This document shows positions 1 to 64,000 of a stretch of 64,000 nt of DNA, one piece after another; within the stretch, counting starts at the first letter, position 1, and each line of letters starts with the position of its first letter. Both the position numbers and the translations under genes were made by a program. Source of the DNA: Asterias rubens (lineage: Eukaryota); NCBI RefSeq assembly GCF_902459465.1, contig NC_047079.1, positions 10,292,001-10,356,000 of the forward strand. Direction: 5' to 3'. A model generated the notes under the pieces. The model worked only from the letters and a program-made list of their open reading frames with translations, searched no databases and was not told where the DNA came from.

Positions 1-857
1 AAAGGCAATACTGGAAGACCATCAGCCAATCAGAGACAACTGTCGGATGGAATCTCGGAATCAAGTAGTGATGGTTTCTTGGCGTGAACTTTAAGGTGTG
101 ATTCTTATCAAATGTAAAAACATTATAACATAAGGCTCCTAACATTTTTACTAAACTGTAGACATTAACGACTCAATTCGAACAGAAGTATAACAAGTCT
201 TTTTTACTAATATTGTTTTTTTTATTTGAAACTATTGTATACATTTTTTTATAAAACATGGTTTGTTTTTTATTATACATGTTAAAAACCTCTCAGATAG
301 TGTGTTTGTGAATCAGCTCTAAGAATTTTGAAACTGTGGATCAAGTTAGAGGAATGTACATTAAAGCATCCTTCTAAAGTTAATCTGTATAAATGTAGTG
401 TTGTGTATCGGATTCGTGTAAAGAAAACCGCAGTATTTTAGACAGTGTGGGACATGTGTGAACTAAGCTACTAGTGTAAACCAAATTTGCGTGATGCAAA
501 ACAAGTAAAACAAAGTTTTTTTTCCCCTGAGTTCTGTACAAAAAAAAATCAGTAGGCAAATCACTCGAGAAGGTGCAAAGGTTGTGGGTTCGAATCCCAC
601 CCAATTTGTTTTCCTGCGGATTTTTTTCACAAGACTCAGGAAAGTACTCAGTATACATAGAGTGATTAATACACATCGAAAGGTAAAAAAACAGCGTGAT
701 ATTCTTGATAACCGATGCAAAAATTCACATGGTTTTGTTCTTATTTTTGTGTGCCACTGAGACAATAAAACAACAGGCAGTTCAAACAAAAGATGAAACT
801 AAACTGGATGCAAGGAAATGCGGTGATGAAAGCGCCCTCACGCAGTCCAAAATACAG

Positions 858-3800
858 TCAATTGGGTTCATTGATCTTGTCCTCCTTGCTTGGGAGTTGG
901 TCCGAGTGATGAAGATGCAAATCTGAAAACCACCACAAAAAAAAAGTTGAACTTTAATTTAAAATCTGGGAAATTACCCTTTGAGAAAGCTATTGACGGA
1001 GTCAAAGACTCAGTGCCCAGTTGCATAAAGTTATTAAGCATGCATTATAATGGTGCTTAGCAAGAATAAGAAAAGAGCCAGTCACAAACACTTCATTACA
1101 CAGTTTGGAGGCTGGAAATCTATTTCTGCTAAACGGGTTTTGTATTTATGTATACAAGTATACCACTGGGCCCAATTTCATTAAGCCTGTAAGCACAAAA
1201 TCTCACTTTACACAGAATACTATGTAGTATTGGTTACTAAGCAAATTCAGGTTACCAGCCCAAATTACATGAGTTTGCAGAGTTGTGGCTGGTGCCCGAC
1301 TCAATTTTTGCTTAGCAAAGACATAATTGTCAAGCAGTATTTTCTGTTTTTTTTTACCAGGTTTATAAAATTGGGCTCATGTCATTTGGGTTAGTAAGCA
1401 GTTTCTGTTACTGCAGTTTTTGTACTGGGACAAAATATTTTGTGTCCTTAGACTAACCAAAAGTATTATATGGTTTATTGGTATTGGTACTTTAGTATTA
1501 GTGAGCTTTTGAGATTGAATGTAATTCATTGTTTTTAAAAATGTTTCATCTACAACTACTGACCCTGTTCTTGTCTTTCAATAAAATATTTAAAGGACAT
1601 GACAATTCTTGCTTAAAACCTTTTTTTTCTGTCTTAAAGACTTCACTGTTTCAACTGCAAAGTTTGAAAATGAAACCAATTCTCCAGCACTTTGGGGAAA
1701 GGCCATTTAAAGTTTGAATGCCATGCACATAGGACCATATTATCATTTTGATACGAGTTGAGAAGTCAGTAAGCCTTTTTGAGATATAATATCTGGAGTG
1801 CACTGTTAGCGTTGGGTGTATAGAGCAGGCCTTGAGTTAACTTGAGAATGCCATTTTCTTAAAGTCTATGCAAAACTTTTAATGGGGCACCATGGCTAAG
1901 ACCAGGGGCAACAGAGGCGTCTGCGGCTTTTGTGAAATTCCAATCCTAATACAGACAATTTACTCAAACCCAATACATGTACATGTACATGTAGTGTCAT
2001 AGTATTGTGTCAACATAATCTCAAAATGGCTTATTGTACATGTAGTTCAGTTCCAATTCTTTGAACTTACCTCTTTCGTTGTACGATACTTCTACAAGGT
2101 AGAGGCCACTTGGTGGCGCTGTGTTTCTGGCTTTGACGTGATCATTATTACGTGAATCAAGAACCTCTTGCAGGTCCTCTTTTGAGGTATGGCCAAGACC
2201 AACAGAGACAAGGGCTGATACCATTCGACGAATCTAATTGTGAAAAATATCAAGAAATACCAGTTATTAATATAAACCACAAGGGAATTGACTGTTAAAT
2301 GATTTCGGGGGTTGAACAAAGAATTGACTAGAGTGGGTTTCGAGCCAACGACCTCCGGATTAACGTCCCGGCGCTCTACCAACTAATCCTCGAACAAAGA
2401 TATTGACAAAATAGGGACACGCAAAATAGCTCAGTTTATAGAGCGCCGGCACGTTAATCCGGGGGTTTTCCCACTCTAGTCAATTCTTTGTTCAACCCCC
2501 GAAATACCAGTTAGCAAGAAAAACATTGATGGCTTTAGTTTTTCCGGAGGAGGTTTCAAAAGATAGGGTCTGTACTAGCTAGAGCATCTGACGTCTCACT
2601 TCAAGGCATGTGAATAATGCCAGATACTGTTTTTTTTTAAAGACAAGTTGTGAAGTTTTTATGATTTATGAGATCAATTTATGTAGCACCTTAAAAGCGT
2701 TTATAAGGTGCTGTGGTGTACTCAGCAGCCTGAAATAACAGGGGAGAACCCAGTCTCTAAACAATAGTTGTACTGGGTTACACAAAACACAGGACCAACA
2801 GCTTTAGGGTTGGGGGGGGGGGCAACTGACACGGAATAACCTTATCCCAAAAACCTTTCAAGTTGTTGTTAGGAGTTTCTCTTACCTGTCTATACAGGAA
2901 AGAACGGCTCCGAAACACAACCTCCAAGAACTTGATCTCTTCCGAATACTGCGAGCCATAATGATGACTAAGGAAGCCCTGTGAGGGCGCTATTTCGATA
3001 CTATCAATCGTTTTGATTGGTGACTTGACGACGCTCTCTTTGGAGCTACTCCTGAACGCCGAGAAGTCATGGGTGCCAAGAAAGATTTGAGATGCTTCTC
3101 TCATTGCCTCCACGTTCAACCTTAAAAATAAACATAATGAAATTATACAATTTGATTACTTTGCATGGTGGAAAGATGATATAGAAAGGTTTGCGGTAAC
3201 ACCATGTAATGATAATCTCTAAATGAGTTCGGGTGGTTCTGAAAAGAACCGTTGGTTTCAACTCAATATTTTTTTTATTAAAGAAACTGGTAATTACTCC
3301 ACTTTCTTTATAATTTTGCCTGTAAATTCAGTGTACATTTCAATCCATGCTATGCCACTTTGCCTTTCCCTTACATGTAAGTGATGTAGGTGCCTGATGT
3401 TTGGTCACATAATGGTCCAGGGGGGGATTTCACAAAGAGTTAAGACTAGTCTTATCTCGAGTTAGACTTAGGACTAGCCATACGTTATTAATATCTCCTA
3501 GGACTAGCCCTAACTCTTTGTGAAATCGACCACAGGATTCAAAGTAACCCCCAAAACTTGCCGTGGTGCCCTGTGCTTCTGCCATGGTGCCCTCTGGTTC
3601 CAATACAAGCTCACATTTCCCCATAGAAGTGCCCCCCTCCCAGAGGAAAGTTTCTTCGCCCTGATGGTCTGACAAGCTTTCAGTGAATACTCACTCATAT
3701 TTGACAGCCCAGCATCTGTCCATCTCGGTGACCGGCAGCGATCGATGATAACAACCCGTTGCTATTCTGTACAGGTATCTTCTGCTGACGGCTAGATGCT

Positions 3801-6244
3801 GGGAGTGAAACTCCTCTGGTACCTGCACTGCCTTGATGATCCTATGTAAAAAAGAACAAGAGTAAAAATCGGCTATCATTGTGGACGACACTAATAATAT
3901 ATAGGATTTGTAAGGTGCCAAAATCCACCAAAATAAGGTGCTCAAGGGCACGCACAAGAGGGAATCCTCACACAATCAACCTTATCCACAAGAGTGTCTT
4001 ATCTCGTCAGTTACTTTCCCCCAAGAATACCTTGCTTGATCATAACGCCCAAAAGTTTTTAAAGGTGGTGCGAAGAGCAGTTGCTTTTGTTTAGCAAATC
4101 AGCATTGTTTTTTCCCCAGCACTTCTGTACCAGGGGCTAGTGACGAGCAAGAGAGGTATCAACACAACAGGCTGCCCATAGTTTTCTATGAATTCTTTTA
4201 ATACAAACTTCTTGAAAATATAAATACTCTCAGCAGAACGATTTTAAATTTTAACGTGATACAAATAATGTTCAAATTAACATCAAAATATAATTGTGAT
4301 GTCATTATTAGTCACGACCGAACTTTCACCCAGAGCCTGGTGGTGAGAAGGTCATTGTGGTAGTAATGGGTATTCCTAGAATACTGAGGTGGGTGTGGAG
4401 GTCAGTGGTCAGTGACCTACCTGGACTCAAGGATGTGGTTCTTGCCTCATTCCAGGAATGACCACTCCTCAAGGAGTTGAAGGGAAATAAAAGAGGGATG
4501 GGGAAAGTAAAGGAGTTATTCTTATCTTGGGGACCAAAGGGTGCACTCCTATGTTAAAAGCCATATGTATAAATAAATAGACTGCATGCAGAAGAAGTTA
4601 ACAACAAATCGTCTTCCGTGAGTCTTTGTATTGAGTAATTCGTACGATTTATTTCTGAGGAGCAGTATCACCACAATAATTATAACTTGAGACAAGGTTT
4701 TTCGGGCCAAAAAATGAAGACAAAAATGGCATCAGGTAACATACTAACCTGACAGGCTCATTCCCAATGTGGCAATTAATACCTAACCTCAGACCATCAA
4801 GGTTAAATACTGGAGGCTTCTTTGGCGGTCGAACCAGATCAAAGTGTGCTGCATTGCACAAAGCGTGGACCCCGGAGTCAGTTCGGCTAGACACAAAGAT
4901 CTTCGGCGGTTGATATGGGTTCAACTTTTCCAATGCATTCTACGAAGTAAAGTAGAATAAACTTAAGTAGTTACAGTATATGGCTTTTGATTGGCAACCC
5001 CGAACAAAGACAATGACAAGTAATAGGGAGACCACCAACATACGGCTGGATAGTTTAGTAGGTAGAGCGTCAGTTGCTAATTCTGTGGTCATTGGTTCAA
5101 GTCCTGCTCCAGTATGTTTTCACTGTTCAAACCTAAACCTAAACTTAGCAATGTTATGGGAAACCAGACCCAGGCCTTTGGTTGAAACCATTGCCTCCGT
5201 TTTCCCCTGGTTTTTGGCCTTGGTGACTTATCCTATAAAGTTTCCCGTAGGTTTTCCCAATGGACGTGCCTTTTACAAAATGGTGGCCTTGCCTCGAGGA
5301 AATTCCAGCGCTGCAGACAATAAATACCAGCTATTGAAAATCACTTAGGGAATGTTATATCATTGGTTTTTGGGGGGGATCAAGTACTGGTTTTCTAAAA
5401 TAAGTACATAAATTATTAATGGTCTTCAAATTCTGGAAATTATTTATTGTACCTCGATGACATCCTGAACACCAACTAGACCAGTTTCTGCCGTTGTCTT
5501 CTTGGATGCTCTTACAACGCCACTTTAAAAAAAGGAAAACAAGTCAACGTTAATCATGTCGAAAGAGAAATGACCTGCCATTTAGTAGACGTTAGGACGG
5601 GTTACTCGTCCAAACTTGAGACAGATAGGATAAATCCTAGCATTTTCGTGAAATCGGCTGCTTGTGTCGCGTGTCACTACAGTAAACATGGTATAAACAG
5701 TGATGTACAGTTAGTGCAATTTAAAGGACCAATATTAAAAAAGGGATGAGGCGATCACCTGGATTCTTTATTATTTGGCTTATTTATTATTTTTACATGG
5801 TTGTTTAATATAATAATATGATTTTTTAAAGATTAAAAAACACAATAGAGGTGGAACCTAGTTGAGGGCCTTACAACGTACAGGAAGGAGTGATTATCAT
5901 CCTATTTGCCGAAATCTGAGTTTTGATACAACAACATGGCCAAATTGGTCGAGTCTGCAGAGTAGAGCTACACAACATGGCCATCACCACCCCCACCATA
6001 CATAGGCACCAGTTACTTCTAGAAACTATAATGCTCCCTCATTCTCACGGGGGAGCCTTCTAGTTTCTAGAGTAGAAGTAGGCACCAGTCATAATATAAC
6101 ACACATTCCTGTTGTCCACCACGACACCACGCTTGCGAATGCGAGCACATGAAATGAGCGACTCCCCAGCTGAAAATGAGTAAAATAAAACACCAACCAA
6201 TATTTTGTTCCGATGTACTGGAAATAAATCAAGTATCGAACCAT
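858..6244 (-). CDS. PUSL1: tRNA pseudouridine synthase-like 1 (TruA family), 7 coding exons, 305 aa
   Basis: Exons 6198-6244, 5453-5522, 4749-4939, 3695-3841, 2886-3120, 2071-2233, 858-922; all GT-AG, phases consistent, total 918 nt. Protein starts MVRYLIYFQYIGTKYCG and has catalytic SSRTDSGVHA, RRYLYRI, GTHDFSAF, RSFLYRQIRRMV and APPSGLYL motifs matching TruA/PUSL1. Confidence 0.95.
2267..2500. mobile_element. Fold-back tRNA-derived SINE-like element (two opposed tRNA-like modules)
   Basis: 36-bp perfect inverted arms 2302-2337 and 2470-2505; tRNA-like D, anticodon and T arms on both strands; 13-bp direct repeat GAAATACCAGTTA at 2254-2266 and 2501-2513. Single-module relatives near 5000-5135, 37840-37975 and 39740-39875. 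Confidence 0.8.
3421..3531. mobile_element. GATTTCACAAAG hairpin MITE with ACTAGT repeats; second copy 11721-11835
   Basis: GATTTCACAAAGAGTTA / TAACTCTTTGTGAAATC arms; related GGGCCCAATTTCAT-type ends near 1170-1380 and 16647-16815. Confidence 0.75.
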
Positions 6245-6816
6245 CCCTCTTTAGCTTTGCCTAGAATTGTCAGAATCTTTAAAACTGTAGTTAATCAAAC
6301 ACCACAGACATTTTTGTGTTGAGTTTTGAGAGCAGACGTCTTTTCCTTTCTCGACACACACCACGTTGTATACCGCCCTCTTGGGTTTGCTAAATATTTT
6401 ACCGAAAAGACCCAGACGTGCCCATTTGAAGTCGCCACGTAACGAGGTATATGGCACCAGACTATTCGTTGAAATCACGGGATACACCGACACGCAGCAC
6501 CAAAAACACATGGGACGATGTGTGCTTAGTGACTGGGGCGGGCGTCAGGTCTCAGGAGAAGGATGTCATACGGGTGTCATACGATTGTTAAATCAAGGTC
6601 TCTTTGCATGCTCTGCTGAAGTTATGGTTGTATGTACCTTGATGCAAAATACGGCTGCTGCACAGCACCAGCCACTAGACGTACTTAAACTTTTATATAA
6701 TTACTAACACTCTGTATTTAGTTAGCTTGTTTTGTTGGTGCCGGAACTTCACTTTCGTGATCTCTTTGCGTGGAGATCTCCCGGACGCCGCCGGGGTGGT
6801 ACAGCTTGCAGTTGCC
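6245..6816. promoter_or_regulatory. Putative bidirectional promoter between PUSL1 and the MFS gene
   Basis: Divergent ATGs at 6244 and 6817 are 572 bp apart; locally CpG-rich; CTCF-like ACCCAAGAGGGCGG on minus strand at 6373-6386. Confidence 0.7.
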
Positions 6817-9800
6817 ATGATGAAGTTAAAGACTAAAAAACGACTGACGAATGTGGCTCAAGCAATCTTCTTTTTACTCGGTGGAATAGAATATGGTATG
6901 TACAGGGAGTTTATTGTTTTTTTTATGTAAGTTGTAAACGACATTGTAACATTCGTAAATCCGGAAAACCGGGCACTCTGGGAAGTTAGTAAGTGCATGG
7001 AGAGGTAGAATTAGATCTAGCCCACCTTGTTGAGCTGTTAATGGCTCCGCTTTTAACATCGGTCTCATCACTGTCACCATAGCTGTTAATGAGACCGATG
7101 TTAAAAGCGGAGCCATTAGTTAACAGCTCAACAAGGTGGGCTAAATTTTACTAAGTTAGGTGGTGTTGACTGCTTTACCAAGTATTGCAAACTTTTTCAA
7201 TTGAACTTTCTTTCATAATTATTACAAGTGAAAAATCACTGAAATCGGCCCATTAATGGCCAAGTTCTTGCTTGGTCTTTGTTTTTTGTGTGTACCCAAC
7301 CATCATATTATAATAAAGCTCTCTTTGTGTTTGACATTCAGATATTTCCACTCCAATTTGAAGGGATTGATCAAATAGAAAATGGGGTACCAGTGCAGTT
7401 TTTGCCATCATGCACGGTGCGTATCAGGCCGATACACAAACAAGATTTTATAAAGATAAGACCATTTCTGGAGAATTGTCCTGTTGCAGTTTGCACAGTT
7501 GGGCTTATAAAACTCAAAGACAAACACCAAGTAAAAAAATATTGCAGGGCCCTTGTTTCAATTCAGTGTACTCGGGTCAGAATGCCCAACAGATTTAGAA
7601 AATCCCGGGAAGAGCCCTTGGGTGCAGTACTGGTGTGAAAATTATTGTAACACTGAGCTTTCAGATTAAAACTATTTAGTTTTTGTGTTTAAACTACCAA
7701 TCCTCAATCCAGTTCATTGTCTTAATAAATCCAAAATCATTTAAAGGGAAGGTACACATTTGGTAATTACTCAAAACAAACATTAACTTAAAAACTGACT
7801 TGGTAACTAGCATTGGAGAGCTGTTGGTAGTATACAACATTGTGGGAAACGACTCCCTCTGAAGTAATGTAGTTTTTGAGAAAGAGGTAACTTCTCACTA
7901 AAATAATAAGAAGACTAGAAGTCTTTCATTCCTGTCTGAAAGCACATAGATTCGTCCAACAAGGGTGTGTTTCCTTTCATCATTTTCTCTCAACTCAGAT
8001 GACCCATTGAGCTCAAATTTTCACAGATTTGTTATTTTATGCATTGTTGAGGTACAGCAAGTGAGAACACTGGTCTTTTACAATTACCAATAGTGTACCT
8101 TCCCTTTTATCATTCTATTTCTAAACTGTAGAACAGTGTTATCAATGTACTGTCAATAATTTGATCTATTTATCTATCCCATGGCCATCTTTATGGTCCT
8201 GTCCGGGTCAGTTGTGTCATCAATTTATGTAAAACCCTTAAGATAAAACAGATCAATTGGTTGTTTTTCTATTGACCTTTGAAAGATGACGAGATACTCT
8301 ACACGAATGGAGGTCTGTTAAAATATGTGCAAAATTGGCTGATAGGAGGGTTGGGGTGACATACATCACAATTCCCCATGTGTCAAAAGATCCCACTCCT
8401 CCCATGCACTGTTTAAAAGAGAACAGAAATTTTAACTGTGGGTCCAGGGCTAATACATAGAAAAAGATTTTGGGTCAAGTATTGTAAAAAGTATTTAAAC
8501 AAATTCTGGTCCAATAAAAGTTTTGAGCAACAAGAGATCTTTGGTCAAGTGGGGGAGTGGGAGTCTGGTGTGATGTGAGACCTCATCAAAATTGTGGAAA
8601 AAATTTACTGGTCTCTAAAACCCGCATTAAAATGGTGTGAAATTTGAGAGTGAAATTTGGCACAATCATGATATCATCAAACATCAAATAAGTCTGTACA
8701 TTCCAAACAGTTTATTTTTTTGCACCATTTTTTTTAACCCAGGATTAGAAACTTGTAAATATATTTTTGAATTTCCCCTAATTTTATAAGGACTCTTTCT
8801 ATTGGTAAACTTAAATGAGTGAATCACAGAACTGAATGGAGTCCCTCTTAAATTGGGGTACTTTTTGTAACACAAAACACAATGTCCACAGATTTACACT
8901 TAACTTACACAGTTTGAAGATAATGATATTGGAAGGCTTCCCTTCTTTGGTAGTTGCTCCTGTTTATTTGTTGTAATAGTTTCACATACGTGTATATAAA
9001 AACAGTATTTGTTATTTTGCCCCCAGCTGTTGTTTTGCCGACACTCAACGAGTACTTGGGTTCTCTCGATGGGGACGCTACCTTTTTCGGTATCGTCATG
9101 GCTGCATTCAGCTTCAGCGGTGTCTTAACATCCCCGCTCTACGGCCTCTTTCAAGATCGCTTCCATCGGACAAAAATTCTCATTTTATTTGCCAACTTGT
9201 TTGAAATTGCAGGTAAGTTTGGAAGGCTTTTCTAATAAGGTAATTTGTTGAGATATGGCTAGTATTCAGCTGGAGAAATAGCCTTTTTTTCTTGTGTGTA
9301 AAATTATTGTACTACCAGGCCTGTATGCTTCAATTTTTAAAGGGCAAGGGCACCAAGTCGTGTTCTACTTGGTAAAGGGCACCCTGTGAGGAAATTGTAA
9401 ATTTGTACTGGAGCATTTCAAGGGCACCAAGGCCAGGACCAGGGGCCACGGAGGCAATTGCCTTTGTTGCCTCTGTGAAATATGGGGCCTGCAATTTAAA
9501 AAAATTAATGTATACAAATTTTGAATTTTTTTTTTCAAAATTGACCCACCCTGCACCTACCCCAAGTTTGGAGGTTGTATCGAGTGGCAGGCTTGGTTCT
9601 TTGGGTGACCTCAAAGCTGGTGATGTCAAGGATAGTCCTTTGGTGTCTTGCATTGGTGGAAGGCCAGGGGTGCGTTCCACTCGCGCAAACGACTCGCAAC
9701 TGTTCACGCAAACGTTTTTTACCTTTTGAACGATTGGTGCGTATACGCGATGTCAACATGTCGGCGCCCTGAAATGAAGATGGCGCGCACCATATACGTA

Positions 9801-12800
9801 GTTTTTTTAAAACTTTGTTTTTGCTGCAATAGTCCTCTTTTTGACAGCATCACATCAACTAATTAACTTTGTTATTCCAAATCTGCATTATCATCCACCG
9901 AAAACACTGTAATTATGTTGGTGACAAAGAAATAATACCGTATGCTGGTCCACCATTTTAAAAACCACTCGCCAACACCTCCGAAGTATGTTCGCCTAAA
10001 GTTGCCAACGTTCGCCAACGGTGGCAGCGAACAACTCGTTCCACTTGAAATTGTTGGCGAACGTGCGCAACTGTTGGCAACGTTTGCGCGAGTGGAACGC
10101 ACCACTGGTCTTCTCACCATGGTTGACAGTCGGATTATTTATCCCCGATGCAAATTTAACATCTAGGGCCTATAATATATCATTGCGGTACCCGCTGCGA
10201 AAACATAGGATTCAAACTGCCTCTAGCTACTGGGCAGTCTCGGTAGTCTAGTTGGTAAGACACTGCTCTAGAATTGCAAGGGTCGTGGGTCCGAATCCCA
10301 CCCGTATAACATGCCTGTGATATTTGTTCACAGGACTCGGGAAAGTACTGAGTATACAGTGCTAACACACATCGGTGTATGGGTAAAAACAGTAGGATTA
10401 TTTAATAGTTTCAAGGCAGTAAGAACAAATTGTTGCTTTTTTCTTTATTTTTGAATGTGTTCTGGTTTGTTTTTCTTGACAGGCAACTTTCTGTATTTTG
10501 TTGGAGGCACCAAATATATGCTGCTTGGAAGTAGACTAGTTTCAGGTAATTGCTTGTTACGATTAATACATCAGAAAGATACGTTTATGACAATAGACGG
10601 ATTGCAATAGACATCATTGGCTGCCACCTTTGATGAATTGTGCACAAGTGAAGAGCTAATCATTGGCCACGTACACTCATGCACTTTTCATCACTTTTTC
10701 ATCCAAGATGGCGTTTATGACTCGTATTGCAATCCATCTATACATGTTCTATATCTTGGCTACTAAAACTTTCTGGGGGCAAGTATTTCTTGATCATCGG
10801 AGGACGGAATGAAAAACCTACGATTGTAGAGATTCATATATAACAAATACTTCAGTTAATAAATCTCTTCTTTTTAGGAGTGGGTGCTGGTGTCGGCTCC
10901 TCAATTTTTGCACAAATTTCGAGAACATCGACTGAAAAAGGGCGGGCATCAGCCCTTTCTACAGCCTCGGGGGCGAGGCAGATTGGTCTCCTCCTTGGCC
11001 CCGCCCTTAATTTTCCCCTCAACAGCTTGGACTTCTACATCGGGCCATTTCATGTCAACAAATTCTCCGGACCAGGGGTGAGTCAAGGGGAGACACCTGT
11101 TGTTGGTTTTGTTTTGAATCTTTTAAAAAGCATTTTATTACACAACCAAACAGCAGTAATGCCAATAATGGGCTGGTGGAGAGGAAACAAGAATGGTTAG
11201 ACAACCTTTGAGAAAGGGCAGGCACCCTATGAGGAAATTGTAAACTTCTACTGGAGCTTTTTAAGGGCACCAAGCAACACTGGCACCAAGGCACTGACCA
11301 GGGGCATGTAGGCAATCGCCTCTGTTGCCTCCGTGAAGTATCAGGCCTAGTTAGATTTAAGATGTGGAAGGGAAAACCCCAACAGAGGGGAAACAAACAC
11401 AATAGACCGATCCATTAAGCTCTGCCCATTTGCGTATTGACCAATCACAACGCAATGAAGGTCCGACAAATAAGGTCCGACATGCGTGCGCGTATGCTTG
11501 GCGCGCGCGGCACAGTTGTGCAGAAAGGCATTGGAGAGGCTCACGTGTTCTTGCTCACACGTGCGTCGTGGGCGTAGCCTAATGGATTGGTCTATTGGGT
11601 ATGGACTGAAAACCCAAACAACATGCAAGGCTCCAGTCTGAGGTGGGATTCACAGAGCAACATTTGCATCTTGCAGTCGGGGAGCTGAGAAAGATAATGG
11701 AATGTGATCGGTCCAATGACCAGGGGTTGATTTCTTAAAGAGTTAGGACTAGTCTTAACTTACATTATGTAGGACTAGTCCTGGGACTAACTCGAGATAA
11801 GACTAGTCTTAGCTCTTCGTGAAATCTACCCCTGGGCACAAATGTAAAGCGGATTGATACGATATTGTAAAATGATAATGCGCTATATAAAATCCAGATA
11901 TAAGAACTATTTATTATTATTAATAACTCACCAACAAATCTTGAATGTCTCCACAGATTCTTATGTGTATCTTGTATGTAGTTCTCGAGTTTGTGGTGTT
12001 ATTCCTATTCTATGACATACCACCTCTCGACAAGCAAGATATCATTCTTGCCGCAGAGGAGAATTCCGCACTTTCTCCCCCGAGCGGAAACGTCGCAATC
12101 GTTGACGGTAAGGATGGCCTTGAAAAAAGTCTGTATTCAATCAATGCGGATGGCATGAGTGACCTGCTAGATAATGCTAACAGCTCGGCTACTAACGGCT
12201 TGCGGCACTTGAATAGCGGACGTGTGGAAGACTACCAGCGGGACATGTGCAACAATGACAGCAGCGAGGACAGCTACGAGGAAAGAAACGACGACAAGAT
12301 TCACAAGATTTCACTGCTTGATGGTACATGTGAAAGCATTATTAATAAAACTGTTAAAGCCAAGTCACACTGCAGCAATAACAAAAACGATCACGACGCA
12401 AAGAGAACGCATCCTATTGGTTGAATGAGCGTGTGCAAATTCTGCGTGGAGCAATTCAACCAATAGAATGCGTTCTCTTTGCGTCGTGATAGTTATCGTT
12501 TTCGTTATCGCTGCAGTGTGACTCGGCCTTTAGAAACCGGGATGAATTTAAAGGACTGCTTAAATTTCTTTAGCTTGGAGCATAAGCTCATAAAACTTTC
12601 TTTTTATTACTTTCCATTAATGTGACACATCTTATTAATGATATTGGGCCACAAGGCTTCATGAAAAAGGAAGGTAAAAAAGGCTGGAAAATCATCTTCT
12701 ACATTAGCAGAACTGCTTGACTATGCATTCTGCATACTTCACTTTGGCTAGACAGCGATCTTTCTATTAAAGCAATTTTTCTGCCGAAAGGGGCTTAATT

Positions 12801-15800
12801 TCATCGCTTAAAAAGTTTCAGCTTAGCAGAAATGACCAGGATACCAGTCACAGATTGTTCATGTGACCTGGTACTTTAGCTCTTAATCTTATTCTTTTGG
12901 GCTTAATTCTGTTGTGCTTAGCTACTTTTTATGTTTAAGCAGCTCTATTACGTTATACCAAAGTAGTTATAACTTGGGACCATTCACTTTGTTTTTCAAT
13001 TCTTCTGTTGAAATAAGTTCATGCTTGCATGGTATGCCGGGAATTATACCTTTAGTTTATTCTTTCCTCATTTTTTTCCATAAACATCTTGTTAAAGGTA
13101 TGGGTAATAAATTGGAAAACTCTCCAAAACAATTATGACCATAGGAAAAGCAATGAAGCTGTGGATAGTATAAACCATTTTGAGAAAGGATTCCCTTTGA
13201 AGCAATAGGGTTTCCATACTGGGTTGGTTGTTTAGCTTCCCTGTGTCGACCCCGCGGTGCTCATTCGGGTGAGCCCCTGACGAGCTAATCGAACGATCGC
13301 TCACCCTCTCGTGGTGACGTCATGCACCACAGGCTAGCTCAAAGTGACCCGTTCCACGAGCAGGGCACTTGGAGCTGACACGGGTGAGCCCCTGGAGAGC
13401 TATTTAAACGTACCGGGGCAAATCGGGGTCGACCCAGGAAGCTAATCGAATTTTTGTCACCCAAAGAACATTTGAATCTGAGAAACGATTCACGCGTGAA
13501 CTATTTCTCCAGACAACATAGTGTGTCAAGATAAAAAACAAAAATTAAGCTTACCAGGTTTAAACAAATTTTTTTTAGATTGTACAATCTGGCATCTTAC
13601 TTTCATCTGTCGATATTTTTTTGATTAACAACGGAATATGTTTCTGGATTTTTCTCGCTACCTTTAATTGGCAGTTTTTCTTAAAGAGGAGGTGCTAGTT
13701 TTGTTGACGGCGCAGTTTGTCTTCATGTTCAATCAGACATGTTTAGAGGTAAAGTAGACCCACTACGTTATTTATTCATTTATTCAAGCAAACTTGTATC
13801 CCTAATTCTGATTGGTCGATGGATCCATAGCAAGAAGAGTTTGATATTAATATCGCATTTACATTTGATTGGTGGAACACTTATCAAAATGTAATATAGG
13901 AGTCCTATATTTCTGCTAGAAACACAGAAGAAAACCCCTTCTCTTAGTGATAAGTGTAACTTGAATCTTTTACGTGCATTACACTAAACATGAGACATGT
14001 AATATAGGAGTCCTATATTTCTGCCAGAAACACAGAAGAAAACCCCACTCGGCTGATCAGAAACACCAAAGCTTTGTTCTGAGTTAACCAGTGCCCTTAA
14101 CTACTCAGTTATGACACACCACAATGTTTATATTTTCTAGGTTTTATAGTGAACAGCTATCCTAATAGGTATTTAAAACCTTTTTTTTATTGTAACCCCG
14201 CAGACTGCAGTCACAGTTATGACAAAAAACCTTCTGGATTTCGGAGGAATTGAAAACAGCATCTTGTTTGCTGTAGCTGGGTTTGAGGTAAGAAATCAAA
14301 GTATACATTTTAATTCTCATTCGACTTATCATAACTGTTTTGATCCCTAAAATGATAAGTCATGATTTTTTTTTTTTTCAGCTTCTTGCTAGCTTCATCA
14401 TCATCAAATGCATCAGTAAATTTATCTCCGACCGGACGATGTTATTTGCTTCAGTGACACTTGAGTTAGTACCTTACATTATGCTGATGATTTTCTATCC
14501 ACATGCAACACCAGGTAAAATATTGTTTGATGATTACTTGAAAATTACGAGGCCCTTTCACACTAGACCAATTACTCAGGAATTTCCCAGGAATTTCCGA
14601 GGAACTCCACTCATTTCAGTGTTTCTGACACCTCCTTTAACAAACATAAGTGTTGCCTTTCTGTATAATCTTCATAAGCCAGTGCCGAAGCCTTCATCAG
14701 TCAGTGCCGAAGCTAGAGTAACATTTTAGGGAAGCACCGTTTTTTTTTCTTTCTAGAGGACAACTCTGCCCAACTACAATTGTAGTTTCCGTTTGCATTT
14801 TTTTAGCATGTGTACCATAGGTCCTTTTGTTTAGTAAGCAGTTTGCAACAGCTCATTCTATTTTCTCAAATAAAATGTAAAAAAACTTGAATTCTACCTG
14901 ATTTTTCCTTGCAGGGAGGTCCCAGAATCTGTGGTGGTTTTCAATTCTTTTCATCATCCAGGTTTCTGGGCTCGGCTTCCTGCTAATCTCCATCGTATCA
15001 CTCTTCTCAAAGGTCACTCCTCCAGAAATGCAAGGTAAGGTCAAAGATTGTGACCTCAGGTCAAAGTTCAATCTACATGGAAAGTATATGCACATTGTAA
15101 TTGGTGACTTGTCTGTAAACAGTGTAAAGAAAATAAACTCTGGATAAACAGGTCAGCTGGAGCTTAGTCTCGATTGGCTATGCTGTTTTTTTTTATATTA
15201 GTCACCAGTAGAGGGCGCAACATAAACTGTTTGGGATGCTGACTCGGAGCGACTGGGCAAGTCTAGAAACCTGGATTGTTTTCAGCCATTTGTTTGTTTG
15301 ATACTATTTCTTCTCCAGTAATTTATGTTGCGGACAGTTATTCGGTGACTTTTGTTTACAAAATGAAAATCGCCAATCAGGACTAGCTGGAAACATCAAT
15401 AGTAATCAGTATAATTTGTACAAAAACCAATTTGCCAAATTTTGAGGTTTTTGACACAGGTCAATTTCTTGGTACCAGTAAGAATAGAACAATGAGTTTT
15501 TCGGTTGTACCAAGGAGTAGTGTTGGTTGTGAAAAGAACCTTGGGTTGGCAACTCGGTATGCTCTGATCATCTTCAGGAGAATACTGATCGAAAAAGTTG
15601 AGTTGTTCTTTTTAAAACCAACACTACTCAAAAAGAGATTTACACATGGTGCTACCGCAAACCTCGCCTAATAACATTCCCACCATACAAAGTTTCAAAT
15701 CTTACAAATCTTGATAAGGCCATATAAAAAAAAAAGTTGTTGATCGTCCTTTTTTTTTGCGGATGGGGGAGGGAGGGATTTTTTTTTTTTTTTTTTGACA

Positions 15801-16017
15801 TGCCAAATATGAAATCAAGAATAAAGAAATCATCACAACCACTATAAAACAGAGGGTTTGTGTGTTTTTGATGTTTTCAATAGTTTTGTCAAACAAATTT
15901 AACTCCTAGATGACATTGTCTGTAAACTTTTTCAAACATCTAAGCACAGTGTAGCCCAAGTAAATATTTGAAGAATTGTTCTTGCTTTGCCAACATGAAT
16001 AAAAACCTTCTTTAAAC

Positions 16018-16058
<41 letters not shown>

Positions 16059-17219
16059 GTTGGGGGGTTTTGAACGGTCAGGCCGGGACGATCAACAATT
16101 TTTTTTTATGTGGCCTAATGATGGGGTTTGAATTGTACTTCACAGGTTTTGCCCAAGGTGTTCGCCGAGCCGTTGGTGGAATCGGGACCATCATGGGTCC
16201 TTTATGGGCGGGCGGCATGCAGAATATACCATTTGAGACTTTAGCAATCATGATGGCCCTTTTCCTCCTAGTTTGGGTAAGTTAAATATCAACCGTTTTG
16301 TTGTTGCCCAGCGGTTAAGAGAGTTTGACTCAAGCTCCTGGTGTTTCTAATCAGCCATGGCACTACAGTGTCCTTGAACGAGACGCGTTACCATAATAGG
16401 AGACTTTCCAACGCTAGGTGGCAGCAGACATACCGGGTAAATTTCCATTGTTTACGTAGTTCTGAACATGCGCATAATTCTGAGAACAATGGATTTACCC
16501 GGTAAGTCTGCTGCCCTCTATCGTCCCAGAAAGTCTCCCATTGCTTTGTCCTTCAGACAAAATAACCATAGGTCCTGTGTGCTTGGATTGGTAATGCATG
16601 TAAAAGAACCCAGAACACTCAGCATGGAAGAGTAGTGGTTAACCCTGGGCCAAATTTCAAAGAGCTGCTTCAGCACAAAATTCTGTTAAAGCAAAATAAT
16701 CCATGCTTAGTCAAATCAGAACACGGGCTAAGACTCCACTCAATTGTTATGCTAAGTAAACAATAGCTCAATACCAGTCACAAGCAATGTATAACGGCAT
16801 GAAATTTTGGCCAGTAACATGTGTAAAATAAGCAAGCTATTTTCGTGCTTGACCAATTTGTTCGACTAAGAAGCTCCATGAAATTGAACCCTGGCGTTTC
16901 TCGTTCACACAGCAAGCACCCTTGTTTACAGGTTTTCTCAGGCTTGCGAGCTACACTGATCAAGTTCACTTAGGAGGCATCCTAGGTTTCATGAACAGAA
17001 TTACACATGAACCAAACAAATCATTAGTCATACATCAATGTTGCGTCAAACTAAAATCAACATTACCTTCTTCAGATGATGTCGCTGATGTCATGGAAAC
17101 TTCTTAGGCCACACTCAGAAGTCGCAGCCGAGACAAGTCAAGCAAGCTGCAAAGAAGATTCGAAAGAAGAGACCAAACCATTGCTCAATGGTGATGTCAA
17201 AGACTATGGGGTCGCCTGA
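6817..17219 (+). CDS. Major facilitator superfamily transporter, MFSD8/CLN7-like, 11 coding exons, 526 aa
   Basis: Exons 6817-6895, 9027-9212, 10483-10545, 10878-11077, 11957-12323, 13675-13748, 14204-14287, 14382-14514, 14915-15034, 16146-16276, 17076-17219; GT-AG, phases consistent, 1581 nt. About 12 hydrophobic segments, MFS loop GLFQDRFHRTK, TM4 SRLVSGVGAG, TM5 RQIGLLLGP, long hydrophilic central loop. Confidence 0.9.
7018..7143. repeat. Near-perfect 126-bp hairpin (possible TA-flanked MITE) in MFS intron 1
   Basis: Arms 7018-7068 and 7089-7143 are exact reverse complements except one 4-nt indel; 20-nt loop. Confidence 0.9.
7745..8105. mobile_element. Kolobok-type non-autonomous DNA transposon (AGGGAAGGTACAC termini)
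   Basis: TTAA|AGGGAAGGTACAC...GTGTACCTTCCCT; second copy 28010-28382; internal sequence shared with the AGGCAGTGGACAC family. Confidence 0.8.
9316..9490. mobile_element. CAGGCCTG-terminated MITE family (copies about 1826-1945, 3545-3680, 11215-11348, 18996-19160, 22670-22812)
   Basis: Shared body GGGCACCAAGGCCAAGACCAGGGGC..AGAGGCAATTGCC and CAGGCC termini; superfamily not established (hAT-like ends). Confidence 0.7.
9669..10103. mobile_element. MITE with 23-bp perfect TIR GGTGCGTTCCACTCGCGCAAACG
   Basis: TIRs 9669-9691 and 10081-10103; imperfect symmetry extends about 20 bp further out. Confidence 0.8.
10142..10394 (+). mobile_element. tRNA-derived repeat family (copies also about 560-690 + and 62895-63152 -)
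   Basis: A-box-like GGTAGTCTAGTTGG and B-box-like GGTCCGAATCCC inside a ~250-bp unit present three times in the window; GGATTATTTA repeated at 10132-10141 and 10395-10404. Confidence 0.82.
11401..11596. mobile_element. AATAGAC-terminated MITE group (also 10592-10741, 18319-18496, 58783-58895)
   Basis: TIRs AATAGACCGATCCATTA / TAATGGATTGGTCTATT; AATAGACCTTATGCAT / ATGCATAAGGTTTATT; ATAGACGGATTGCAATA / TATTGCAATCCATCTAT. Confidence 0.75.
12357..12529. mobile_element. Palindromic MITE (GCCAAGTCACACTGCA termini); second copy 20330-20496
   Basis: Nearly full-length inverted repeat with GCATCCTATTGGTTGAA / TTCAACCAATAGAATGC inner arms; starts about 33 nt into MFS intron 5. Confidence 0.8.
15205..15218 (+). 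promoter_or_regulatory. CTCF consensus match in MFS intron 9
   Basis: CCAGTAGAGGGCGC matches CCRSYAGRKGGCRS at every position; binding untested. Confidence 0.5.
15715..16117. mobile_element. MITE with TAAGGCCATATAAAAAAAAAAGTTGTTGATCGTCC arms and internal poly-T/poly-A tracts
   Basis: Inverted arms about 15715-15750 and 16085-16117; T-run near 15779-15796 mirrored by an A-run near 16023-16054. Confidence 0.72.
16395..16542. mobile_element. Palindromic ~145-bp MITE with paired CTCF-like motifs; second copy 38370-38507
   Basis: Arms GGAGACTTTC..CTAGGTGGCAGCAGAC / GTCTGCTGCCCTCTA..GAAAGTCTCC; interrupts a tRNA-derived SINE (about 16302-16645). Confidence 0.82.
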
Positions 17220-18825
17220 TGGAAGGTGGGGTGCAAGACTTGCTGTGCGGGTACGTTCTGCTGAAAAAAAGATACGCCAGTTGTTTTGAGAAATTTGTGA
17301 AATGAAAAATGAGGGGTAGTCAGTTTGTCCTAACCTCTGAGGAATAACATGGCTGGAAAACTTCCATCAATAACTGATTTAATTGACATTAACCACGCTG
17401 TCACCATCTTGGTCATGTTCCATGTGTCTAATAACAATAAGGAATGCTAACATTCATTGTGCAAACAAGGCACCAGACTATTATTTCGTCCAGCCTCAGT
17501 TTGGTTACAATGAGTTGGAATGGAGTAAAATCAAGATGGCCACACTGTTACAAAGGTCAACGTAATTTTGTGTTTGGGGAATAAATAAAACGACATTTCA
17601 ACACCATTTTAACTTGAGGTTAGAGAATTGTAATTTGTTCCCACCTTCTTGAGGACTCACTGTACTTAATTGGAAAAGATTGCGTCACAAAACTGAATTT
17701 TACATCAAAGCCTCTCTGTAAACACTTTGTCTTCTGTGTTTTGGATCCAACATTTTGTTTCTTCATCTGGACAAATCTACTGAAAACCAAATCGCCTAAA
17801 ATGATTTTGGTTAAATTGTCAATTCACCTTGTGTCCATTTCAAGGAGTGGCTGCTTCGTCTCACAAAATTATTTTTACTGCACCAGATTTGATGATTTGG
17901 AGCCAGCGAGCCAGTTTCACTTAAAAGCTTAGATTGATCGGAGCACAAAGCTGCCATATTTGCATCTTGCAATCAGGGAAATCGTGTGTTAAGTAAAGGA
18001 GAATGGACGAGAAAGTGTAGATTTGTGGAAAGAATATACGAGCTGAAGGCGGGTACATTGTAGTGTGCAAAACATTATTTTAGCATGTAAAAATGCGTTT
18101 ACATTATTTATGTGACATGGTTTTACTCATTTCTCAAAAACTTCAGCACCTCGGGAAGAAATGTGTCAAGATCTGTGGATTAGTTTTGTGTCCTACAAAA
18201 AGTACCCAGACCTTTTCAGATAAAATCTTTGTGAAATCGAGCCCATCAGTGTCATTTATGACAGACATGGTGCAATAAAAATATTGTTCTTATTTTCTAT
18301 TATTATAAATTATAAATAAATAGACCTTATGCATTGACGTCATCCAGCTGCCATCTTAGAGGTAAAACCGATGCTGAAACAAGAGAAACACGCAGATTTA
18401 AATGCGCAATGCACAGGATTAACCAATGAACAACCTCCTTTCGATCTCTGGTTGAGGACCCTGTACCAAAATGACATCAAATGCATAAGGTTTATTGTGT
18501 GAACTAAGTTTTAAACTTGATAAATAAATATTTTTTTAAATATGCAAGATATTTTTTGAAAACAGTACATTTTTTGGAATTGCTTAGTGTACAAATCATA
18601 CCAGTCCTATGTTGGACTCTACCGAGCAAAGAACATTTAATTTTGTGAAAGTTGAAGCTATCAAATTTAATACTGCTTTATTTTGTATCAGATTGTATCC
18701 ATTAACGATACAGTATTCTATCTTCAAATGTTGGAACTGATTATAGTAACAATAATAAAGAAGTACACATTTTTATGTAATGCCAATTTCTTAGACTTAT
18801 TTTTGATGATGAGTGACAATGAGTA

Positions 18826-19300
18826 GAGTGTCATGGCCGAGCGGTTAAGAGCATCAAATTCAAGTTTTGGCGATAAAGTCTTCGGGTGTGGGTTTGAATC
18901 CCAGCAGCGACACTTGTGCAAGATGCCTGCTATAATTGCTTCTCTTCGGCCCAGGGTATAAATGGGTACCTGCGAGGGTAGAGGTTGATAGTGTCAGGCC
19001 TGGAATTTCATCTTTGAAAGGGCAAGGCCATTTTTATTTTGCAAAGGCCACTTCCAATGGAAATATTAAAGTCAATGGGAAACTTTTGAAGGGGCACCAA
19101 GGCCAAGACCAGGGGCAACAGAGGGCATAAACTCCGTGGCCTGCCTGTAATTCCAGGCTTGTAGCGTGTATGAGAAAGCCAGTGGGGCAGCCCGGGCTGT
19201 AAACTTCCCAGGGAAATTACAGGAAGGTTATTGGCCTAACGACCAGGGCACTTATGTAAAGCGCATTGATATACGTTGTAAAATGTGCTATATATTTTTA
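18826..19300 (+). mobile_element. tRNA-derived SINE (CORE-like body, L2-like tail) interrupted by a MITE at about 18996-19160
   Basis: A box TGGCCGAGCGGTTAAG, B box GGTTTGAATCCC, body CCCAGGGTATAAATGGGTACC, tail TGTAAAGCGC..GTGCTATAT. Domain names are from recalled similarity. Confidence 0.75.
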
Positions 19301-19504
19301 AAGCCTTTGGGAAAGAATCTACAAGGGTCAAAATGTAGGTTCATTAACTACTTTTTGGCAATTAAAGCATAAATTGGTAACTTTGTTGAAATGGCAGTCG
19401 GGCAACATCATTTGTTTTAATGTTCTCCATTTGATGGTACAAACTATAAAATATAAATAACTATAAACTACCAAAACTTAAACAATGTAAAACTAAGTAT
19501 TTAA

Positions 19505-19920
19505 AGGTAGGGTCATAGATTGGTAAACACTCCACAAATTAAAGACCATAAAAACTGCAGCTGTTGATAGTATAACAAATTTTGAGAAAAGATTCCCTTC
19601 AAAGATATTTGGTTTTGATAATTTTTTCACCCCCCCCCAACTTTTTTTTTTTAAAATCTGGTAATCGTTTCTAAGATTTCTGAGGGATGGCGTCTGTTCG
19701 CGAAAGGCTACTGTACCGCTGTCACTTCACTAAATGTGAATGGATTCGTGTAAAAATGCTGTGACAATTTGTTGCTGTTTTTCTCAGCAAGTGGACACTG
19801 TATTCAGCTGAGACACATGTATTCAGCTGAGACACATGTGACTTTTATTGAATCTTTCCTTATGATTTTGTCTAGTAACAAGAATTACGCTGACAAAAAA
19901 AGCAATCTATGACCCTACGT
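19505..19920. mobile_element. Kolobok-type MITE (AGGTAGGGTCATAGAT termini)
   Basis: TTAA|AGGTAGGGTCATAGATTG...CAATCTATGACCCTACGT|TTAA; internal tandem duplication of TGTATTCAGCTGAGACACA near 19799-19838. Confidence 0.82.
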
Positions 19921-21890
19921 TTAAAATGAAAATCAAAACAACAAAATGAAGACTGTGAATAATTATCGATAACAACTTCCAAAGATTGATACTATCAATT
20001 GTACATTGCTCCATCTCAAGATATGCAACGGTAAACAGGGGTCAGTTATAACCCGAGTGCACCTTTACGAGGTGAAAGTCTGATATGAACAGGTCAGAAA
20101 TACAAACTTGTTTGGGAGGTATCAGTCCAGTGTCATGACTCGCACCGAAATGTCTAGCAAGAGCCAACCATTCACTACGGGATAGGTTCAACCGTGCGAG
20201 ATAGTGGCAGAGGGTGGCCCCCCCCCCCTATGCTCCCATACTTTAACACACTCGTCTCTTGGGCCAAATTTCATAGAGCTTCTTAAATATTGAATACTGT
20301 AAAAGCTGGTGGACAATTGAACAGTCTAAAGGCCCAGGCACACAGGCCTCGATAACAAGAACAAAAACGATAATGTTAACAATGCACGCCCTCAAATGGT
20401 TGAATGAGCATGGGCGTATTCTGCGTGGAGCAATTCAACCAATTTGAATGCGTTCTCTTTGCGTCGTTATCGTTTTCGTTGCAGTGTGACTTGGCCTTAA
20501 CAATGAAAAGCTAACTGGTCATGCTTGCTAGTCACTGTAAAAATTAAGGACAAACCCTGCATAGAATGGGAGGGGGGGGGGAACACCATGCCACCAACTG
20601 AGCTCAAAATGGGATAGGTGCACAGTTCTAGGTCATACCACAAGGGCGGGTTTCTATTATAGTCAACCAGTAGTTTATGAATACACGTAGCTCTCATATG
20701 AATGAGCACACTGGTTGCAGACTATACGCTCCATGTTTCTGCAGTAGACCATTAAGACTGGGGGGCCCATGGGGGGGTCGACATAAGTTGACAATTTTTC
20801 TACAGTAAAAGTACATGTGAATGTTCATGTGAGGAAATGAACACCAATCAGCAAGATACATTTTTGTTTGTTTAGAAAAACTTATTTGTTAATCTGTTCA
20901 ACAGAATTTTGAAAGCCTCCAAAAGCTGGGGCGTTTTAGGATGACAAAAAGCGAGCACAGAAGGAATTAATTGCTTATCATCTTTTTAAAATCTTATAAC
21001 CATGAAATTACATTCACTCAAATTCTTTGCCTTCCCTTTTGCCCACTTCCAAAATGGCTACGTGTGTGGGATAGAGCTGCTGCATACTCAACATTAAAAA
21101 ACTTTGTAACTAAAATAAAAATGTTTAAATATATAACAGAATTTATCACCATAATTTTTGTAACTCGCTGATAATACTCTTTTTTTCCACACACTTGATT
21201 TTGTGTGTGTAAAAACTACAAATCAAAGAAAGGTTTGTACTGATAATAATATAAACTCATGAATAAACATATGAATAAAATAAATATTTTTTGTTTTGCA
21301 TGATGATGAAGAGAAAACAAAATGAAAGACATATATTTTTAAATATGGATATATGCTCTGATAAAATATATTCTTTTACAGAGTGTAAAACAAATTGGAT
21401 ATTTTCATGATTGCTTGTATGGAGAAAATGCACCACCTGTTCTTATTTGTAATGAGAATGTTTGCAGAGTTTTCTTTCTTTTTTTGTTAAGGGGGGGGGG
21501 GGGCACCATGCCACATATCAAACAACAAATGTACCTTGTAAAGACCGGTTAACACTTCCTGCAAATGTGTTATATACGAATTTTGACAAAAGAAATACCC
21601 CAACCTTAATTTTAAAATTCTTCAAAGAATTCCTGAGATTTCCAGAACACAATGAACACACTGAGAACAGGGGGTCGGGGCTTACACCAAGCTACATATC
21701 AAGCAACAAATGAACCTCATATAAAGCCCCGTTCATACTTCCTGCGAATGCGACACAAATTTTGACATCACAAATTCGAAGAGATGAGCTGTGTTCAACA
21801 AAATATTCGCAGCGAAAACGGAGCTGTGGCGTAAATATTTATCAGCATTCGCAGATAAGAGTAAGAACCAGGCTTAAGTGTGACTTGGTC

Positions 21891-24800
21891 TTAAGTCAAA
21901 CTACCAGCTCTCTCAAAGCGCTGGTTAAACTTGAACATGTCACTCGTAGGCGACATGCGTAGATTGAAGTCCTTCATGGCCAAGGCCATCGACACTTGTG
22001 CGGACCTAACCTGCTTGACCCTTTTATAACAGCCAAGGCACAGATACAGCTTCCTGTTTTGCTTGTCAGGCGCCAACGCAATGTTAAACTCCTCCTGGAT
22101 GATGTTTGCCACGACCCATTGTTCGCTATTCTTACTGAAAAGCAGCCTCTTCTTGGGCGTGACGGTTACCAGCACGTTGCAGTTCACGCAATTCACACAG
22201 AAGAAATGCTCGATTGTGGAACACATCTTCTTTGTGTAGAGAAAGCCTTCGGGACTTGTGTAACTGCTGAATTTCGTCTTGGCCCGAAATAAAGCTTGAC
22301 GACTGCTACAAATTTTATGCATGACGTTTTCGCAGAACTTGCATAGGATGATGGGAGGTTTCCCGGCAGTCTGAGGCAGCGACAAGTCTATTGCATTCTC
22401 GATGACAGCGACAACATCAGACATCAAGACGCGGTTCCAGTCATCGGGCGGAATAGTTACATCGCAGTTGAGGCAGCTCACTTTCTTGTAGTTTTCAAGC
22501 GAATTGGCTTGCTGAAAAGGTAATGAAAATGAAAGTGTAATAATAACATGGTGTAAAAAAATAAAAACATCACACAATGTAAACTATCACTGAGTGATCT
22601 CTTTCAGTAAAGGCATGCAAAATAGGCTTTAATAGAAATAAACAGAAATCTTCCTTAGAAAAAGCAATTGCCTCCATGCCCCCTGCTCATTGCCTTGGTG
22701 CCCTTGAAATGCTCCAGTAGAAATTGACAATTTCCTCATAGGGTGCCTTTTACCAGAGAGAAAATGCCTTGGTGCCCTTGCCTTTTCAAAAACGAAGCAA
22801 ATACAGGCCCGGTTATTAAACCAAAGATGCCTCATAAGTGAACGTAATCACTGAAGCTTGCAAACCTGAGGAAAACTGTAAACAAGGGTGCTTGCTTACT
22901 TATTATGTGAAGAAGAAAAAAAACTAGGGTTGACCCCTACTCTTCCTGGATGGGTTCTTTTACATTTTGCTTTAGAACACTAGTGACTTGACTGGGACTC
23001 TATCACACACTGGGTTAATTTATTAGAAACACCAGATCTTGTGTCCAGTGCTCTTAACCGCTGAGCCACGACACACGTGCACAACCAGACAAAACTAATT
23101 TGTTTAGCAAGTTTTTTTTCTGATGAATAGCTTTGTGAAATTGTGGGGGTTTTCTCTTCAAGAAAACTGAAGAAAGCAAACATGTGAACACAGGTAAAGT
23201 TAAAAAACACTTCAAGTCCCGTATTGAGCTTCTTTAAAAAAAAAAAAATAAATACAAATTTAGAAAGTATTAGCTTACCCTCTTATCCAGAATAGTTTCT
23301 CTGTTAGGTGCCGGTATTAAGGCTGCATGGGGTGACAGTTGTTGAACTCTGTCTGTCCTCCGGGGGTCTAAGTCAGTTGGAGCTCTTCGGGGCAAGTTTG
23401 TGATGGTGTGTGGATCTTTGCGAGTAGGGTGGACTTGTCTGGCTTGATAAGGAGGAGGTCGACGGATACACTTTAGAATTTCATCCCGATCGACAGAAGT
23501 CCCAAACTTATCCGGGTGGTAATTGCTGCTGCTGTTAGATGCAGGATATTGCAACTCCTTGATGGGAGGTCTCAAGCTCGAATAGTAGGAAGGCGGAGGT
23601 AAAGTGGGCCTCTGTTGAGGATACACATTCGAAGGTACACTGAAGTTGTAAGGTGGCAAATGCATATCTGTGTAGCGTAAACTACCTGTGGAGATCAAAC
23701 GTTGAGTGTTTGTCATGACTTGTGGATTGCCTGGCTGGGATCCCACGGCTCTGTTGGCAAGATCGGGGAATACTGAAGACTCTCCTGGGATCTGGGGATA
23801 AGTAGACATGATAGGTGTATGTCTTGTCCAGGAAGGGTACTTCGGCAAAGTATAAGCAGAGTTATTTACTTGATGGCTTTGCCGGTCTGATAACGGACGA
23901 TAAGCTTCCGGAGGCTGACATTGTGAAATTGGCACCCTAGGAAAACTCATATTGGGATTGGAGGCGTTTAACCACGATGCACAGGCGGCATGGTAACTAG
24001 GTGGGCTAGAAACAGTATTTGAAAAACCGTCCCCGGGTTGTAGTTTGCTTCTCAAAACTGGCAAAGTGTCCTCCTGTTGGACAAATTGAGGTAAAATAGG
24101 TGGTGTTGCACCCTGTGGTTGTCCTTGCAATAGCGGTGGTGGCTTGGGCGAAGTCAACTTCTGCAGCAACACAGGGTGGCTTGGTGAACTGCCTGCTACT
24201 CTGCTATTCAGGCGGAACTGTTTTGGTGGTGGTTCTCCGAAGTTGTTGTTTTTATCAAGGAGTTTCCTTTTGTCTGTAAAGAAGGGATTAGACGCTGCCT
24301 TTGAGACGAACGTTTCAGAACAAGTCTGGTGGGATGGGGAGATTGAGGTAGTCAAAATAGCTTCTTGGGAGGACCAGGTAGGTTCTTGGGAGAACCTGGA
24401 ATGCTCTTGGGAGAACTTAGTATGGGGCAGTTCAGGTGTGAGGTAGCCAGCTCTTTGTGATACAGCAATCACCTCCTTGATTACAGCTTCGTTGGTGCAA
24501 GAGATCACATTCTTCTTAGGCAAACAAGTCTCTGGAGTTGGCAACTGGGGCATGGGAGGATAAGCTGTGAGAATTGGCATATCTACAGCTTGATTAGTGC
24601 AAGAGTTTATATTCTCCTCAGGCACACGAGTCTCTTGAGTCGGGGAAAGGGTCTTGGGATGAAAAGCTGTGAGAACTGGCAAAACTTCTTCGACTTCCTT
24701 CGAGATGCACTCCATCGTTTCCGGTGTTTGCCAATGCAATGACTTCTCCAGAGGTAGGGCGACCATAACCATTGTGGTTTGATCAGACTCTGGGTTTGAC

Positions 24801-26059
24801 TGCTTCGAGACCTCCCCATCAGGTGATTCCGAGGTTTCCACTGACACGGATTGAATACACTCTGCAGTGGTTTCTGTGGACTCTGTCATATCTTCCACAG
24901 ACATGGTGACAATCTCATTTGTCTGCCATACTGGGAATACCTCTTTAGAAGCTGAGGTAGTTGTCTCATTTTCAGACATAGATTGCTGAGCTGTTTGTTT
25001 GACAACCTGTATCAAAGGTGTGTCAACATCGCTATCAGTGGCAGAAACCTTGAGATGGTTCCCATCATAAGCTGTCATATCTCTTCGGACCTGTAACTCA
25101 TCAGGAAATGTTCGGGTCTGTGGTGCTGATGGGATGCCCTGCTGTGTTGTTTCATTCAGCAGATTCTTTAGTATTTTAGTCTTGATGACATCCTTAAACG
25201 ATTTTTCAAGGGAATCTTTTATCACATTTTGAACAGACATGTTGACAATATTCTGACGTGTATTGGGTGAAAGTGCTTCATCTTCAGTTAAGTTTGATGT
25301 CAGACCAAAAGTAAGTGATTCCTGGGTTGAATGATCTATTGTTGCACCTGTTTTCTTGGATGGTTGAGAGAGGTCCGAGGTAGCTCCATCAGACATTTCA
25401 TATGGAATCGTAGAGCAAGACATTTGCAGAGGTGCGTCATCATGACCCAGAATATGAGACTCTCTGACAACTTCTGCCCCAAGCGACTTTGCATCGGCCA
25501 CAATTTCTGAGGCTTGATAATAGAAAGCATCGTGAACGGGATCTCTTCCCTGCAACTCCCACGTCAGTGCTTCCTGAGTAAAGTCAGATGTACATCTAAG
25601 AATGCACGGTTGTAACTTCATGAAAAATGATGAATCAATGTTGTCCCCTGAAGAAACTGTTGAGTCATCAGTTATAGTGGCAGGAGTGGGATCGGCTCTA
25701 AAAAGACTGACAGGAACTGGAGTGACAGGAGCTTGGGTGACAGAAACTGCGGTGACAGAAACTGCGGTGACAGGAACTGGGGTGACAGGAACTGCAGTGA
25801 CAGGGACCGGGGTGACAAGAACTTGGGTGACAAGAACTTGGGTGACAGGAACTTGGGTGACAGGAACTTGGGTGCCAGGAACTGAGGTGACAGGAATATT
25901 TAGTGCAGTGTCCACCCAGTTGGCTTCGTTTAAAGCCATCATCTCTCTCACTGTCATACTTGTGCGTCTTTTTCGCAGTTGGATACTTCCGCCACTGTGC
26001 TGAAAACGTGCTCCTGCACTTGAGAACCTTGGAACCTTTTCATCCGGATGGCTTCTCAT
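21891..26059 (-). CDS. Large Pro/Ser/Thr-rich protein with two C-terminal ZAD (zf-AD)-like C4 zinc domains, about 1133 aa from M26059
   Basis: Open 2.8-kb exon (acceptor before 26084, donor AGG|gtaagc at 23279/23278) spliced in phase 0 to exon 22511-21891 (tttcag|CAA). Last exon has CLNC-x40-CKFC and CVNC-x46-CLGC with ZAD-like spacing. Start codon and upstream exons uncertain. Confidence 0.8.
22905..23075 (-). mobile_element. tRNA-derived SINE (relatives about 16302-16645 + and 13920-14118 -)
   Basis: Head GTGTCGTGGCTCAGCGGTTAAGAGCAC, body TGTAAAAGAACCC..GAAGAGTAGGGGTCAACCC. Confidence 0.7.
25707..25897 (-). repeat. Coding 15-bp minisatellite (about 13 units) encoding VT[QPA]V[PSL] pentapeptides
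   Basis: Plus-strand unit GGTGACAGGAACTTG repeated head-to-tail with substitutions, in frame in the large exon. Confidence 0.92.
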
Positions 26060-27158
26060 TTCAGCAAATAAATTGAGTTGACATCTGTTTTGAAGAAAAA
26101 AAAAAGAACAAAAGCTTAGGACACATGGTAACTGACCTTAAGTGGACATTTTATTGTCATCTTCTTGTATCCCTTTCCCAAAACTAGTTTAGCACTGAAC
26201 CTTGGGTAGCACCTTTTAGGGTCCTTTGAGTCGAAGCCTCATACAGAAAACTACAAAAATTGAGAAACTTGAGTGTGTTTTGGTTGATTGCGCACAACCA
26301 GTACATTTGAATTGTACTTCGAAAATCACCACAACAGAAACCTACTGGGCATCAAAAAATAATTAACTCAAAAAAAGTAATCATAAGGCTGAAAGGATTT
26401 AGGTACTTTTTGAAACACAAAGTCCACAGATTTACATTACACCACCCTTTGAATGTAATGAGTAGGAAGCAAACCCCTTAAAATATTACCTGCTCAGGTG
26501 CTGTAGTTTTTGTTTTACTAATTTTACGAAAACTACATCACCTCAGCAAGTAATATTTTAAGGGAAGCCTTCTACCTACCATCACTATCTTCACACTGTG
26601 CGACTTTAATCTAAATCTGTTGACATTGTGTTTTGTGTCCTTCAAAATGCACCTGGACCCTTTAAAGGGACTTTCAGAGTACTTAGTCAATTTTAAAATA
26701 GATTTACCAATACTCTATAGACGATGTTACCTACGTTCAAACCGCCCTCTGTTGACAAAACACTGTACAGGTCACGTTTTGCCGGGCAAAAAGATGCGCA
26801 GTCAGGGTAACATTGCATCTTTTTCTAGCTGGCTGCCAAAACACAAAGGTTTTGCCCGGCGGTATGCGCGCGAATCATGTTATGTTTTTCGAGTGACGTC
26901 AGAGGTCACATCGTCTATACACTGTGAAGAATAAAGTAATGCCTCAACCATACATTTTAGACCAAACGTCTCCAACAGTCATTTTCATTGGCTTAGACAT
27001 TTGAATGACTTTGTAGATTAGTCAGGAATGATCTTGGGTATTATTTCTTCTCTTCTTTTTGTTTACTAATTATAGGCCCTACACATGTATACTTATTTTA
27101 AAATATAAAGGTCAAATTTTGACAACAAGTTTTCACCAATTCACAATTTTTTATTTAA

Positions 27159-27531
27159 AGGCAGTGGACACTATTGGTAATTACTCGAAATAATAATTGG
27201 CATAAAACCTTTCTTGGTGACGAGTAATGGGGAGAGGTTGATGGTATAAAACATTGTGAGAAACGGCTCCCTCTGCCATAGTTTTCGAGAAAGAAGTAAT
27301 TTTCCACGAATTGGATTTTAAGACCTCAGATTTAGAACTTGAGGTCTCAAAATCAACCATCTTAACGCACACAACTTCGTGTGACAAGGGTTATTTTTCT
27401 TTCATTATTATCTTGCAACTTCGATGACTGATTGAGCTCATATTTTTACAGGTTTGATATTTTATGCATATGTTGAGATACACCAACTGTGAATGCCAGT
27501 CTTTGACAATTACCAATAGGGTCCACTGCCT
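27159..27531. mobile_element. Kolobok-type MITE, AGGCAGTGGACAC family
   Basis: TTAA|AGGCAGTGGACAC...GGGTCCACTGCCT|TTAA. TTAA target with purine-purine termini is the Kolobok pattern. Further copies 32449-32808, 33197-33582, 52979-53330; partial about 48565-48857 and 50090-50388. Confidence 0.85.
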
Positions 27532-29642
27532 TTAACATCAACTTTTTTGAAACCCCAAAAGGCACCCCATAGTAAAAAAAAAAAAACACCTTTTAGTGTC
27601 CTTTGATTTTCAACGTCTGGGTAATAAAAGAGATTGTAAAATATACCTTTGAAATAATTCTATAGCTTCACATTGTGTTGAGAAGGTGTGCTTCAAGGAT
27701 GAGTGGTCAAACTATCAATGTTTTCTAAGAAGAAAAGAAAGTGTGACCCCCCCCCACCAACCTTTAGGATTGGCATCTGTACCCATCCAGGTCTCGCTCT
27801 AATGCATTACAAACAAGAACTAATATTACTATTTTGGTAAATATTTTGAAATTGTGCTTTGTGTTACAAAAAGTAACTAAAAGTCTCATACACATGTACA
27901 GACCCACAAATCATTAGATGACACGTCAAAAAGAACAATAATCCAAAGGCAAAATTGTGGAAAGTGGGGGAAATCTTAGAAATGATGTCACAAGAGAAAT
28001 ATCATTTAAAGGGAAGGTACACGTTTGCTAATTACTCAAAACAAATATTAACTTATAAACTGACTTGGTAACGAGCATTGGAGAGCTGTTGATAGTATAA
28101 AACATTGTGGGAAATGACTCCCTCTGATTCTGAAGTAATGTAGTTTTCGAAAAAGAGGTAATTTCTGACTAAAATAATAAAAGACTTCTAGCTAGAAGTC
28201 TTTAATTCCTATCTGAAAGCACACAAATTCGCCCAACAAGGGTGTTTTTTCTTTCATCATTTTCTCGCAACTTCACTGACCGATTGAGCCCAAATTTTCA
28301 CATTTTTGTTATTTAATGCACATGATGGGATACACCAAGTGAGAAGACTAGTCTTTGACAATACCAAAGGTGTACCTTCCCTCTAACATGTAGTGACATC
28401 ATTTCCTAGAATAAGGTTATTTGGCAATGGTCAACAGGGGAGTTTCTGTTAACTCAGTCGAGGTCAGAGCCTAGGAATGTGTGCTGAGCAATGGGAGAGT
28501 ATGGCCACCTGTTGAGATGTAACTTGGGGGACCAGTGAATATCCTTTAAAAGTGAAATGGTTTCTCAATCAGTCTGCTGTTATTTATAATTCTACCTCTC
28601 ATGTTGCTATTAGTTTTAAGAGTGATTACCCCACATATACCCAATAACCCCTCTGGGCTTTCCCCTCTAGAGTCGTTTATAAAATAAAACAAAAACATTA
28701 CTACAACTTTTTCAGTCACTAGACAGCAGGTACGCCATGTCCTTAACAGTTGTATAGGAAGCAATACTAGTTGGGCAGAATTCTGACTTGTCCTGTCATT
28801 TGGTCAGCGGACCACTGATAAAAAAAGGGAGAAATTTTACCAGCTCTTTGCCCGGCCTGTACCTGGCTTTTGTCCATGGTCTGATATGGTCTGATACATG
28901 GTCATGGTCTGTCCCTACACAGTAGACAACTATGGATGAATTCAATCTGTGTAGAGTTATCCTTTTAATCTTTTAATTTAACTGATTTAACTTTTAATTT
29001 AAGGGATAGGGGGGCACAGAGGTGCTTAAAGACCTGCCAGACATACTGACACCACCTGATGCAATAAAAAGATGGCTGGAATGGTTCCACTTTATCAGAG
29101 GGGTAGATCTAAGATAGGTTTAAGATGCTAAGATTTTGTAATATGGGTGTTGTTGTGTTGCCCCAGCCCATCCCCCAAAACATGGGAACTGGCTCCCCTT
29201 CCTTTGATGTGGAACGGTCTAGTCTACAATACCATGGACAATAAACTTGTTCTGGGCAATGCAATTGGGAAAAACAATAAAATACATAAATATGTCTCCC
29301 AAAATGGATTTCAATTCTTTGAGCTTGGGAGTTTCAGTTTGGTTGGCTCAAGATAAACACCCAATGGCTCAACTCAGCATGGTCTAAAGGCTATCAGTTT
29401 CAAATCTCCAATTCACTGGCTACACAAGCCCCCCCCCCCCCATTGCAAGGTCACTGGTCCCAACCACCAGTAAAGGCTGAAGTGGAAGAAGAAGGAAATA
29501 TTCATGGTCTCTCTTGGGACCCTGAATAGTTATCAGCTTTAAAGGGAGTACTGTTGTTTTATGAACAGGGGTGACTTTGGATTTATTGTAACATAGAAAA
29601 ACAAATAACTATTTTATGTAGTTTTTTTTACATTATTAACAT

Positions 29643-29937
29643 TAAGCTTGGGCGATATCACGATATTATCGAATATCGCGATATTAATTTGGACACGATT
29701 TCGATATCGGATGGATTTGGTTTTAATCGAAATATCGATATATCGCGATATATCGCCAGAAGAATAGGTCATTAGAACACCTCTCTTATTATATACTAGG
29801 ACTGTCTCTTCTACAACTTTCACTTGGAGTTTTAAGACTGATGATGTCAAATTTCATTAATCGCGATTATATCGAATATCGCGATATATTGTCTGCGATA
29901 TATCGTGAATAAAATAAATCGATATCGCCCAAGCTTA
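29643..29937. mobile_element. hAT-type MITE with perfect 8-bp target-site duplication
   Basis: TIR TAAGCTTGGGCGATATC / GATATCGCCCAAGCTTA; TSD ATTAACAT at 29635-29642 and 29938-29945; many subterminal ATCG/CGAT repeats. Confidence 0.92.
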
Positions 29938-30970
29938 ATTAACATTTCTCAATTTATTTCTGTATGGGGTCATAAGGTCATGGGGGAGCCTTACAGTTTC
30001 TAGAAGTAGGGTGATGTATGCAAATTGACTATGATTCTCTTGTGTAATTCGTTGCCTAAATATAATTTTCCTGTTTTTTTTTTTATAAGGGTCCATTTAC
30101 AGCATCGTCAATCATGGTCAAACTTTTGTTGTTATATTTTAGGTAGTTTTCATAAAACATAGGAGAACACCCATTAATCATGTTGTAGACCAATAGAAAA
30201 AACATTAAAACTGTCATGGTTTTACAACATTCAATTCAATTCACTTTTATAATTAAATAATGACAACCTGTGTTTCTACCTCCATTGGCATTAAATACTC
30301 ATTCATTCATATCCAACCCTATATTTAGCATTTTTAGCTATAATAGTTACAATTTAAAAAAGGCATGTGATAATGTCAATAATTTTATTATGTTTTTAAA
30401 CCTATTTTCCACACAGACAATGCATTCGTTTTTACACTCAGTCTCGAGTGCTGAAAGAGCGCTAAATTAAAAAGGGGCTAAGTTGTTCAAGAAAACTTCC
30501 TCTCAAGAATTCCTGATTCCATGGAGGAAAGAAACGTCCTTCCTCCATACTGATTCCATGTTCTAAGCACCACTACGAGCGCCGTCAAAGTGGGTACACG
30601 AATCGTAGTGGTCGTCGGTGGCTTGCCCACTTTACCACCCGCACAGACCACGGTCACCGTACGAACCCTGGGACCATGGAAGGAGAGGGACCGAGTTTCA
30701 AAAGTCATCCTGTTTCGCTCCACTCTTTCGTCTTTGGGGTCCCAAATAACAACTATTTTTACTTGAATTGAACGCCACATAAACTTACCTAAATATCTCC
30801 CAGTTTACAAAAGCCAAATACTCACGAAATGTGTATTCTAACAGAAGTTTGTGCTTGGTATTTTAGCTACAGCAAACGTACACAACTGGCTAGTGGGTGC
30901 GCGCGCTCTTATCTTCGGCCTATGCCAAACTTTACCCACGTGTTGTAATTTAGTGACAGTTGTCAAAACA

Positions 30971-30984
30971 GCGCCCTCTCGTGG
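30971..30984 (-). promoter_or_regulatory. CTCF-like motif at the putative promoter of the double-ZAD gene
   Basis: CCACGAGAGGGCGC (1 mismatch); about 150-180 bp upstream of minus-strand donors gtgagt (about 30824) and gtaagt (30788); CpG-rich context. Confidence 0.5.
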
Positions 30985-32448
30985 TTTGGATCACCAAGCC
31001 CCTATGATTTTTAAATGTCCCCGCCCCCTTCATTTTGTTTAAAAACCCTCATCAGTTCCTTCAAGATTTAACAATACAAGGCTTTATAGTGTGGTCTTAA
31101 TCTTAAGTATCGGGAACGGAATGCAAAGAATGTAGCTTTTTGTGGAGTGTTTGGGGGGGGGGGCTTTTCTGAGTTTAAAGGTTGGGTGGAGTCCATATCA
31201 TATCAATTTATTTGGGGCCATATTAATCGAAACGCTTGCCAAAGATTGAACATTAAAAAACAGTTACAACAAAAATGTTGTTAATGAAGAAGAAAAAAAT
31301 CAAACATAGACAAACTTAGCATTTAAGAATAACAATATCACTATCAGTTTATTGCCACCCCGATAGTATTTTGCATACAAAATTTTTGCAAGTGACCATG
31401 AGTAACAATGAGTGAAGTAAAACAATGTTTTATCACATTAGGCACTTTCAACTGACAAGTTCCTTGCATCACGAATACAGTTTCATCTTTACTTTGATGG
31501 CTTGTATTTTTTCTTCTTAAATCAATGGCCACACAAATACTTATACCATAAAGAAAAAAAAAACAGTTTGCCTGGCGTTTTACAAGTAAATTTTGTTCGC
31601 AGATCCCAACATGGTCACCCATCTGTAGAAATATAACAAAAGGCTACTGGTAGTACCTACGTGCACCATGCCCTATATGTTTGGGAATGGGGAGGGTGTG
31701 CCCCCCCCCCCTCAAACATACCCCATATCTCACACATGTTTCTATACTTTAAGACACTCTAAATTACCTCTTGCTCAGTGTCTACCTCCAAGCTCATCAG
31801 AAGTACCTCCCCTAAAAACCTGTGATAGAGTTTTTTTGTACAAGAGGACTAAAGACTTCCTGAGATTCCCTGAACACAATGAAGACAAAAAAGAGTGGGG
31901 GGGGGGGGTACATACCATGCCACATATCAAGCTACCAAGCAAAGAATGTGCTTACATTATGGCTATGGGAATGAAGATCATTTTGACTATGGCTCTCTCA
32001 TTAACTCTCCCAATGCATGGAGGAGGGAATAGCCTGTCAGATTTAATGCTTAATAAGGCATTGTCTGCCTCCCCTTTTTGTGTAGTGATTGGAATCTCAA
32101 GTATTCTTAACAGGTCTTTTTAGGGAGGGGACTTCTAACCAGGAACATAGTGTGTTAAAGTACAGGAACATTTGGGGGGGGGGGGGGGGTACCCTCTGCC
32201 AAGTTGTGGACATGGTATTTCCAGCCTATGTTTGGCTTCCAATTCCATTGATATTTAGCGGGGAAAAATGATGCATGCGTGCAATGTGATAATATTTTCC
32301 CAATTGTTACTTTCATTGAGGCGAGGGCGAGTTGAATGAAAATTTCTCCATTGCAAGAATGCAAAACATGTATTAATTGTATTTAAAGGGCCTGGGTACT
32401 TTTTATACGACACAAAACACAATGTTTACAGATTTAAGTTAAACTTAA

Positions 32449-32808
32449 AGGCAGTGGATACTATTGGTAAGTACTCGAAAAAATTATCAGCATAAAACCT
32501 CACTTTATAACGAGTAATGGGGAGCAACTTGATGGGGAGAGGTTGATAGTATAAAACATTGTGAGAAAGAAGTAATTTTCCATGAATTTGATTTCGAGAC
32601 CTCAAGTTTAGAATTTGAGGTCTCGAAATCAACCATCTGAAAGCACACAACTTCGTGTGACAAGGGTGTTTTTTTTCTTCATAATTATCTCGCAACTTCG
32701 ACGACCAATCGAACTCATATTTTCACAGGTTGATTGTTTTATGCATATGTTGAGATACACCAAGTGAGAAGACTGGTCTTTGACAATTACCAATAGTGTC
32801 CACTGTCT
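32449..32808. mobile_element. Kolobok-type MITE nested in another TTAA-family element (about 32385-33010)
   Basis: TTAA at 32445-32448 and 32809-32812; the flanks rejoin into sequence seen uninterrupted near 8860-8945. Confidence 0.82.
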
Positions 32809-33113
32809 TTAAGCTGTTTGAAGATATTCATGGTAAAAAGCTTCCCTTAAAATATTACTTCCTGAGATGCTGTAGTTTTTGAGAAAAGGAGTTAAACAAG
32901 TCACACAAATAATTTTCGTCTCAGTGAGAAAACTATTTTAGCACATTTTACTCATTTCTCAAAAACTACAGCTCTTCAGCAAGTAACATTTTAAGGTAAG
33001 CTTTCTACTATCATTAACAAAAACGCAAACCCCAAATGCCACTGAAGCAGCTCATCAGTAGCAGCTAAGAAATACTAGACTTGAAGACAGTCCTTCAACC
33101 TCTAGAAGCCTCC

Positions 33114-36100
33114 TCAGGAATGCTGTTGAAGATAAAACAAGAATATTGACAAGTTGATTTTGATGCGAGTTTAAAACAATGTGCAATAGATGTTAAAGGC
33201 ACTGGACACTATTGGTAATTACTCAAAATAACTGTTAGCATAACACCTTACTTGGTAACGAGCAATGGAGAGATGTTGATAGTGTAAAACATTGTGAGAA
33301 ACTACTCCCTCTGAAGATAATATGGAGTTTTTTGAGAAAGAAGTAATTTCTCACTCAAATATTTAAATTGATTTCGAGACCTCACCCGAGGTCTCAAAAT
33401 CAAACATCTGAAAGCATGCAACTTCGTATGACAGGGATGTTTTTTCTCCATTATTCTCTCGCAACTTCGACGACCAATTGAGTTAAAGTTTTCACAGGTT
33501 TGTTATTTTGTGCATAATAACGTTGAGATACACTAAGTGAGAAGACTCATCTTTGACAATTTCAAAAAGGTGTCCAGTGCCTTTAATTTTGCATTGAGAT
33601 TAAAGAATATTATTTGGTTTTCCCAGGGATGTGTATTGAGAGAGTTGCAACACAGAGGAACCAGTCGTCTTTGGTCACATGGTTGCTTGACGCCATTTGC
33701 TTGATGCAGCACAAAGTAATTGAACTGATCACAAAAAAGACAGCTTATAAGAAGTTGATGTTAATTCAAAAGTGGCGCGCTTGCATAAAATGCTGATTGT
33801 CACATGCGTTGCTTCCATTTTCCATTCGCGCTTAAGAAACTCATAATAGCTGCCTATCCCTATGGGGTCCAACCTCGTTCCCCCTTGGCTTTATTTCAAA
33901 TGATAATAATAATAATAATAATATCGAAGTCTTAATAGCGCACGTATCTACCAAACAAGGTACTCAAGGCGCTGAGTATATACAAACATTCAGAAAGATA
34001 GGTTATTGCAGTGATGAATTCTGAGACCCAATAATTTAGCACCCTATAAGGGTTTACAAGGTGCTACGGCGCATTAAGCAGCCACAACCAGGAACACCGG
34101 GGCGAACCCCTTCTTTTTTCGACAAGTGCACTGGGTTATTTTACATGCGTTACACAACACATGGGACCAACGGCTTTACGTCCCATCCCATACTAGTTCT
34201 AAGGGGAGTGACTCACCACACATTTTGGGCAGACCATTTCCTTGTCTTCTAGTAATGCAGGCGTCACCACCTCAGGAGGAAGGCAGTTGATGTGGTACCA
34301 CGACTGACACTGTCCATCACAACCTATCCAGTCCTCACCATCTTCCCAATATTCTTCCTCACAAACTGGGCAGTAAACCTCATCCTTCGAGTGCTTGCTG
34401 CTTCTTTTCCTTCGTCGTGGTGACTGCTTCCTCCCTCGTCTCCTAGAACTCTTCCCAGATTTGGAAAACTTCCAGGTGCTTTTCGATTCTGTGTGGTAAG
34501 CTTCCTTATAGAGTTTCTTCCAAACTGAAAACAATGGTGTCTCCTCAAGATCCAGCCCGCTTTCAATACAAGTTCTGTAAGTTTCTCTTGTTGTTTTGTC
34601 GAGTTTATCATCCAGTTTCTTGAAGACAATTTCAGCTACATTTGAAGATGTTGCAGAAGTGGAGAGGTGTTTTTCCTGGTCATCATCTCCCTGAACGGGT
34701 TCTTTATACTTTGGTGGGTTTCTTTCCGGAGAGTTTAGGATTTTATCTGGCAGATGAGCATCATCGACCATCTCTCGATCGAGAGGATAAACTCCTGACT
34801 GAATGAAGCAACTACGGATGGCCTCTGAGTTGTCAGCCTCTTTCCATGCAGAGCTGATTACATGAGCTACATTGTCAGTTCTTACGGGTAACCACTGGTT
34901 TTGCGTTGTCCATTTTGTGAGCCATGCCATTCTGAAGGGGCCATCCTCTCCAATGTCAAGGGGTTGAACTAGTGACATCGCTTTGGTTGGTACTCGAAAC
35001 AAGTACACATCATTTTTACGCGCTGTGACGTATGCCTCATAAGGTATGGAATTGTGTTGGCAACTCAGAAGAAGAACAACAGGGCGTGCATTTCCGAGAT
35101 TCTTAACGAAGTGCCACTCTAACCACGAGCTGAATGCATCTTGCTTCTTTCCATCTCTCTCAAGAATGATCACTCCCGATCCCTTGGATGCCCCATCAAG
35201 GGGATCCCACTGGTTGGTCTTGTGACACATTCCCCGATAGCGATAAATAATGAAGGGTGGAAGAAGATGCCCGTCTGCACTCGCACACATCCCGACTGTT
35301 GCTCTTCTGCGTCCGACAGCAAGGCACACAAACGGCTCTGCAAACACCACAATTTTGCTTGTTTTCTTGTCAATCTCAAATGTGGTTTCCGCATAATTGA
35401 AAATTTGGCTAGGTTTATCTACTATGTCAAGTTTTATGAGGAGGGATTTCAGTTCTCTGAACCACTCATCTAAACCTCTCTTTGTAGGAGCAGCATCGCA
35501 AAGCAGAGCTAAGTTGGAGGTTTTCATTTCTTTCAATTTAGGGTGACGCCGTAAGAAACTATAATACCAGCGGTAAGATGGTCTGCCATTTATAAAAGGG
35601 CTATTGTCTCGCTTGAAGAAGCTCTGCACTGCATCTCGAAGCAAAACTGCAGGGACCTGGAAACCTCCCTCGGACATGGTTAAGACCCAGTTAGCAAGGT
35701 CTTGCTCTTCCTCTTCTGTCAAGACTGGGGCTGGTCCATGTTGAGTAGTCATGGGAACCTCTGCTTTGGAACGGCGATACAGCTTACCAGCATGGACTCT
35801 CCAATAGGCTGCAGCGGCTGTCACCGTCTTAAACTTCCCCGACTGGAATTCTTCAAGTCCACACTTGATTCTTTGTGCCTCTGGAATGTCAGCAACACTA
35901 GGTGCAGAAGTGGGATTATCCAAACCCTTACGAAGGTACAAATTGGCTTTTCGAGTTTTCTCCTTCTTTAGTTTCGCTTTCGCTGACTGGCGCATCTTCC
36001 TTGTGACTTTTTCCTTAACAACCGGCAAGGGGGTTGTCTTGGTCCTTTTACTTTTCCTTTTTGATACATTTTCTGCTCTGATTTGCTTTGTCCGTGATTT

Positions 36101-37151
36101 TACCCTCTTATCTCCTCTGTGTTTGGCTGGTCTTGATTTTGTTGAAAACTGCTTGGAATCTTCTTGATTCTCTGGTGTTGGACTTGGGCTTGAATCGGAT
36201 GTCGTTTCAATATCTAGAAGTAGTAGGTGAAAATCGCCAAGTGAGATTTAGTATGCATAAAAATGTATAAAAAAATAAAAAAAATACATAACAAATAGGC
36301 TTAATATCTTATGAAACCACAGATACCTCATCTGTGAACTTAATCACTGTGGCTCGCAAGCCTGATGAAACCTGTATACATGTGTGCATGTGAACCAAAA
36401 ACACCAGTAAACATGGTTAACTTAACCCCGTTCTTCCGCAATGTTCTGGGTTCTTGATCCACTCTCCAAACTAAGGCAATGGTATATTAAGTCACAAGTG
36501 CCAACTCTGGGGAAAATTGAGGCAACAAATTTGAGTGTCAATCATCACACCCTGTGATCACTGATGTACGTGTATCTACCTACCTAGGGTATGATTGACA
36601 TTTGACAAATCAAACTAATTATAGTAAATAGTGTTAAATAAAACCAGCACCCTTCATCCAATCAATACAAATAATTGAGGAGGGGTTTACATGTTTAAGG
36701 TATGGGATTAAGTATTGATTGATTGAATTTATTCGGATAAAAATACAGCAAGAACATGCCAAAAGTATATACACAACAACAGAAGAAACCAATGAAGAAT
36801 AATAAGATTTTAAGATAAACCGAAGTAAAAAGAACACAAGATAGTACAGTAGAATTTGAAATACGTACTAGTTTACTACACAAAATTATCCAAGGATAAC
36901 GTAACCCATTGAAATCCACTTGAAATCTTACCAATTATTGATGCGGCCGCCGTTTCTTCAATGATGATTATCTCATTTGTACCATCACCATCACCAGTGG
37001 GCCTTTCCTCATGGTGATGATGATGAGGCACCGTGATGTCCTCTTCGATTTCGACGACTTCGAATTCGACTTGGGACTCCGGAACGATTTCTTCTCTTTC
37101 ACCTATTTTGACAACTAGGCCTGGCTCAAAAATCTCAAAAACCTCAGACAT
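33114..37151 (-). CDS. Domesticated pogo/Fot-like transposase-derived protein A (acidic/His N-terminus, psq-like HTH, CENP-B/Tc5 HTH, degenerate DDE_1, PHD), about 741 aa
   Basis: Exons 36932-37151 (ATG; donor G|gtaaga), 34217-36213 (cttctag|AT; donor GTG|gtgagt), probable last exon 33114-33122 (ttcttgttttatcttcaacag|CAT TCC TGA). Motifs FNYAETTF, LLLSCQHNS, QPLD, GVYPLD; C4HC3 PHD CPVC..CDGQC..H..C..CPKC. Last micro-exon less certain; unspliced stop at 34199. Confidence 0.88.
33197..33582. mobile_element. Kolobok-type MITE in the probable last intron of transposase-derived gene A
   Basis: TTAA|AGGCACTGGACAC...GTGTCCAGTGCCT|TTAA. Confidence 0.85.
33903..34188 (-). mobile_element. 5'-truncated SINE (Deu-domain-like) with L2-type 3' end and (TAT)n tail
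   Basis: Minus strand GGATGGGACGTAAAGCCG..AAGAAGGGGTTCGCCCCGGTGTTCCTGG..CAGCGCCTTGAGTACC..GTGCGCTATTAAG then (TAT)n. Deu assignment needs a Dfam check. Confidence 0.72.
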
Positions 37152-38002
37152 GTTTATAGATAATAGTCACGCATGCCTAATAAATACAAAGAAGGTTTGT
37201 TTACTCTTAGAAAAGACGCAAAAACAACTGCACAGTTGACAGTGCTTGGTTTGTTTACTGCATAATACAGGCCAAAAACTGGTGTGTGGTACCCCGTGTT
37301 GCCCGAACCTTTCACTTGCGAAATCGATTCACAACTATGGGACCAGTCTGTCAAAGCATAAAGAGCGCCACCTGTTAAATTCAATTTTTTTTTTGCTAGG
37401 GTGTGGGCGTGGTAAGGGATGGGGAGGTCTCCAAAAGTTTGCTGCCCCTTTAAATCGTATTCAAAGAACTAAATTAGTATTTGTTCCTCTATCATTTGGT
37501 CAAGCTTAACCACTTTATTTGTTTATTAGTAATTGCATTGACTTTTATTTATTTACTTTATTTGTTTAATTTGTCATTTTCTAGAAGGGGGGGGGGGGGT
37601 ATGTTACAAATCAACAAAATATATAATTACTTTCCCCCATCTAACCTTAGTCTATTACTTCACATAACCTGTTGATGCACGTATACTCACAAGTTGAACT
37701 TTTAAATGAAACTACCACAGGTTCAAAAATCTTAGTCAATTCATACATTCTTACTTTCCAAGATCACTCCTGCCCCAACATCAGCCCAAGTGGTAAATAC
37801 AACTTTTTTTAACTGGATCTACTAATATAGATAAATCTCTAGGGAGACCACCAACACATGCTAGATAGCCTAGTGTGTACACCACCAGCACATCAATATG
37901 GAGGTTGCAGGTTCAAGTCCATCTAGAACCAATTTTTCATTGTTCAACCCCAATATTACCCAGTCAATTTCCCTTATGGGTTATCATTTGATTTACCTTT
38001 AA

Positions 38003-38358
38003 AGGAACACGTTGCCAAGGACCGGTCAAGATGGTCTTTGAAAAGTGTTTGCAACCGTTTGTTATAAAATGCATATGGGTAGAAAGATGTTGTAAAAGTA
38101 GAATACAATGATCCACACAAACTGCCTCAAAATTGCACGGTTTTCCTTTTACCTCATCGACTAACACGGCGGCCATTTATGGGAGTCGAATTTTGACTCC
38201 CATAAATGGCCGACCGTGTTAGTTTACAAAGTAAAAGGAAAACCACGCAATGTCGAGGCAAATTTGTGTGGATCATTGTATTCTAGTTTTAAAACATCTT
38301 TCTAACCATATGCATTTTATAAAAAACCAACTCGTCCAATCCAAGGCAGCGTGTCCCT
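38003..38358. mobile_element. Kolobok-type MITE (AGGAACACGTTGCC termini) with internal palindrome
   Basis: TTAA|AGGAACACGTTGCC...GGCAGCGTGTCCCT|TTAA; 18-bp internal inverted arms CGGCCATTTATGGGAGTC near 38170-38212. Confidence 0.82.
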
Positions 38359-39153
38359 TTAATCATTTCAATTGGTGACTTTTGGGAACACAAGGTGGCA
38401 GCAGACTTACCAGGTAAATCCGTTTTTCTCAGGAATATGCGCATGCTTAGAACTATACAAACAATAGACTTGGTAAGTCTGCTGCCACCTAGCAATCCAA
38501 AGTCTCGGACCAAACTTCAGAACCCAACAAGCAGAAAAGGAGACCATACAAATTATTATTTTTTATTTTGTGAAACTTTTATTTAAAGAGGTATTTTTTT
38601 ACATTATCACAAAAACACCTATGTACAACTCACAATTCCGTCTTTGTTGAAAGGTGTAGACATATGTATGTATTTCTGTCAAGAATTGTTTGTTTTGTCT
38701 CATTGATAAAGAAAGCTACACAAATTCCCAAGTTGTTGAAATAAAAATCTCTCTCATATTTAAGGACTCTATCGGTTAGAAAATGAGTGCATCATGAAAC
38801 CTTGGAGCCCCTCTTTAATAATATTTTCACTATAACAAACGGTTTCATGGACAAACTCGACCCATCCAAGGCAACATGTCCCTTTAAATTGGATTCGAAA
38901 CCAGGGACCAAAGAGGTGACACCAATCACAAAGTGTCATGTGGCAAGGCAGTTTGGCTGGTAAACTCATTCTGGTAATCATAACATTGCTGTGCTTAGCT
39001 ACTTTGTGTGCTTAAGCAGCTTAAGTAGTTAAGAACAACAAAATTGTGCTTACCACTAGCCAAACTACCATGTCTGTGTGTCCTATTTGTTAAGCAGTAT
39101 TTTCTGTTTAAGCAGCTCTATGAGACTGTGCCCTATATACAGCAAGGCAATAG

Positions 39154-41914
39154 TTAATGCTGAATCGAATCCACAGAAGGTTTTCTTGATTTCTGGAAGA
39201 AAATGAAAAAGAGAGAAGGGGGAAAATAAATAAATGACACAAGAAAAAAATACTGAACTTAAAGCCATTGGACCCTTTCGGAACAGAAAAAATAATAAAA
39301 GTTCACATGATTTACAAATAACTTACAGGGTTTACAGAAGGTAATGGTGAAAGACTTCCCTTGAAATATTATTCCATGAAATGCTTCACTTTTTGAGAAA
39401 ACATTAAAACAATATCAATTCTCGACATCGAGATTTATTTTAAACACATGTCATGACACGGCGAAACGTGCGTAAACAAGGGTGGGTTTTCCCGCTAGTT
39501 TCTCCCAACTCCGATGACTGATTGAGACTAAATTTTCACAGGTTTGTTATTTTATATATAAGTTGTGAGTGATACACGAAGTGTGGGCCTTGAACAATAC
39601 TGTTTACCAAAAGTGTCTAATGGCTTTAAATTAGCGTCCAACTATTTATCTATGATGTCACTTTGTTTATATTGACTTTGAAAAGTTTTTCGCGCTTAAA
39701 ACAAAATAAATAAACGTGCCACTTTAAAGCTTGGCACCCCTGAACAAAGATATTGACAAAGTAAGGAAACCGCCAGCATGAGCTAGTTAGCTCAGTTGGA
39801 AGAGTGCCGGCACGTTAATCTGGAGGTTTATGTTTCAAGACCCACTCTCGTAAATTGTTCTTTGTTCAACCCCCAAAAACCTTTAAACTTACAGTACACT
39901 GTGGGCAGAACATTTCCTTGTCCTCCAGCAAGACCGGCGTGACAAGCTCCGGAGGAAGACAGTTGACGTGAAACCACTGCTGGCATTCACCGTCACACCC
40001 AATCCACTCTTCTTCATCTCCACCAAACTTCTCGCTGCAGACTGGACAGATCGTCTTATCGTCACTAGCGGCGGCCTCAAGGCTCGGTTCCTCCGCGTCC
40101 TGAGTGGTCAACTTTTCCTGGTCTGTGGTTGTCACAACGACTTCTACAGACGTCATGGGAACGTTGGGGTCATTCTTGAAGGCTTCGAGGTAGAGTTTCC
40201 TCCAGACTGGAAAGAGGGGTGAGTCTGCGATGTCGAGATTATTCTCGATGCATGTGCGATAGAGTTCTCGTTTCGATTTATCTAATGTATCGTCGAGTTT
40301 CTGGAAGAGGAGCAACGCAGCGATTGGTTGATCACTCTCGGGAATGTCCACCTCAGACTCAGAGTCATCATTTAAAGCTTGGTCGTTGTCAAAGTCGACT
40401 TGGGACTGGTCGACGGTGGAGAGGAATTTCAGTGTCCCGGATGGGAGATGTTCATCGTCAACCATTTCACGATCTAAGGGATACACACCCGCCTGTAAGA
40501 AACAGCCTCGGATGAGTTCTCCTTGCTCCGCTTCCTGCCAAGCATCCCCGACCACACTTCCAACATTCCTGACGTTCACAGACACATGTCTGTTGCTCTT
40601 CACCCATTTCATTAGCCAGTTAGATTTGAAAGGTCCGTCTTCCCCTATATTGACCGGTTGGACAAGAGCGGCAGCTTTAGGCGGGACTCTGAAGAAGTGA
40701 ATGTTGTGTTCCGAGGCGATGGCATAGGCCCCGTAGGTGATGTCGCTCTCGTTTAAATCAACAAGCAAAACAACTGGAACATTCTCTTCCACCTTGTGAA
40801 CAAAGAAGTTGTTGATCCAGTACCCAAAGATGTCTCGGTTGGGATGGGATCTTTCTAGGAGTAATTCTTCTGCACCTTTTGGAGCACCGTTAAGGAAATC
40901 AAACTCCTTGTGAGAATTCTTCAAACCTTTGCAGATGATGAACGGCGGGAGGAGGTCGCCTCCTGCATTTGCGCAGATGCAAATTTTGATTTCTCTACGG
41001 TGATGCTCATCATCTTGAGCTTTTCCTTTCGGCTTTAAGACATTCATGACGATTCTCTCTGTCCTCTTGTTCATCTCAAATCCAGTTTCTCCGTAACTCC
41101 AGATTTGCCGGGGTTTATCAGCAACACACAAATCCGTTAGAAAACACTGAAGCTCATTAAACCATTCATCAAGCACAGAATTTGTCAGCTCTGCTCGACA
41201 AATCGATGTCATCTTGGACATTTTCAGTCCCTTCATAAGTTTGGGATGGCGTCGAACGAACTTATGATACCAAGTATGGGACGGTCTGTCGTTTGTAAAT
41301 GGGTTACCGTCTTTCTTGAAGAATGTCTTAACGGCATCACACACCATTCCAGGTGCAACTGGGAAGCCTCTTTTCCCCATCGTTACCACCCAATTGACCA
41401 GGTCCTCCTCATCTTGTTCAAGTAAAACTTTGCGGGGTCCGCGCTTGGCATCAAGGGGTACCTCCCCGTTGTGACGTCGATAAAGTTTTGCTGCGTGAAC
41501 TCTCCAATATGCCGCTGCTTTCGAGACAAACTTAAACTTCCCTAGGGCGAGGTCTTTCATTGCGCCTTTGATTCGGTCATTCTCAGTCATTTTTGCAATG
41601 GCCGGGGAGGACGTTGGATGATCAAGTCCGACTCGTTTATAATCCGTGCTTTTGTACTTCTTACGCTTCTGACCTCTCCCCTTCTTATGAATGACTTCCT
41701 TAGATATCTTGATCTTGATTTGTTGATCTGCCTCTCGTTTAAACCTTCTGCCTTCATTAGTTGCTGCTTTACTTGATGTTGTTGTTGACTTGGTCTTTCT
41801 TTTATCACGTGCTTTGACGACTCTACCCTTCTGGGTGGGTTGCTTTTGCTTCGTTTTCAGACGTGAAGACTTGAGACTGGCTTTTCTTTGATTACTTTGT
41901 GCTTTTCTTGCCAT
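39154..41914 (-). CDS. Domesticated pogo/Fot-like transposase-derived protein B (basic N-terminus, psq-like HTH, CENP-B/Tc5 HTH, degenerate DDE_1, PHD), about 686 aa
   Basis: Coding exons 39893-41914 (acceptor before 41920; donor ACT|gtaagt) and 39154-39192 (long pyrimidine tract then AAATCAAGA, KSRKPSVDSIQH*). Likely non-coding exon ending at 42646 (AG|gtacg). Collinear with protein A from the HTH through the PHD. Confidence 0.88.
39263..39625. mobile_element. Kolobok-type MITE, AGCCATTGGAC family, in the last intron of gene B
   Basis: TTAA|AGCCATTGGAC...GTCTAATGGCT|TTAA; inverted second copy at 48940-49300. Confidence 0.85.
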
Positions 41915-43033
41915 CTTGATCTGAAAATTGGATTGAGATTTTTGTAAGATTTAATTTACATGTATTTAGACTAATTTGAATATTTACAGTAATTATGATT
42001 ACGCCCCAGCAGTCACCGACAGTGACACTGCACACTGGGTCTGTGTCTAGTTAATTAACTCATGTTTTATGTGCGGACGATAGGGCCTATGCTAACGCTA
42101 TGCACAGAATTAATTTGACATTCACTGTTCCATTCAGGCTACAGAATGACAGAGCAATGTGTACATAATTTATTGTCAGTTTGCTGTGTGTGATTTACAC
42201 GGATAACTTTCCGTATGTGCCACCACTTTTTCACTCATTTAAAAAAAATCGAAAAAGGGATATCTCTTTTCTCATCAAGATTCAAACAAACTACAAAAAA
42301 GGAAGGTTAAATTAGATTCAATCAGATACTATTTATAAATATATAAATATTTCATTCATATTGAATGAAAAAGTGGTGGCGCCATACGGAAACTTTTCAA
42401 ATTGCACTGCTATCTAGCCCAGTGCACGGTGGCACTGACTGACGGCCTACCACTACAAGCAGAACAGAGGGCTACACAGTCAACAGTCATGACAGTACAT
42501 TGCTCATTCCATTGCCGACCTATCTAACTAAAACTCAACATGCTTCACCAGTTTCGTGAAAAAAATACAGCCCCCAAAAAAGAATGGGACAGTAACAAAT
42601 ACCATGCAATTACACTAATAATTCATAACGAAATAAGAAACGTACCTCTTGATAACAGATTATCGTCAAAACATTTTACAATTCATCGTCGAAACGTTTC
42701 TTTCAACTAAAAATACGGACGTAGTACTAGTAGATCGACGACGAACTTCGACTGCCGTGAATATTTTTACCTCAGCTCGGCACTGAACACCGCCCTCTCG
42801 CGTCTGGCATTATTATTTTTCTTTTCTAATACCGTACCAAAGATTGAAGTGACACCACAGCCAGCAAGTCGATAAAAGAAGGGCAATTAAACCCGGGGAG
42901 GAAGTTCTGGTGTTTTCTTTTCTGACTCCCACAAACAAAAACCTACATGCATAGATGATGTTGGGGGGGGGGGGGGCTTCTCCTCCCCTAGTAAAACCCA
43001 ACCTTTGCGCGCCACTCTTGCCTCTAAGTCGGA

Positions 43034-43623
43034 GTCGAAGCATGGCTTTTCGAGGTCTCAACGAGGTTACAAAACGATGCCGGTGTCAGATGCAATTGTG
43101 TCCGCCATGCAATAATGTCCACTCCGGACACTTTTGCATGTGCAATCGTGTCCGGGGCTATGCAAAAACCGTCCGGCGGACATGTACACGTATGTGCGCG
43201 CGTAAGCGAGCGTGCATGCACTAAAGTGACGACGTATAATTTATATGCAGCATGAATATTCATCAGGTATTTTATGATTGCAGCGAATACCCAACGGCCG
43301 AACATTTCCCATGTCATTCACGACATGCACTTAGCTTGTAAAAAATGGCGAACGTGTTCCGTCGACCAAGGGCGTTTAATTTACTGCGAGGACGGAGGCG
43401 CGGACACATTACTGCATATGCAAATGTGTCTGGGCGGACACAATTGCACTATGCAGTAGCGTCCGGGCAGACACGATTGCATAATTATGCAAAACCGTCC
43501 GGCGGACATTATTGCATACGCAATAATGTCCTCCGCATAGTATTGCATAGAGGACATAATTGCATGCGACACCGGGTCAGATCATCGTTTTGTAACCTCG
43601 TTGATACTTCGAAATGCTTCGAC
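43034..43623. mobile_element. MITE with internal arrays of GTCCG/CGGAC-TGCA units; partial copies 45579-45922 (+) and 51220-51704 (-)
   Basis: 21-bp perfect TIR CAACGAGGTTACAAAACGATG at 43059-43079 / 43583-43603; internal subterminal repeats; high identity among the three copies. Confidence 0.85.
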
Positions 43624-44991
43624 CCCGCGGTATTAGGTACTGTTTTGTGCCGTGCGGTATAGCATCTATGCATTTCGTGAAGTCAGAGCGGGCCGGTGCT
43701 TGCATAAAGAGCCTTATATGACAAGGCTACATTTTCTCCAAATCAGACACATTTTAGTTGCAATTATTTACAGCTGAAACATAGCAACATTTATTTACAC
43801 TTTGACAATAATATTGACGAAATTAAATACTTCTTCTTAAATAAACGAGTATTCCAACTTGCCATTTCCCTTTCCAATAAAACGCATACCTACTCACTAA
43901 AATTGAATTAAAATAATATTATTGAAATAATTATTATTGTACGTGGGTTGTTTTTGTGTGTATTTTTTTGATTTACCGCAGTTTGCTAATTAGATTTAAA
44001 ATACTCCCCTCCTTTACCGTTGAATTGCCCCCGCCGCAAAAAAAAAGGTTCAAGGAAACCGAAAAATACACACAACAACCCAAGAAACATTGCGTTTGGA
44101 TGAGCATTCCCGTTGAATATGAAACAGGGACAATGTTTACTATGTCACATGAGCATAGCACAGAATACTTATTGATCCCAATTCACCAAGACGAGGTAAA
44201 GTAGACCTCTTATAATAACAGCCAAAGAAAGTTGTCTATACAATGTTTCGCTCAATGCTAAGCCAGACAGAGTCGTGCGAAGATACAATGATTCGGCCAT
44301 CTGCCCGAAGGCAGAGACTGTTATTTTTAATCATGGTCAAAAAGATGGTAACCATAGTGTTGTCTTGCCCTTCGCTGAATTCTGATGCAGGAATAAAATG
44401 TGTTTACTTTGTGCTTTCTAAGCTACTATTTTGTGAACGACGAGTAATATTGTCAACCATGAAATAAACTACAAAGCATGCACATAGACGTCAGTGATAT
44501 TTGCCTGCAAAATAATAGTATAATCCCTTTTGAAAACCGACCTTTGGTATTTTGAAATAATAGCGCAATTTTTGTTTCATGTTTTTGTATCTTCTTGATG
44601 AAAGCAAGAATTGGGTCACCAGTTCCCTTCTGAGATATAGGGCAAGGCCTATAACATTTGTGTATACTTAAAATGGGAGGGTGGGGCAGTAAGACCAAGT
44701 AATGTCCCCACCCTGGGGGAAATGCTGTCGAAATGCTTGTAAAGAAAAACATTTGACCCACATTTTCCCCACAAAACATGGCAGCAGTCTAGAGTTTATC
44801 AATAATATTGTAAACCGACTGAGAGAATGGGTGCGTTCGATTAGCTTCCCCGGGCCGACCCCCCGATCTGCCCCCGGTACGTTCGATAAGGATAGGGGCG
44901 ATCAGAGTCCTGTCCCCTGAATATTCACTACAGAGATCGAAACAAAAATGCACACACTAAAACGATGAGTATACATTAAATAGTCCCGTTG

Positions 44992-45477
44992 TGGCGGTTT
45001 CAGTCTTCCGCCGTGTTCAGTTTTCCGGGTGACGTAGCCGGACATTTCACCACGTTGTTGGAACGGTTTAAGCTTTCCGGCGTGTTCAGTTTTCCGGGTG
45101 ACGTAGCCAGACAAAAATACAGCCGCGAGTACCCTGGCGAGTACTGTAGTTCTCTCAGTGACCCCAAATTGTTTATTATTACGATTCTTTTCTGTTAAGT
45201 CACATTCTCTTGCCCCATCTTTACACGTATTCATGCGTACAACTGTAAGCAGGTCACACTGCTTGTGCCACACCAAATTCTCTCATACGATCCACGCGTT
45301 CGCCGCTCGTTGTACTCGTGGACGCCGCCATGACAGCTACCGGAGAGTAACACGGATGACTCAATACAGCACTAAAAATTGACTACTTTTGCTTGCTGTG
45401 CGCAGGCATCGCATGACGTAATGTTACCGTATTTGGTCATTCGGAAAACTGAACACGGCGGAAAGTTGAAACCGCCA
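44992..45477. mobile_element. MITE with TGGCGGTTTCA..CCGCCGTGTTCAGTTTTCCG termini
   Basis: About 36-bp inverted ends plus an internal direct repeat of the left arm near 45075-45112. Confidence 0.75.
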
Positions 45478-46041
45478 TACCGTGTCTTTGCTCCACCTGC
45501 CACCATCTAGAAAAGAGTGCTTAAACAACGGGTTCTTAACTCAAATAACAAAGTTCAGTGGATTTGTTATGGGCCCTTGTCAGATGCAATTGTGTCCGCC
45601 ATGCATAACTGTCCGCTCTGGACACTTTTGCATATGCAATTGTGTCCGGGGCTATGCAAAAACCGTCCGGCGGACATGTATGTGCGAGCGTAAGTGAGCG
45701 TGCCAGCACTGAACCTGATGCAGCATGAATATTCACGTATTTTATGATTGCAGCGAACACCCAACGGCCGAACATTTCCCATGTCAATTATGACATGCAC
45801 TTAGCTTGTAAACAAAATGGCGAACGTGTTCCGTCGACCAAGGGCGTTTAATTTACTGCAAAGACGGTTTTGCACGGGGGCGGACACAACTGCATATGCA
45901 AATGTGTCCGGGCGGACACAATCGAAAAGGGCCTCAGATTCCGGGTCTACTGATCTAGAAATGGATCAAACTCGGATCCGGGTCAAGTTCTGATCTGCAA
46001 ATAATGTTTAAAGTGCAGTGTGGTTTCACTGTTAATAATCA

Positions 46042-47109
46042 CTATGCGTTATTTGTAAACGCAACCGGACCGGTGTATCTAGCTTCAGCCACTGACATTG
46101 CCATCGTCCCTTCTTCGGCAGAGTTAGACCTAACGTTCAGTCGGATAAAAGGTATGAGTTGGGCCACTGCCGCCCTGAAGTTTTTGTTCAGCCAGACATA
46201 AATAATGGGATTTGCACAAGAGTTGATAAACGCCAAGATTGTAAATGCTCGGTAGATGGTGCTCCGGAAATAGTCTGGTGACAGTACGCCGAAGTTAAAC
46301 AATAAGAACCCCATTTGGTCTGGTAGCCAGCAAATGATGAAGGTGAGGACCACGATGAGGACCATCTTAATCACTCTACGTCGACATCTGAGTAAGGAAA
46401 ACGCTGGTGAAGATGTGGATTCGTTCCGCTTCAGAAGGGACCTCGCTTGCATCTGAAGTTCTCTTATGGCGCGAAAGTGAGACACCACCATCAGAGTAAC
46501 GGGAATGACAAACTCTACAGTGAATATCATACAACCGTGGGCCATTTGGAAAGCACTGCTCGGCCATGTCAGTTCGCAGTTGTTACCCTCGCTAACTCTG
46601 GTGACGAAAAAACTTCCACTGTTCATAACAATTGCAGCGGTCCAAATTGCTGCAATAAAACACTTGATGCGGTTCTTGCTGAATATGAGCTTGTGCTTTA
46701 GAGGGTGTACCACAGCGAAATAGCGTTCAAGAGACAGCAAAGTCAGGATGAAGATTGAAGCCACGATTGACATCCACATTATGACGGCAGAATATGTAAA
46801 GATACAGTAGACTCTACCCACTGCTGAGTTGGGTACGTAGGTTAGAGACGGTAGGGGGATTATAGCTACAGATGTAATGAGATCAGCAACGGCTAACATC
46901 ACGATGAGTTTGTTGGAGTTGCTTCGATTACGGAGTTTCTTAACATACACAACGATGACTAGAATGTTACCAAAGATACCGAAGAGTGCCAGGATGAGCT
47001 GCACAATGAAGAACCAATCCCAAGTTATAGAAGCGACACCGTAGATATCCCTTGTGGTAGAAGTAGGATCCCAATCGGTGGCATTCAAAACGAAATCCAT
47101 ACTTGTCAT
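46042..47109 (-). CDS. Class A (rhodopsin-like) GPCR, galanin/allatostatin-A/somatostatin receptor-like, paralog 1, 355 aa, single coding exon
   Basis: 7 TM segments; GNILV (TM1), LAVADL (TM2), SLERY (TM3), CWLP (TM6), NPIIY (TM7); N-glycosylation NAT. The ORF-track start at 47124 is TTG; first ATG is 47109. Confidence 0.93.
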   Translation of the reverse strand: MTSMDFVLNATDWDPTSTTRDIYGVASITWDWFFIVQLILALFGIFGNILVIVVYVKKLRNRSNSNKLIVMLAVADLITSVAIIPLPSLTYVPNSAVGRVYCIFTYSAVIMWMSIVASIFILTLLSLERYFAVVHPLKHKLIFSKNRIKCFIAAIWTAAIVMNSGSFFVTRVSEGNNCELTWPSSAFQMAHGCMIFTVEFVIPVTLMVVSHFRAIRELQMQARSLLKRNESTSSPAFSLLRCRRRVIKMVLIVVLTFIICWLPDQMGFLLFNFGVLSPDYFRSTIYRAFTILAFINSCANPIIYVWLNKNFRAAVAQLIPFIRLNVRSNSAEEGTMAMSVAEARYTGPVAFTNNA

Positions 47110-48939
47110 GTCTGCATCCCACAAATCAGTGCCGTAAATACCGCGAAGTGAACGGTAGGCTGATAAGATCCGATCGAACAGTCAAGTGATTCAAAGTCTA
47201 AATACTAAAAATTGATACTCTGTAGACCGCAGACGAAGTATGTAACACCACGTACAATAAACAAGCATGATCTGGTGACTGACTAGCATTGTCAATAAAT
47301 AGGTTGCTCTCAGCATTAATATTGGCGACTGCCTTTAAAAGCTCTGCCTTTGCTAAAAGCTCTGCCTTCGGGTACGAACTTTGTGAAAAATATTGTCTGA
47401 GACCCCAACAGTCGATATGCAATTATCCGATGCCTGGCTTACGGCCTATAGTCAAACACCCGAACAGAGTAAAACGAGACATCGAAGAGATAATCAAAGG
47501 ACGCAATTTCAATACTTCGGAGTGAAGGTTGGCGAGCCATGCTAAATATTGTTTGCGTTTACTCCCCGAAGTCTATCTCGACGAATCAGAAATCCTTTCT
47601 AGTATGTAAATGTAGAAGCCGATAGGCAAGATGGGTATAAGTCATGCAATGTTTACTTTGTGCTAGTTCTGCCTTGTGTATATACAGACAACGAAAGACT
47701 AAACTTATATAGCCTCGATCCATTTTATATTTCCCAAAATTAAAAGTAAACAATGAAGTAACGGATGAAAAAGTTGTACAATAGGCCAAAAATAACATTG
47801 TATAAAAATAATCGGGGTTTTTAACTTGCATTTTTTATTTATTATATGTAACGTTGGAAATAATGTAATTGATTGTTTTAGGGAAGTAATTATAGTGTAT
47901 GAAAACGTAAGTTTGCAGATTAATTTTGAAACATAATTATCTGTGTAAAATAGCATTTCATGAATTAAAGAAACCATTCTAGCATAAATTTGAACTTTTC
48001 TTAGCATCAGACCAGCCCACCATTAATATGACTTTCGTATCCAATCCAATAATACACACTTTAAACACAAAACAGCCACTCAAAATCAATCTAAAATAAC
48101 TTCTGATTTTGGAAACGAGATTATATTTAGTCAAGCCACCACCTGAGAGAAATTGAACGCGTCTTGCTAATTTAATTACTGCTCCAATATCGGAACTGTG
48201 CACTATGCGTTATTATTGATTTCACGAAACAATTGAACTTTTCAGCTGTATTGTAAGCGAACGGTATAAAGACTCGACCTACATTTGTTGTTTACCAGAG
48301 ACTGGAACTATAGACTCGAACGTATTATGTATAGAGCTAATGAAGTTACTCCACGTATGGTTGAATAATTTTCCGCATACACTCAAAAAATGAGCAAAAC
48401 TATTATTGTATTTGTCACCTAGGGGAAATTTATTCGATTGTGCACGCAGTTTGTGATATTTCTTATTTGATATATAAGAAGAGAGCACTCTCTTCTTATA
48501 TATCAAATAAGAAATATCACAAACTGCGTGTATCTGATGTAAACAGTTACGAACGAGATATTTGTGAGAAACATTGTAAGAAACGGCTCCCTCTGAAGTG
48601 ACGTAGTTTTCGAGAAAGAAGAAATTTTCCACGAATTTGATTTCGAGACCTCAGATTATAGAATTTGGGGTCTCGAAACAAGCATCTGAAAGCACACAAC
48701 TTGGTGTGACAAGGGCGTACTTTTTCTTCCATTATTATCTCGCAACTTCGATCACCAATTGAGCTCAAATTTTCACAGGTTTGTTATTTTATGCATATGT
48801 TGAGATACACCAAGTGAGAAAACTGGTGTTTGACAATTACCAATAGTGTCCATGTCTTTAACTAAAATTTACTACCTAGACGAAAGATATTGAAAATCGG
48901 CTGGGACTACTTCTTTAGCCTACATAGGATCGTTGTTAA

Positions 48940-49300
48940 AGCCATTGGACCTTTTCGGTAAACAGTATTGTCCAAGGCCCACACTTCGTGTATCACAACT
49001 TCTATATAAAATAACAAACCTGTGAAAATTTAGGCTCAATCGGTCATCGGAGTCGGGAGAAAATAACGGGAAAACCCACCCTTGTATCCGCGCGTTTCGC
49101 CGTGTCATGACATGTGTTCAAAATAAATCCGTAATTCTCGTTAACGAGAATTGATATTGTTTTACTGTTTTCTCAAAAATTTAAGCCTTTCATGGAATAA
49201 TATTTCACGAGAAGTATTTCACCACTACCTTCTGTAAACCCTGTAAGTAATTTGTAGATCTGTGAACTTTTTTTTTCTGTACCGAAAGGGTCAAATGGCT
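48940..49300. mobile_element. Kolobok-type MITE, AGCCATTGGAC family
   Basis: TTAA|AGCCATTGGACC...GGTCAAATGGCT|TTAA. Confidence 0.85.
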
Positions 49301-50905
49301 TTAACTGCACTACCGCGGAATGGGTTCTTAAATATTAGTCTCGATCACAAAACATTATTTCAAAGAGAGGAAAATAATTATATTTCAACAGGATTGATCA
49401 ACAGGATTCTATATATGCTTCATGATATTTTGTCATCTTTCTAAATAACGAAACCCATTTTAAAAACTCCATACTATAAAGCAATGAGTCGGCTATTATT
49501 GTATTTCTCAGTCAGGAAAATGAATTTTCCTGTGCCCGTAGTTTTATGATATTTTTTATAATTTAATAATTATGAGAGACAAATGGTGAAGCAATTTTAT
49601 AATACAATATCAAATAACTCAAACACAAAACAGCTACAACGAAATTGCTGAAGAGGGGCAAAGTAAAATCCCAGTGCGCTATACACAATCGAATATACAG
49701 TAATTTAAAACTTCATTCTATATACCTCCATGATTAAAGTAAATATTAATATGAAAGAATGATTAAAGGGGCACATTGCATTCGGATTGGGCGCTTTTGG
49801 CTATACAAAGCGCTTGTATTAAATGAACATGGTTGGAAAGATGTTTTAAAAGTAGACTTAAAAATGATACACACAAACATCCCTCGAATTTTGTGTGTGT
49901 TTTTCTTCTTTCTTCTTGAGGTCCGCCATTTTGTGGAACACAATCGACTGGACTCCACAACAAATACTGAACGTGAACGCGAAGTAGAAAGAAGGGATCG
50001 TGACAAAACATCAATTTATGTTTTTAAAACCATTGTTTTAAAAAACAATGACGGAATGGTAAATAATACAACAGCACCAGACTGATTCAAAGATTGGCAT
50101 TGGACACCCGCCTTTGGATTGTCAAAGACCAGTATTCTCGCTTGGTTTATCCCAACATAATAATACAAAATCTGTAAACATTTTGACTCAATGGTCACCG
50201 AAGTTGCAAAGGAATATGCTTTCAGATGCCTAATAAAAGCCTGCAGTCTTTTGGTAATTTAGTGAAATATTACCCCTTTCTCAAAAACTACAGAGGGAGC
50301 CGTTTCTCACAATGTTTTATACTATCAATAGCTCTCCAGTGCTCGTGTATGCTAACAATTATTTTGATTACACCAAACTTGCCTTTAAATCAATCCACAC
50401 AGTAGGCTTTTGGAGAACAATAAATAACAAGAGAATCGGCATCTCTTGTGTTGAACGCGTGTCCATGATCAAAGTACATTCTTAGTCTGCAATGAACCCA
50501 CTTAGAAATGACACAAGCTAATTGAGAGTCTTTGTTAAAAGGTTCGCCATGCAGGACTCTCAAAAACATCTTTGAGAATGAACATAATAAATAACAATGG
50601 CGGTTAATTTTTGTTCTATTCCAATGTAGAGCCCTACTTTGCCACTTAGAATTAAATTCGAGGGAGAGAACCCATTAGCAGGGGCTGCTATTGCAACCTT
50701 GAAGTTCGCTAAGAGGCTTCCGTGCTGCACATATTATAGGGCCCGATTTCATAAAGTTGTTAAAGCAGAAAATACTGTTAGATAAATGAATTTCTTTGCT
50801 AAGCAAAAATTTAGTGGGGCAGTCACAAAATTGTAATGTGGGAACTGAAATATAGGGGCGAGTACAACGGGAAATGCAAGAATTCAGAATGGTTCTGCAA
50901 CCAGT

Positions 50906-51057
50906 GGGTGCGTTCGTTTAGCTTCCCTGGGTCGACCCCGTCGTGTGGCGTTTTTTCTTTCCAGGACGAACGTGTGCAGATAATTACCCACGTTCGTCCT
51001 GGAAAACAAAACCGCCACACACCGGGGTCGACCCAGGGCAGCTAAACAAACGCACCC
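50906..51057. mobile_element. Fold-back MITE with GGGTGCGTTCG..TAGCTTCCC..GGTCGACCCC ends (relatives 13221-13450, 44829-44890)
   Basis: Nearly whole-length hairpin; the same terminal sequence occurs in three places. Confidence 0.8.
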
Positions 51058-52978
51058 AATGGGAACAGTCAGCTATTATATGTCACGTCTAGATACAATG
51101 CGAACTCCACACAATTCTTTTTGTATGACGTAATCATTAATTTTGCTCTGAGTTGCATGGCTAGCGTCCTCTGCTGGTTGCTTCCCGTTTATGATCATTC
51201 TGTTTTGAGGCCAAACACTGTCGCATGCAATTATGTCCTCTATGCAATACTATCCGGAGGACATTATTGCATATGCAATAATGTCCGCCGGACGGTTTTG
51301 CATATACAATAATGTCCGCCGGACGGTTTTGCATATGCAATTGTGTCCGCCCGGACGCTGCTGCATAATGCAATTGGGTCCGAAACCGCCCTTGCAGTAA
51401 ATTAAACGCCATTGGTCGACGGAACACGTTCGCCATTTTTTACAAGCTAAGTGCATGTCGTGAATGACATGGGAAATGTTCGGCCGTTGGGTATTCCCTG
51501 CAATCATAAAATACCTGAATATTCATGCTGCATATACGTAGGTTCAGTGCATGCACGCTCGGTTACGTGCGCACATACATGTACAGTCATGTACATGGGG
51601 ATTGTCCGCCGGACGGTTTTTGCATAACCCCGGACACGATTGCATATGCAAAGTGTCCGAAGCGGACAGTATTGCATGGCGGACACAATTGCATCTGACA
51701 CCGGTACTGACGTCTGTATAATGTCTTCAACAGGTAAAGATCTTGTTATATCTGTTGAATCCTGGCAATTCTTAATGGGAAATTTAAGAATGTCAGCTGA
51801 ACAAAAGATGCAACCCAATTTTGAATGCGCCTTTTATTCGCCAAGAAATCTACAGATTAAAGGTCAAATTCTACTGGAGTGAAACGACAGCTAAAAGTCC
51901 AACTCTGCCGAGCTTTGAAAAGACAGTTTAAATCCACTTTACTCGACAGCCATCTAAACTTATACCTCTGCTAGCCAATCTCTCACGCGTGACTAATGAA
52001 CCATTAGAATGTCAATTGCAACTGTCGCCAATGTCATGAAACACTCGTGCTTATTATTGATTTCGTGACAAACGCAAGTAACTTATATTAATAACCCCTC
52101 TTTGGGTAACTTTTAACATAGACCTTTGAGCTCCCCTCTTAAGGGGGAATTTCTGTAAAAAGTTATTAAAGCACGAACGAATCGCTTGGAGAAATGATTG
52201 CTGACTGTTTAATTTTTTTCGTGAATTATTACAAAACCGAACAATGGATATTAGTTTTTGAAAGAGGATACACGATTTGGGCTAGCCGTTTGTCAAGACC
52301 TCCATGGCTACTGGATCCACGATCACAAGCGACTGGAACGGGAGAACGCGTGGTCTCCTGTTCAAGTCGCTCCGTTGGTTCTACGCCCTCTACCACTACC
52401 AGTGATTAATACAAACACTGGATCGCCCATGAAGACTAGCTATATACCTTTATAATGGTGCAGCCAACTTGAATTTCTCCCCTTAGTACCAATGTTATCA
52501 AACCGAGACTGGAAGAACAAAATAGTCTGGTTTCTATTTGCAAAATGATTAATGGCCTTCATTAGTGTTATTCCATACAAGGAACATGACCAAGATGGAT
52601 GCAGCATGATAAATGCCGCGTATAGACTGGTCCCCTGTCTTTATCAAGGCACTTACTTTTTAGAACCAGTGATTTGATTCGAATATTTTCATTGGATAAT
52701 AATGTACGTGACGTAAGCTTTCTATATCTGTGTTTTGATTGGTCCGAGGTAACGTTTGGCAGCCGAATATGAATGTAGGTGAAAGGTGAAGATGGAAGTG
52801 GATTGACTTAGGCTACGAGACCACTCTCTGGCGTTATTCACTAGCCTCGAAGTTTGACGTCAGTGTTCAGGCTAGACTAGCTATAGTGGTCTTGGATGAG
52901 ACCCGAGGGGTCGAGCGAATAACCTCATACCCAGCTAGAGCCGTGTATCTCACATCTCTGTCTATACCATGCCTATAA

Positions 52979-53330
52979 AGACAGTGGACACTGTTGGTAA
53001 TTGTCAAACACCAGTCTGCTCACTTGAGGTATCTCAAGATAATTATGCACAAAATAACAAACCGGTGAAAATTTGAGCTCGATTGGTCGTCGAAGTTGCG
53101 AGATAATAATGAAAGAAAAAACACTATTGCCACACGAACTTGTTTGCTTTCAAATGCTTGATTTCGAGACCTCAAATTGGAAATTACTGCTTTCTCGAAA
53201 ACTACTTTACTTCAGAGAGAGCCGTTTGTCACAATGTTTTATACTATCAACAGCTTCCCATTACTCGTTACCAGGATAAGGTTTTATGCTAATAATTATT
53301 TTGAGTAATTACCAATAGTGTCCACTGCCT
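52979..53330. mobile_element. Kolobok-type MITE, opposite orientation
   Basis: AGACAGTGGACAC...GTGTCCACTGCCT|TTAA; internal sequence is the reverse complement of 27159-27531. Confidence 0.85.
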
Positions 53331-54304
53331 TTAATACACGAGAACAAACATGGGCTCCACGCTGGTAAACGATAACATTATTTTAATTACCGTCGATTAA
53401 TCAAGTCGTGTATCCGTGTGTTTTTAAACTAGCAATGTTTACCATGACTACCTTCGAAAACAAACGGTGTTATCTAAAGAATTATTAACGAAATTATGTG
53501 AGACTAAAATCTTCCGGATGGCTTTCGATATCATAAAAAAAATATAGAGACACTGTTTACACCACGGAAAGTATTTTGTCAAGATTTAATGATCAAAGGC
53601 TGTGATCAATTTCACGGTCTAGGGTTTGAACACAGTTCTCTATAGATGATTGACGAATGAAAAACTTCTGGAATAATGGATTCTTATGTTCAAGATTAAA
53701 GTCCGTTTTAGAGAAAAGCTCGTCAAAATTGAAACTGTGTGAATCTTTGAATCAAAGTGCGATGTCACACTGGAGCGGAACATTAGGCCCAAACGAATTC
53801 ATCTGAATTACTTAGCTATTCATACAATCTACCATGCAATCTACGTAGTATAAAGTGTGAAATAGATGGATTTATTGGGGAAAACATTGTTGCATTTGTT
53901 GATTAGTGACTCTTAAAGTTGATTATTAGTTGATTATCAGACGTATAAACTTGATCAGACACTGGGAAAGGTCACTCTAGGAATCCTCGATCCTAGTATG
54001 TGTGTGAGTCAGTGGCACCCCCCCCCCCCCCCAAAAAAAGAGATTTACACTTGGTTGTTTCCATAAATTTATAGTTACTTCTTCGTTTGTTTAAGGTTCG
54101 TCACTTTCTGATAAGTTGAGTTGTCTTATGCCCTTTTCGAAACCACGGCTTCGGCTTCAGGCTCTGTCCCCTCTCGCCTGAAGCCCTGTGCAACACGTGC
54201 GCAAAGCATGCGCAATATTTTCAAGCAACCGCGGGGCCAGGCTAGCCTGAGCCGAATATGGAGCCTAGCCGAAGCCGTGGATTTGAAAAGGCCAAAGAAA
54301 CTTT

Positions 54305-55354
54305 TTAACAGAAATGGACGGTTGGTTGGTTCACTTTCGTTTCACGTACAGAACCAAGACGTCTTGATAAGGTATCTAACTCACTCCCCGTTGCCAGCCC
54401 AATCTTCCACTTGCAGGGCACCAGCTGCATTAGAGCAACTCTAAAGTTCTTGTTCAAACAAATATAAATCAAAGGATTTACGCAAGAGTTTATGAAGGCT
54501 AGGACTGCAAACAAGCGGTACACTTTACTCCCAAAGTAGCCAGTCGGTAGGGCGTTTAGGTTGAGTAGGAAATAAGCGACTTGATCGGGAGACCAGCAGA
54601 TGATGAATATTATGACGACCATGAGGACCATTCGGATGACGTAAGCACGGCATCGCAGCAAGGAGAAGGCAGGGGATGAAGTCGATTCGTTCCTCTTAAG
54701 AAGTACAGTGGCCTGCTCTTGTAACTTTCTAATGGCGCAGTAATGGGATACCACCATCACAGTAACCGGGACGGCAAACTCCACCAGGAAAATACACACC
54801 CCGTGGAAGACCTGTAAGGCAGGACTGGGCCAAATGAGCACGCACTTGTTCATCGTGTCATCGACTCGTGTGATGTGAAAGTGTATGGAGTTAACACCAA
54901 GTGCGGAGATCCAGATAGCTGTAATGTAGTACTTCGTTCGGTGGGTGCTAAAGACTGTTCTGTGTTTGATGGGACGTACAATAGCGAAGTATCGCTCGAG
55001 TGACAATAAGGTGAGAGTGAAGATTGAAGCCACGATAGAAATCCACATTATGACGGCAGAATATGTAAAGATGCAATAGACTCTACCAACTGCTGAGTTG
55101 GGTACGTAGGTTAGAGACGGTATGGGGATTATAGCGACGGATGTGATGAGATCAGCAACGGCTAACATCACGATGAGTTTGTTGGAGTTGCTTCGATTAC
55201 GGAGTTTCTTAACGTACACAATGATGACTAGACTGTTACCAAGGATACCGAAGAGTGCTAAGACGAGTTGAATGATGGTAAACCATTGCCAGCTGAGAGC
55301 CACAGCAACCAATGTGTCAACATCACTTGGAGATGTTGTAAAACCTTCCATCAT
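54305..55354 (-). CDS. Class A GPCR, paralog 2 of the same peptide-receptor-like family, 349 aa, single coding exon
   Basis: GNSLV, LAVADL, SLERY, CWSP, NPLIY; collinear with 46042-47109. Likely start MMEG at 55354. Confidence 0.92.
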   Translation of the reverse strand: MMEGFTTSPSDVDTLVAVALSWQWFTIIQLVLALFGILGNSLVIIVYVKKLRNRSNSNKLIVMLAVADLITSVAIIPIPSLTYVPNSAVGRVYCIFTYSAVIMWISIVASIFTLTLLSLERYFAIVRPIKHRTVFSTHRTKYYITAIWISALGVNSIHFHITRVDDTMNKCVLIWPSPALQVFHGVCIFLVEFAVPVTVMVVSHYCAIRKLQEQATVLLKRNESTSSPAFSLLRCRAYVIRMVLMVVIIFIICWSPDQVAYFLLNLNALPTGYFGSKVYRLFAVLAFINSCVNPLIYICLNKNFRVALMQLVPCKWKIGLATGSELDTLSRRLGSVRETKVNQPTVHFC

Positions 55355-56518
55355 GGTGTTCGAGTTTTGCTTTAGTAGCACTTTAATTTTCAATAGATGA
55401 AACACAATTGTACAAAGATTACAGTCAAAGCGCTTCGGGGGGAAATCACACCCACCCACCGTGTTCTGGGGCAGATATGTAAAAACAAAGCCCACTCCTC
55501 ACTTTTTACTCAAAGGTTGCAATATGCGTGGGCTCTTTACGTGGTAGACTTGGTTCAAGTCCCGTTCTCATGTGTGTGAGAGGTCGCATATCGCGCCAAC
55601 CACCAGCAAACAACTCGTTTAGCAGTGCGCGCTCGCCGTCAATTATGTGGTGGTCCCGTGCGGAACAGGTTGGGTATTGCAGAGCATCACAAAACAATAG
55701 TTTTCTGGCGATGGCACGGGATTGGGACTTGAGTCAAGTCTATCTTCATGAGTGTCCTCTGTACTACCGTATTCTTTACAAAACAGCGCATGTCTGAACA
55801 ACCACACGTGACCCTCTCAAACTATCAAATCCAGAGCAAGAAATATACAACGGATACTTATTCAGAGGCTCTTGGACATCGAACCTCCAGTTCATCTTAA
55901 AGGGAGGAGAGTCGGCATCGTTGCTTGTAGTATATAAATGTGAAATTTTTATGAGCTAGGTCTGGGAGGGCACATCTTTTTTGATGTAAGTTTTTTGACT
56001 TTTTCCCTTCCCTGGACGGCCTGTGCTTATTTTAGTGTTTTGTCCGAAGAATTAAAATAAACAAAAATAAAATAAAATAAAATAAAATGTTTTGCACGCC
56101 CTCATATTCTATAGTTAAAGATTTAAGAGCCCCATAAAATCTATACATCAGTGTAAAGTTGACTTTACAACTTATTTTGTGGATGACATGAACCCTAAAA
56201 ATGTGTCCTATTTGCCGAGAAAAGGTGTAGGGATGTTTTGTTGCTAAATTGTATACAACTCACTGGGGCTCGGGACTCTTAAGCTGAGGGTCACTGCAAA
56301 AACGTTGATCAAATCATTTGTTGGGCAAAGTAACTTCAACAATTATTGGTCGATAGTTGCCCAACAAAACCAATTGGTGTTGGACAAACGTTTTGTTTGC
56401 CAAATTTTTGTTTAAAAAGCGGAACAAAATTTGGGCAAGTGTTGGGCAAAGTATTCGTAATCTGAATGTATCATAACTGTTGGTTACACTTTTGTTTATT
56501 TGTTTATTTGTTTATTTG

Positions 56519-57460
56519 TACAAATGAATGTACATCCAACCTCAGTTCAGTGAAAATTTTCAAATATGCCGATGACACAGTGATTCTTGGACTCATAAAC
56601 AACCAGCAGGAGGGGGAATATAGGAAAGCGATACAGAGCTTTAGCCAGTGGTGTAATGATAACTTTCTCATACTGAATCCTCAAAAAACAAAAGAGATTG
56701 TGTTTGATTTCAGGCATATTAAGAGAGGTGAACCTTCAGCAAATAGTATTACCCTCATTGGACAGGATATTGACATTGTGCAAAATTACAAATACCTGGG
56801 TACAATAATCGACAATCAATTGAATTGGAGTAACCATTGCTCAGCGCTCATCACAAAGGGCTGTCGGTTAATGTATTTTTTGCGTAAATTGAACTATTTT
56901 CATGTAGACAAGGAAATTATGATTCTGTTTTACTCATCTGTTATTGAAAGTGCTATTACTCATGATTGTGTGGTTTGGTACAATGGAGCAAGAAAACAAG
57001 ATACTGGTAAAATGAAACGGGTTGTGAAACAAGCATCAAAAATCCTAGGGATAGACATCGATCTTGATGAAACTTGCAAAAATAAGGTTCTAGCTAAAGC
57101 AGAGGCTGTTGTATGTAACACCAACCATCCATTAAACAAATTCTTCATCAAACTTAGAAGTGGTAGGAGATGGCAGTCACTTAGGTGCAAAACAAACAGG
57201 TACCTCAACTCCTTCATCCCATACTCCGTCCGTCTCCTCAACCGTGTTTAACTACTTTGTTTACTTTCTGCTTAGATGTAGTTTTCAGTATAATTAATTT
57301 GTGGTTTATTAGTAATGTAGTTTTCTGATTAATTAATATTTCCAGTAGTTTATTTATGATTGTGTGTTATTTGTTTTTCTTTCTGTATTGCATGTATTCA
57401 TACAGAGTTTCCTACATGGTGGGACAAATAAAAATTGAATTGAATTGAATTGAATTGAAT
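56519..57460 (+). mobile_element. 5'-truncated non-LTR retrotransposon (CR1/L2-group, Rex/Crack-like): RT C-terminus, DUF1891-like region, 3' UTR and (ATTGA)n tail
   Basis: Uninterrupted frame with FKYADDT, LNPQKTKEIVFDFR, YKYLGTIID, RLMYFLRKL and RYLNSFIP to stop 57251; AATAAA at 57427-57432 followed by about five ATTGA repeats. Confidence 0.92.
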
Positions 57461-57890
57461 TTATTGGAGCAACTTTTTTGGTAACTTTAGTTAATTTCGA
57501 TCGTTGGTTAAAATGATGTACATAAGTTGGTCAAAATCATCCGATCATGCGCACTACGATCAAAGAGTTGCCCAAAAGTTGGGCAAGGTATGAAAAAACA
57601 TAACGATATTTTCCAACATGGCGAGTGGAGGAGTGGCTGTGACGAGCTGGGTTTTCCAGTAGATATAGATCAAATTTGAAGGTTAATTTTTAACTAAATA
57701 TGAAGTTGTGTTTTCTATTAAGTCGTACATAGTCGTGACAGTTGCAGAGGGAGCAACAAAGTGACACTACTGTTGAATTAGTTTCAGTTTTTAGTTTCAG
57801 TTTTATCATGCCATTATGTGCAACGCCGGTTGTGGCATGTATGCGTGTGCTTGCGCTGCAACTGTCACGACTGTGTACAACAACCTGAAC

Positions 57891-57973
57891 AGGAAACAAA
57901 CTGTATTTTATAGTTAAAAACTAACCCTCCAAAGCATCTACGAACCACTAGTTAAAAATACAGTTTGTTTCCT
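57891..57973. repeat. Short inverted repeat with 19-bp perfect arms
   Basis: AGGAAACAAACTGTATTTT / AAAATACAGTTTGTTTCCT. Confidence 0.75.
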
Positions 57974-60900
57974 TTGAGCACCCTCTCGATTTTGAGAGAG
58001 ATGCCAAGGCCTTGGAAGGTCACAGCTCACCACCGTTTGCCATCTTGGAAAATATATTTTCTACGCCTGCTTGTATGACGTATCACAGAAGAAACTGTAA
58101 ATCAAAGGGTTAAATACATTCACCATTTGTTGGATAACACCGAAAAGGGTTAAATCATTAATTAAATCATCGCCCGATTAGTGGGTTATTGATAATGGAT
58201 TAAATACCAGAAAATGGGTAAACAAAAAATTACCCAACCGTTGGTTACCAAAATATACCCAACTATTGATGAGGAAATATTACCCAATTATTTGGCAATC
58301 AGAGTGCCTAAATTTGATGGGTAATATTTTGCCCAAAAGTTGGAGGAGTTCACTATTCGCCCTTAATTGGGTAAAAAGTTGGGCGTTTTTTACCCAATTT
58401 GTTTACAGTGTAACAATTCAAGAGTTAATGGATAACTTTCCTTTTACTTTAAAAAGCTGCCGGACTTCAAATAAATGTTATTGTATTTTTTTGAGTTATG
58501 TATCATTCTGCACTGTATGTATGCTATGGGAGTTGATTGAGTGGGGTGCCCCAATAAAAAGTATTGACATATTATTTCCAATAAAGGTTGTTGTAACACA
58601 ATAAATTGACTTGAAGTGCAAACTCAACTGGAGTTGTAGTTCAATGGATTACAACGTGTTACGAAATAAAAGGTTCAACAACTCATCTGAAGTGATGAAC
58701 AAACACCGAACTTTAGTTGTTAGGCTCCTGAAGATTTGATCTACTTAAAGATAGGGTGACAGATTGTTCTGTTCTTAGATGTAATAGACCCTGTATATAC
58801 GATATGTCATATCAGTATAGGGCGTCCTCACCTGGAGGTAAAAAAACCGTCTACCCTCTAAGATGGCGGCTGAACGTCAATGCTTAAGGTATACTAGCAA
58901 ATGTTTTGAAATGTAATGTGGGTGTCATACGCCTCTCTTAATATTTATGCATGACATTATAATTCTACCCCAAAATGATCGGCTATGGCGCACGTCCGCC
59001 ACTACTTGCAGTGGCTGCGCCCATAGCTCCGTTTACGGGCACAGAGACAGAGGTTATAGTCACTTTGTATAGTTGGATTGGGAATTGTATTTAAAATGAA
59101 TGAGGATCTTAAGCTCCAAAGATTCATAACATTTATAAGATTCTATACTTTTATTATTTGGATTGTTTTTTCTTTGAGTCTTTATTTGGTTTTTTTCTCC
59201 TTTTATTTGTGTCTCCTTTTTTTTGTATATCTGTGTTTTGCCATTAATTGTTTCTTTTTGTCCATGCCCTTTAAACTTCTTTTAGGTGTAACTATTTCCT
59301 TGTTTGTTTGTTGATGTTTTGGTGTAGTTTGGTAATTCCCCATAAGGGAGAGAATTATTGATATAATGTATGTTTCTTGGTATCGATGTTAAAGTTTAGT
59401 TGTGGATGTAGTGTTGTAGGCCCATATTATTTTAAAAATTATTTTTGTTGTCTCTTCATTTCGTTCTTTTTGTAAATTGTTGATTAGTGTAAGAAAAATG
59501 GTAGTGTTAGGATGTAATCGGTTGTCACAAGAAAGTTGTTCATTTGTGTATTTACCTTTTTGGATATTATTATGCTAAAGGTTGAAATATGAAGTACATT
59601 ATAATATAAAGGATAATAAACATAAAGAGGCGTATGAGACCATGTCAATCTATCCTGGATGAATACAAAGTAAACTTATTATCCGCAATGTGGATTATTT
59701 TGTCCCCGACTTTTGAGCATAGTTTTAATTCAATCGGCTCTGTTATTGTTATTGTAGTAATTTTGTTAACCCAACTGCACAAGTATTTCCCCGCTAAGCC
59801 GAATGTAATGGTAATTACCTAGTCGACTAAAATAGTAACGCACTGCTATGCACACTTATTGTATTGTACTGAGCGCATATAATTCACGTGCTCGCGGATA
59901 ATAGTGTCTCCACATTGCCTACCAATCAGGAGGTCTTTGTCAAAGAGCAAATCAGACAATTTTTTTTTTATAACCTGATGAATTTGGCATTAGTGGTATT
60001 GTGGTTCCCTTCTCAACAAATCAGGTACCTCCACGAACAAACCCATAGTCACCGTCAATAGCCGCGCCGAGCTACTCGACCAAAGGCTCGTAACAGGGCT
60101 GGTATAATATCCTCCTCAACAATAATCATCGGTACTAAATAGCAGAGGAGATATCCGACTAAAAAGGCTTGAATAGTCTCAGCCAATATCAGAGTTTATC
60201 CGACTGGAAAAGGAAGGAAGTAAACAGCTTTGCTTTGTTGAATTATTTGTTGCTTTGTTTCCAATAACGCTACGATTTTAGAATCTTGGACCCCAGACTT
60301 ATTGATCGCGATTTATGGACGTTTTCATAATGAACGTCGAATCAATCCACGTTCAGCGGGGTGACAGAGTGGGCATCAATATTGCATGCATCTATAGAGG
60401 GTGATATGTAATTATTCTGTGAGAGGGCGGCACTCACTTAATGATTATTTCTTGCTTGGAATTGTATAATAAGAAATTTGTTTTTGACTTCAGAGCCATT
60501 TCACCTATCTTTAGCTTCTTTAGGGAGCCACTTAATGCTTCATGGCTCCCGGGGTTCTCATTTTGGGCGTTGGTATATAATTATAATGTAAAGAAGTTAC
60601 GAAATTTTGTGAAGTGGTATTTTAGGTACGTAGTTGAAGTCATGGTTTGCAAAAGTCGGACGTGAAATAAACGTTTTAAATTGATTATTCACGTCATGCA
60701 AATATTGAGTGAACGTCACTTTTGTAAAGATTTGCATAAAGTGAATAATTACTTTAAAACGTTTATTTCACGTCCGAATTCTGCAAACCATGACTTCAAC
60801 GTCGCACCGAAAATACCCACTTACCAAATTTCGGTGCAGGTAAAATATATCACAAGAGAGTTTAAGCTGAATATTCAGCCCCGGGAGCCACGAAGCAAAA

Positions 60901-61849
60901 AGTGGCCCCCTAAAGAAGCTAAAGACAGATTAAGATATAAATCACTTTTTAAATCTTGCCGTCTCTGTTCATGGTTCAAGACTAATCTTTACCAGCAAGG
61001 TAACGCCCTCTGTCGATCATGTTGTTACAGAGCAAGCTCTGTGAAATAGTAATGGCGGTCATTGACCATGCTTATATTATACATTTTTATACATGAATGT
61101 AACCTGCAAGCCCATACACTTTACAGTTTTTTTTTTTGTGTTTAATAATGATGGTTTTGACGGTGAATGACGTTACCGTTCGTGTTGACGGTCATTTGAC
61201 GCTAATTAATATGACCAAAATGAGGGCGCTCTTTAAAACCACCGCAGAGAGAGAGGGCTCCCAAAACTGTAATAAAGTAAGTTTGCTTAGTTGTTTTTAG
61301 GTGAAAATACTATCTTTCAATGTAAATTTTGTTGTACAAAAGAACAGAACAACGTAAGGTAAATAAAGTACTCTTTTCAATGATTTTCAACACCGAAATT
61401 TAGTCTGTAGTGCAAGATTAGCGGGTGACTGAAGGAAGGTTGTAAAAAGGTTTTTAAAAAACAAGAAGACACAGGCAGTAACTGCATTGGCTCTGCACTA
61501 AATTGAATTCTTTTCCCCCCATTTATTTGCATATGCAAAATGTGTTATTTGTTTACAGAGCAGAGCCCCAGTACTGGGTCTATCCTCCATGGTCTAACTA
61601 AGATTATAAGCAGCCAATTTTGTTATACTGAAGCAGATATTATTTTAACAATACATTTTACAACATATTTGTGACTTTGGGACGGTGGGTAAAGACAGCA
61701 CCACCAACTTGCCTCTTCTCTTGGTGAAATTGAACACTAACTAAAAAGTATAATTTTTTCTCTATTCTTTATATAAAATAGATGTAGGCTGTGCTGGATG
61801 TCAAGCATCATCTTCAACCCTAAAACTTGAGTATGGTTTAAAATCAACT

Positions 61850-63457
61850 ATGCCAGACGTCAGCATCTCAGAATTCTTCCTGGGGGGTGTGGCTGCTTGC
61901 GGAGCTTGCCTTTTCAGCAACCCCCTGGAAGTGGTTAAAACGCGCATGCAACTTCAAGGCGAACTCAAAGCACGAGGGAGCTATCACAGACACTACAGGA
62001 ATGTCTTCCACGCTTTCTTCACCATCGGCCGAGTGGACGGACTCTTGGCATTACAGAAGGGGCTCGGACCCGCTTTGTGGTACCAACTTTTTATGAACGG
62101 TTGCCGTTTAGGGAGCTATCAGTGTTTCTTTGATCTAGGATTGACTAAGAATTCTAAGGGTGAAGTTAGTGTACTGAGAAGCGTACCGGCAGGAGCATTA
62201 GCGGGGGCCACTGGTGCCTTAGTAAGCAGTCCCTTTTATATGGTAAGTCTAGTATAGACGATGTGACCTGTGACATCACATGTTTACAAAAGAGCCACAG
62301 AGCCTGGATTTCCTGCAGGCACGATTTGTACACAGCCTAACGAAATAAAACATAAAATCTTATATTTTATGGAGATTGCACCGTCCAATTCCTATCAACT
62401 TTTGATATGACATGTATGATGAAAAGGTGCACATCTCAAAACTTGCCCAACTCTTTACTTTCATAAATCTTGGATTCGTGTGGAAATTATGACACCAAAT
62501 TCCTGTGTAGGACCTGTGTAGTATCTTGCCTGCCAGAATACCCACAGAATGCGCAAGGTCACACTATTGTATTTGTAATGAAGTTCACATGGTCTATAAT
62601 AACGCTCCATTGTCTCAAAAAGCTTCAAAATCAAACTGCATATTTTTATTTTGAGTCTGATGGTTTGAGGACTGCACTCCCCTAGTTAATAGTAGTTTTA
62701 CTGCAAAATGAGTTAGTGTTACAGTGATCCTGTTTTATGGAATAGGCCACAGATTTCACAAAACTTTACGCAACATGCACTTAAGTCCACTTGCACAAGC
62801 TGTGCACCACTATTACACAATAAATTATTGTACAATACAAAACTAACAAGATCTGCAAAAAGTTACTCAAGATGTATCTGTTGTTCATTTGGTGTATTAA
62901 TTTTTGGTTTTTACCCATATACACCGATGTGTATAGCATTGTACACTCAGTACTTTCCAGAGTCCTGTGAAAAAAATCACAGGCATTTTACTCGGGTGGG
63001 ATTCGGAACCCACGACCCTTGCAATTCTAGAGCAGTGTCATACCAACTAGACCACCGAGATTGCCCGGTAGCTAGAGGCAGTTCGAATCCTATGTTTTCA
63101 GCAGCGGGTACTGCAAACGATTTAATAGATGTTAAATTTGCATCGGGGGATAAAGAAAGTGTACATATGATTGTGGCTGTGCAACTTTGCTTTCACAATA
63201 AGATTGTTTTATTGATGTCTTCTGTTGCTTGATCGCAGATAAAAACTCATCTTCAAGCCCAATCACATCAGGTAATAGCTGTCGGTTACCAACACACGCA
63301 CACCGGCATGACAATGGCGCTACGCCAGACCTTCAGAGAAAGAGGCTTTTTTGGTTTGTGGAGGGGAGCCACAGCGGCAGTTGTACGGGTTTCGTTCGGC
63401 TCTGCAGCACAACTATCAACATTCTCTACAGCTAAGGAGATGGTTATAAATACTGAA
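61850..63457 (+). CDS. SLC25A35: Mitochondrial carrier SLC25A34/35 (yeast Oac1-like) family, first two coding exons; gene runs off the window
   Basis: Exons 61850-62242 (ATG|gtaagt) and 63239-63457 (GAA|gtaagt), phase 0. Carrier signatures [15 protein letters not shown] and [13 protein letters not shown], plus GLWRG. SLC25A34 versus SLC25A35 orthology not resolvable here. Confidence 0.9.
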
Positions 63458-64000
63458 GTAAGTTTATGGTAATCATAGCAAACTTGGGTATTTGGGTCTA
63501 CAGTGCATGTATCCATACTCAAGGCTCTTCAGCAAAAAAAATTACTTCTAAAGAAAGCTTTTGATTTTTTTTTTAATGAGTTATAAGAAGATAACAAAAG
63601 AGGACAATAGGGTGCCTGGTTGATTGAGGTCCCTAGATGGATAGCTTGTACACCTGTAGTGCAAATTGATGCCAAAAGATTAGTACAGACAAATGAAGGA
63701 CAATAGGAGGTACCCCCCCCCCCCCTGATTGCAGTGTTGTTTGTTTAGATGGTCTTACTGTCAAGGGAGCCCTGCAAACTCCCATAAGGGGATTATGAGC
63801 AAGTTAGAGTGTGCACAATGGTTAACTAAAGGTTGACCATTTTGACTCGAACCCAGGCTGGTCGACCATTGGTTGACTACTGTGGTCGACCATTTGGAAC
63901 CAGCCTCGAGACCATGGTTTCTTCACTGGTCCCAACAGCATGTTCCGTTCTAACATGTGTTAAGCGCAGAAGGGAACCAGTGACACTTTAGCGAAAAGGT

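What the first reader, a model, noticed from the sequence alone, without database searches (positions are those of the whole stretch)
21891..22511. Two tandem ZAD-like domains at the C-terminus of a protein with no visible C2H2 array
CLNC-x40-CKFC and CVNC-x46-CLGC, the second with RLLFS..VANIIQEEFNIAL.PD..LYLCLGCYKRVKQV, fit the zf-AD pattern. Established: ZAD is normally a single N-terminal dimerisation domain of C2H2 proteins, greatly expanded in insects (architectural proteins Pita, Zw5, ZIPIC) and rare in vertebrates (ZNF276). A doubled, C-terminal ZAD after ~930 disordered residues in a non-insect is an unusual architecture.
Basis: partly seen in the sequence, partly recalled or inferred. 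Interest (0 to 1): 0.74.

Follow-up and report, generated by a model that had tools for sequence, protein, structure and literature searches.

The report
Sea-star orphan protein, twin zinc modules
The last exon of a sea-star-only gene encodes two related four-cysteine zinc-binding modules behind a ~930-residue disordered region; they look like the insect ZAD dimerisation domain in pattern, but neither the ZAD sequence model nor fold searches confirm it, so for now it is an undescribed lineage-restricted zinc module.

Summary
On the minus strand, the exon at 22511-21894 (stop 21893-21891) encodes CLNC-x40-CKFC and CVNC-x46-CLGC. It is spliced in phase 0 to a 927-codon P/S/T-rich exon (26059-23279). 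Gene models in three sea stars and RNA data support the junction.

An exhaustive phmmer search found relatives only in Asterias, Acanthaster and Patiria. All have the same two-exon structure, the domain at the C-terminus, no C2H2 fingers, and conserved gene neighbours. All eight cysteines are invariant at about 25% identity. The two modules align with each other (hhalign P 1.7e-4), so they look like an internal duplication.

The ZAD reading is not confirmed:
- **Sequence:** no Pfam zf-AD hit at E<=10 for the exon or for any module of any species, and no ZAD chain in PDB profile searches.
- **Other weak matches:** ribosomal eS26 (profile E 0.04), HPV E6 and bacterial treble clefs score about the same.

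Most likely this is a new asteroid-restricted tandem C4 treble-clef-type module, probably a protein-interaction or dimerisation platform. True ZAD homology remains possible (about 0.2).

The parts
23279..26059 (-). Coding exon 1: 927 codons from the ATG. It is P/S/T-rich, has no Pfam domain and no C2H2 motif, and holds three PPxY motifs (24004-23993, 23596-23585, 23458-23447).
   Evidence: ORF list; donor AGG|gtaagc; Pfam 0 families; composition and motifs; same start as P0004.
22512..23278 (-). Phase-0 intron of 767 nt (gt...ag). Part of it is high-copy repeat.
   Evidence: RNA depth is zero at 23079-23275. The repeat-derived depth at 22488-23078 is also seen in run X10, which has no reads on the exons. 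An orthologous phase-0 intron occurs in three other sea stars.
21894..22511 (-). Coding exon 2: 206 codons, the whole twin-module domain. The stop codon is at 21893-21891.
   Evidence: phmmer E 5.6e-09 and 7.8e-09 to the C-termini of the Acanthaster and Patiria proteins. dN/dS 0.25 against A. amurensis.
22257..22481 (-). Module 1 (exon residues 11-85): C13-x2-C16-x40-C57-x2-C60, followed by a predicted helix and the conserved F81.
   Evidence: Cysteines and F81 invariant. Aligns to module 2 with hhalign P 1.7e-4. Cysteine codons at 22475-22473, 22466-22464, 22343-22341 and 22334-22332.
21927..22202 (-). Module 2 (exon residues 104-195): C108-x2-C111-x46-C158-x2-C161. The modelled long helix starts at the second CxxC.
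   Evidence: AlphaFold model pLDDT 71.6, helix 62-88 at pLDDT 80-90. Cysteine codons at 22190-22188, 22181-22179, 22040-22038 and 22031-22029.
25708..25896 (-). 15-nt tandem repeat (12.6 copies) encoding the (V/P)(P/S)VT(Q/A) pentapeptide array near the N-terminus. Copy number differs from A. amurensis.
   Evidence: TRF; protein comparison.
25688..25720 (-). Short N-terminal linear motif PVPVSLFRADP. Apart from the zinc domain it is the only stretch recognisably shared with the Acanthaster and Patiria proteins (P-x-P-V-x-L-[IF]-R-A-[ND]-P).
   Evidence: Full-length alignment; coordinates.

Best explanation
This is a real, expressed, two-exon gene found so far only in sea stars (Asteroidea). 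Its product is a long, fast-evolving P/S/T-rich disordered region with PPxY motifs and one short N-terminal motif. It ends in a compact domain encoded by a single terminal exon.

That domain is an internal duplication of one module. Each module has a CxxC zinc knuckle, then about 40-46 residues, then a second CxxC that starts a long helix, with a conserved Phe 20 residues after the last Cys. This is the layout of a treble-clef Cys4 zinc finger, so each module should bind one structural zinc.

Shown: the sequence pattern, its conservation, the duplication, the splice, the restricted taxonomic range and purifying selection.

Inferred: zinc binding, the treble-clef-type fold (from a medium-confidence model), and the function. 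I think the most likely function is a zinc-stabilised protein-protein interaction or self-association platform. The two long helices would pack either against each other within one chain or between chains, tethering the disordered scaffold. That is, it probably works like a ZAD. It does not pass the tests for being a ZAD family member and is best filed as an undescribed, lineage-restricted C4 module.
For: - Pattern and coordinates.
- Eight invariant Cys at 24-27% identity.
- Modules align in register, all four Cys plus one Phe, with a single 6-residue gap; hhalign P 1.7e-4.
- Only three 50%-identity clusters among 1.84 billion representatives, all sea stars, with the domain always C-terminal. 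Three further word-indexed searches found nothing else.
- Same phase-0 intron 8-13 codons before the first Cys in A. amurensis, A. planci and P. miniata.
- The upstream pogo DDE-PHD gene is conserved in A. amurensis and A. planci, and the downstream MFS gene is shown in A. planci.
- RNA coverage of both exons and a contig ending at the acceptor.
- dN/dS 0.25 for the domain exon and 0.44 for the disordered exon, against A. amurensis.
- AlphaFold model of module 2 from a 7-row module alignment: pLDDT 71.6, pTM 0.53, strands followed by helix 62-88 beginning at C61/C64.
- Nearest shapes are zinc treble clefs or zinc ribbons, including ZAD.
Against: - Zinc binding and the fold are not shown. The model's N-terminal half has only pLDDT 52-79, and I could not read its coordinates to check Cys geometry.
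- The alignment behind the model mixes the two modules, which assumes they are homologous.
- No fold match is significant, so even 'treble clef' rests on pattern plus weak matches.
- Nothing tests dimerisation.
- The domain is mildly basic (K+R 28 against D+E 17 in Asterias), which would also suit nucleic-acid binding.
- Between Acanthaster and Patiria the domain is no better conserved than the disordered part (40% each), so it is not an especially constrained core apart from the Cys scaffold.
Confidence: 0.55

Rival explanations
1. The modules are true but highly diverged ZADs, homologous to arthropod zf-AD and vertebrate ZNF276. They are duplicated in tandem and detached from any C2H2 array, and they act as a dimerisation or intramolecular pseudo-dimer unit.
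For: - The Cys spacing (40 and 46) lies within the range I recall for ZADs (from memory, not checked against a paper here), and the second CxxC starts a long helix as in published ZADs (PMC7913770; model).
- 'ZAD domain-containing' AFDB clusters sit at ranks 20 and 30.
- An arthropod C2H2 protein is the first row of the Atlas shape search (TM 0.49).
- Language-model features put a mollusc cluster with 30% zf-AD members among the named neighbours for two of three orthologues.
- ZADs are known to fall below 18% identity among themselves.
Against: - No zf-AD hit at E<=10 in seven scans of single sequences.
- No ZAD chain at E<=10 in four PDB profile searches.
- No ZAD among the top 30 Swiss-Prot models.
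- All structural scores are in the noise range and are tied with ribosomal proteins and E6.
- The ZAD alpha1 helix is not predicted in the model.
- Atlas feature scores are all below 0.9, and the Patiria query did not return zf-AD.
- The architecture is opposite to every known ZAD protein.
Confidence: 0.2
2. The modules are nucleic-acid-binding zinc modules of the ribosomal eS26 or zinc-ribbon kind, and the protein is an RNA- or DNA-binding factor rather than a dimeriser.
For: - The only near-threshold sequence match anywhere is the combined module profile against eS26. It scores E 0.038-0.06 and about 17 bits, is colinear over 66 columns, covers both CxxC pairs, has the same spacing (47 against 46) and shares the V-x-C-[VI]-N-C knuckle.
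- eS26 models are rank 1 in Swiss-Prot and rank 2 in PDB Foldseek.
- The domain carries a net positive charge.
Against: - The E-value is not significant, and most of the score comes from four Cys at matching spacing.
- Module 2's own profile does not find eS26, and module 1's finds it only at E about 1, through the first knuckle.
- Pfam Ribosomal_S26e is not hit.
Confidence: 0.12
3. The twin zinc domains plus connecting helix form a peptide-binding pocket, as in papillomavirus E6. This would be a two-module CxxC...CxxC protein that grips short helical motifs of partner proteins.
For: - The tandem duplicated C4 modules, each followed by a helix, resemble the E6N/E6C layout.
- E6 clusters appear among the feature neighbours of two orthologues at 0.65-0.68.
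Against: - The Cys spacing is 40 and 46, not the 29 I recall for E6 (from memory).
- There is no Pfam E6 hit.
- All scores are at noise level.
- The viral library gives nothing significant.
Confidence: 0.05
4. The pattern is a chance arrangement of cysteines in a non-functional or mis-annotated exon.
For: No known family matches, and the domain evolves fast.
Against: - Eight of eight Cys are conserved across two sea-star orders.
- The intron phase and position are conserved.
- There is RNA coverage and dN/dS is 0.25.
- phmmer E is about 1e-8 against 1.84 billion proteins.
Confidence: 0.02

Closest known systems
ZAD (zinc-finger-associated domain; Pfam PF07776, SMART SM00868; structures 1PZW Grauzone, 7POH Serendipity-delta; vertebrate ZNF276/ZFP276 ZAD-like domain)
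   Same: Four Cys as CxxC, about 40-50 residues, CxxC. The second pair sits at the start of a long amphipathic helix, with strands after the first knuckle. Sequence turnover is very fast, with only the Cys and a few hydrophobic positions kept. It is the best whole-domain solved-structure match, though at noise level.
   Different: It fails the Pfam model. It is C-terminal rather than N-terminal, doubled in tandem, and has no C2H2 array anywhere in the protein. It occurs in an echinoderm-only orphan gene. The alpha1 helix is not predicted, and dimerisation is untested.
Ribosomal protein eS26 (Pfam PF01283)
   Same: CxxC-x47-CxxC spacing and a V-x-C-[VI]-N-C first knuckle. It is the best, though non-significant, profile-to-sequence match (E 0.04).
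Papillomavirus E6 (two CxxC-x29-CxxC zinc domains)
   Different: Different Cys spacing, no sequence-model match, and a viral rather than animal cellular protein.
Generic treble-clef Cys4 fingers (e.g. bacterial zf_Tbcl PF13451, ClpX zinc-binding dimerisation domain, uS14)
   Same: Knuckle plus a helix-initiating CxxC. Atlas shape matches reach TM 0.47-0.53, and the LYLCxxC motif resembles the uS14 second knuckle.
   Different: Those have much shorter inter-knuckle spacers and lack the long C-terminal helix with the conserved Phe. None is significant.

Membership tests
ZAD (PF07776 / SM00868) | Four invariant zinc-ligand cysteines as C-x2-C ... C-x2-C with a spacer of roughly 40-55 residues | tested here: met
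   Spacers of 40 and 46 residues. All 8 Cys are invariant in three genera.
ZAD (PF07776 / SM00868) | Match to the family's sequence model at or above its curated cut-off | tested here: not met
   No zf-AD line at E<=10 for the exon, for modules 1 and 2 of three species, or for the full orthologues. HMMER's filters drop most hits above E about 0.1, so this means 'no better than noise'. SMART was not available.
ZAD (PF07776 / SM00868) | Fold: N-terminal zinc loop, two-stranded sheet, alpha1, and a long C-terminal alpha2 carrying the second Cys pair (PMC7913770) | tested here: inconclusive
ZAD (PF07776 / SM00868) | Homodimerisation through the long helix | not testable with these tools
ZAD (PF07776 / SM00868) | N-terminal position in a protein with a C-terminal C2H2 array | tested here: not met
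   The domain is at the extreme C-terminus in all orthologues. There is no C2H2 Pfam hit or C2H2 regular-expression match anywhere.
Ribosomal eS26 (PF01283) | Match to the family model; eS26 fold | tested here: not met
THAP (PF05485) | C2CH ligand set (C-x2-4-C-x35-53-C-x2-H) and a match to the family model | tested here: not met
   The fourth ligand is Cys in both modules. No THAP hit at E<=10. THAP appeared only as a weak feature neighbour.
Papillomavirus E6 (PF00518) | Two CxxC-x29-CxxC motifs (spacing from memory) and a match to the family model | tested here: not met
Yippee / Mis18 / beta-tent CxxC-x~50-CxxC domains | All-beta fold with two CxxC knuckles (from memory) and a match to the family model | tested here: not met
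   No Pfam hit. The model places a 27-residue helix directly at the second CxxC with pLDDT 80-90.

The most novel reading that the evidence does not exclude
The modules are genuine ZADs. That would make this the first ZAD found outside the ZAD-C2H2 architecture and the first in an echinoderm. It would be duplicated in tandem at a C-terminus, so that the two copies form an intramolecular pseudo-dimer, or a tetramerising unit, that organises a long disordered scaffold. It would show that the ZAD fold is an old, free-standing bilaterian interaction module rather than an arthropod accessory of C2H2 factors.
Probability: 0.2. Interest if true: 0.6.

Novelty: new variant of a known kind. Interest (0 to 1): 0.38.

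Why it matters
ZADs are the hallmark dimerisation domain of the largest insect transcription-factor family, and only one vertebrate protein is known to carry one. A free-standing, doubled, C-terminal relative in an echinoderm would change ideas about where the fold came from and what it can be attached to.

Even if it is not a ZAD, this is a clean example of a lineage-restricted gene kept across two sea-star orders. Its only firmly conserved features are a Cys8 scaffold and a conserved intron. It has no annotation in any database and lies next to domesticated transposase-PHD genes. Patiria miniata is an experimentally tractable species, so the function can be tested directly.

As it stands, it is a modest finding: an undescribed small zinc domain family.

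Tried and rejected
- **Single-sequence AlphaFold of the 206-aa exon:** pLDDT 29, useless.
- **Enlarging the family:** one exhaustive phmmer search and three word-indexed searches found only the three sea-star clusters. The three were the Acanthaster domain region, the 3-row domain profile and the full-length profile. The alignment for modelling therefore stayed very shallow.
- **Pfam:** whole exon, both modules and three species gave only sub-threshold PHD, RING and Zn-ribbon noise from single CxxC knuckles.
- **PDB sequence profile searches:** nothing for the whole domain. eS26 scored E 0.04 for the mixed module profile. I judged this non-significant because the separate module profiles do not reproduce it.
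- **ESM Atlas feature searches:** all scores were below 0.9 and the families differed between orthologues (zf-AD, RAG1_imp_bd, THAP/Lin-15B, E6, FAM60A, Stc1). I treated them as leads only.
- **Literature:** a search for the orthologues' accession numbers gave 0 papers.
- **Direct profile-profile comparison with a ZAD alignment:** not done. No tool returned ZAD sequences, and I did not type any from memory.
- **Rejected readings:** THAP (wrong fourth ligand), beta-tent/Yippee (a helix sits at the second CxxC), and chance.

Full report
**1. What is in the sequence**

On the minus strand, a 929-codon ORF starts at the ATG at 26059 and runs into a consensus donor, CTG GAT AAG AGG|gtaagc. The exon ends at 23279. 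The next acceptor, ttttcag|CAA GCC AAT, lies at 22511. The junction is phase 0 and reads ...ETILDKR|QANSLENYKK.

The second exon (22511-21894, stop 21893-21891) encodes 206 residues. They contain C13-LN-C16, 40 residues, C57-KF-C60, and then C108-VN-C111, 46 residues, C158-LG-C161.

**2. The gene is real and the exons are joined**

- NCBI's Asterias amurensis protein XP_071805376.1 (P0004, 1186 aa) has the same start and the same junction.
- I mapped that protein and the Acanthaster planci and Patiria miniata relatives back onto their loci. All three genes have two coding exons. Each has a phase-0 gt..ag intron 8-13 codons before the first CxxC.
- In RNA run X9, both exons are covered at about 5-10 reads per direction. 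Intron bin 23079-23275 has no reads. The deep signal at 22488-23078 is also present in run X10, which has no reads on the exons, so it comes from a dispersed repeat.
- A 333-nt contig of run X1 lies on 22250-22511 and stops exactly at the acceptor. Its 71 remaining letters explain the X1 depth in the bin that holds the end of exon 1 (6.07 x 71/197 = 2.19). The joint itself was not among the printed rows, so this step is an inference.
- The reads differ from the window at fixed sites, so they come from a close relative or another individual.
- Against A. amurensis, dN/dS is 0.44 for exon 1 and 0.25 for exon 2. The exons are about 98% identical and the intron about 90%.

**3. Taxonomic range and conservation**

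An exhaustive phmmer search with the 206 residues covered 1.84 billion cluster representatives. It found three clusters:
- the gene's own cluster (Asterias);
- Acanthaster planci LOC110979185 (1273 aa, E 5.6e-09);
- Patiria miniata LOC119745819 (1420 aa, E 7.8e-09).

In each, the match is at the extreme C-terminus, and all are named 'uncharacterized'. Three more searches added nothing, and no paper mentions these accessions.

Gene order is conserved. A pogo DDE-PHD gene lies upstream in the same orientation, in both A. amurensis and A. planci. An MFS transporter gene lies downstream in convergent orientation; its exons were matched to the window from the A. planci locus.

Across the Forcipulatida-Valvatida split the domain is only 24-27% identical. 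Even so, all eight cysteines are invariant, together with about 25 other positions, mostly hydrophobic. The other three cysteines of the Asterias exon are not conserved.

The rest of the protein is P/S/T-rich and has no Pfam domain and no C2H2-like motif. Beyond the zinc domain, it shares only a short N-terminal motif (PxPVxL[IF]RA[ND]P) and PPxY motifs across the orders. The domain is not a slow-evolving island: between Acanthaster and Patiria it is 40% identical, the same as the disordered part.

**4. The two modules are copies of one unit**

MAFFT aligns the six orthologous modules, plus a near-identical seventh row, in a single register. All four Cys and a Phe 20 residues after the last Cys line up, with one 6-residue gap. 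hhalign of the module 1 profile against the module 2 profile gives P 1.7e-4, with 74 columns aligned at 49% probability. I read this as an internal tandem duplication that predates the split of the two sea-star orders.

**5. Is it a ZAD?**

*Sequence tests.* Pfam hmmscan at E<=10 was run on the exon, on each module of each species and on the full orthologues. It never lists zf-AD. Only sub-threshold PHD, RING and Zn-ribbon lines appear, and each rests on one knuckle. Profiles of the domain and of each module were also searched against all PDB sequences, which include ZAD chains such as 7POH. They never return a ZAD chain at E<=10.

*Structure.* The single-sequence model failed (pLDDT 29). A model of module 2 built from the 7-row module alignment reached pLDDT 71.6 and pTM 0.53. 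It has short strands after the first knuckle and a 27-residue helix (62-88, pLDDT 80-90) that begins at C61/C64. This order of elements agrees with the published ZAD description: zinc loop, beta-hairpin, alpha1, then a long alpha2 (PMC7913770). The alpha1 helix is not predicted, and that part of the model has low confidence.

*Fold searches.* None is significant.

| Library | Result |
|---|---|
| PDB Foldseek | All E>1. The highest TM-score in the list is the Serendipity-delta ZAD 7poh_B (0.42/0.47). |
| AFDB clusters | E>=0.2. Two 'ZAD domain-containing' entries at ranks 20 and 30. |
| Swiss-Prot models | No ZAD in the top 30. eS26 is rank 1 at E 3.2. |
| Atlas shape search | An arthropod C2H2 protein (TM 0.49) and bacterial treble-clef fingers (0.47-0.53). 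|
| Wide VIA search | Only the long helix matches. |
| Viral library | Nothing significant. |

Language-model feature neighbours (all below 0.9) include zf-AD-containing mollusc clusters for two orthologues but not the third. RAG1_imp_bd, THAP/Lin-15B, E6 and FAM60A also appear.

*Conclusion.* The ZAD pattern is there, and ZAD is among the nearest known shapes. The membership tests that could be run are either failed (sequence model, architecture) or inconclusive (fold).

**6. The eS26 similarity**

The mixed module profile gives its best PDB hit to ribosomal protein eS26. The match has E 0.038-0.06 and about 17 bits, and is colinear across both CxxC pairs with nearly the same spacing. I do not regard it as evidence of homology:
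- it is below significance;
- it depends mostly on four Cys and the C-[VI]-N-C knuckle;
- it disappears for module 2 alone and falls to E about 1 for module 1 alone;

I keep it as a rival reading.

**7. Best reading**

This is an asteroid-restricted protein. It has a long disordered scaffold, and its C-terminal exon encodes two homologous Cys4 zinc modules of treble-clef type, each ending in a long helix.

By analogy with ZAD, the ClpX zinc-binding domain and other treble clefs carrying long helices, the most likely role is zinc-stabilised self-association or partner binding. This would tether the disordered region, whose PPxY motifs suggest WW-domain partners. That functional step is an inference. 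Zinc binding, oligomeric state and localisation are all untested.

**8. Limits**

- The family has only three diverged members, so every profile and the AlphaFold alignment are shallow.
- The model's coordinates could not be inspected.
- No ZAD sequences were available from a tool for a direct profile-profile comparison.
- No multimer prediction was possible.

Noticed in passing
window 10880-16285, 21891-26059, 34199-36028; L001, L002: Gene order is conserved: pogo DDE-PHD gene, then this gene in the same orientation, then a convergent MFS transporter gene. The upstream DDE-PHD gene was matched to the window from the A. planci locus, and the MFS exons were matched from A. planci. The A. amurensis locus is colinear with the window and carries the same neighbours. 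The linkage to the domesticated transposase-PHD genes therefore predates the split of two sea-star orders. This may be plain synteny rather than a functional module.
   Followed up: partly
window 25708-25896 and 24482-24681: There are two coding tandem repeats inside exon 1. One is a 15-nt unit in 12.6 copies that encodes a VPVTx array. The other is a 102-nt unit in 2 copies that encodes a 34-residue repeat. Copy numbers differ from A. amurensis (927 against 980 codons in exon 1). The 133-aa plus-strand ORF at 25602-26003 is just the antisense of the VPVT array.
   Followed up: partly
window 25688-25720: A short N-terminal motif, PVPVSLFRADP, is followed by an acidic and Ser/Thr-rich stretch. 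Outside the zinc domain it is the only sequence island shared with the Acanthaster and Patiria proteins (PxPVxL[IF]RA[ND]P, then D/E/S/T). It resembles a hydrophobic-core-plus-acidic-tail interaction motif such as a SUMO-interaction motif.
   Followed up: no
window 24004-23993, 23596-23585, 23458-23447: The Asterias protein has three PPxY motifs (PPSY, PPSY, PPPY). Acanthaster and Patiria each have one PPPY within a conserved PPPPYPG. These are possible WW-domain docking sites.
   Followed up: no
window 22488-23078 and 26428-27600: Very high RNA and contig depth (10^3 to 10^5) with many odd joints, seen in all four runs, including a run with no reads on the gene's exons. These are high-copy dispersed repeats, one inside the intron and one upstream of the gene.
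   Followed up: no
window 21894-22511: The mixed module profile gives a colinear but non-significant match to ribosomal protein eS26 (E 0.04). It shares the V-x-C-[VI]-N-C first knuckle and the 46/47-residue spacing.
   Followed up: partly
window 13954-31425 vs L001: The window is colinear with the A. amurensis locus. Identity is about 82-96% over aligned blocks and about 98% in this gene's coding exons. All RNA reads of 'organism A' differ from the window at fixed sites. The window species is therefore a close relative of the organisms sampled, not the same one.
   Followed up: partly

What the first reader, a model, noticed from the sequence alone, without database searches (positions are those of the whole stretch)
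21891..42803. Candidate three-gene chromatin module: double-ZAD scaffold plus two dead transposase-PHD readers
Three consecutive co-oriented genes in about 21 kb all encode predicted nuclear proteins with dimerisation (ZAD, dead DDE), DNA-binding (psq/CENP-B HTH) and histone-reading (PHD) parts, flanked by unrelated housekeeping and GPCR genes. Both HTHs share a changed recognition-helix segment (YWRVHA[GA]KLYRR), hinting at a common DNA target. A functional link is inference from clustering only.
Basis: inference. Interest (0 to 1): 0.7.

Follow-up and report, generated by a model that had tools for sequence, protein, structure and literature searches.

The report
Starfish dead-transposase pair beside ZAD-like gene
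Two neighbouring starfish genes are ancient, catalytically dead "jumping-gene" enzymes that kept their DNA-binding and histone-reading parts, and they sit beside a fast-evolving gene with two ZAD-like zinc modules; all three are real and have stayed adjacent across starfish orders, but nothing shows that they work together.

Summary
The sequence observation holds. On the minus strand of Asterias rubens chr C19 lie three consecutive genes.

- **Gene 1:** annotated "mucin-17-like", 1133 aa. It has a disordered 927-aa exon and a 206-aa exon with two homologous 4-Cys modules.
- **Paralogues A and B:** 44% identical, each psq-like HTH + Tc5 HTH + DDE_1 + C-terminal PHD.

A and B are domesticated pogo transposases:
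- only two copies in the genome, with no TIRs;
- orthologous pairs in Patiria and Acanthaster;
- dN/dS about 0.1;
- spliced transcripts;
- a broken DDD triad in every orthologue (D1 lost in both, D2 only in A, D3 only in B).

The PHD is not a host fusion, because intact multi-copy pogo relatives carry a homologous C-terminal PHD. It most resembles H3K4me3 readers, and both cage tryptophans are kept.

Gene 1's modules are invisible to Pfam zf-AD, but the model folds like ZAD in four structure libraries (Z 4–5.4, TM up to 0.69).

The order B→A→gene 1 is conserved in three species. So is the unrelated MFS neighbour in Acanthaster. Gene 1 evolves 4–6 times faster, and it is nearly absent from RNA assemblies that hold A and B. 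The "module" therefore remains unsupported. An earlier scan note covered the A/B pair on this same DNA.

The parts
23279..26059 (-). Gene 1 (annotated 'mucin-17-like', P0013): large first coding exon of 927 aa. It is low-complexity/disordered and has no Pfam domain.
   Evidence: The ORF is. A GTAAGC donor follows 23279. The spliced model equals the annotated 1133-aa protein. There are no Pfam hits. BLAST finds no similarity to the Acanthaster orthologue's big exon. dN/dS is 0.49 for Acanthaster-Patiria.
22227..22511 (-). Gene 1, ZAD-like module 1 (CxxC...CxxC followed by a long helix).
   Evidence: The acceptor AG lies at 22513-22512. The four Cys are invariant. The AF2 model has pLDDT 65. ZAD structures are the top hits.
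21894..22226 (-). Gene 1, ZAD-like module 2, with the stop codon at 21891-21893.
   Evidence: hhalign of module 1 against module 2 gives probability 93%, E 3.5e-7, over 89 columns. The Cys are invariant.
34217..36214 (-). Paralogue A (LOC117302190, P0001): main exon encoding a basic N-terminus, psq-like HTH, Tc5 HTH, dead DDE_1 core and PHD.
   Evidence: Pfam is. An RNA contig covers up to 36214. The acceptor lies before the codons for DIE, and a GTGAGT donor follows CPKC-V.
36949..37268 (-). Paralogue A: 5' exon encoding an acidic, His-rich N-terminus (Met at 37151). B lacks this exon.
   Evidence: In run X2 one RNA contig carries this exon together with the main exon. Runs X1 and X5 cover the exon on separate contigs. 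An acidic N-terminus is also present in the Patiria and Acanthaster A orthologues.
35771..35806 (-). A: HTH1 motif YWRVHAGKLYRR (helix2-turn-helix3 of the psq-type HTH).
35531..35719 (-). A: HTH_Tnp_Tc5 (the second HTH).
   Evidence: Pfam E 1.4e-6, 28.6 bits against a cut-off of 22.2.
34805..35308 (-). A: DDE_1 core. D1 is Ala (within 35378-35398, just upstream of the Pfam envelope), D2 is Ser (within 35063-35080), and D3 is kept (within 34949-34966).
   Evidence: Pfam E 4.4e-9. Alignment with intact pogo transposases is, and coordinates.
34220..34372 (-). A: C-terminal PHD finger (C4HC3) with both cage Trp present.
   Evidence: Pfam 29.2 bits against a cut-off of 24. The best PDB sequence matches are KDM5B PHD3, BPTF and KDM5A PHD3.
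39893..41914 (-). Paralogue B (LOC117302191, P0006): main exon with the same architecture as A but no acidic exon.
   Evidence: Pfam is. The RNA splice junction at 39893 is seen in four runs. A GTAAGT donor follows CPQC-T.
38809..39192 (-). B: 3' terminal exon, reached across a 700-nt intron that begins right after the PHD.
   Evidence: Contigs in runs X1, X2, X5 and X6 join 39893 to 39192. The acceptor is TTCCAG followed by AAATCAAG.
41474..41509 (-). B: HTH1 motif YWRVHAAKLYRR.
40586..40993 (-). B: DDE_1 core. D1 is Gly (within 41078-41098), D2 is kept (within 40757-40774; Glu in Patiria), and D3 is Asn (within 40643-40660).
39896..40048 (-). B: C-terminal PHD finger.
   Evidence: Pfam 30.1 bits against a cut-off of 24.

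Best explanation
**A and B.** They are an old tandem pair of domesticated pogo-superfamily transposase genes, found so far only in starfish.
- The ancestral transposase already had two N-terminal HTHs, a DDE_1 core and a C-terminal PHD finger.
- After immobilisation, the copy lost catalysis and duplicated before the Forcipulatida-Valvatida split.
- Both copies have since been kept under strong purifying selection as expressed, spliced host genes.
- Most likely mechanism (inferred): they are sequence-specific DNA-binding chromatin factors. The PHD docks on the H3 tail, probably H3K4me3. The dead RNase-H-like core serves only as a scaffold or oligomerisation surface, as in CENP-B, POGZ, POGK and the TIGD proteins.

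**Gene 1.** It is a separate, rapidly evolving, largely disordered protein. Its only constrained part is a C-terminal tandem of two ZAD-like treble-clef zinc modules. These most likely act as a pairing or dimerisation unit (inferred from the fold).

**The trio.** The adjacency is conserved synteny, dating from where the ancestral element landed. It is not a demonstrated functional module.
For: **Shown: domestication of A and B.**
- Pfam finds Tc5 HTH, DDE_1 and PHD in both.
- The genome holds only two copies; the next DDE_1 hits are 25-27% identical.
- No flanking TIRs are present.
- Annotated orthologues of both A and B exist in Patiria miniata and Acanthaster planci, in the same order and orientation.
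- In the tree, A and B form a clade at 100/100 support. Each subclade mirrors the species tree.
- NG86 dN/dS is 0.09-0.22 for A and 0.08-0.11 for B.
- Spliced RNA contigs cover B in four runs. A is covered in three, and one contig (X2) joins its two exons.
- The DDD triad is incomplete in all seven orthologues aligned to intact pogo transposases.

**Shown: the PHD is ancestral.**
- P0058 has an intact DDD, belongs to a 13-member cluster, and has a Pfam PHD at its C-terminus (E 4.7e-5).
- P0011 belongs to a 25-member cluster, has a PHD at E 8e-4, and lies between 26-nt TIRs with TA ends.
- Both carry an aligned C-terminal PHD, and P0058's clade is among the nearest relatives of A/B.

**Shown: PHD type.** The closest solved PHDs are H3K4me3 readers (KDM5B PHD3 at 7.8e-7, then BPTF, KDM5A PHD3, KDM7, ALFIN, DIDO). 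The two Trp that alone form the KDM5A PHD3 cage (PMC9814790) align with the two Trp of A and B.

**Shown: gene 1.**
- The two modules are homologous to each other.
- All 8 Cys are invariant in three genera.
- ZAD domains take ranks 1-6 in the VIA re-alignment (Z 4.1-5.4).
- ZAD domains take ranks 1, 2, 3, 5, 9 and 11 of 48,161 chains.
- Foldseek's top PDB hit is the M1BP ZAD (probability 0.97).
- AFDB and Atlas hits are dominated by zf-AD proteins (TM up to 0.69).
- Orthologues P0016 and P0017 lie directly downstream of A in Acanthaster and Patiria.
Against: - No binding of DNA, histone or protein was tested. All functional steps are inferred from homology.
- Pfam HTH_psq does not recognise the first HTH of A or B, so its DNA-binding competence is unproven.
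- The ZAD-like model is of only moderate confidence (pLDDT 65, from 8 stacked sequences). Z-scores of 4-5.4 are in the range the tool warns can reflect a common arrangement.
- No sequence method links gene 1 to zf-AD. hhalign against a starfish zf-AD-like ORF aligns in register but at only 6% probability.
- Absence outside Asteroidea rests on word-seeded searches.
- Conserved adjacency and orientation over a long time is at least compatible with co-regulation.
Confidence: 0.7

Rival explanations
1. The three genes form a functional chromatin module: gene 1's double ZAD acts as a dimerising scaffold that brings together the two DNA-binding PHD readers. On this reading the cluster is maintained by selection for co-regulation.
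For: - The order B→A→gene 1 and the common orientation are conserved in Asterias, Acanthaster and Patiria.
- All three genes appear restricted to starfish.
- The upstream neighbour of B has changed (FMO in the two valvatidans, GPCRs in Asterias), while the trio stayed intact.
Against: - The unrelated MFS gene next to gene 1 is equally conserved in Acanthaster.
- Evolutionary rates are very different: dN 0.48-0.64 for gene 1 against about 0.1 for A and B.
- RNA assemblies that hold spliced A and B hold at most 4% of gene 1's sampled words; only X4 holds 17%.
- No interaction evidence of any kind exists.
Confidence: 0.08
2. A and B are specifically transposon-control factors. They bind relics or live copies of related pogo elements through the retained HTHs and recruit or read chromatin there, as S. 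pombe CENP-B homologues do at Tf2 elements. The rapidly evolving gene 1 would be an unrelated arms-race gene.
For: - The HTH1 segment is nearly invariant, and the Tc5 HTH is retained under strong constraint.
- The A. rubens genome holds intact multi-copy pogo families, with a 725-aa ORF at four or more loci.
- Pogo domesticates acting at repeats are known (PMC4231638, PMC5391189).
Against: - Those resident pogo families are only about 26% identical to A and B.
- Domestication predates the split of two starfish orders, so cognate TIRs have probably decayed.
- No binding sites were sought or found.
Confidence: 0.2
3. The C-terminal modules of gene 1 are not ZAD homologues. They would be a generic or convergent treble-clef zinc ribbon followed by a helix, with another role such as nucleic-acid or lipid binding.
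For: - No sequence method detects zf-AD.
- Z-scores are modest, and FYVE, eS26 and RING folds follow at Z 3-4.
- The domain is C-terminal and has no C2H2 array, unlike every characterised ZAD protein (PMC7913770).
Against: - Every solved ZAD entry ranks above almost all other folds in an exhaustive search.
- Alignments cover 68-82 of about 90 residues, including both CxxC pairs and the long helix.
- Bona fide ZADs share less than 18% identity with each other, and only the four Cys are conserved (PMC7913770). Sequence silence is therefore expected.
Confidence: 0.25
4. A and B are still mobile, or are recently decayed transposon copies and not host genes.
For: Both have a full-length transposase-like architecture within a single large exon.
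Against: - No TIRs.
- Only two copies in the genome.
- Syntenic orthologues in three species.
- Catalytic triad broken in all orthologues.
- dN/dS about 0.1.
- Host-type introns and spliced mRNAs.
Confidence: 0.01

Closest known systems
Vertebrate domesticated pogo transposases (POGK, POGZ, CENP-B, TIGD2-7, JRK/JRKL; Gao et al. 2020, PMC7386202; Mateo & Gonzalez 2014, PMC4231638)
   Same: - Derived from a whole pogo transposase, with HTH_Tnp_Tc5 and DDE_1 retained.
- Stationary single-locus genes with Ka/Ks about 0.06-0.1.
- Catalytic triad partly or fully lost.
- An extra chromatin- or DNA-related domain is present in some members (KRAB in POGK, ZNF in POGZ).
- A case of co-domesticated paralogues is known (JRKL and TIGD2).
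   Different: - This is an independent event, seen only in starfish.
- The accessory domain is a C-terminal PHD inherited from the transposon lineage, not captured from the host. That survey does not mention a PHD in pogo.
- The two paralogues lost complementary catalytic residues.
Arthropod ZAD (zf-AD, PF07776) of ZAD-C2H2 proteins, and the vertebrate ZNF276 ZAD-like domain (Bonchuk et al. 2021, PMC7913770; PMC12649048)
   Same: - About 90 residues with four invariant Cys as CxxC...CxxC.
- An N-terminal zinc knuckle and a long C-terminal amphipathic helix that starts at the second CxxC.
- Best structural matches in four libraries.
- Rapid sequence evolution, as reported for ZAD-ZNF genes (PMC7655104).
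   Different: - Not detected by the Pfam model or by any sequence search.
- Located at the C-terminus, not the N-terminus.
- Present as a tandem pair within one chain.
- No C2H2 fingers; it is attached to a disordered region of about 930 aa.
- Found in an echinoderm.
H3K4me3-reading PHD fingers (KDM5A/B PHD3, BPTF, KDM7, ALFIN, DIDO)
   Same: - C4HC3 ligand pattern.
- DW[IV]xCDGxCxxW[YF]H core, with both Trp aligned to the two-Trp cage of KDM5A PHD3 (PMC9814790).
   Different: - Attached to a dead transposase.
- Histone binding has not been tested.
- The loop between His-Cys and the last CxxC is family-specific (LPPE[VL]VTP..LEDKEM).

Membership tests
Domesticated (stationary) pogo/DDE_1 transposase gene | Transposase-derived domains (HTH_Tnp_Tc5 + DDE_1) over the Pfam cut-offs | tested here: met
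   In A, DDE_1 scores 36.6 bits and Tc5 28.6 bits. In B they score 34.4 and 29.0 bits. The cut-offs are 22 and 22.2.
Domesticated (stationary) pogo/DDE_1 transposase gene | No TIRs or TSD, low copy number, and orthologues at a syntenic locus in several species | tested here: met
   No flanking inverted repeats. Two copies in the genome. Same order and orientation in Acanthaster and Patiria.
Domesticated (stationary) pogo/DDE_1 transposase gene | Purifying selection and expression as a host gene | tested here: met
   dN/dS 0.08-0.22. Spliced RNA contigs.
Autonomous pogo transposon | Intact DDD (DD35D-type) catalytic triad | tested here: not met
   D1 is Ala in A and Gly in B. D2 is Ser in A. 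D3 is Asn in B. This holds in all seven orthologues, while ten other pogo transposases (nine keeping all three Asp) are the reference.
PHD finger (PF00628), H3K4me3-reader class | C4HC3 zinc ligands and a Pfam score over the cut-off | tested here: met
   29.2 and 30.1 bits against a cut-off of 24. The ligand pattern is visible.
PHD finger (PF00628), H3K4me3-reader class | Aromatic cage residues for trimethyl-lysine | tested here: met
   Both Trp align with the only two Trp of KDM5A/B PHD3, which alone form its cage (PMC9814790).
PHD finger (PF00628), H3K4me3-reader class | Binding of the H3K4me3 peptide | not testable with these tools
   Needs peptide pull-down, ITC or NMR.
ZAD / zf-AD (PF07776) | Match to the family's sequence model | tested here: not met
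   - No zf-AD hit even at E 10, for any of four orthologues.
- phmmer against 1.84 billion representatives finds only three starfish relatives.
- The profile against PDB sequences finds no ZAD.
- hhalign against a starfish zf-AD-like ORF is in register, but at 6% probability.
ZAD / zf-AD (PF07776) | Four invariant zinc-coordinating Cys, with the second pair at the start of a long helix (treble-clef subgroup) | tested here: met
   The Cys are invariant in all eight module copies. The model has helix 58-85 beginning at Cys57/Cys60.
ZAD / zf-AD (PF07776) | ZAD three-dimensional fold | tested here: met
   The model has moderate confidence (pLDDT 65).
- ZADs rank 1-6 in the VIA re-alignment (Z 4.1-5.4, rmsd 2.7-4.5 A, 68-78 residues aligned).
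- ZADs are top in the exhaustive search.
- The Atlas zf-AD cluster gives TM 0.69.
ZAD / zf-AD (PF07776) | N-terminal position ahead of a C2H2 zinc-finger array | tested here: not met
   The modules are the last 206 residues of the protein, and no C2H2 or any other Pfam domain is present.
ZAD / zf-AD (PF07776) | Homodimerisation through the long helix | not tested
   The complex-prediction job (module 1 against module 2, with Zn) could not be run. The machine was unreachable in seven attempts.
psq / CENP-B-type N-terminal HTH | Match to HTH_psq (PF05225) or CENP-B_N (PF04218) | tested here: not met
   No hit at E 0.1 or below in A or B. The segment does align positionally with the HTH_psq-positive region of P0009, P0011, P0012 and P0058.

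The most novel reading that the evidence does not exclude
The trio is a starfish-specific chromatin or genome-defence unit. In it a rapidly evolving tandem-ZAD scaffold (gene 1) pairs with two slowly evolving, DNA-binding, H3K4me3-reading dead transposases, possibly as an A/B heterodimer. That would be an echinoderm analogue of insect ZAD-ZNF or vertebrate KRAB-ZFP/POGK systems, assembled from a single transposon landing site.
Probability: 0.07. Interest if true: 0.7.

Novelty: new variant of a known kind. Interest (0 to 1): 0.4.

Why it matters
- **Independent domestication.** This is a non-vertebrate case of pogo transposase domestication that predates the split of two starfish orders. The chromatin-reader domain (PHD) was inherited from the transposon and not captured from the host. 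PHD-bearing pogo elements may therefore use histone marks for targeting, and hosts can co-opt the whole DNA-binding plus reader package.
- **Triad decay.** The complementary decay of the catalytic triad in the two paralogues is a clean natural record of loss of catalysis after duplication.
- **ZAD range.** The tandem ZAD-like module in a zinc-finger-less, disordered echinoderm protein widens the known range and architecture of a fold regarded as essentially arthropod-specific.
- **Scope.** None of this changes a major paradigm. The proposed three-gene "module" is not supported.

Tried and rejected
**Attempts that gave nothing usable**
- Single-sequence AF2 of the 206-aa C-terminus gave pLDDT 29. 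It was replaced by a stacked 8-copy alignment.
- Pfam at E up to 10 on four orthologues of the gene 1 C-terminus found no zf-AD.
- phmmer and profile searches against PDB sequences gave only noise such as eS26 and MYST zinc fingers.
- The HTH+DDE core of A has no PDB sequence match at E 1 or below. One earlier query had a frame slip.
- BLAST of gene 1's big exon against the Acanthaster orthologue's big exon found no significant similarity. Orthology rests on the C-terminal exon, gene structure and position.
- The Atlas feature search gave only leads below 0.9: zf-AD clusters at ranks 9 and 40, and RAG1_imp_bd at rank 2.
- The TIR search around A and B found only local MITE-like repeats.
- The TIR search at the P0058 locus found none flanking the ORF.
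- No DNA was available for P0005.
- Literature searches found no prior description of these genes or of PHD-bearing pogo elements.

**Complex prediction (module 1 against module 2, with Zn)**
The tool was unreachable in seven attempts, so there is no verdict.

**Readings rejected**
- A composite A/B active site built from the complementary residues is rejected, because D1 is missing in both.
- An active transposon or a pseudogene is rejected (see Rival explanations).

Full report
**What is there.** The window is Asterias rubens, G000 contig C19:10292001-10356000. Three consecutive genes lie on the minus strand between 21.9 and 42 kb.

Gene 1 has a 927-codon exon (26059..23279) ending at a GTAAGC donor. 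A 206-codon terminal exon (22511..21894) follows a TTTTCAG acceptor. The spliced product is identical to the annotated 1133-aa protein P0013, "mucin-17-like".

Paralogue A (LOC117302190, P0001, 741 aa) has its main exon at 34217-36214 and an acidic 5' exon at 36949-37268. Paralogue B (LOC117302191, P0006, 686 aa) has its main exon at 39893-41914 and a 3' exon at 38809-39192.

- two rhodopsin-type GPCR genes upstream (46045-47181 and 54308-55498);
- a gene at about 10.9-16.3 kb that matches the Acanthaster MFS_1 gene, though its ORFs gave no Pfam hit here;
- a pseudouridine synthase exon at about 3 kb.

**A and B are domesticated pogo transposases.** Both score above Pfam's curated cut-offs for HTH_Tnp_Tc5, DDE_1 and PHD. 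They are 44% identical end to end.
- A six-frame search of the 417.6-Mb genome finds only these two copies. The next hits are 25-27% identical members of ordinary pogo families.
- No terminal inverted repeats flank either gene.
- Database searches with A alone and with an 8-sequence A+B profile recover orthologues of each paralogue in Patiria miniata and Acanthaster planci, plus two unnamed assemblies. Scores then fall from above 1000 bits to 240 bits or less for generic pogo transposases.
- In both valvatidan genomes the order is FMO-like gene, then B, then A, all on one strand.
- A maximum-likelihood tree puts A and B in one clade (100/100). Each subclade repeats the species relationships, so the duplication predates the Forcipulatida-Valvatida split.
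- Nei-Gojobori dN/dS over the roughly 565-595 aligned core codons is 0.09 (A, Acanthaster-Patiria). It is 0.22 for A (Asterias against a close relative) and 0.08-0.11 for B. Deeper pairs are saturated at synonymous sites.
- In four probable RNA runs, one contig joins 39893 to 39192, which is a 700-nt intron beginning one codon after the PHD. In run X2 one contig carries A's main exon and its acidic exon. The splice consensus sequences agree.

**The transposase is dead, in complementary ways.** The comparison set was ten other pogo transposases: P0009-P0012, P0057-P0060, and two resident A. rubens families. Nine keep all three Asp; one resident family has Asp-Asp in place of Asp-Glu at the D1 motif. 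Aligned against them, the three catalytic positions read as follows.

| Position | Paralogue A | Paralogue B |
|---|---|---|
| D1 | Ala in all four A sequences | Gly in all four B sequences |
| D2 | Ser | Asp (Glu in Patiria) |
| D3 | Asp kept | Asn |

D1 is missing in both, so a composite A/B active site is not an option.

**The PHD came with the transposon.**
- P0058 has an intact triad, belongs to a 13-member cluster at 90% identity or more, and has a Pfam PHD at residues 728-780 (E 4.7e-5).
- P0011 belongs to a 25-member cluster and has a PHD at E 8e-4. Its ORF lies between 26-nt inverted repeats that begin and end with TA.
- Both carry a C-terminal PHD that aligns with that of A and B. 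They also share the preceding E-G-Y-D...W..L motif.
- The P0009/P0057/P0058 clade and P0010 are the nearest relatives of A/B (support 93/93).
- No TIRs were found at the P0058 locus.

The published pogo survey lists KRAB and ZNF as added domains of domesticates and does not mention a PHD (PMC7386202).

**PHD type.** The closest solved PHDs by sequence are H3K4me3 readers: KDM5B PHD3 (7.8e-7), BPTF, KDM5A PHD3, KDM7, ALFIN-like and DIDO. The two tryptophans that alone make up the KDM5A PHD3 cage (PMC9814790) align with the two tryptophans of the starfish motif DWIGCDG.CQ.W[YF]H. Binding itself is inferred.

**The shared HTH motif.** YWRVHA[GA]KLYRR is real (35771-35806 in A, 41474-41509 in B). 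It is conserved in all orthologues, with R/Q as the only change. It occupies the helix2-turn-helix3 stretch that is HTH_psq-positive in the intact relatives. There the consensus is roughly [VI]P..TL..R. Pfam no longer recognises this HTH in A or B. Identity between the paralogues is what common descent plus purifying selection predicts. A common DNA target is plausible but untested.

**Gene 1.** The 927-aa exon has no domain and no detectable similarity to its Acanthaster counterpart.

The C-terminal exon contains two modules that are homologous to each other (hhalign probability 93%, E 3.5e-7). phmmer against 1.84 billion representatives finds only three relatives:
- a fragment whose cluster includes the Asterias amurensis protein;
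- the 1273-aa Acanthaster protein;
- a 1420-aa Patiria protein.

All eight cysteines are invariant. These orthologues have the same two-exon structure. They lie directly downstream of A on the same strand.

No sequence method detects zf-AD. An AF2 model built from the eight stacked module copies (pLDDT 65, core 70-81) shows:
- a zinc knuckle;
- a short helix;
- a long helix starting at the second CxxC.

Structure searches with this model give:

| Search | Result |
|---|---|
| Foldseek, PDB | Top hit is the M1BP ZAD (probability 0.97, TM 0.54/0.58) |
| VIA re-alignment of Foldseek's hits | Six ZAD entries at ranks 1-6 (Z 4.1-5.4) |
| VIA exhaustive, 48,161 chains | ZADs at ranks 1, 2, 3, 5, 9 and 11 |
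| AFDB clusters | Mostly ZAD proteins (TM 0.55-0.67) |
| ESM Atlas fold search | Top is a zf-AD cluster (TM 0.69) |

ZADs share little beyond the four cysteines (PMC7913770). I therefore read the modules as ZAD-like in fold. Family membership is unproven, and the architecture is atypical: C-terminal, tandem, and without C2H2 fingers.

The exon evolves fast. Acanthaster and Patiria share 41% identity there, with dN/dS 0.40. The big exon gives dN/dS 0.49. The domain is single-copy in the genome. A few borderline canonical zf-AD matches exist elsewhere in the genome.

**Is it a module?** The microsynteny test passes within starfish, but it is not specific.
- The MFS gene beyond gene 1 is conserved in Acanthaster as well.
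- The only visible breakpoint is upstream of B: FMO in the valvatidans, GPCRs in Asterias.
- Gene 1's dN is 4-6 times that of A and B.
- Runs that contain spliced A and B (X2, X5) hold 3-4% of gene 1's sampled words. X1 and X6 are not listed as holders, and only X4 holds 17%. This is weak evidence, because assembled contigs drop rare transcripts, but it points away from co-expression.
- The controlled complex prediction for module pairing could not be run, because the tool was unreachable.

I therefore treat the cluster as inherited position. The ancestral element landed next to gene 1, or gene 1 arose beside it, and the block has not been broken.

**Verdict.**
- The domain-level interpretation is largely right.
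- "PHD fusion" is corrected to "PHD inherited from the transposon".
- "ZAD" is qualified to "ZAD-like fold".
- The functional three-gene module is unsupported (about 7%).
- Earlier scan notes on this same stretch (s1-175467, -175504, -175531, -175543, -175601) agree with what I tested.

Noticed in passing
L003, L005, L006, L007 (G000 C8:19.26 Mb, C6:16.24 Mb, C5:12.29 Mb, C1:27.36 Mb): This is a multi-copy pogo family with a 725-aa open frame whose printed first 30 and last 25 residues are identical at four or more loci. It has an intact DDD and HTH_psq + DDE_1, so it was probably active recently. Its C-terminus is not a PHD. It contains a GEYVAAIYEEDLYIGVV-type stretch that may be a Tudor- or chromo-like barrel.
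   Followed up: partly
window 38001-38600 and 39201-39800: MITE-like inverted repeats lie between A and B, for example 65-nt arms at 38057-38121 and 38263-38327 that are 94% complementary. They have enormous summed depth in RNA contigs (10^4-10^5), so this is a highly repeated element present in many transcripts.
   Followed up: no
L022 and L023 (G000 C15:12738767 and C15:12805312): Two copies, about 66 kb apart, of a 302-aa ORF (307-aa open frame). It has a RING finger plus sub-threshold zf-AD (24 bits) and RAG1_imp_bd matches, so it looks like the N-terminal exon of RAG1-like genes. The Atlas feature search for gene 1's domain also ranked a RAG1_imp_bd cluster second.
   Followed up: partly
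L020 and L021 (G000 C38:38105-38290, C83:22816-23001): A zf-AD match with identical scores (28.2 bits in the genome search, cut-off 28) lies within a 167-aa open frame on each of two small unplaced contigs. This suggests canonical ZAD-like sequences exist at low number in a starfish. Only the C38 ORF (L020) was read. It aligns in register with gene 1's module profile, but at only 6% hhalign probability.
   Followed up: partly
L013:1-1661, L014:702-5852 versus window 42800-64000: A synteny breakpoint lies immediately upstream of paralogue B. An FMO-like gene sits there in Acanthaster and Patiria, and two GPCR paralogues in Asterias. No FMO match occurs anywhere in the window.
   Followed up: partly
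P0008 (Acanthaster LOC110979164 isoform X2) versus L013:5378-7639: The annotated isoform X2 of Acanthaster B ends in an alternative C-terminus without the PHD, although the genomic exon encodes an intact PHD. A PHD-less splice isoform is therefore possible.
   Followed up: no
window 56466-57248: A reverse-transcriptase fragment (RVT_1, E 5.6e-7) on the plus strand. It is probably a decayed non-LTR retroelement.
   Followed up: no
window 35001-36214 (RNA contigs of runs X2 and X5): Contigs labelled "organism B" differ from the window at 28-29 of 1214 positions (about 2.3%) across A's main exon. This is either a sister species or a divergent population. Either way it gives a further orthologue with an open frame.
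   Followed up: no

What the first reader, a model, noticed from the sequence alone, without database searches (positions are those of the whole stretch)
33114..41914. Tandem pair of domesticated pogo/Fot-like transposase-PHD genes
Seen: two long intact collinear minus-strand ORFs (psq-like HTH, CENP-B-type HTH, DDE_1 fold, shared helical motif KLDD.LDK..RE.YRTCIE..LD....PLF.VW.KLY.EA, PHD). Both are spliced, both lack flanking TIRs/TSDs, and they have diverged a lot without stops or frameshifts. Established: pogo-family transposases were repeatedly domesticated (CENP-B, JRK, TIGD, POGZ, fission-yeast Abp1/Cbh). Inference: a lineage-specific duplicated family of chromatin readers/DNA binders, possibly used against TEs or as genome organisers. 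I do not recognise a named ortholog.
Basis: partly seen in the sequence, partly recalled or inferred. Interest (0 to 1): 0.88.

Follow-up and report, generated by a model that had tools for sequence, protein, structure and literature searches.

The report
Sea-star domesticated pogo transposase-PHD gene pair
Two neighbouring sea-star genes are former pogo "jumping-gene" enzymes that can no longer cut DNA but have been kept under selection across two starfish orders, probably as DNA-binding chromatin readers; it is a clean, apparently undescribed example of a well-known kind of event.

Summary
The window is Asterias rubens. Two minus-strand genes, LOC117302191 ("B", 686 aa) and LOC117302190 ("A", 741 aa), are 44% identical. 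Each has a CENP-B/Tc5-type HTH, a DDE_1 core and a C-terminal PHD finger.

RNA contigs give three-exon, GT-AG models that reproduce the RefSeq proteins exactly. In both genes an intron starts at the same codon, just after the PHD.

- **Catalysis is lost.** B reads G-D-N and A reads A-S-D at the three DD35D positions.
- **No terminal inverted repeats** above chance flank either gene.
- **The tandem B-then-A pair is conserved** in A. amurensis, Acanthaster planci and Patiria miniata, so it spans two orders.
- **Selection is purifying.** dN/dS is 0.10-0.32, and it is lowest in the HTHs and the PHD.

The domestication reading is therefore supported.

New here:
- The PHD was not captured from the host. 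At least 15 close relatives with intact triads, from sea cucumber, urchin, molluscs, butterfly and coral, carry the same C-terminal PHD.
- A. amurensis has a third, divergent paralog just downstream of A. It is missing in A. rubens.
- The PHD resembles the H3K4me3 readers BPTF and KDM5A/B PHD3.

Function is inferred, not shown. Other first-reader notes of this scan on this same stretch reported the triad loss and the shared splice donor.

The parts
42646..42733 (-). Gene B (LOC117302191) exon 1, 5' UTR
   Evidence: RNA contigs X1 record 3 and X2 record 12 join 42646 to 41920. The donor is GTACGT and the acceptor TTTCAG.
39893..41920 (-). Gene B exon 2. It holds the CDS from the ATG at 41914: a basic N-terminus, two HTHs, the dead DDE core, the helical motif and the PHD.
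   Evidence: ORF, Pfam, spliced contigs. The model translates exactly to P0001.
38633..39192 (-). Gene B exon 3. It codes the last 12 codons and the stop at 39154-39156, then the 3' UTR.
   Evidence: X1 record 3 and X2 record 7 join 39893 to 39192. Peptide located. Model checked.
36932..37268 (-). Gene A (LOC117302190) exon 1. The ATG is at 37151. It codes a 73-aa acidic, His-rich N-terminal extension that lies outside the regions matched by transposase domains.
   Evidence: tblastn of P0007 residues 1-73. Spliced contigs X12 record 8 and X3 record 21. An acidic N-terminus is also present in the Acanthaster ortholog.
34217..36213 (-). Gene A exon 2: basic region, two HTHs, the dead DDE core, the helical motif and the PHD.
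32968..33122 (-). Gene A exon 3. It codes the last two codons and the stop at 33114-33116, then the 3' UTR.
   Evidence: Contigs X1, X2, X3 and X12 join 34217 to 33122. The model equals P0007.
41240..41410 (-). B: HTH_Tnp_Tc5 (CENP-B-type) DNA-binding domain, aa 169-225
   Evidence: Pfam PF03221, 29.0 bits against a cut-off of 22.2. dN/dS 0.07 between Acanthaster and Patiria.
40586..40993 (-). B: DDE_1 match, aa 308-443. The RNase H-like fold spans about aa 270-480 in the model.
   Evidence: Pfam PF03184, 34.4 bits. AlphaFold secondary structure. Foldseek hits to Mos1, SETMAR and Sleeping Beauty catalytic domains.
41090..41092 (-). B: triad position 1, codon GGA = Gly (Asp in active relatives)
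   Evidence: Alignment with intact-triad relatives. Codon read.
40757..40759 (-). B: triad position 2, GAT = Asp retained (Glu in Patiria B)
40649..40651 (-). B: triad position 3, AAT = Asn, 35 residues after position 2 (DD35D spacing)
40181..40306 (-). B: conserved helical motif, about aa 537-578, between the DDE core and the PHD
   Evidence: Invariant columns in A1. Modelled helices 530-543, 546-557 and 567-579 at pLDDT about 90. dN/dS 0.09.
39896..40048 (-). B: PHD finger, aa 623-673
   Evidence: Pfam PF00628, 30.1 bits against a cut-off of 24. dN/dS 0.06. Foldseek hits to the AL3 and KDM5B PHD fingers.
35531..35719 (-). A: HTH_Tnp_Tc5 domain (ORF aa 104-166)
   Evidence: Pfam, 28.6 bits.
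34805..35308 (-). A: DDE_1 domain (ORF aa 241-408)
   Evidence: Pfam, 36.6 bits, covering the full profile 2-177.
35390..35392 (-). A: triad position 1, GCG = Ala
35063..35065 (-). A: triad position 2, AGT = Ser
34955..34957 (-). A: triad position 3, GAC = Asp retained
34496..34630 (-). A: conserved helical motif (ORF aa about 467-511)
34220..34372 (-). A: PHD finger (ORF aa 553-603). All four positions that align with the BPTF aromatic cage are aromatic.
   Evidence: Pfam, 29.2 bits. Best solved-structure sequence matches are the BPTF PHD (E 1.2e-5), KDM5B PHD3 and KDM5A PHD3.

Best explanation
**What it is.** These are two host genes of Asterias rubens that descend from one copy of a PHD-finger-bearing pogo (DD35D) DNA transposon. 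That lineage still has intact-triad, multi-copy members in sea cucumbers.

**What is shown.**
- The element lost its terminal repeats.
- It gained introns and, in gene A, an acidic 5' coding exon.
- It was duplicated in tandem before Forcipulatida and Valvatida split.
- Both copies lost the catalytic triad: B reads G-D-N and A reads A-S-D.
- Both copies have since been kept under purifying selection, and both are transcribed and spliced.

**What is inferred.**
- The proteins no longer cut or join DNA.
- They probably act as nuclear, sequence-specific DNA-binding proteins through the two N-terminal HTH domains. These are the most constrained parts.
- The C-terminal PHD finger probably docks on histone H3 tails, most likely H3K4me3 or me2. 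The aromatic cage positions of BPTF and KDM5-PHD3 are kept, 4 of 4 in A and 3 of 4 in B.
- The dead RNase H-like core and the conserved helical motif probably serve as a dimerisation or scaffold surface, as in other Tc1/mariner-pogo proteins. Homo- or heterodimers of A and B are therefore plausible.
- The likely targets are promoter-proximal sites or relics of the ancestral element's ends.
- The output would be transcriptional or chromatin regulation, or repression of related transposons.
For: **Identity and architecture.** The closest database entries are the two A. rubens RefSeq proteins. Pfam finds HTH_Tnp_Tc5, DDE_1 and PHD. The AlphaFold model has mean pLDDT 75.6, with the folded domains mostly above 85. 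Foldseek hits are JRKL, POGZ, JRK, TIGD1/2/4/6, POGK, Cbh1/2, Abp1 and CENP-B, and the Mos1, SETMAR and Sleeping Beauty catalytic domains.

**Dead triad.** This shows in the alignment with intact relatives, and the codons were read directly.

**Host-gene structure.** Spliced RNA contigs from several runs, and from a second species, give three exons. The models match RefSeq exactly.

**No TIRs** above chance.

**Conserved tandem pair.**
- Acanthaster: FMO-like, then B, then A.
- Patiria: FMO-like, then B, then A.
- A. amurensis: GPCR, then B, then A.
- In the tree, A, B and C form one clade (SH-aLRT 99), and the species order is the same inside A and inside B.

**Selection.**
- dN/dS for B is 0.12-0.20 (A. 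rubens vs A. amurensis) and 0.13-0.15 (Acanthaster vs Patiria).
- dN/dS for A is 0.21-0.32, 0.24-0.31 and 0.10-0.14.
- Bootstrap 95% intervals reach at most 0.45.
- By domain: HTH1 0.04, HTH_Tc5 0.07, PHD 0.06, helical motif 0.09, DDE core 0.11, linkers 0.14-0.25.

**PHD.** The best solved-structure matches are BPTF, MTF2 (PCL2), KDM5B PHD3 and KDM5A PHD3. BPTF and the KDM5 PHD3 fingers are H3K4me3 readers. The two Trp residues of the WxxCD and xWxH motifs are conserved in all A and B orthologs.

**PHD inherited from the transposon.** Fifteen of 62 close relatives combine an intact D-D-D triad with the same C-terminal PHD. Named sources include Holothuria, Diadema, Haliotis, Pecten, Maniola and Montipora.
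Against: - No binding, localisation or phenotype data exist, so DNA binding, histone reading and dimerisation are all inferred from sequence and models.
- B has Ile or Val instead of an aromatic residue at one cage position.
- Genome-wide copy number in A. rubens was not measured directly. Only cluster sizes in protein databases speak to it.
- Flanking genes differ between Asterias (GPCR) and the valvatids (FMO-like), so synteny beyond the pair itself is conserved only within each order.
- dS is saturated between the two orders, so selection is only measurable within each order.
- The run type of several 'RNA?' runs is a guess by the tool. The spliced contigs themselves are the evidence.
Confidence: 0.8

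Rival explanations
1. They are domesticated, but their main job is transposon control. By binding the ends of related PHD-pogo elements or their MITEs without cutting, they would act as dominant-negative repressors or heterochromatin nucleators, as S. pombe Abp1/Cbh do for Tf2. They would not be gene regulators at H3K4me3 promoters.
For: DNA-binding domains inherited from a transposase are the most constrained parts. Intact-triad relatives persist in echinoderms. The locus and the window are dense in MITE-like repeats.
Against: No intact PHD-pogo element was seen in the window or among A. rubens proteins. The ends of the nearest transposon could not be defined, and the local MITE family could not be assigned to pogo. 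A BPTF/KDM5-like PHD points to active rather than silent chromatin.
Confidence: 0.25
2. They are non-functional, slowly decaying transposon copies that happen to lie side by side and are transcribed by read-through.
For: They are transposase-derived, and the catalytic residues are mutated.
Against: The ORFs are intact in every species examined across two orders. dN/dS is 0.10-0.32 with intervals excluding 1. Gene order and intron position are conserved. The transcripts are spliced and each has its own 5' exon.
Confidence: 0.03
3. They are still mobile, or still catalytic: a transposase with a non-canonical active site, or a composite site formed across an A-B heterodimer in which B supplies position 2 and A supplies position 3.
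For: The retention is complementary: B keeps Asp at position 2 and A keeps Asp at position 3.
Against: Position 1 is lost in both, and also in paralog C. In DDE enzymes all three carboxylates come from one RNase H fold (established knowledge). There are no TIRs. The genomic position has been fixed since the orders split.
Confidence: 0.02

Closest known systems
PHD-bearing pogo transposases with intact DD35D triads, e.g. Holothuria leucospilota KAJ8038340.1 / KAJ8023035.1 (auto-named 'Tigger transposable element-derived protein 6'). Similar proteins occur in Diadema, Haliotis, Pecten, Maniola and Montipora.
   Same: They share the order HTH, HTH_Tnp_Tc5, DDE_1, basic or helical linker, then a C-terminal PHD of the WxxCD...WxH type. 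They are the nearest sequence relatives, and the Holothuria proteins group with the sea-star genes in one echinoderm clade.
   Different: The transposon proteins keep D-D-D and occur as several near-identical copies on different chromosomes. The sea-star genes have a broken triad, introns and a fixed position, and they carry a helical motif that was seen clearly only in the asteroid clade.
Vertebrate TIGD1-7, JRK and JRKL (domesticated Tigger/pogo transposases)
   Same: They have the same fold and domain order up to the end of the DDE core, and they are the top Foldseek hits in Swiss-Prot. They are single host genes derived from pogo transposases (PMC7386202).
   Different: Sequence identity is only 14-18%. 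They have no PHD finger. They are independent domestications in vertebrates, not orthologs.
POGZ and POGK
   Same: A pogo transposase core is combined with a chromatin or transcription module (PMC7386202; Foldseek hits).
   Different: Their extra modules (ZNF array, KRAB) are host domains fused at the N-terminus. Here the extra module is a C-terminal PHD that came with the transposon.
CENP-B and fission-yeast Abp1/Cbh1/Cbh2
   Same: They are domesticated pogo transposases that bind DNA through the paired N-terminal HTH domains and dimerise (PMC4231638).
   Different: They have no PHD and arose independently. Centromere or Tf2-silencing roles are not implied for the sea-star genes.
RAG1/RAG2 (functional analogy only)
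   Same: A transposase-derived machine is coupled to a PHD finger that reads H3K4me3 (established knowledge).
   Different: It belongs to an unrelated transposase superfamily (Transib). The PHD sits on a separate subunit, and RAG is catalytically active.
PHD fingers of BPTF and of KDM5A/KDM5B (PHD3)
   Same: They are the best solved-structure sequence matches to the A and B PHD. The zinc ligands and the two cage tryptophan positions are shared.
   Different: This is only domain-level similarity (E 1e-5 to 1e-4). Histone binding by the sea-star PHD is untested.

Membership tests
pogo superfamily transposase-derived protein (IS630-Tc1-mariner group) | A DDE_1 (PF03184) RNase H-like core preceded by a CENP-B/Tc5-type HTH (PF03221) | tested here: met
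   Both domains score above the Pfam cut-offs in A and B. The fold matches pogo-derived proteins and Mos1, SETMAR and Sleeping Beauty.
pogo superfamily transposase-derived protein (IS630-Tc1-mariner group) | DDxD spacing typical of pogo (29-59 residues across families; 35 in Passer and within the Tigger range; PMC7386202) | tested here: met
   There are 35 residues between triad positions 2 and 3 in both proteins (386 to 422 in B, 457 to 493 in A).
Active (autonomous) pogo transposon | An intact D-D-D catalytic triad | tested here: not met
   B reads G-D-N and A reads A-S-D. All orthologs lack at least two of the three residues.
Active (autonomous) pogo transposon | Terminal inverted repeats (with a TA target duplication) flanking the ORF | tested here: not met
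   The best inverted 20-mers between the flanks score 15-17 of 20, the same as shuffled flanks. Nothing relevant appears.
Active (autonomous) pogo transposon | Multiple dispersed near-identical copies | tested here: inconclusive
   Each 90% cluster holds one RefSeq protein per Asterias species, plus one unnamed ENA fragment in A's cluster, against 4-13 members for related transposons. There are no further copies in the 64-kb window. The whole genome could not be searched.
Domesticated transposase gene | Orthologs at a conserved genomic position in divergent species | tested here: met
   The same-orientation B-then-A tandem pair occurs in A. rubens, A. amurensis, Acanthaster and Patiria, which belong to two orders. 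Outer flanks are conserved only within each order.
Domesticated transposase gene | Purifying selection on the coding sequence | tested here: met
   dN/dS is 0.10-0.32 in five unsaturated comparisons, and the bootstrap upper bounds are at most 0.45.
Domesticated transposase gene | Transcription as a host gene | tested here: met
   Spliced three-exon contigs occur in several runs and in a second species. The models equal RefSeq.
Domesticated transposase gene | A demonstrated host function | not testable with these tools
   This needs knock-out, occupancy mapping or biochemistry.
H3K4me3-reading PHD finger (BPTF / KDM5-PHD3 type) | C4HC3 zinc ligands | tested here: met
   Pfam PHD scores 29-30 bits against a cut-off of 24. 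The ligands are conserved in all full-length A and B proteins aligned. Acanthaster isoform X2 (P0004) lacks the PHD.
H3K4me3-reading PHD finger (BPTF / KDM5-PHD3 type) | An aromatic cage. The cage positions (BPTF Y10, Y17, Y23, W32; KDM5A W1625, W1635) are recalled from the literature, not checked here. | tested here: inconclusive
   In the HMMER alignment to BPTF and alignment A1, A orthologs have Y/F, Y/F, W, W and B orthologs have I/V, F/Y, W, W. Binding itself is untested. Paralog C has lost both Trp residues.

The most novel reading that the evidence does not exclude
A widespread and apparently undescribed clade of metazoan pogo transposons would carry its own H3K4me3-reading PHD finger to steer insertion towards active promoters. 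That would be a DNA-transposon counterpart of chromoviral chromodomains and of the RAG2 PHD. Sea stars would have retained a catalytically dead pair from this clade, which works as an A-B heterodimer tethering specific DNA sites (relics of the element's ends) to H3K4me3 chromatin. This would be a lineage-specific promoter-organising or transposon-decoy system kept since the two orders diverged.
Probability: 0.2. Interest if true: 0.7.

Novelty: new variant of a known kind. Interest (0 to 1): 0.45.

Why it matters
Domestication of pogo transposases is well documented in vertebrates, fungi and insects (CENP-B, TIGD, JRK, POGK, POGZ, Abp1/Cbh). This locus adds an echinoderm case with three useful features.

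- The source lineage is still recognisable in the same phylum. Before-and-after comparison is therefore possible.
- The chromatin-reading PHD finger came with the transposon rather than from a host gene. This points to a PHD-guided pogo clade that the papers I could search do not describe.
- The gene was duplicated, and the copies decayed at different catalytic positions while keeping the DNA-binding and PHD parts. This is a natural experiment on which parts of a transposase matter once catalysis is gone.

Patiria miniata is an experimentally tractable sea star, so the predicted functions can be tested directly.

Tried and rejected
- **Flank synteny between the window and the valvatid loci.** tblastx and tblastn found nothing outside the two genes. 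The FMO-like neighbour is not in the window, and the 929-aa downstream ORF has no match in L001 or L002.
- **Ends of the nearest intact transposon (Holothuria, L007 and L008).** Two copies share 3.6 kb plus 1.9 kb at about 97% identity, but no clear TIR or TA duplication could be read at the shared boundary. The same holds for the coral-like element in L003.
- **Ortholog DNA for P0002.** It was not available because the sample file is too large.
- **Holothurian dead-triad relatives (P0166, P0022).** They show no tandem partner and no FMO neighbour, so there is no evidence that the domestication predates Asteroidea.
- **Gene C in A. rubens.** tblastn of P0015 found only A and B.
- **Literature.** No paper combined pogo or pogo-like elements with a PHD finger, or described these sea-star genes. 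One search was a malformed query.
- **Superfamily of the local MITE family.** The flanking bases show no consistent target duplication.
- **Failed run.** timed out and was rerun.
- **Between-order dN/dS.** dS is saturated, so those values are not used.

Full report
**What is there.** The window comes from Asterias rubens. The 682-aa ORF at 39866-41914 (minus strand) is 100% identical to RefSeq "uncharacterized protein LOC117302191". The 609-aa ORF at 34199-36028 (minus strand) belongs to LOC117302190. I call them B (upstream) and A (downstream). They align end to end at 44% identity. Pfam finds HTH_Tnp_Tc5, DDE_1 and PHD above the curated thresholds in both. A conserved helical motif lies between the DDE core and the PHD.

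**Gene structure and expression.**
- RNA-derived contigs from several public runs lie on the locus as spliced pieces.
- For B the pieces are 42733-42646, 41920-39893 and 39192-38633.
- For A the pieces are 37268-36932, 36213-34217 and 33122-32968. A sister-species run gives the same structure at about 2% divergence.
- Joining these exons reproduces the RefSeq proteins exactly (686 and 741 aa), and every intron is GT-AG.
- In both genes the last intron begins one codon after the final CxxC of the PHD finger. That intron therefore predates the duplication.
- Exon 1 of A adds a 73-aa acidic, His-rich N-terminus that lies outside the transposase-domain matches. The Acanthaster A ortholog has a similar acidic extension.

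**Not a transposon any more.**
- In alignments with relatives that keep the canonical motifs (NxDE[TS]G, LLxD, QPxD), B reads Gly-Asp-Asn and A reads Ala-Ser-Asp at the three catalytic positions.
- The spacing between positions 2 and 3 is 35 residues.
- All orthologs lack at least two of the three carboxylates.
- The best inverted 20-mers between the flanks of either gene score 15-17 of 20. Shuffled flanks score 14-17.
- Because position 1 is missing from both proteins, the complementary retention of positions 2 and 3 cannot rebuild an active site.
- The three paralogs carry G, A and C at position 1. Loss before the duplication is slightly more parsimonious (3 base changes against 4), but this is not decisive.

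**Conservation.**
- Acanthaster planci (L001) and Patiria miniata (L002) both have FMO-like gene, then B, then A, in the same orientation.
- Asterias amurensis has GPCR, then B, then A, as in the window.
- These species belong to Forcipulatida and Valvatida.
- Outer flanks are not shared between the two orders.
- In an IQ-TREE phylogeny of 61 proteins, A orthologs, B orthologs and a third paralog form one clade (SH-aLRT 99).
- Inside A and inside B the species branch in the same order. The duplication is therefore older than the split of the two orders.

**Selection.**

| Gene | Comparison | dN/dS (NG86 / YN00) |
|---|---|---|
| B | A. rubens vs A. amurensis | 0.12 / 0.20 |
| B | Acanthaster vs Patiria | 0.13 / 0.15 |
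| A | A. rubens vs A. amurensis | 0.21 / 0.32 |
| A | A. rubens vs unnamed asteriid-like contig L004 | 0.24 / 0.31 |
| A | Acanthaster vs Patiria | 0.10 / 0.14 |

- Bootstrap 95% intervals reach at most 0.45.
- Between the orders dS is saturated, so those comparisons are not used.
- Domain by domain, in B between Acanthaster and Patiria, the values are HTH1 0.04, PHD 0.06, HTH_Tc5 0.07, helical motif 0.09, DDE core 0.11 and linkers 0.14-0.25.

**Origin.**
- A profile search of 1.8 billion representative proteins gave 10,203 relatives at E up to 0.001.
- Among the 62 closest, 15 combine an intact D-D-D triad with the same C-terminal PHD of the WxxCD...WxH type.
- Named sources are Holothuria leucospilota, Diadema antillarum, Haliotis cracherodii, Pecten maximus, Maniola hyperantus and a Montipora cluster. 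Several of these have multiple copies on different chromosomes.
- The Holothuria elements fall with the sea-star genes in one echinoderm clade (SH-aLRT 96).
- The PHD was therefore part of the ancestral transposase, not a host capture.
- The main pogo survey (PMC7386202) does not mention a PHD. No paper in the searchable library combined pogo-like transposases with a PHD finger.

**Structure and likely mechanism.**
- The AlphaFold model of B has mean pLDDT 75.6, and the folded parts are mostly above 85.
- It shows two helical DNA-binding bundles (about 104-148 and 166-261), an RNase H-like core (about 271-480), three helices for the conserved motif (530-579) and a PHD (about 620-677).
- The N-terminus and the linkers are disordered.
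- Foldseek returns JRKL, POGZ, JRK, TIGD2/6/1/4, POGK, Cbh1/2, Abp1 and CENP-B at 12-18% identity.
- From solved structures it returns the Mos1, SETMAR and Sleeping Beauty catalytic domains, and the AL3 and KDM5B PHD fingers.
- By sequence, the PHD of A matches BPTF, MTF2 (PCL2), KDM5B PHD3 and KDM5A PHD3 best.
- At the positions aligned with the BPTF cage (residue identities recalled from the literature), A orthologs have four aromatics. B orthologs have three plus an Ile or Val.
- My reading is that these are nuclear DNA-binding proteins that dock on H3K4-methylated chromatin, probably as dimers, and regulate genes or restrain related elements. All of this is inference.

**A third member.**
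- In A. amurensis a 692-aa single-exon paralog (P0015, "C") lies about 3 kb downstream of A (L006 8001-10079).
- It is about 31-33% identical to A and B. Its triad reads C-N-D, and it has lost both cage tryptophans.
- A. rubens lacks it. About 5.3-5.7 kb of L006 (about 5013/5432 to 10707) has no counterpart between window positions 33011 and 32448, where a MITE-like repeat sits.
- Whether this is a deletion in A. rubens or a gain in A. amurensis is open.

**Limits.**
- Whole-genome copy number was not measured.
- The ends of the ancestral element were not defined.
- Holothurian relatives with dead triads show no synteny, so an origin before Asteroidea is unsupported.
- Function is untested.
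- Other first-reader notes of this scan on this same stretch had already flagged the complementary triad loss, the shared splice donor and the acidic exon. I re-derived each from the sequence.

**Verdict.** This is a new architectural variant (pogo core plus a transposon-borne PHD, kept as a tandem pair) of a well-known kind of event. It is of moderate interest.

Noticed in passing
L006:8001-10079 (A. amurensis); counterpart gap at window 32448-33011: A third paralog 'C' (XP_071805377.1, 692 aa, single exon, triad C-N-D, PHD cage tryptophans lost) lies about 3 kb downstream of gene A in A. amurensis. It is absent from A. rubens, which lacks about 5.3-5.7 kb here. The polarity (deletion or gain) is unknown.
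   Followed up: partly
window 32444-32813, 33193-33586, 39256-39632; also about 7738-8110, 27153-27538, 28003-28389, 48569-48861, 52976-53335: A high-copy MITE-like element of about 380 bp with 27-35-nt terminal inverted repeats beginning TTAAAGGCAGTGGACAC. Copies sit in the last intron of both genes and just downstream of gene A, and the summed depth in RNA contigs is enormous. The superfamily and target duplication were not determined.
   Followed up: partly
window 36968 (exon 1 of gene A): RNA contigs differ from the assembly by a 9-nt deletion (run X12) or a 10-nt deletion (run X1, low depth) in the acidic, His-rich exon. This is probably a length polymorphism of the repeat-like tract. The 10-nt version would shift the frame and may be an assembly artefact.
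   Followed up: no
L001:5498-8003 (Acanthaster B): RefSeq lists two isoforms of the B ortholog. X1 (706 aa) has the PHD. X2 (675 aa, P0004) replaces the PHD with an unrelated tail, so a PHD-less isoform may exist.
   Followed up: no
L009:10001-13486 (Apostichopus japonicus) and L010:10001-12223 (Holothuria leucospilota): Sea-cucumber relatives with dead triads (1161 aa and 740 aa), no PHD detected and no tandem partner. These may be independent domestications from the same echinoderm pogo lineage.
   Followed up: partly
window 46042-47124 and 54305-55495 (minus strand): Two rhodopsin-type GPCR paralogs (7tm_1, E 7e-45 and 2e-40) lie upstream of gene B. One is also the upstream neighbour in A. 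amurensis.
   Followed up: no
window 23270-26059 (minus strand): A 929-aa ORF rich in Pro, Ser, Thr and Gln with VPVT repeats and no Pfam match. It is collinear with a 1186-aa gene in A. amurensis and has no match in the valvatid loci.
   Followed up: partly
window 56466-57251 (plus strand): A 261-aa ORF with a reverse-transcriptase fragment (RVT_1) and an ALKBH8_N-like match. It is probably a retroelement remnant.
   Followed up: no

Follow-up and report, generated by a model that had tools for sequence, protein, structure and literature searches.

Two adjacent sea-star genes probably domesticated from a PHD-bearing pogo transposase, with the catalytic triad lost and the fold retained

What does a transposase do for its host once its active site has been destroyed? 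The question is raised by two neighboring genes of the sea star Asterias rubens, here called A and B, which lie within a window of 64,000 nucleotides (contig NC_047079.1, forward-strand positions 10,292,001 to 10,356,000; all coordinates below count from the first letter of this window). An initial annotation had described the two products as pogo-type transposases with complementary losses in the catalytic triad, and had proposed that their DDE domains now serve as a dimerization scaffold. We put at about 0.7 the probability that A and B descend from a single asteroid domestication of a PHD-bearing DD35D pogo transposase, are nuclease-dead, and now act as chromatin factors.

Gene A (LOC117302190) is on the minus strand, as are all features described here for both genes, and contains a long open reading frame at 34199-36028. 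Its first exon (36932..37268), defined by RNA contigs (X1 record 5 and X2 record 8), by sequence, and by the N-terminus of the database protein P0001, ends at a G/GTAAG donor (36932/36931); translation starts within it, at the ATG at 37151, and gives an N-terminal extension that is acidic and includes a His5 tract. The main exon (34217..36213), delimited by the reading frame, Pfam and ortholog matches, and RNA splicing, runs from an AG acceptor at 36215-36214 to a GTGAGT donor at 34216-34211, immediately 3' of the first codon after the final cysteine of the PHD finger. Its product comprises a basic region, two HTH motifs, a dead DDE domain, a three-helix module, and a PHD finger. Within it we place an HTH_Tnp_Tc5 DNA-binding motif (aa 104-166; 35531..35719; Pfam 28.6 bits, cut-off 22.2), an RNase-H-like fold of the DDE catalytic-domain type (aa 178-427; 34748..35497; VIA-align, and 36.6 bits for Pfam DDE_1, whose gathering score is 22 bits), and the PHD finger (aa 553-603; 34220..34372; Pfam 29.2 bits, cut-off 24), for which Foldseek returns the PHD structures 2ma5, 5yc3, and 2vp7. 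The three-helix module that follows the DDE domain and precedes the finger (aa 463-511) is conserved, and searches with Pfam and ESM-Atlas features gave no meaningful match to it.

Gene B (LOC117302191), with a long reading frame at 39866-41914, has the same domain order minus the acidic exon. Its main exon (39893..41914) extends from the ATG at 41914 to a GTAAGT donor at 39892 and is joined, by removal of a 700-nt GT..AG intron, to a 3' exon (38809..39192); raw RNA reads (4 in run X14 and 3 in X15) contain the 39192->39893 joint, as do transcript contigs 2500 and 2544 nt long. B encodes an HTH_Tnp_Tc5 motif (aa 169-225; 41240..41410; 29.0 bits, cut-off 22.2), an RNase-H-like DDE fold (aa 240-488; 40451..41197; VIA-align, DDE_1 34.4 bits), and a PHD finger (aa 623-673; 39896..40048; 30.1 bits, with a phmmer match to the KDM5B PHD3 structure 2ma5), so that both proteins exceed the curated Pfam cut-offs for all three domains. 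The two proteins are 44% identical across 622 columns, and their last intron, after the PHD finger, falls at the identical codon. Both genes are covered by RNA reads from which the introns have been spliced out.

A and B are old, conserved host copies of a pogo transposase and real host genes. Two database proteins (P0001 and P0006) match them at 100%, and orthologs of both are found in Patiria miniata, Acanthaster planci, and two further sea-star assemblies, a taxonomy that covers two superorders. In Patiria and Acanthaster, an FMO-like gene, B, and A follow one another on one strand; the B-then-A order recurs in the Asterias window and is thus syntenic across Forcipulatida and Valvatida. Around A and B there are no terminal inverted repeats at gene scale, only small MITE/SINE-like intergenic repeats. 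The absence of terminal repeats and the single-copy, syntenic locus argue that the captured gene lost the capacity for transposition. In the one database search performed, in which most matches carry no taxon label, the domestication appears restricted to Asteroidea.

A third paralog, C, occurs in Asterias amurensis on a 5.4-kb segment without flanking inverted repeats, and tblastn did not find it in the window or at the Patiria and Acanthaster loci, a pattern that fits an insertion as well as a deletion. A, B, and C form a clade with an SH-aLRT support of 100 and a long stem, whose sister group (support 91) consists of multicopy elements of the sea cucumber Holothuria leucospilota that have an intact D-D-D triad and a PHD finger. 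No convincing terminal repeats surround the closest of these intact relatives (P0014), whose presumed mobility is based only on its multiple copies and intact triad. The existence of such elements in echinoderms, together with an HTH region that has been kept under strong constraint, could be taken to mean that A and B are transposon repressors, which would occupy the termini of related pogo-PHD elements or act as dominant-negative subunits that poison the elements' transposase. We regard this as improbable: a word search with A recovered only A and B from A. rubens, and hence no active copies of the family in sea stars, and since terminal repeats could not be defined for the Holothuria copy either, a target sequence for comparison is lacking. 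Moreover, single DNA-transposon families usually turn over faster than the conservation of A and B across two asteroid superorders would require.

The state of the active site was assessed by aligning with MAFFT 162 sequences (A, B, 12 word-search matches, and 150 best representatives), of which 121 have Asp at all three catalytic columns, and the spacing between the second and third positions is 35 in nearly all D-D-D sequences listed. We equated these columns with D156, D249, and D284 of Mos1 through the family alignment, the position in the secondary structure, and the linear offset, which fits D1 exactly; the structural matches provide ranges only. Compared with PDB sequences, a profile of the family found nothing beyond PHD fingers, the HTH of LCoR, and the DNA-binding domain of CENP-B; no mariner catalytic domain was among the matches.

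In A, the first position is Ala213 (GCG, 35390..35392; motif FNYAETTF), in predicted strand beta1; the second is Ser322 (AGT, 35063..35065; LLLSCQH), just past predicted strand beta4; and the third is a retained Asp, Asp358 (GAC, 34955..34957; QPLDIG). In B, these positions are Gly275 (GGA, 41090..41092; WSYGETGF), a retained Asp386 (GAT, 40757..40759; LLVDLNE; Glu in Patiria), and Asn422 (AAT, 40649..40651; QPVNIG). The motifs given in the initial annotation thus recur exactly in both reading frames, as does the 35-residue interval, and each protein does keep a different single Asp, although the interval assigned to the triad, beginning at 34960, leaves the third codon of A 3 nt outside. The substitutions are fixed in the orthologs of Patiria, Acanthaster, and the two further sea stars: all 4 A orthologs are A-S-D, and the B orthologs are G-D-N, except for G-E-N in Patiria. 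About half of the DDE columns are invariant within each ortholog group.

D1 is needed for metal binding in RNase-H-fold transposases, and it is absent from every member of the clade, paralog C having the triad C-N-D. The sequences thus support the view that A and B are nuclease-dead with the fold kept, as had been claimed: neither has an intact DDD triad, and no acidic residue lies at i-2 or i+2 of the D1 site on the same strand. A residual, non-canonical nuclease or recombinase activity through neighboring acidic residues might be sought in a Glu-Asp pair 3-4 residues past D3, which all A and B orthologs share in place of the hydrophobic pair of the transposon consensus, and in the intact fold and many intact nearby motifs. 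Such an activity is very improbable, however, given that the D1 site now holds Ala, Gly, or Cys and lacks an acidic residue at i-2 or i+2 on its strand, that two of three catalytic residues are missing per protein, and that the strict triad in most relatives implies that active members tolerate little variation.

The codons at the D1 position (GCN in A, GGN in B, and TGT in C) fit a single loss before duplication, which takes 3 steps against 4 for independent losses and is thus one step more parsimonious. Most likely, on these sequences, D1 was lost once in the common ancestor, after which D2 and D3 decayed independently, the former in A and the latter in B. Given one later loss in each gene, different positions are expected half the time, and the "complementary" pattern therefore carries no statistical or mechanistic weight. 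That A and B might rebuild one active site in trans is ruled out, since with D1 missing in both partners trans-complementation cannot restore the site. Loss of the triad is nothing unusual in a domesticated transposase.

What has been kept is the architecture around the dead site. AlphaFold models of A and B (pLDDT 83.0 and 78.6, and >90 across most of the DDE domain) retain the whole mariner-type catalytic fold. In VIA-align comparisons, the A domain matches SETMAR (3f2k, Z 12.8), Mos1 (4mdb, Z 12.7), and Sleeping Beauty (5cr4, Z 12.2), and the B domain matches Mos1 (4mda and 2f7t, Z 13.2) and SETMAR (3f2k, Z 13.1); against the Mos1 and SETMAR catalytic domains, 182-188 residues align at an rmsd of 3.4-3.6 Å. 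Selection points the same way, in that dN/dS for the A and B coding sequences, calculated by the Nei-Gojobori method for pairs with unsaturated dS, is 0.09-0.22. For the core, the values are 0.22 between A. rubens A and its L003 ortholog (dS 0.49) and, between Patiria and Acanthaster, 0.09 (A) and 0.105 (B); for single regions with a defined dS, they are 0.10-0.22 for the DDE domain, 0.04-0.20 for the HTH region, and 0.02-0.08 for the PHD finger.

A DDE fold under purifying selection without catalysis invites the proposal that it is a dimerization scaffold and that A and B form an obligate heterodimer, each specialized once a homodimeric ancestor had been duplicated. Dimers are the working form of Tc1/mariner transposases, and paralogs of homodimers often stay heteromeric; the adjacency and order of B and A are conserved across two superorders, their read depth in RNA run X14 is similar and low, and the acidic exon found only in A implies that the two are not redundant. 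Yet tandem retention is the default for any local duplication, and in run X15 reads cover B but fall to zero in most bins of A, so the two need not be expressed together. The "complementary" residues cannot share a site in any case, and the conserved three-helix module is an equally good candidate for self-association. We therefore consider the obligate heterodimer unlikely. Similarly doubtful is the wider proposal that A and B together make up a two-subunit chromatin factor specific to sea stars, a putative heterodimer held together by the DDE domains or the three-helix module. Were it true, two similar HTH regions together with two PHD fingers of the H3K4me3 type would provide a bivalent reading of DNA and nucleosomes, the acidic effector exon would come from A only, and the tandem pair would have persisted as one functional unit from a time before the asteroid superorders split. 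The acidic N-terminal exon, conserved in A and without a counterpart in B, suggests that the paralogs have divided roles.

The PHD finger has the zinc-ligand pattern and two aromatic residues, a Trp before the Cys-Asp pair and a Trp before the His (in WIGCD and SWYH contexts in A); we take these two Trp to be the ones that form the methyl-lysine cage in H3K4me3-reading PHD fingers of the KDM5 PHD3, BPTF, and TAF3 type. Its best sequence match is KDM5B PHD3 (2ma5; phmmer E 2.1e-07), with both Trp aligned, and because both cage tryptophans are present the finger would probably read the histone H3 tail at H3K4me3. A PHD-like finger is present in 46 of the 162 aligned sequences, and Pfam PHD scores above cut-off in the D-D-D proteins P0014 and P0028; its occurrence in intact relatives indicates that the finger arrived with the transposon. 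Five intact relatives (P0011, P0012, P0020, P0028, and P0040), compared by architecture alone, carry HTH_psq and Tc5 motifs; the spacing in A and B is 35. HTH_psq plus HTH_Tnp_Tc5 with DD35D constitute a Fot-like architecture (PMC7386202), and the Passer family of pogo elements combines BrkDBD with HTH_Tnp_Tc5 (Gao et al. 2020). The literature searched, including that on heterodimers of dead transposases, contains no description of the A and B genes or of pogo elements with a PHD finger.

The history that we favor, a single domestication, would begin with a DD35D pogo-superfamily transposase with a C-terminal PHD finger. The captured gene would have lost transposition, gained introns, and been duplicated in tandem before the split between Forcipulatacea and Valvatacea, and its active site would have been destroyed in both copies, first at D1 and then at D2 in A and D3 in B. 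Three parts are maintained by selection: the DNA-binding region with its bipartite HTH, the PHD finger, and an RNase-H-like fold that is still intact. The products would most likely work as sequence-specific DNA-binding chromatin factors in which the dead DDE domain is a structural and interaction module and not a nuclease; what DNA A and B bind, which histone mark they read, and with what partner, if any, are inferences.

A and B provide a clean invertebrate example of a domesticated pogo transposase, a tandem pair maintained across two asteroid superorders with its fold intact and its active site destroyed. One lineage of DD35D pogo elements seems to have a C-terminal PHD finger of its own; in that event the transposase itself would read chromatin, which would also explain how a ready-made combination of DNA binder and histone reader could be captured. 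The function of the pair and the question of a heterodimer are directly addressable in Patiria miniata, an experimental model.

Among the closest known counterparts are the vertebrate genes POGK and POGZ, in which a whole pogo transposase (HTH_Tnp_Tc5 and DDE_1, spacing 35) has likewise become a host gene, with Ka/Ks well below 1, and is combined with a chromatin or transcription domain. Their added domains, an N-terminal KRAB or zinc fingers, come from the host, whereas the extra domain of the sea-star genes is a C-terminal PHD finger already present in intact relatives; moreover, the sea-star genes represent a separate, asteroid domestication, in which two of three residues, including D1, are lost. 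The triad of POGK is also degenerate (DN35D; PMC7386202, Table 1), as are those of TIGD2 (DD34S), TIGD6 (DD30N), and JRKL (DD34D/N) in the same survey, whose domesticated pogo transposases are all from vertebrates. CENP-B, TIGD1-7, and JRK/JRKL are domesticated pogo proteins (pogoR/Tigger) with HTH DNA binding and a DDE_1 fold, and the profile of the sea-star family weakly matches the CENP-B DNA-binding domain (1hlv, E 0.011), but they belong to other pogo families, with a CENP-B_N type HTH, a spacing of 30-34, and no PHD finger, and in CENP-B it is a dedicated C-terminal domain, rather than the DDE domain, that mediates dimerization. SETMAR (Metnase), among the best structural matches, joins transposase DNA-binding and catalytic folds to a histone-directed domain; it differs in being a primate-specific member of the mariner superfamily whose SET methyltransferase domain is of host origin. 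SETMAR also retains the first two triad positions, D1 and D2 (DDN), along with a residual nicking activity. The Mutator-derived FHY3/FAR1 of plants and the PiggyMac and PiggyMac-like proteins of ciliates are paralogous transposase-derived proteins, some of them dead, that act as homo- or hetero-oligomers. They are a precedent for the heterodimer idea, although they belong to unrelated superfamilies (MULE and piggyBac) and their interaction has been shown experimentally, whereas an A/B pairing is hypothetical.

Two long open reading frames (ORFs) on the minus strand, A (34199-36028) and B (39866-41914), are 44% identical across 622 columns, and in each of them the Pfam domains HTH_Tnp_Tc5, DDE_1, and PHD all exceed curated cutoffs. 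A word-index protein search matched A to LOC117302190 at 100% identity and B to LOC117302191, and recovered one A-type and one B-type orthologue apiece from Patiria miniata and Acanthaster planci, along with a further A-type protein (P0002) and a further B-type protein (P0005). The genomic ORF of the Acanthaster B orthologue (L002:5378-7639) encodes a whole PHD finger, while its annotated isoform X2 (P0008) stops without one, reflecting either an alternative 3' splice that drops the reader domain or a gene-model artifact.

The three catalytic positions of the DD35D triad (D1, D2, and D3) read A-S-D in A, as Ala213 (35390-35392), Ser322 (35063-35065), and Asp358 (34955-34957), and G-D-N in B, as Gly275 (41090-41092), Asp386 (40757-40759), and Asn422 (40649-40651), all on the minus strand and in ORF numbering. 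D2 and D3 are spaced by 35 residues in A and B alike. The initial annotation had quoted these motifs and this spacing exactly; its interval for the feature, 34960-41110, holds except at the start, beyond which D3 of A falls by 3 nt. An exhaustive HMMER search with B as the query returned 5321 relatives at E ≤ 1e-3, and in an alignment of 162 sequences (the best 150 of those relatives plus earlier matches), 121 have D-D-D in exactly the columns of the A and B triads, with a spacing of 35 in nearly all of the D-D-D sequences among those listed. The triad columns are thus the catalytic ones of a DD35D pogo family. A-S-D occurs in all four A-type proteins and G-D-N in the B-type proteins, with Glu at D2 in Patiria, and the triad substitutions are fixed within each orthologue group.

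AlphaFold2 models built from 136-row alignments have mean pLDDT values of 83.0 (A) and 78.6 (B), exceeding 90 over most of the DDE domain. The top Foldseek matches for A are chains of the Mos1 transpososome (E = 1.1e-05). In VIA-align comparisons, A residues 178 to 427 match the SETMAR transposase domain (Z = 12.8, root mean square deviation of 3.5 Å over 188 residues), the Mos1 catalytic domain (Z = 12.7), and Sleeping Beauty (Z = 12.2), and B residues 240 to 488 match Mos1 (Z = 13.2) and SETMAR (Z = 13.1). Both models place D1 inside strand beta1, D2 right after strand beta4, and D3 after the short helix that succeeds beta5, so that all three are predicted to occupy canonical places. A linear count from the first aligned residue places A213 on Mos1 residue 156, the first catalytic Asp of Mos1. 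The earlier proposal that both proteins are nuclease-dead with the fold retained is therefore supported, by the A-S-D and G-D-N triads and by model Z scores of 12.7 to 13.2 against Mos1 and SETMAR.

The accompanying description of the losses as complementary is not meaningful. Neither protein has D1, and a complete site therefore cannot be built from A and B in any combination. A third member of the clade, C (P0013; Asterias amurensis XP_071805377.1), has the triad C-N-D, which indicates that the catalytic columns are free to vary within the A/B/C clade. The D1 codons are GCN in A, GGN in B, and TGT in C; starting from GAY, a single switch to Gly in the shared stem plus later Gly-to-Ala and Gly-to-Cys changes take three steps, against four for independent losses. 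By this difference of one step, the active site was probably already dead before the duplication. Once a site is dead, copies that each lose one of the two remaining Asp residues will differ half the time, and the retention of one Asp per lineage is unremarkable given that about half of the DDE columns are invariant within an orthologue group anyway (119 of 228 in A and 128 of 232 in B).

In A. amurensis, the A orthologue is followed immediately downstream by C, a single-exon gene of 692 amino acids (L004:10001-12079). The 5.4-kb segment that bears it (L004 7014-12478) is absent from A. rubens, where the orthologous junction lies at 33011-33016 and the flanks are about 92% identical; either one species gained the segment by insertion or the other lost it by deletion. 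No trace of C was found in the Patiria or Acanthaster loci.

A and B are host genes. No inverted repeats were found flanking either ORF. In both Patiria and Acanthaster, a flavin-containing monooxygenase (FMO)-like gene, the B orthologue, and the A orthologue follow one another in that order, in Patiria on a single strand, and in A. rubens B likewise lies upstream of A on a common strand; together, these three genera represent the superorders Forcipulatacea and Valvatacea. Upstream of B in A. rubens (42000-47200), the first 4 kb show no long ORF, and the first clear ORF beyond them encodes a seven-helix receptor-like protein of 360 amino acids (46042-47124, minus strand). Nei-Gojobori estimates on codon alignments gave a dN/dS of 0.22 (dS = 0.49) between A. 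rubens A and its closest A orthologue, and of 0.09 (A) and 0.105 (B) between Patiria and Acanthaster. By region, where dS was defined, values were 0.10 to 0.22 for the DDE domain, 0.04 to 0.20 for the HTH region, and 0.02 to 0.08 for the PHD finger, the last two being the most constrained parts.

Both genes are transcribed and spliced. In raw RNA-seq reads of run X14, depth is 2 to 6 per mate class over the main exon of A and zero over its first intron (36931-36214, from sequence), and about 3.5 over the stretch of B that was mapped, its last 207 nt (39893-40099). Transcript contigs of about 2.5 kb link 34217-36214 with 36949-37268 in A, and contigs also link 39893 with 39192 in B across a 700-nt GT..AG intron, a junction also seen in 4 and 3 raw reads. 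The donor, GTGAGT in A and GTAAGT in B, sits right behind the codon after the last PHD cysteine, and its Val-Ser read-through (a translated GT.AG. donor) is present in all orthologous ORFs; this common position implies that the post-PHD intron predates the duplication. The first coding exon of A (36932-37151) contributes a highly acidic segment that includes a His5 tract. The A orthologues of Patiria and Acanthaster have similar acidic N-terminal extensions, and none of the B orthologues does, a difference suggestive of divided roles. The DNA between A and B, and that on either side, is filled by short repeats of MITE/SINE-like type whose inverted ends start with TTAAAGGCA.TGGACAC (37900-38500, 38900-39700, 32445-32813, 33193-33586, and 34100-34299); the window contains many copies of them, and the RNA runs cover them at very high depth.

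A maximum-likelihood tree of 53 proteins unites the A group, the B group, and C in a clade with an SH-aLRT of 100 and a long stem. Its sister (91) is a group that includes P0014 and P0017, both multicopy D-D-D proteins from the sea cucumber Holothuria leucospilota. HMMER scores with B are 1188 and 633 bits among the A and B representatives and then fall to 312; within the library searched, other echinoderm classes supplied no closer orthologue. A PHD-like C-terminal finger is present in 46 of the 162 aligned sequences. Among D-D-D proteins, P0014 (30.1 bits) and P0028 (30.9 bits) exceed the Pfam PHD cutoff, and several other intact relatives have subthreshold matches; the transposase therefore already had the finger when it was captured, and the host did not supply it. 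Intact, 35-spaced D-D-D pogo proteins with a C-terminal PHD include P0014 (L005:4001-5731), P0028, P0011, P0018, P0035, and P0040; no terminal repeats were definable around the Holothuria copy P0014. Relatives pair HTH_psq with HTH_Tnp_Tc5, an architecture that Gao et al. 2020 (PMC7386202) ascribe to Fot/Fot-like elements; they assign DD35D to Passer as well as to Fot/Fot-like families. The literature searched yielded no description of PHD-bearing pogo elements or of the sea-star pair.

The PHD finger is closest to PHD3 of KDM5B (E = 2.1e-07) and keeps two tryptophans that align with Trp residues of KDM5B PHD3, residues that form the H3K4me3 cage in fingers of this type; C has lost both. The first HTH recognition region is near-identical between A and B, which suggests that they probably target similar DNA. 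Together with the strong constraint on the PHD and HTH regions, these features suggest that A and B are chromatin factors with sequence-specific DNA binding, in which the dead DDE domain would serve as a structural or interaction module. An A/B heterodimer held together by this domain, as first proposed, is a less likely possibility with circumstantial evidence: the adjacency of the genes is conserved and their depths are similar in run X14, but in run X15 B has expression and most bins of A have zero depth, and self-association has an alternative candidate. This is a three-helix module, predicted with confidence, that lies between the DDE and PHD domains (A residues 463 to 511, 34496-34642; B residues 530 to 579), which has no Pfam or Atlas match, is kept in transposon relatives too, and may mediate self-association or DNA contact.

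Incomplete triads are already well documented among the domesticated pogo transposases of vertebrates: POGK (DN35D), TIGD2 (DD34S), TIGD6 (DD30N), and JRKL (DD34D/N) all have Ka/Ks below about 0.2 (PMC7386202). SETMAR, which both models match in VIA-align, is a structural and conceptual analogue of A and B. In sea stars, A and B represent a separate domestication of the same kind as the vertebrate pogo-derived genes, restricted to their lineage.
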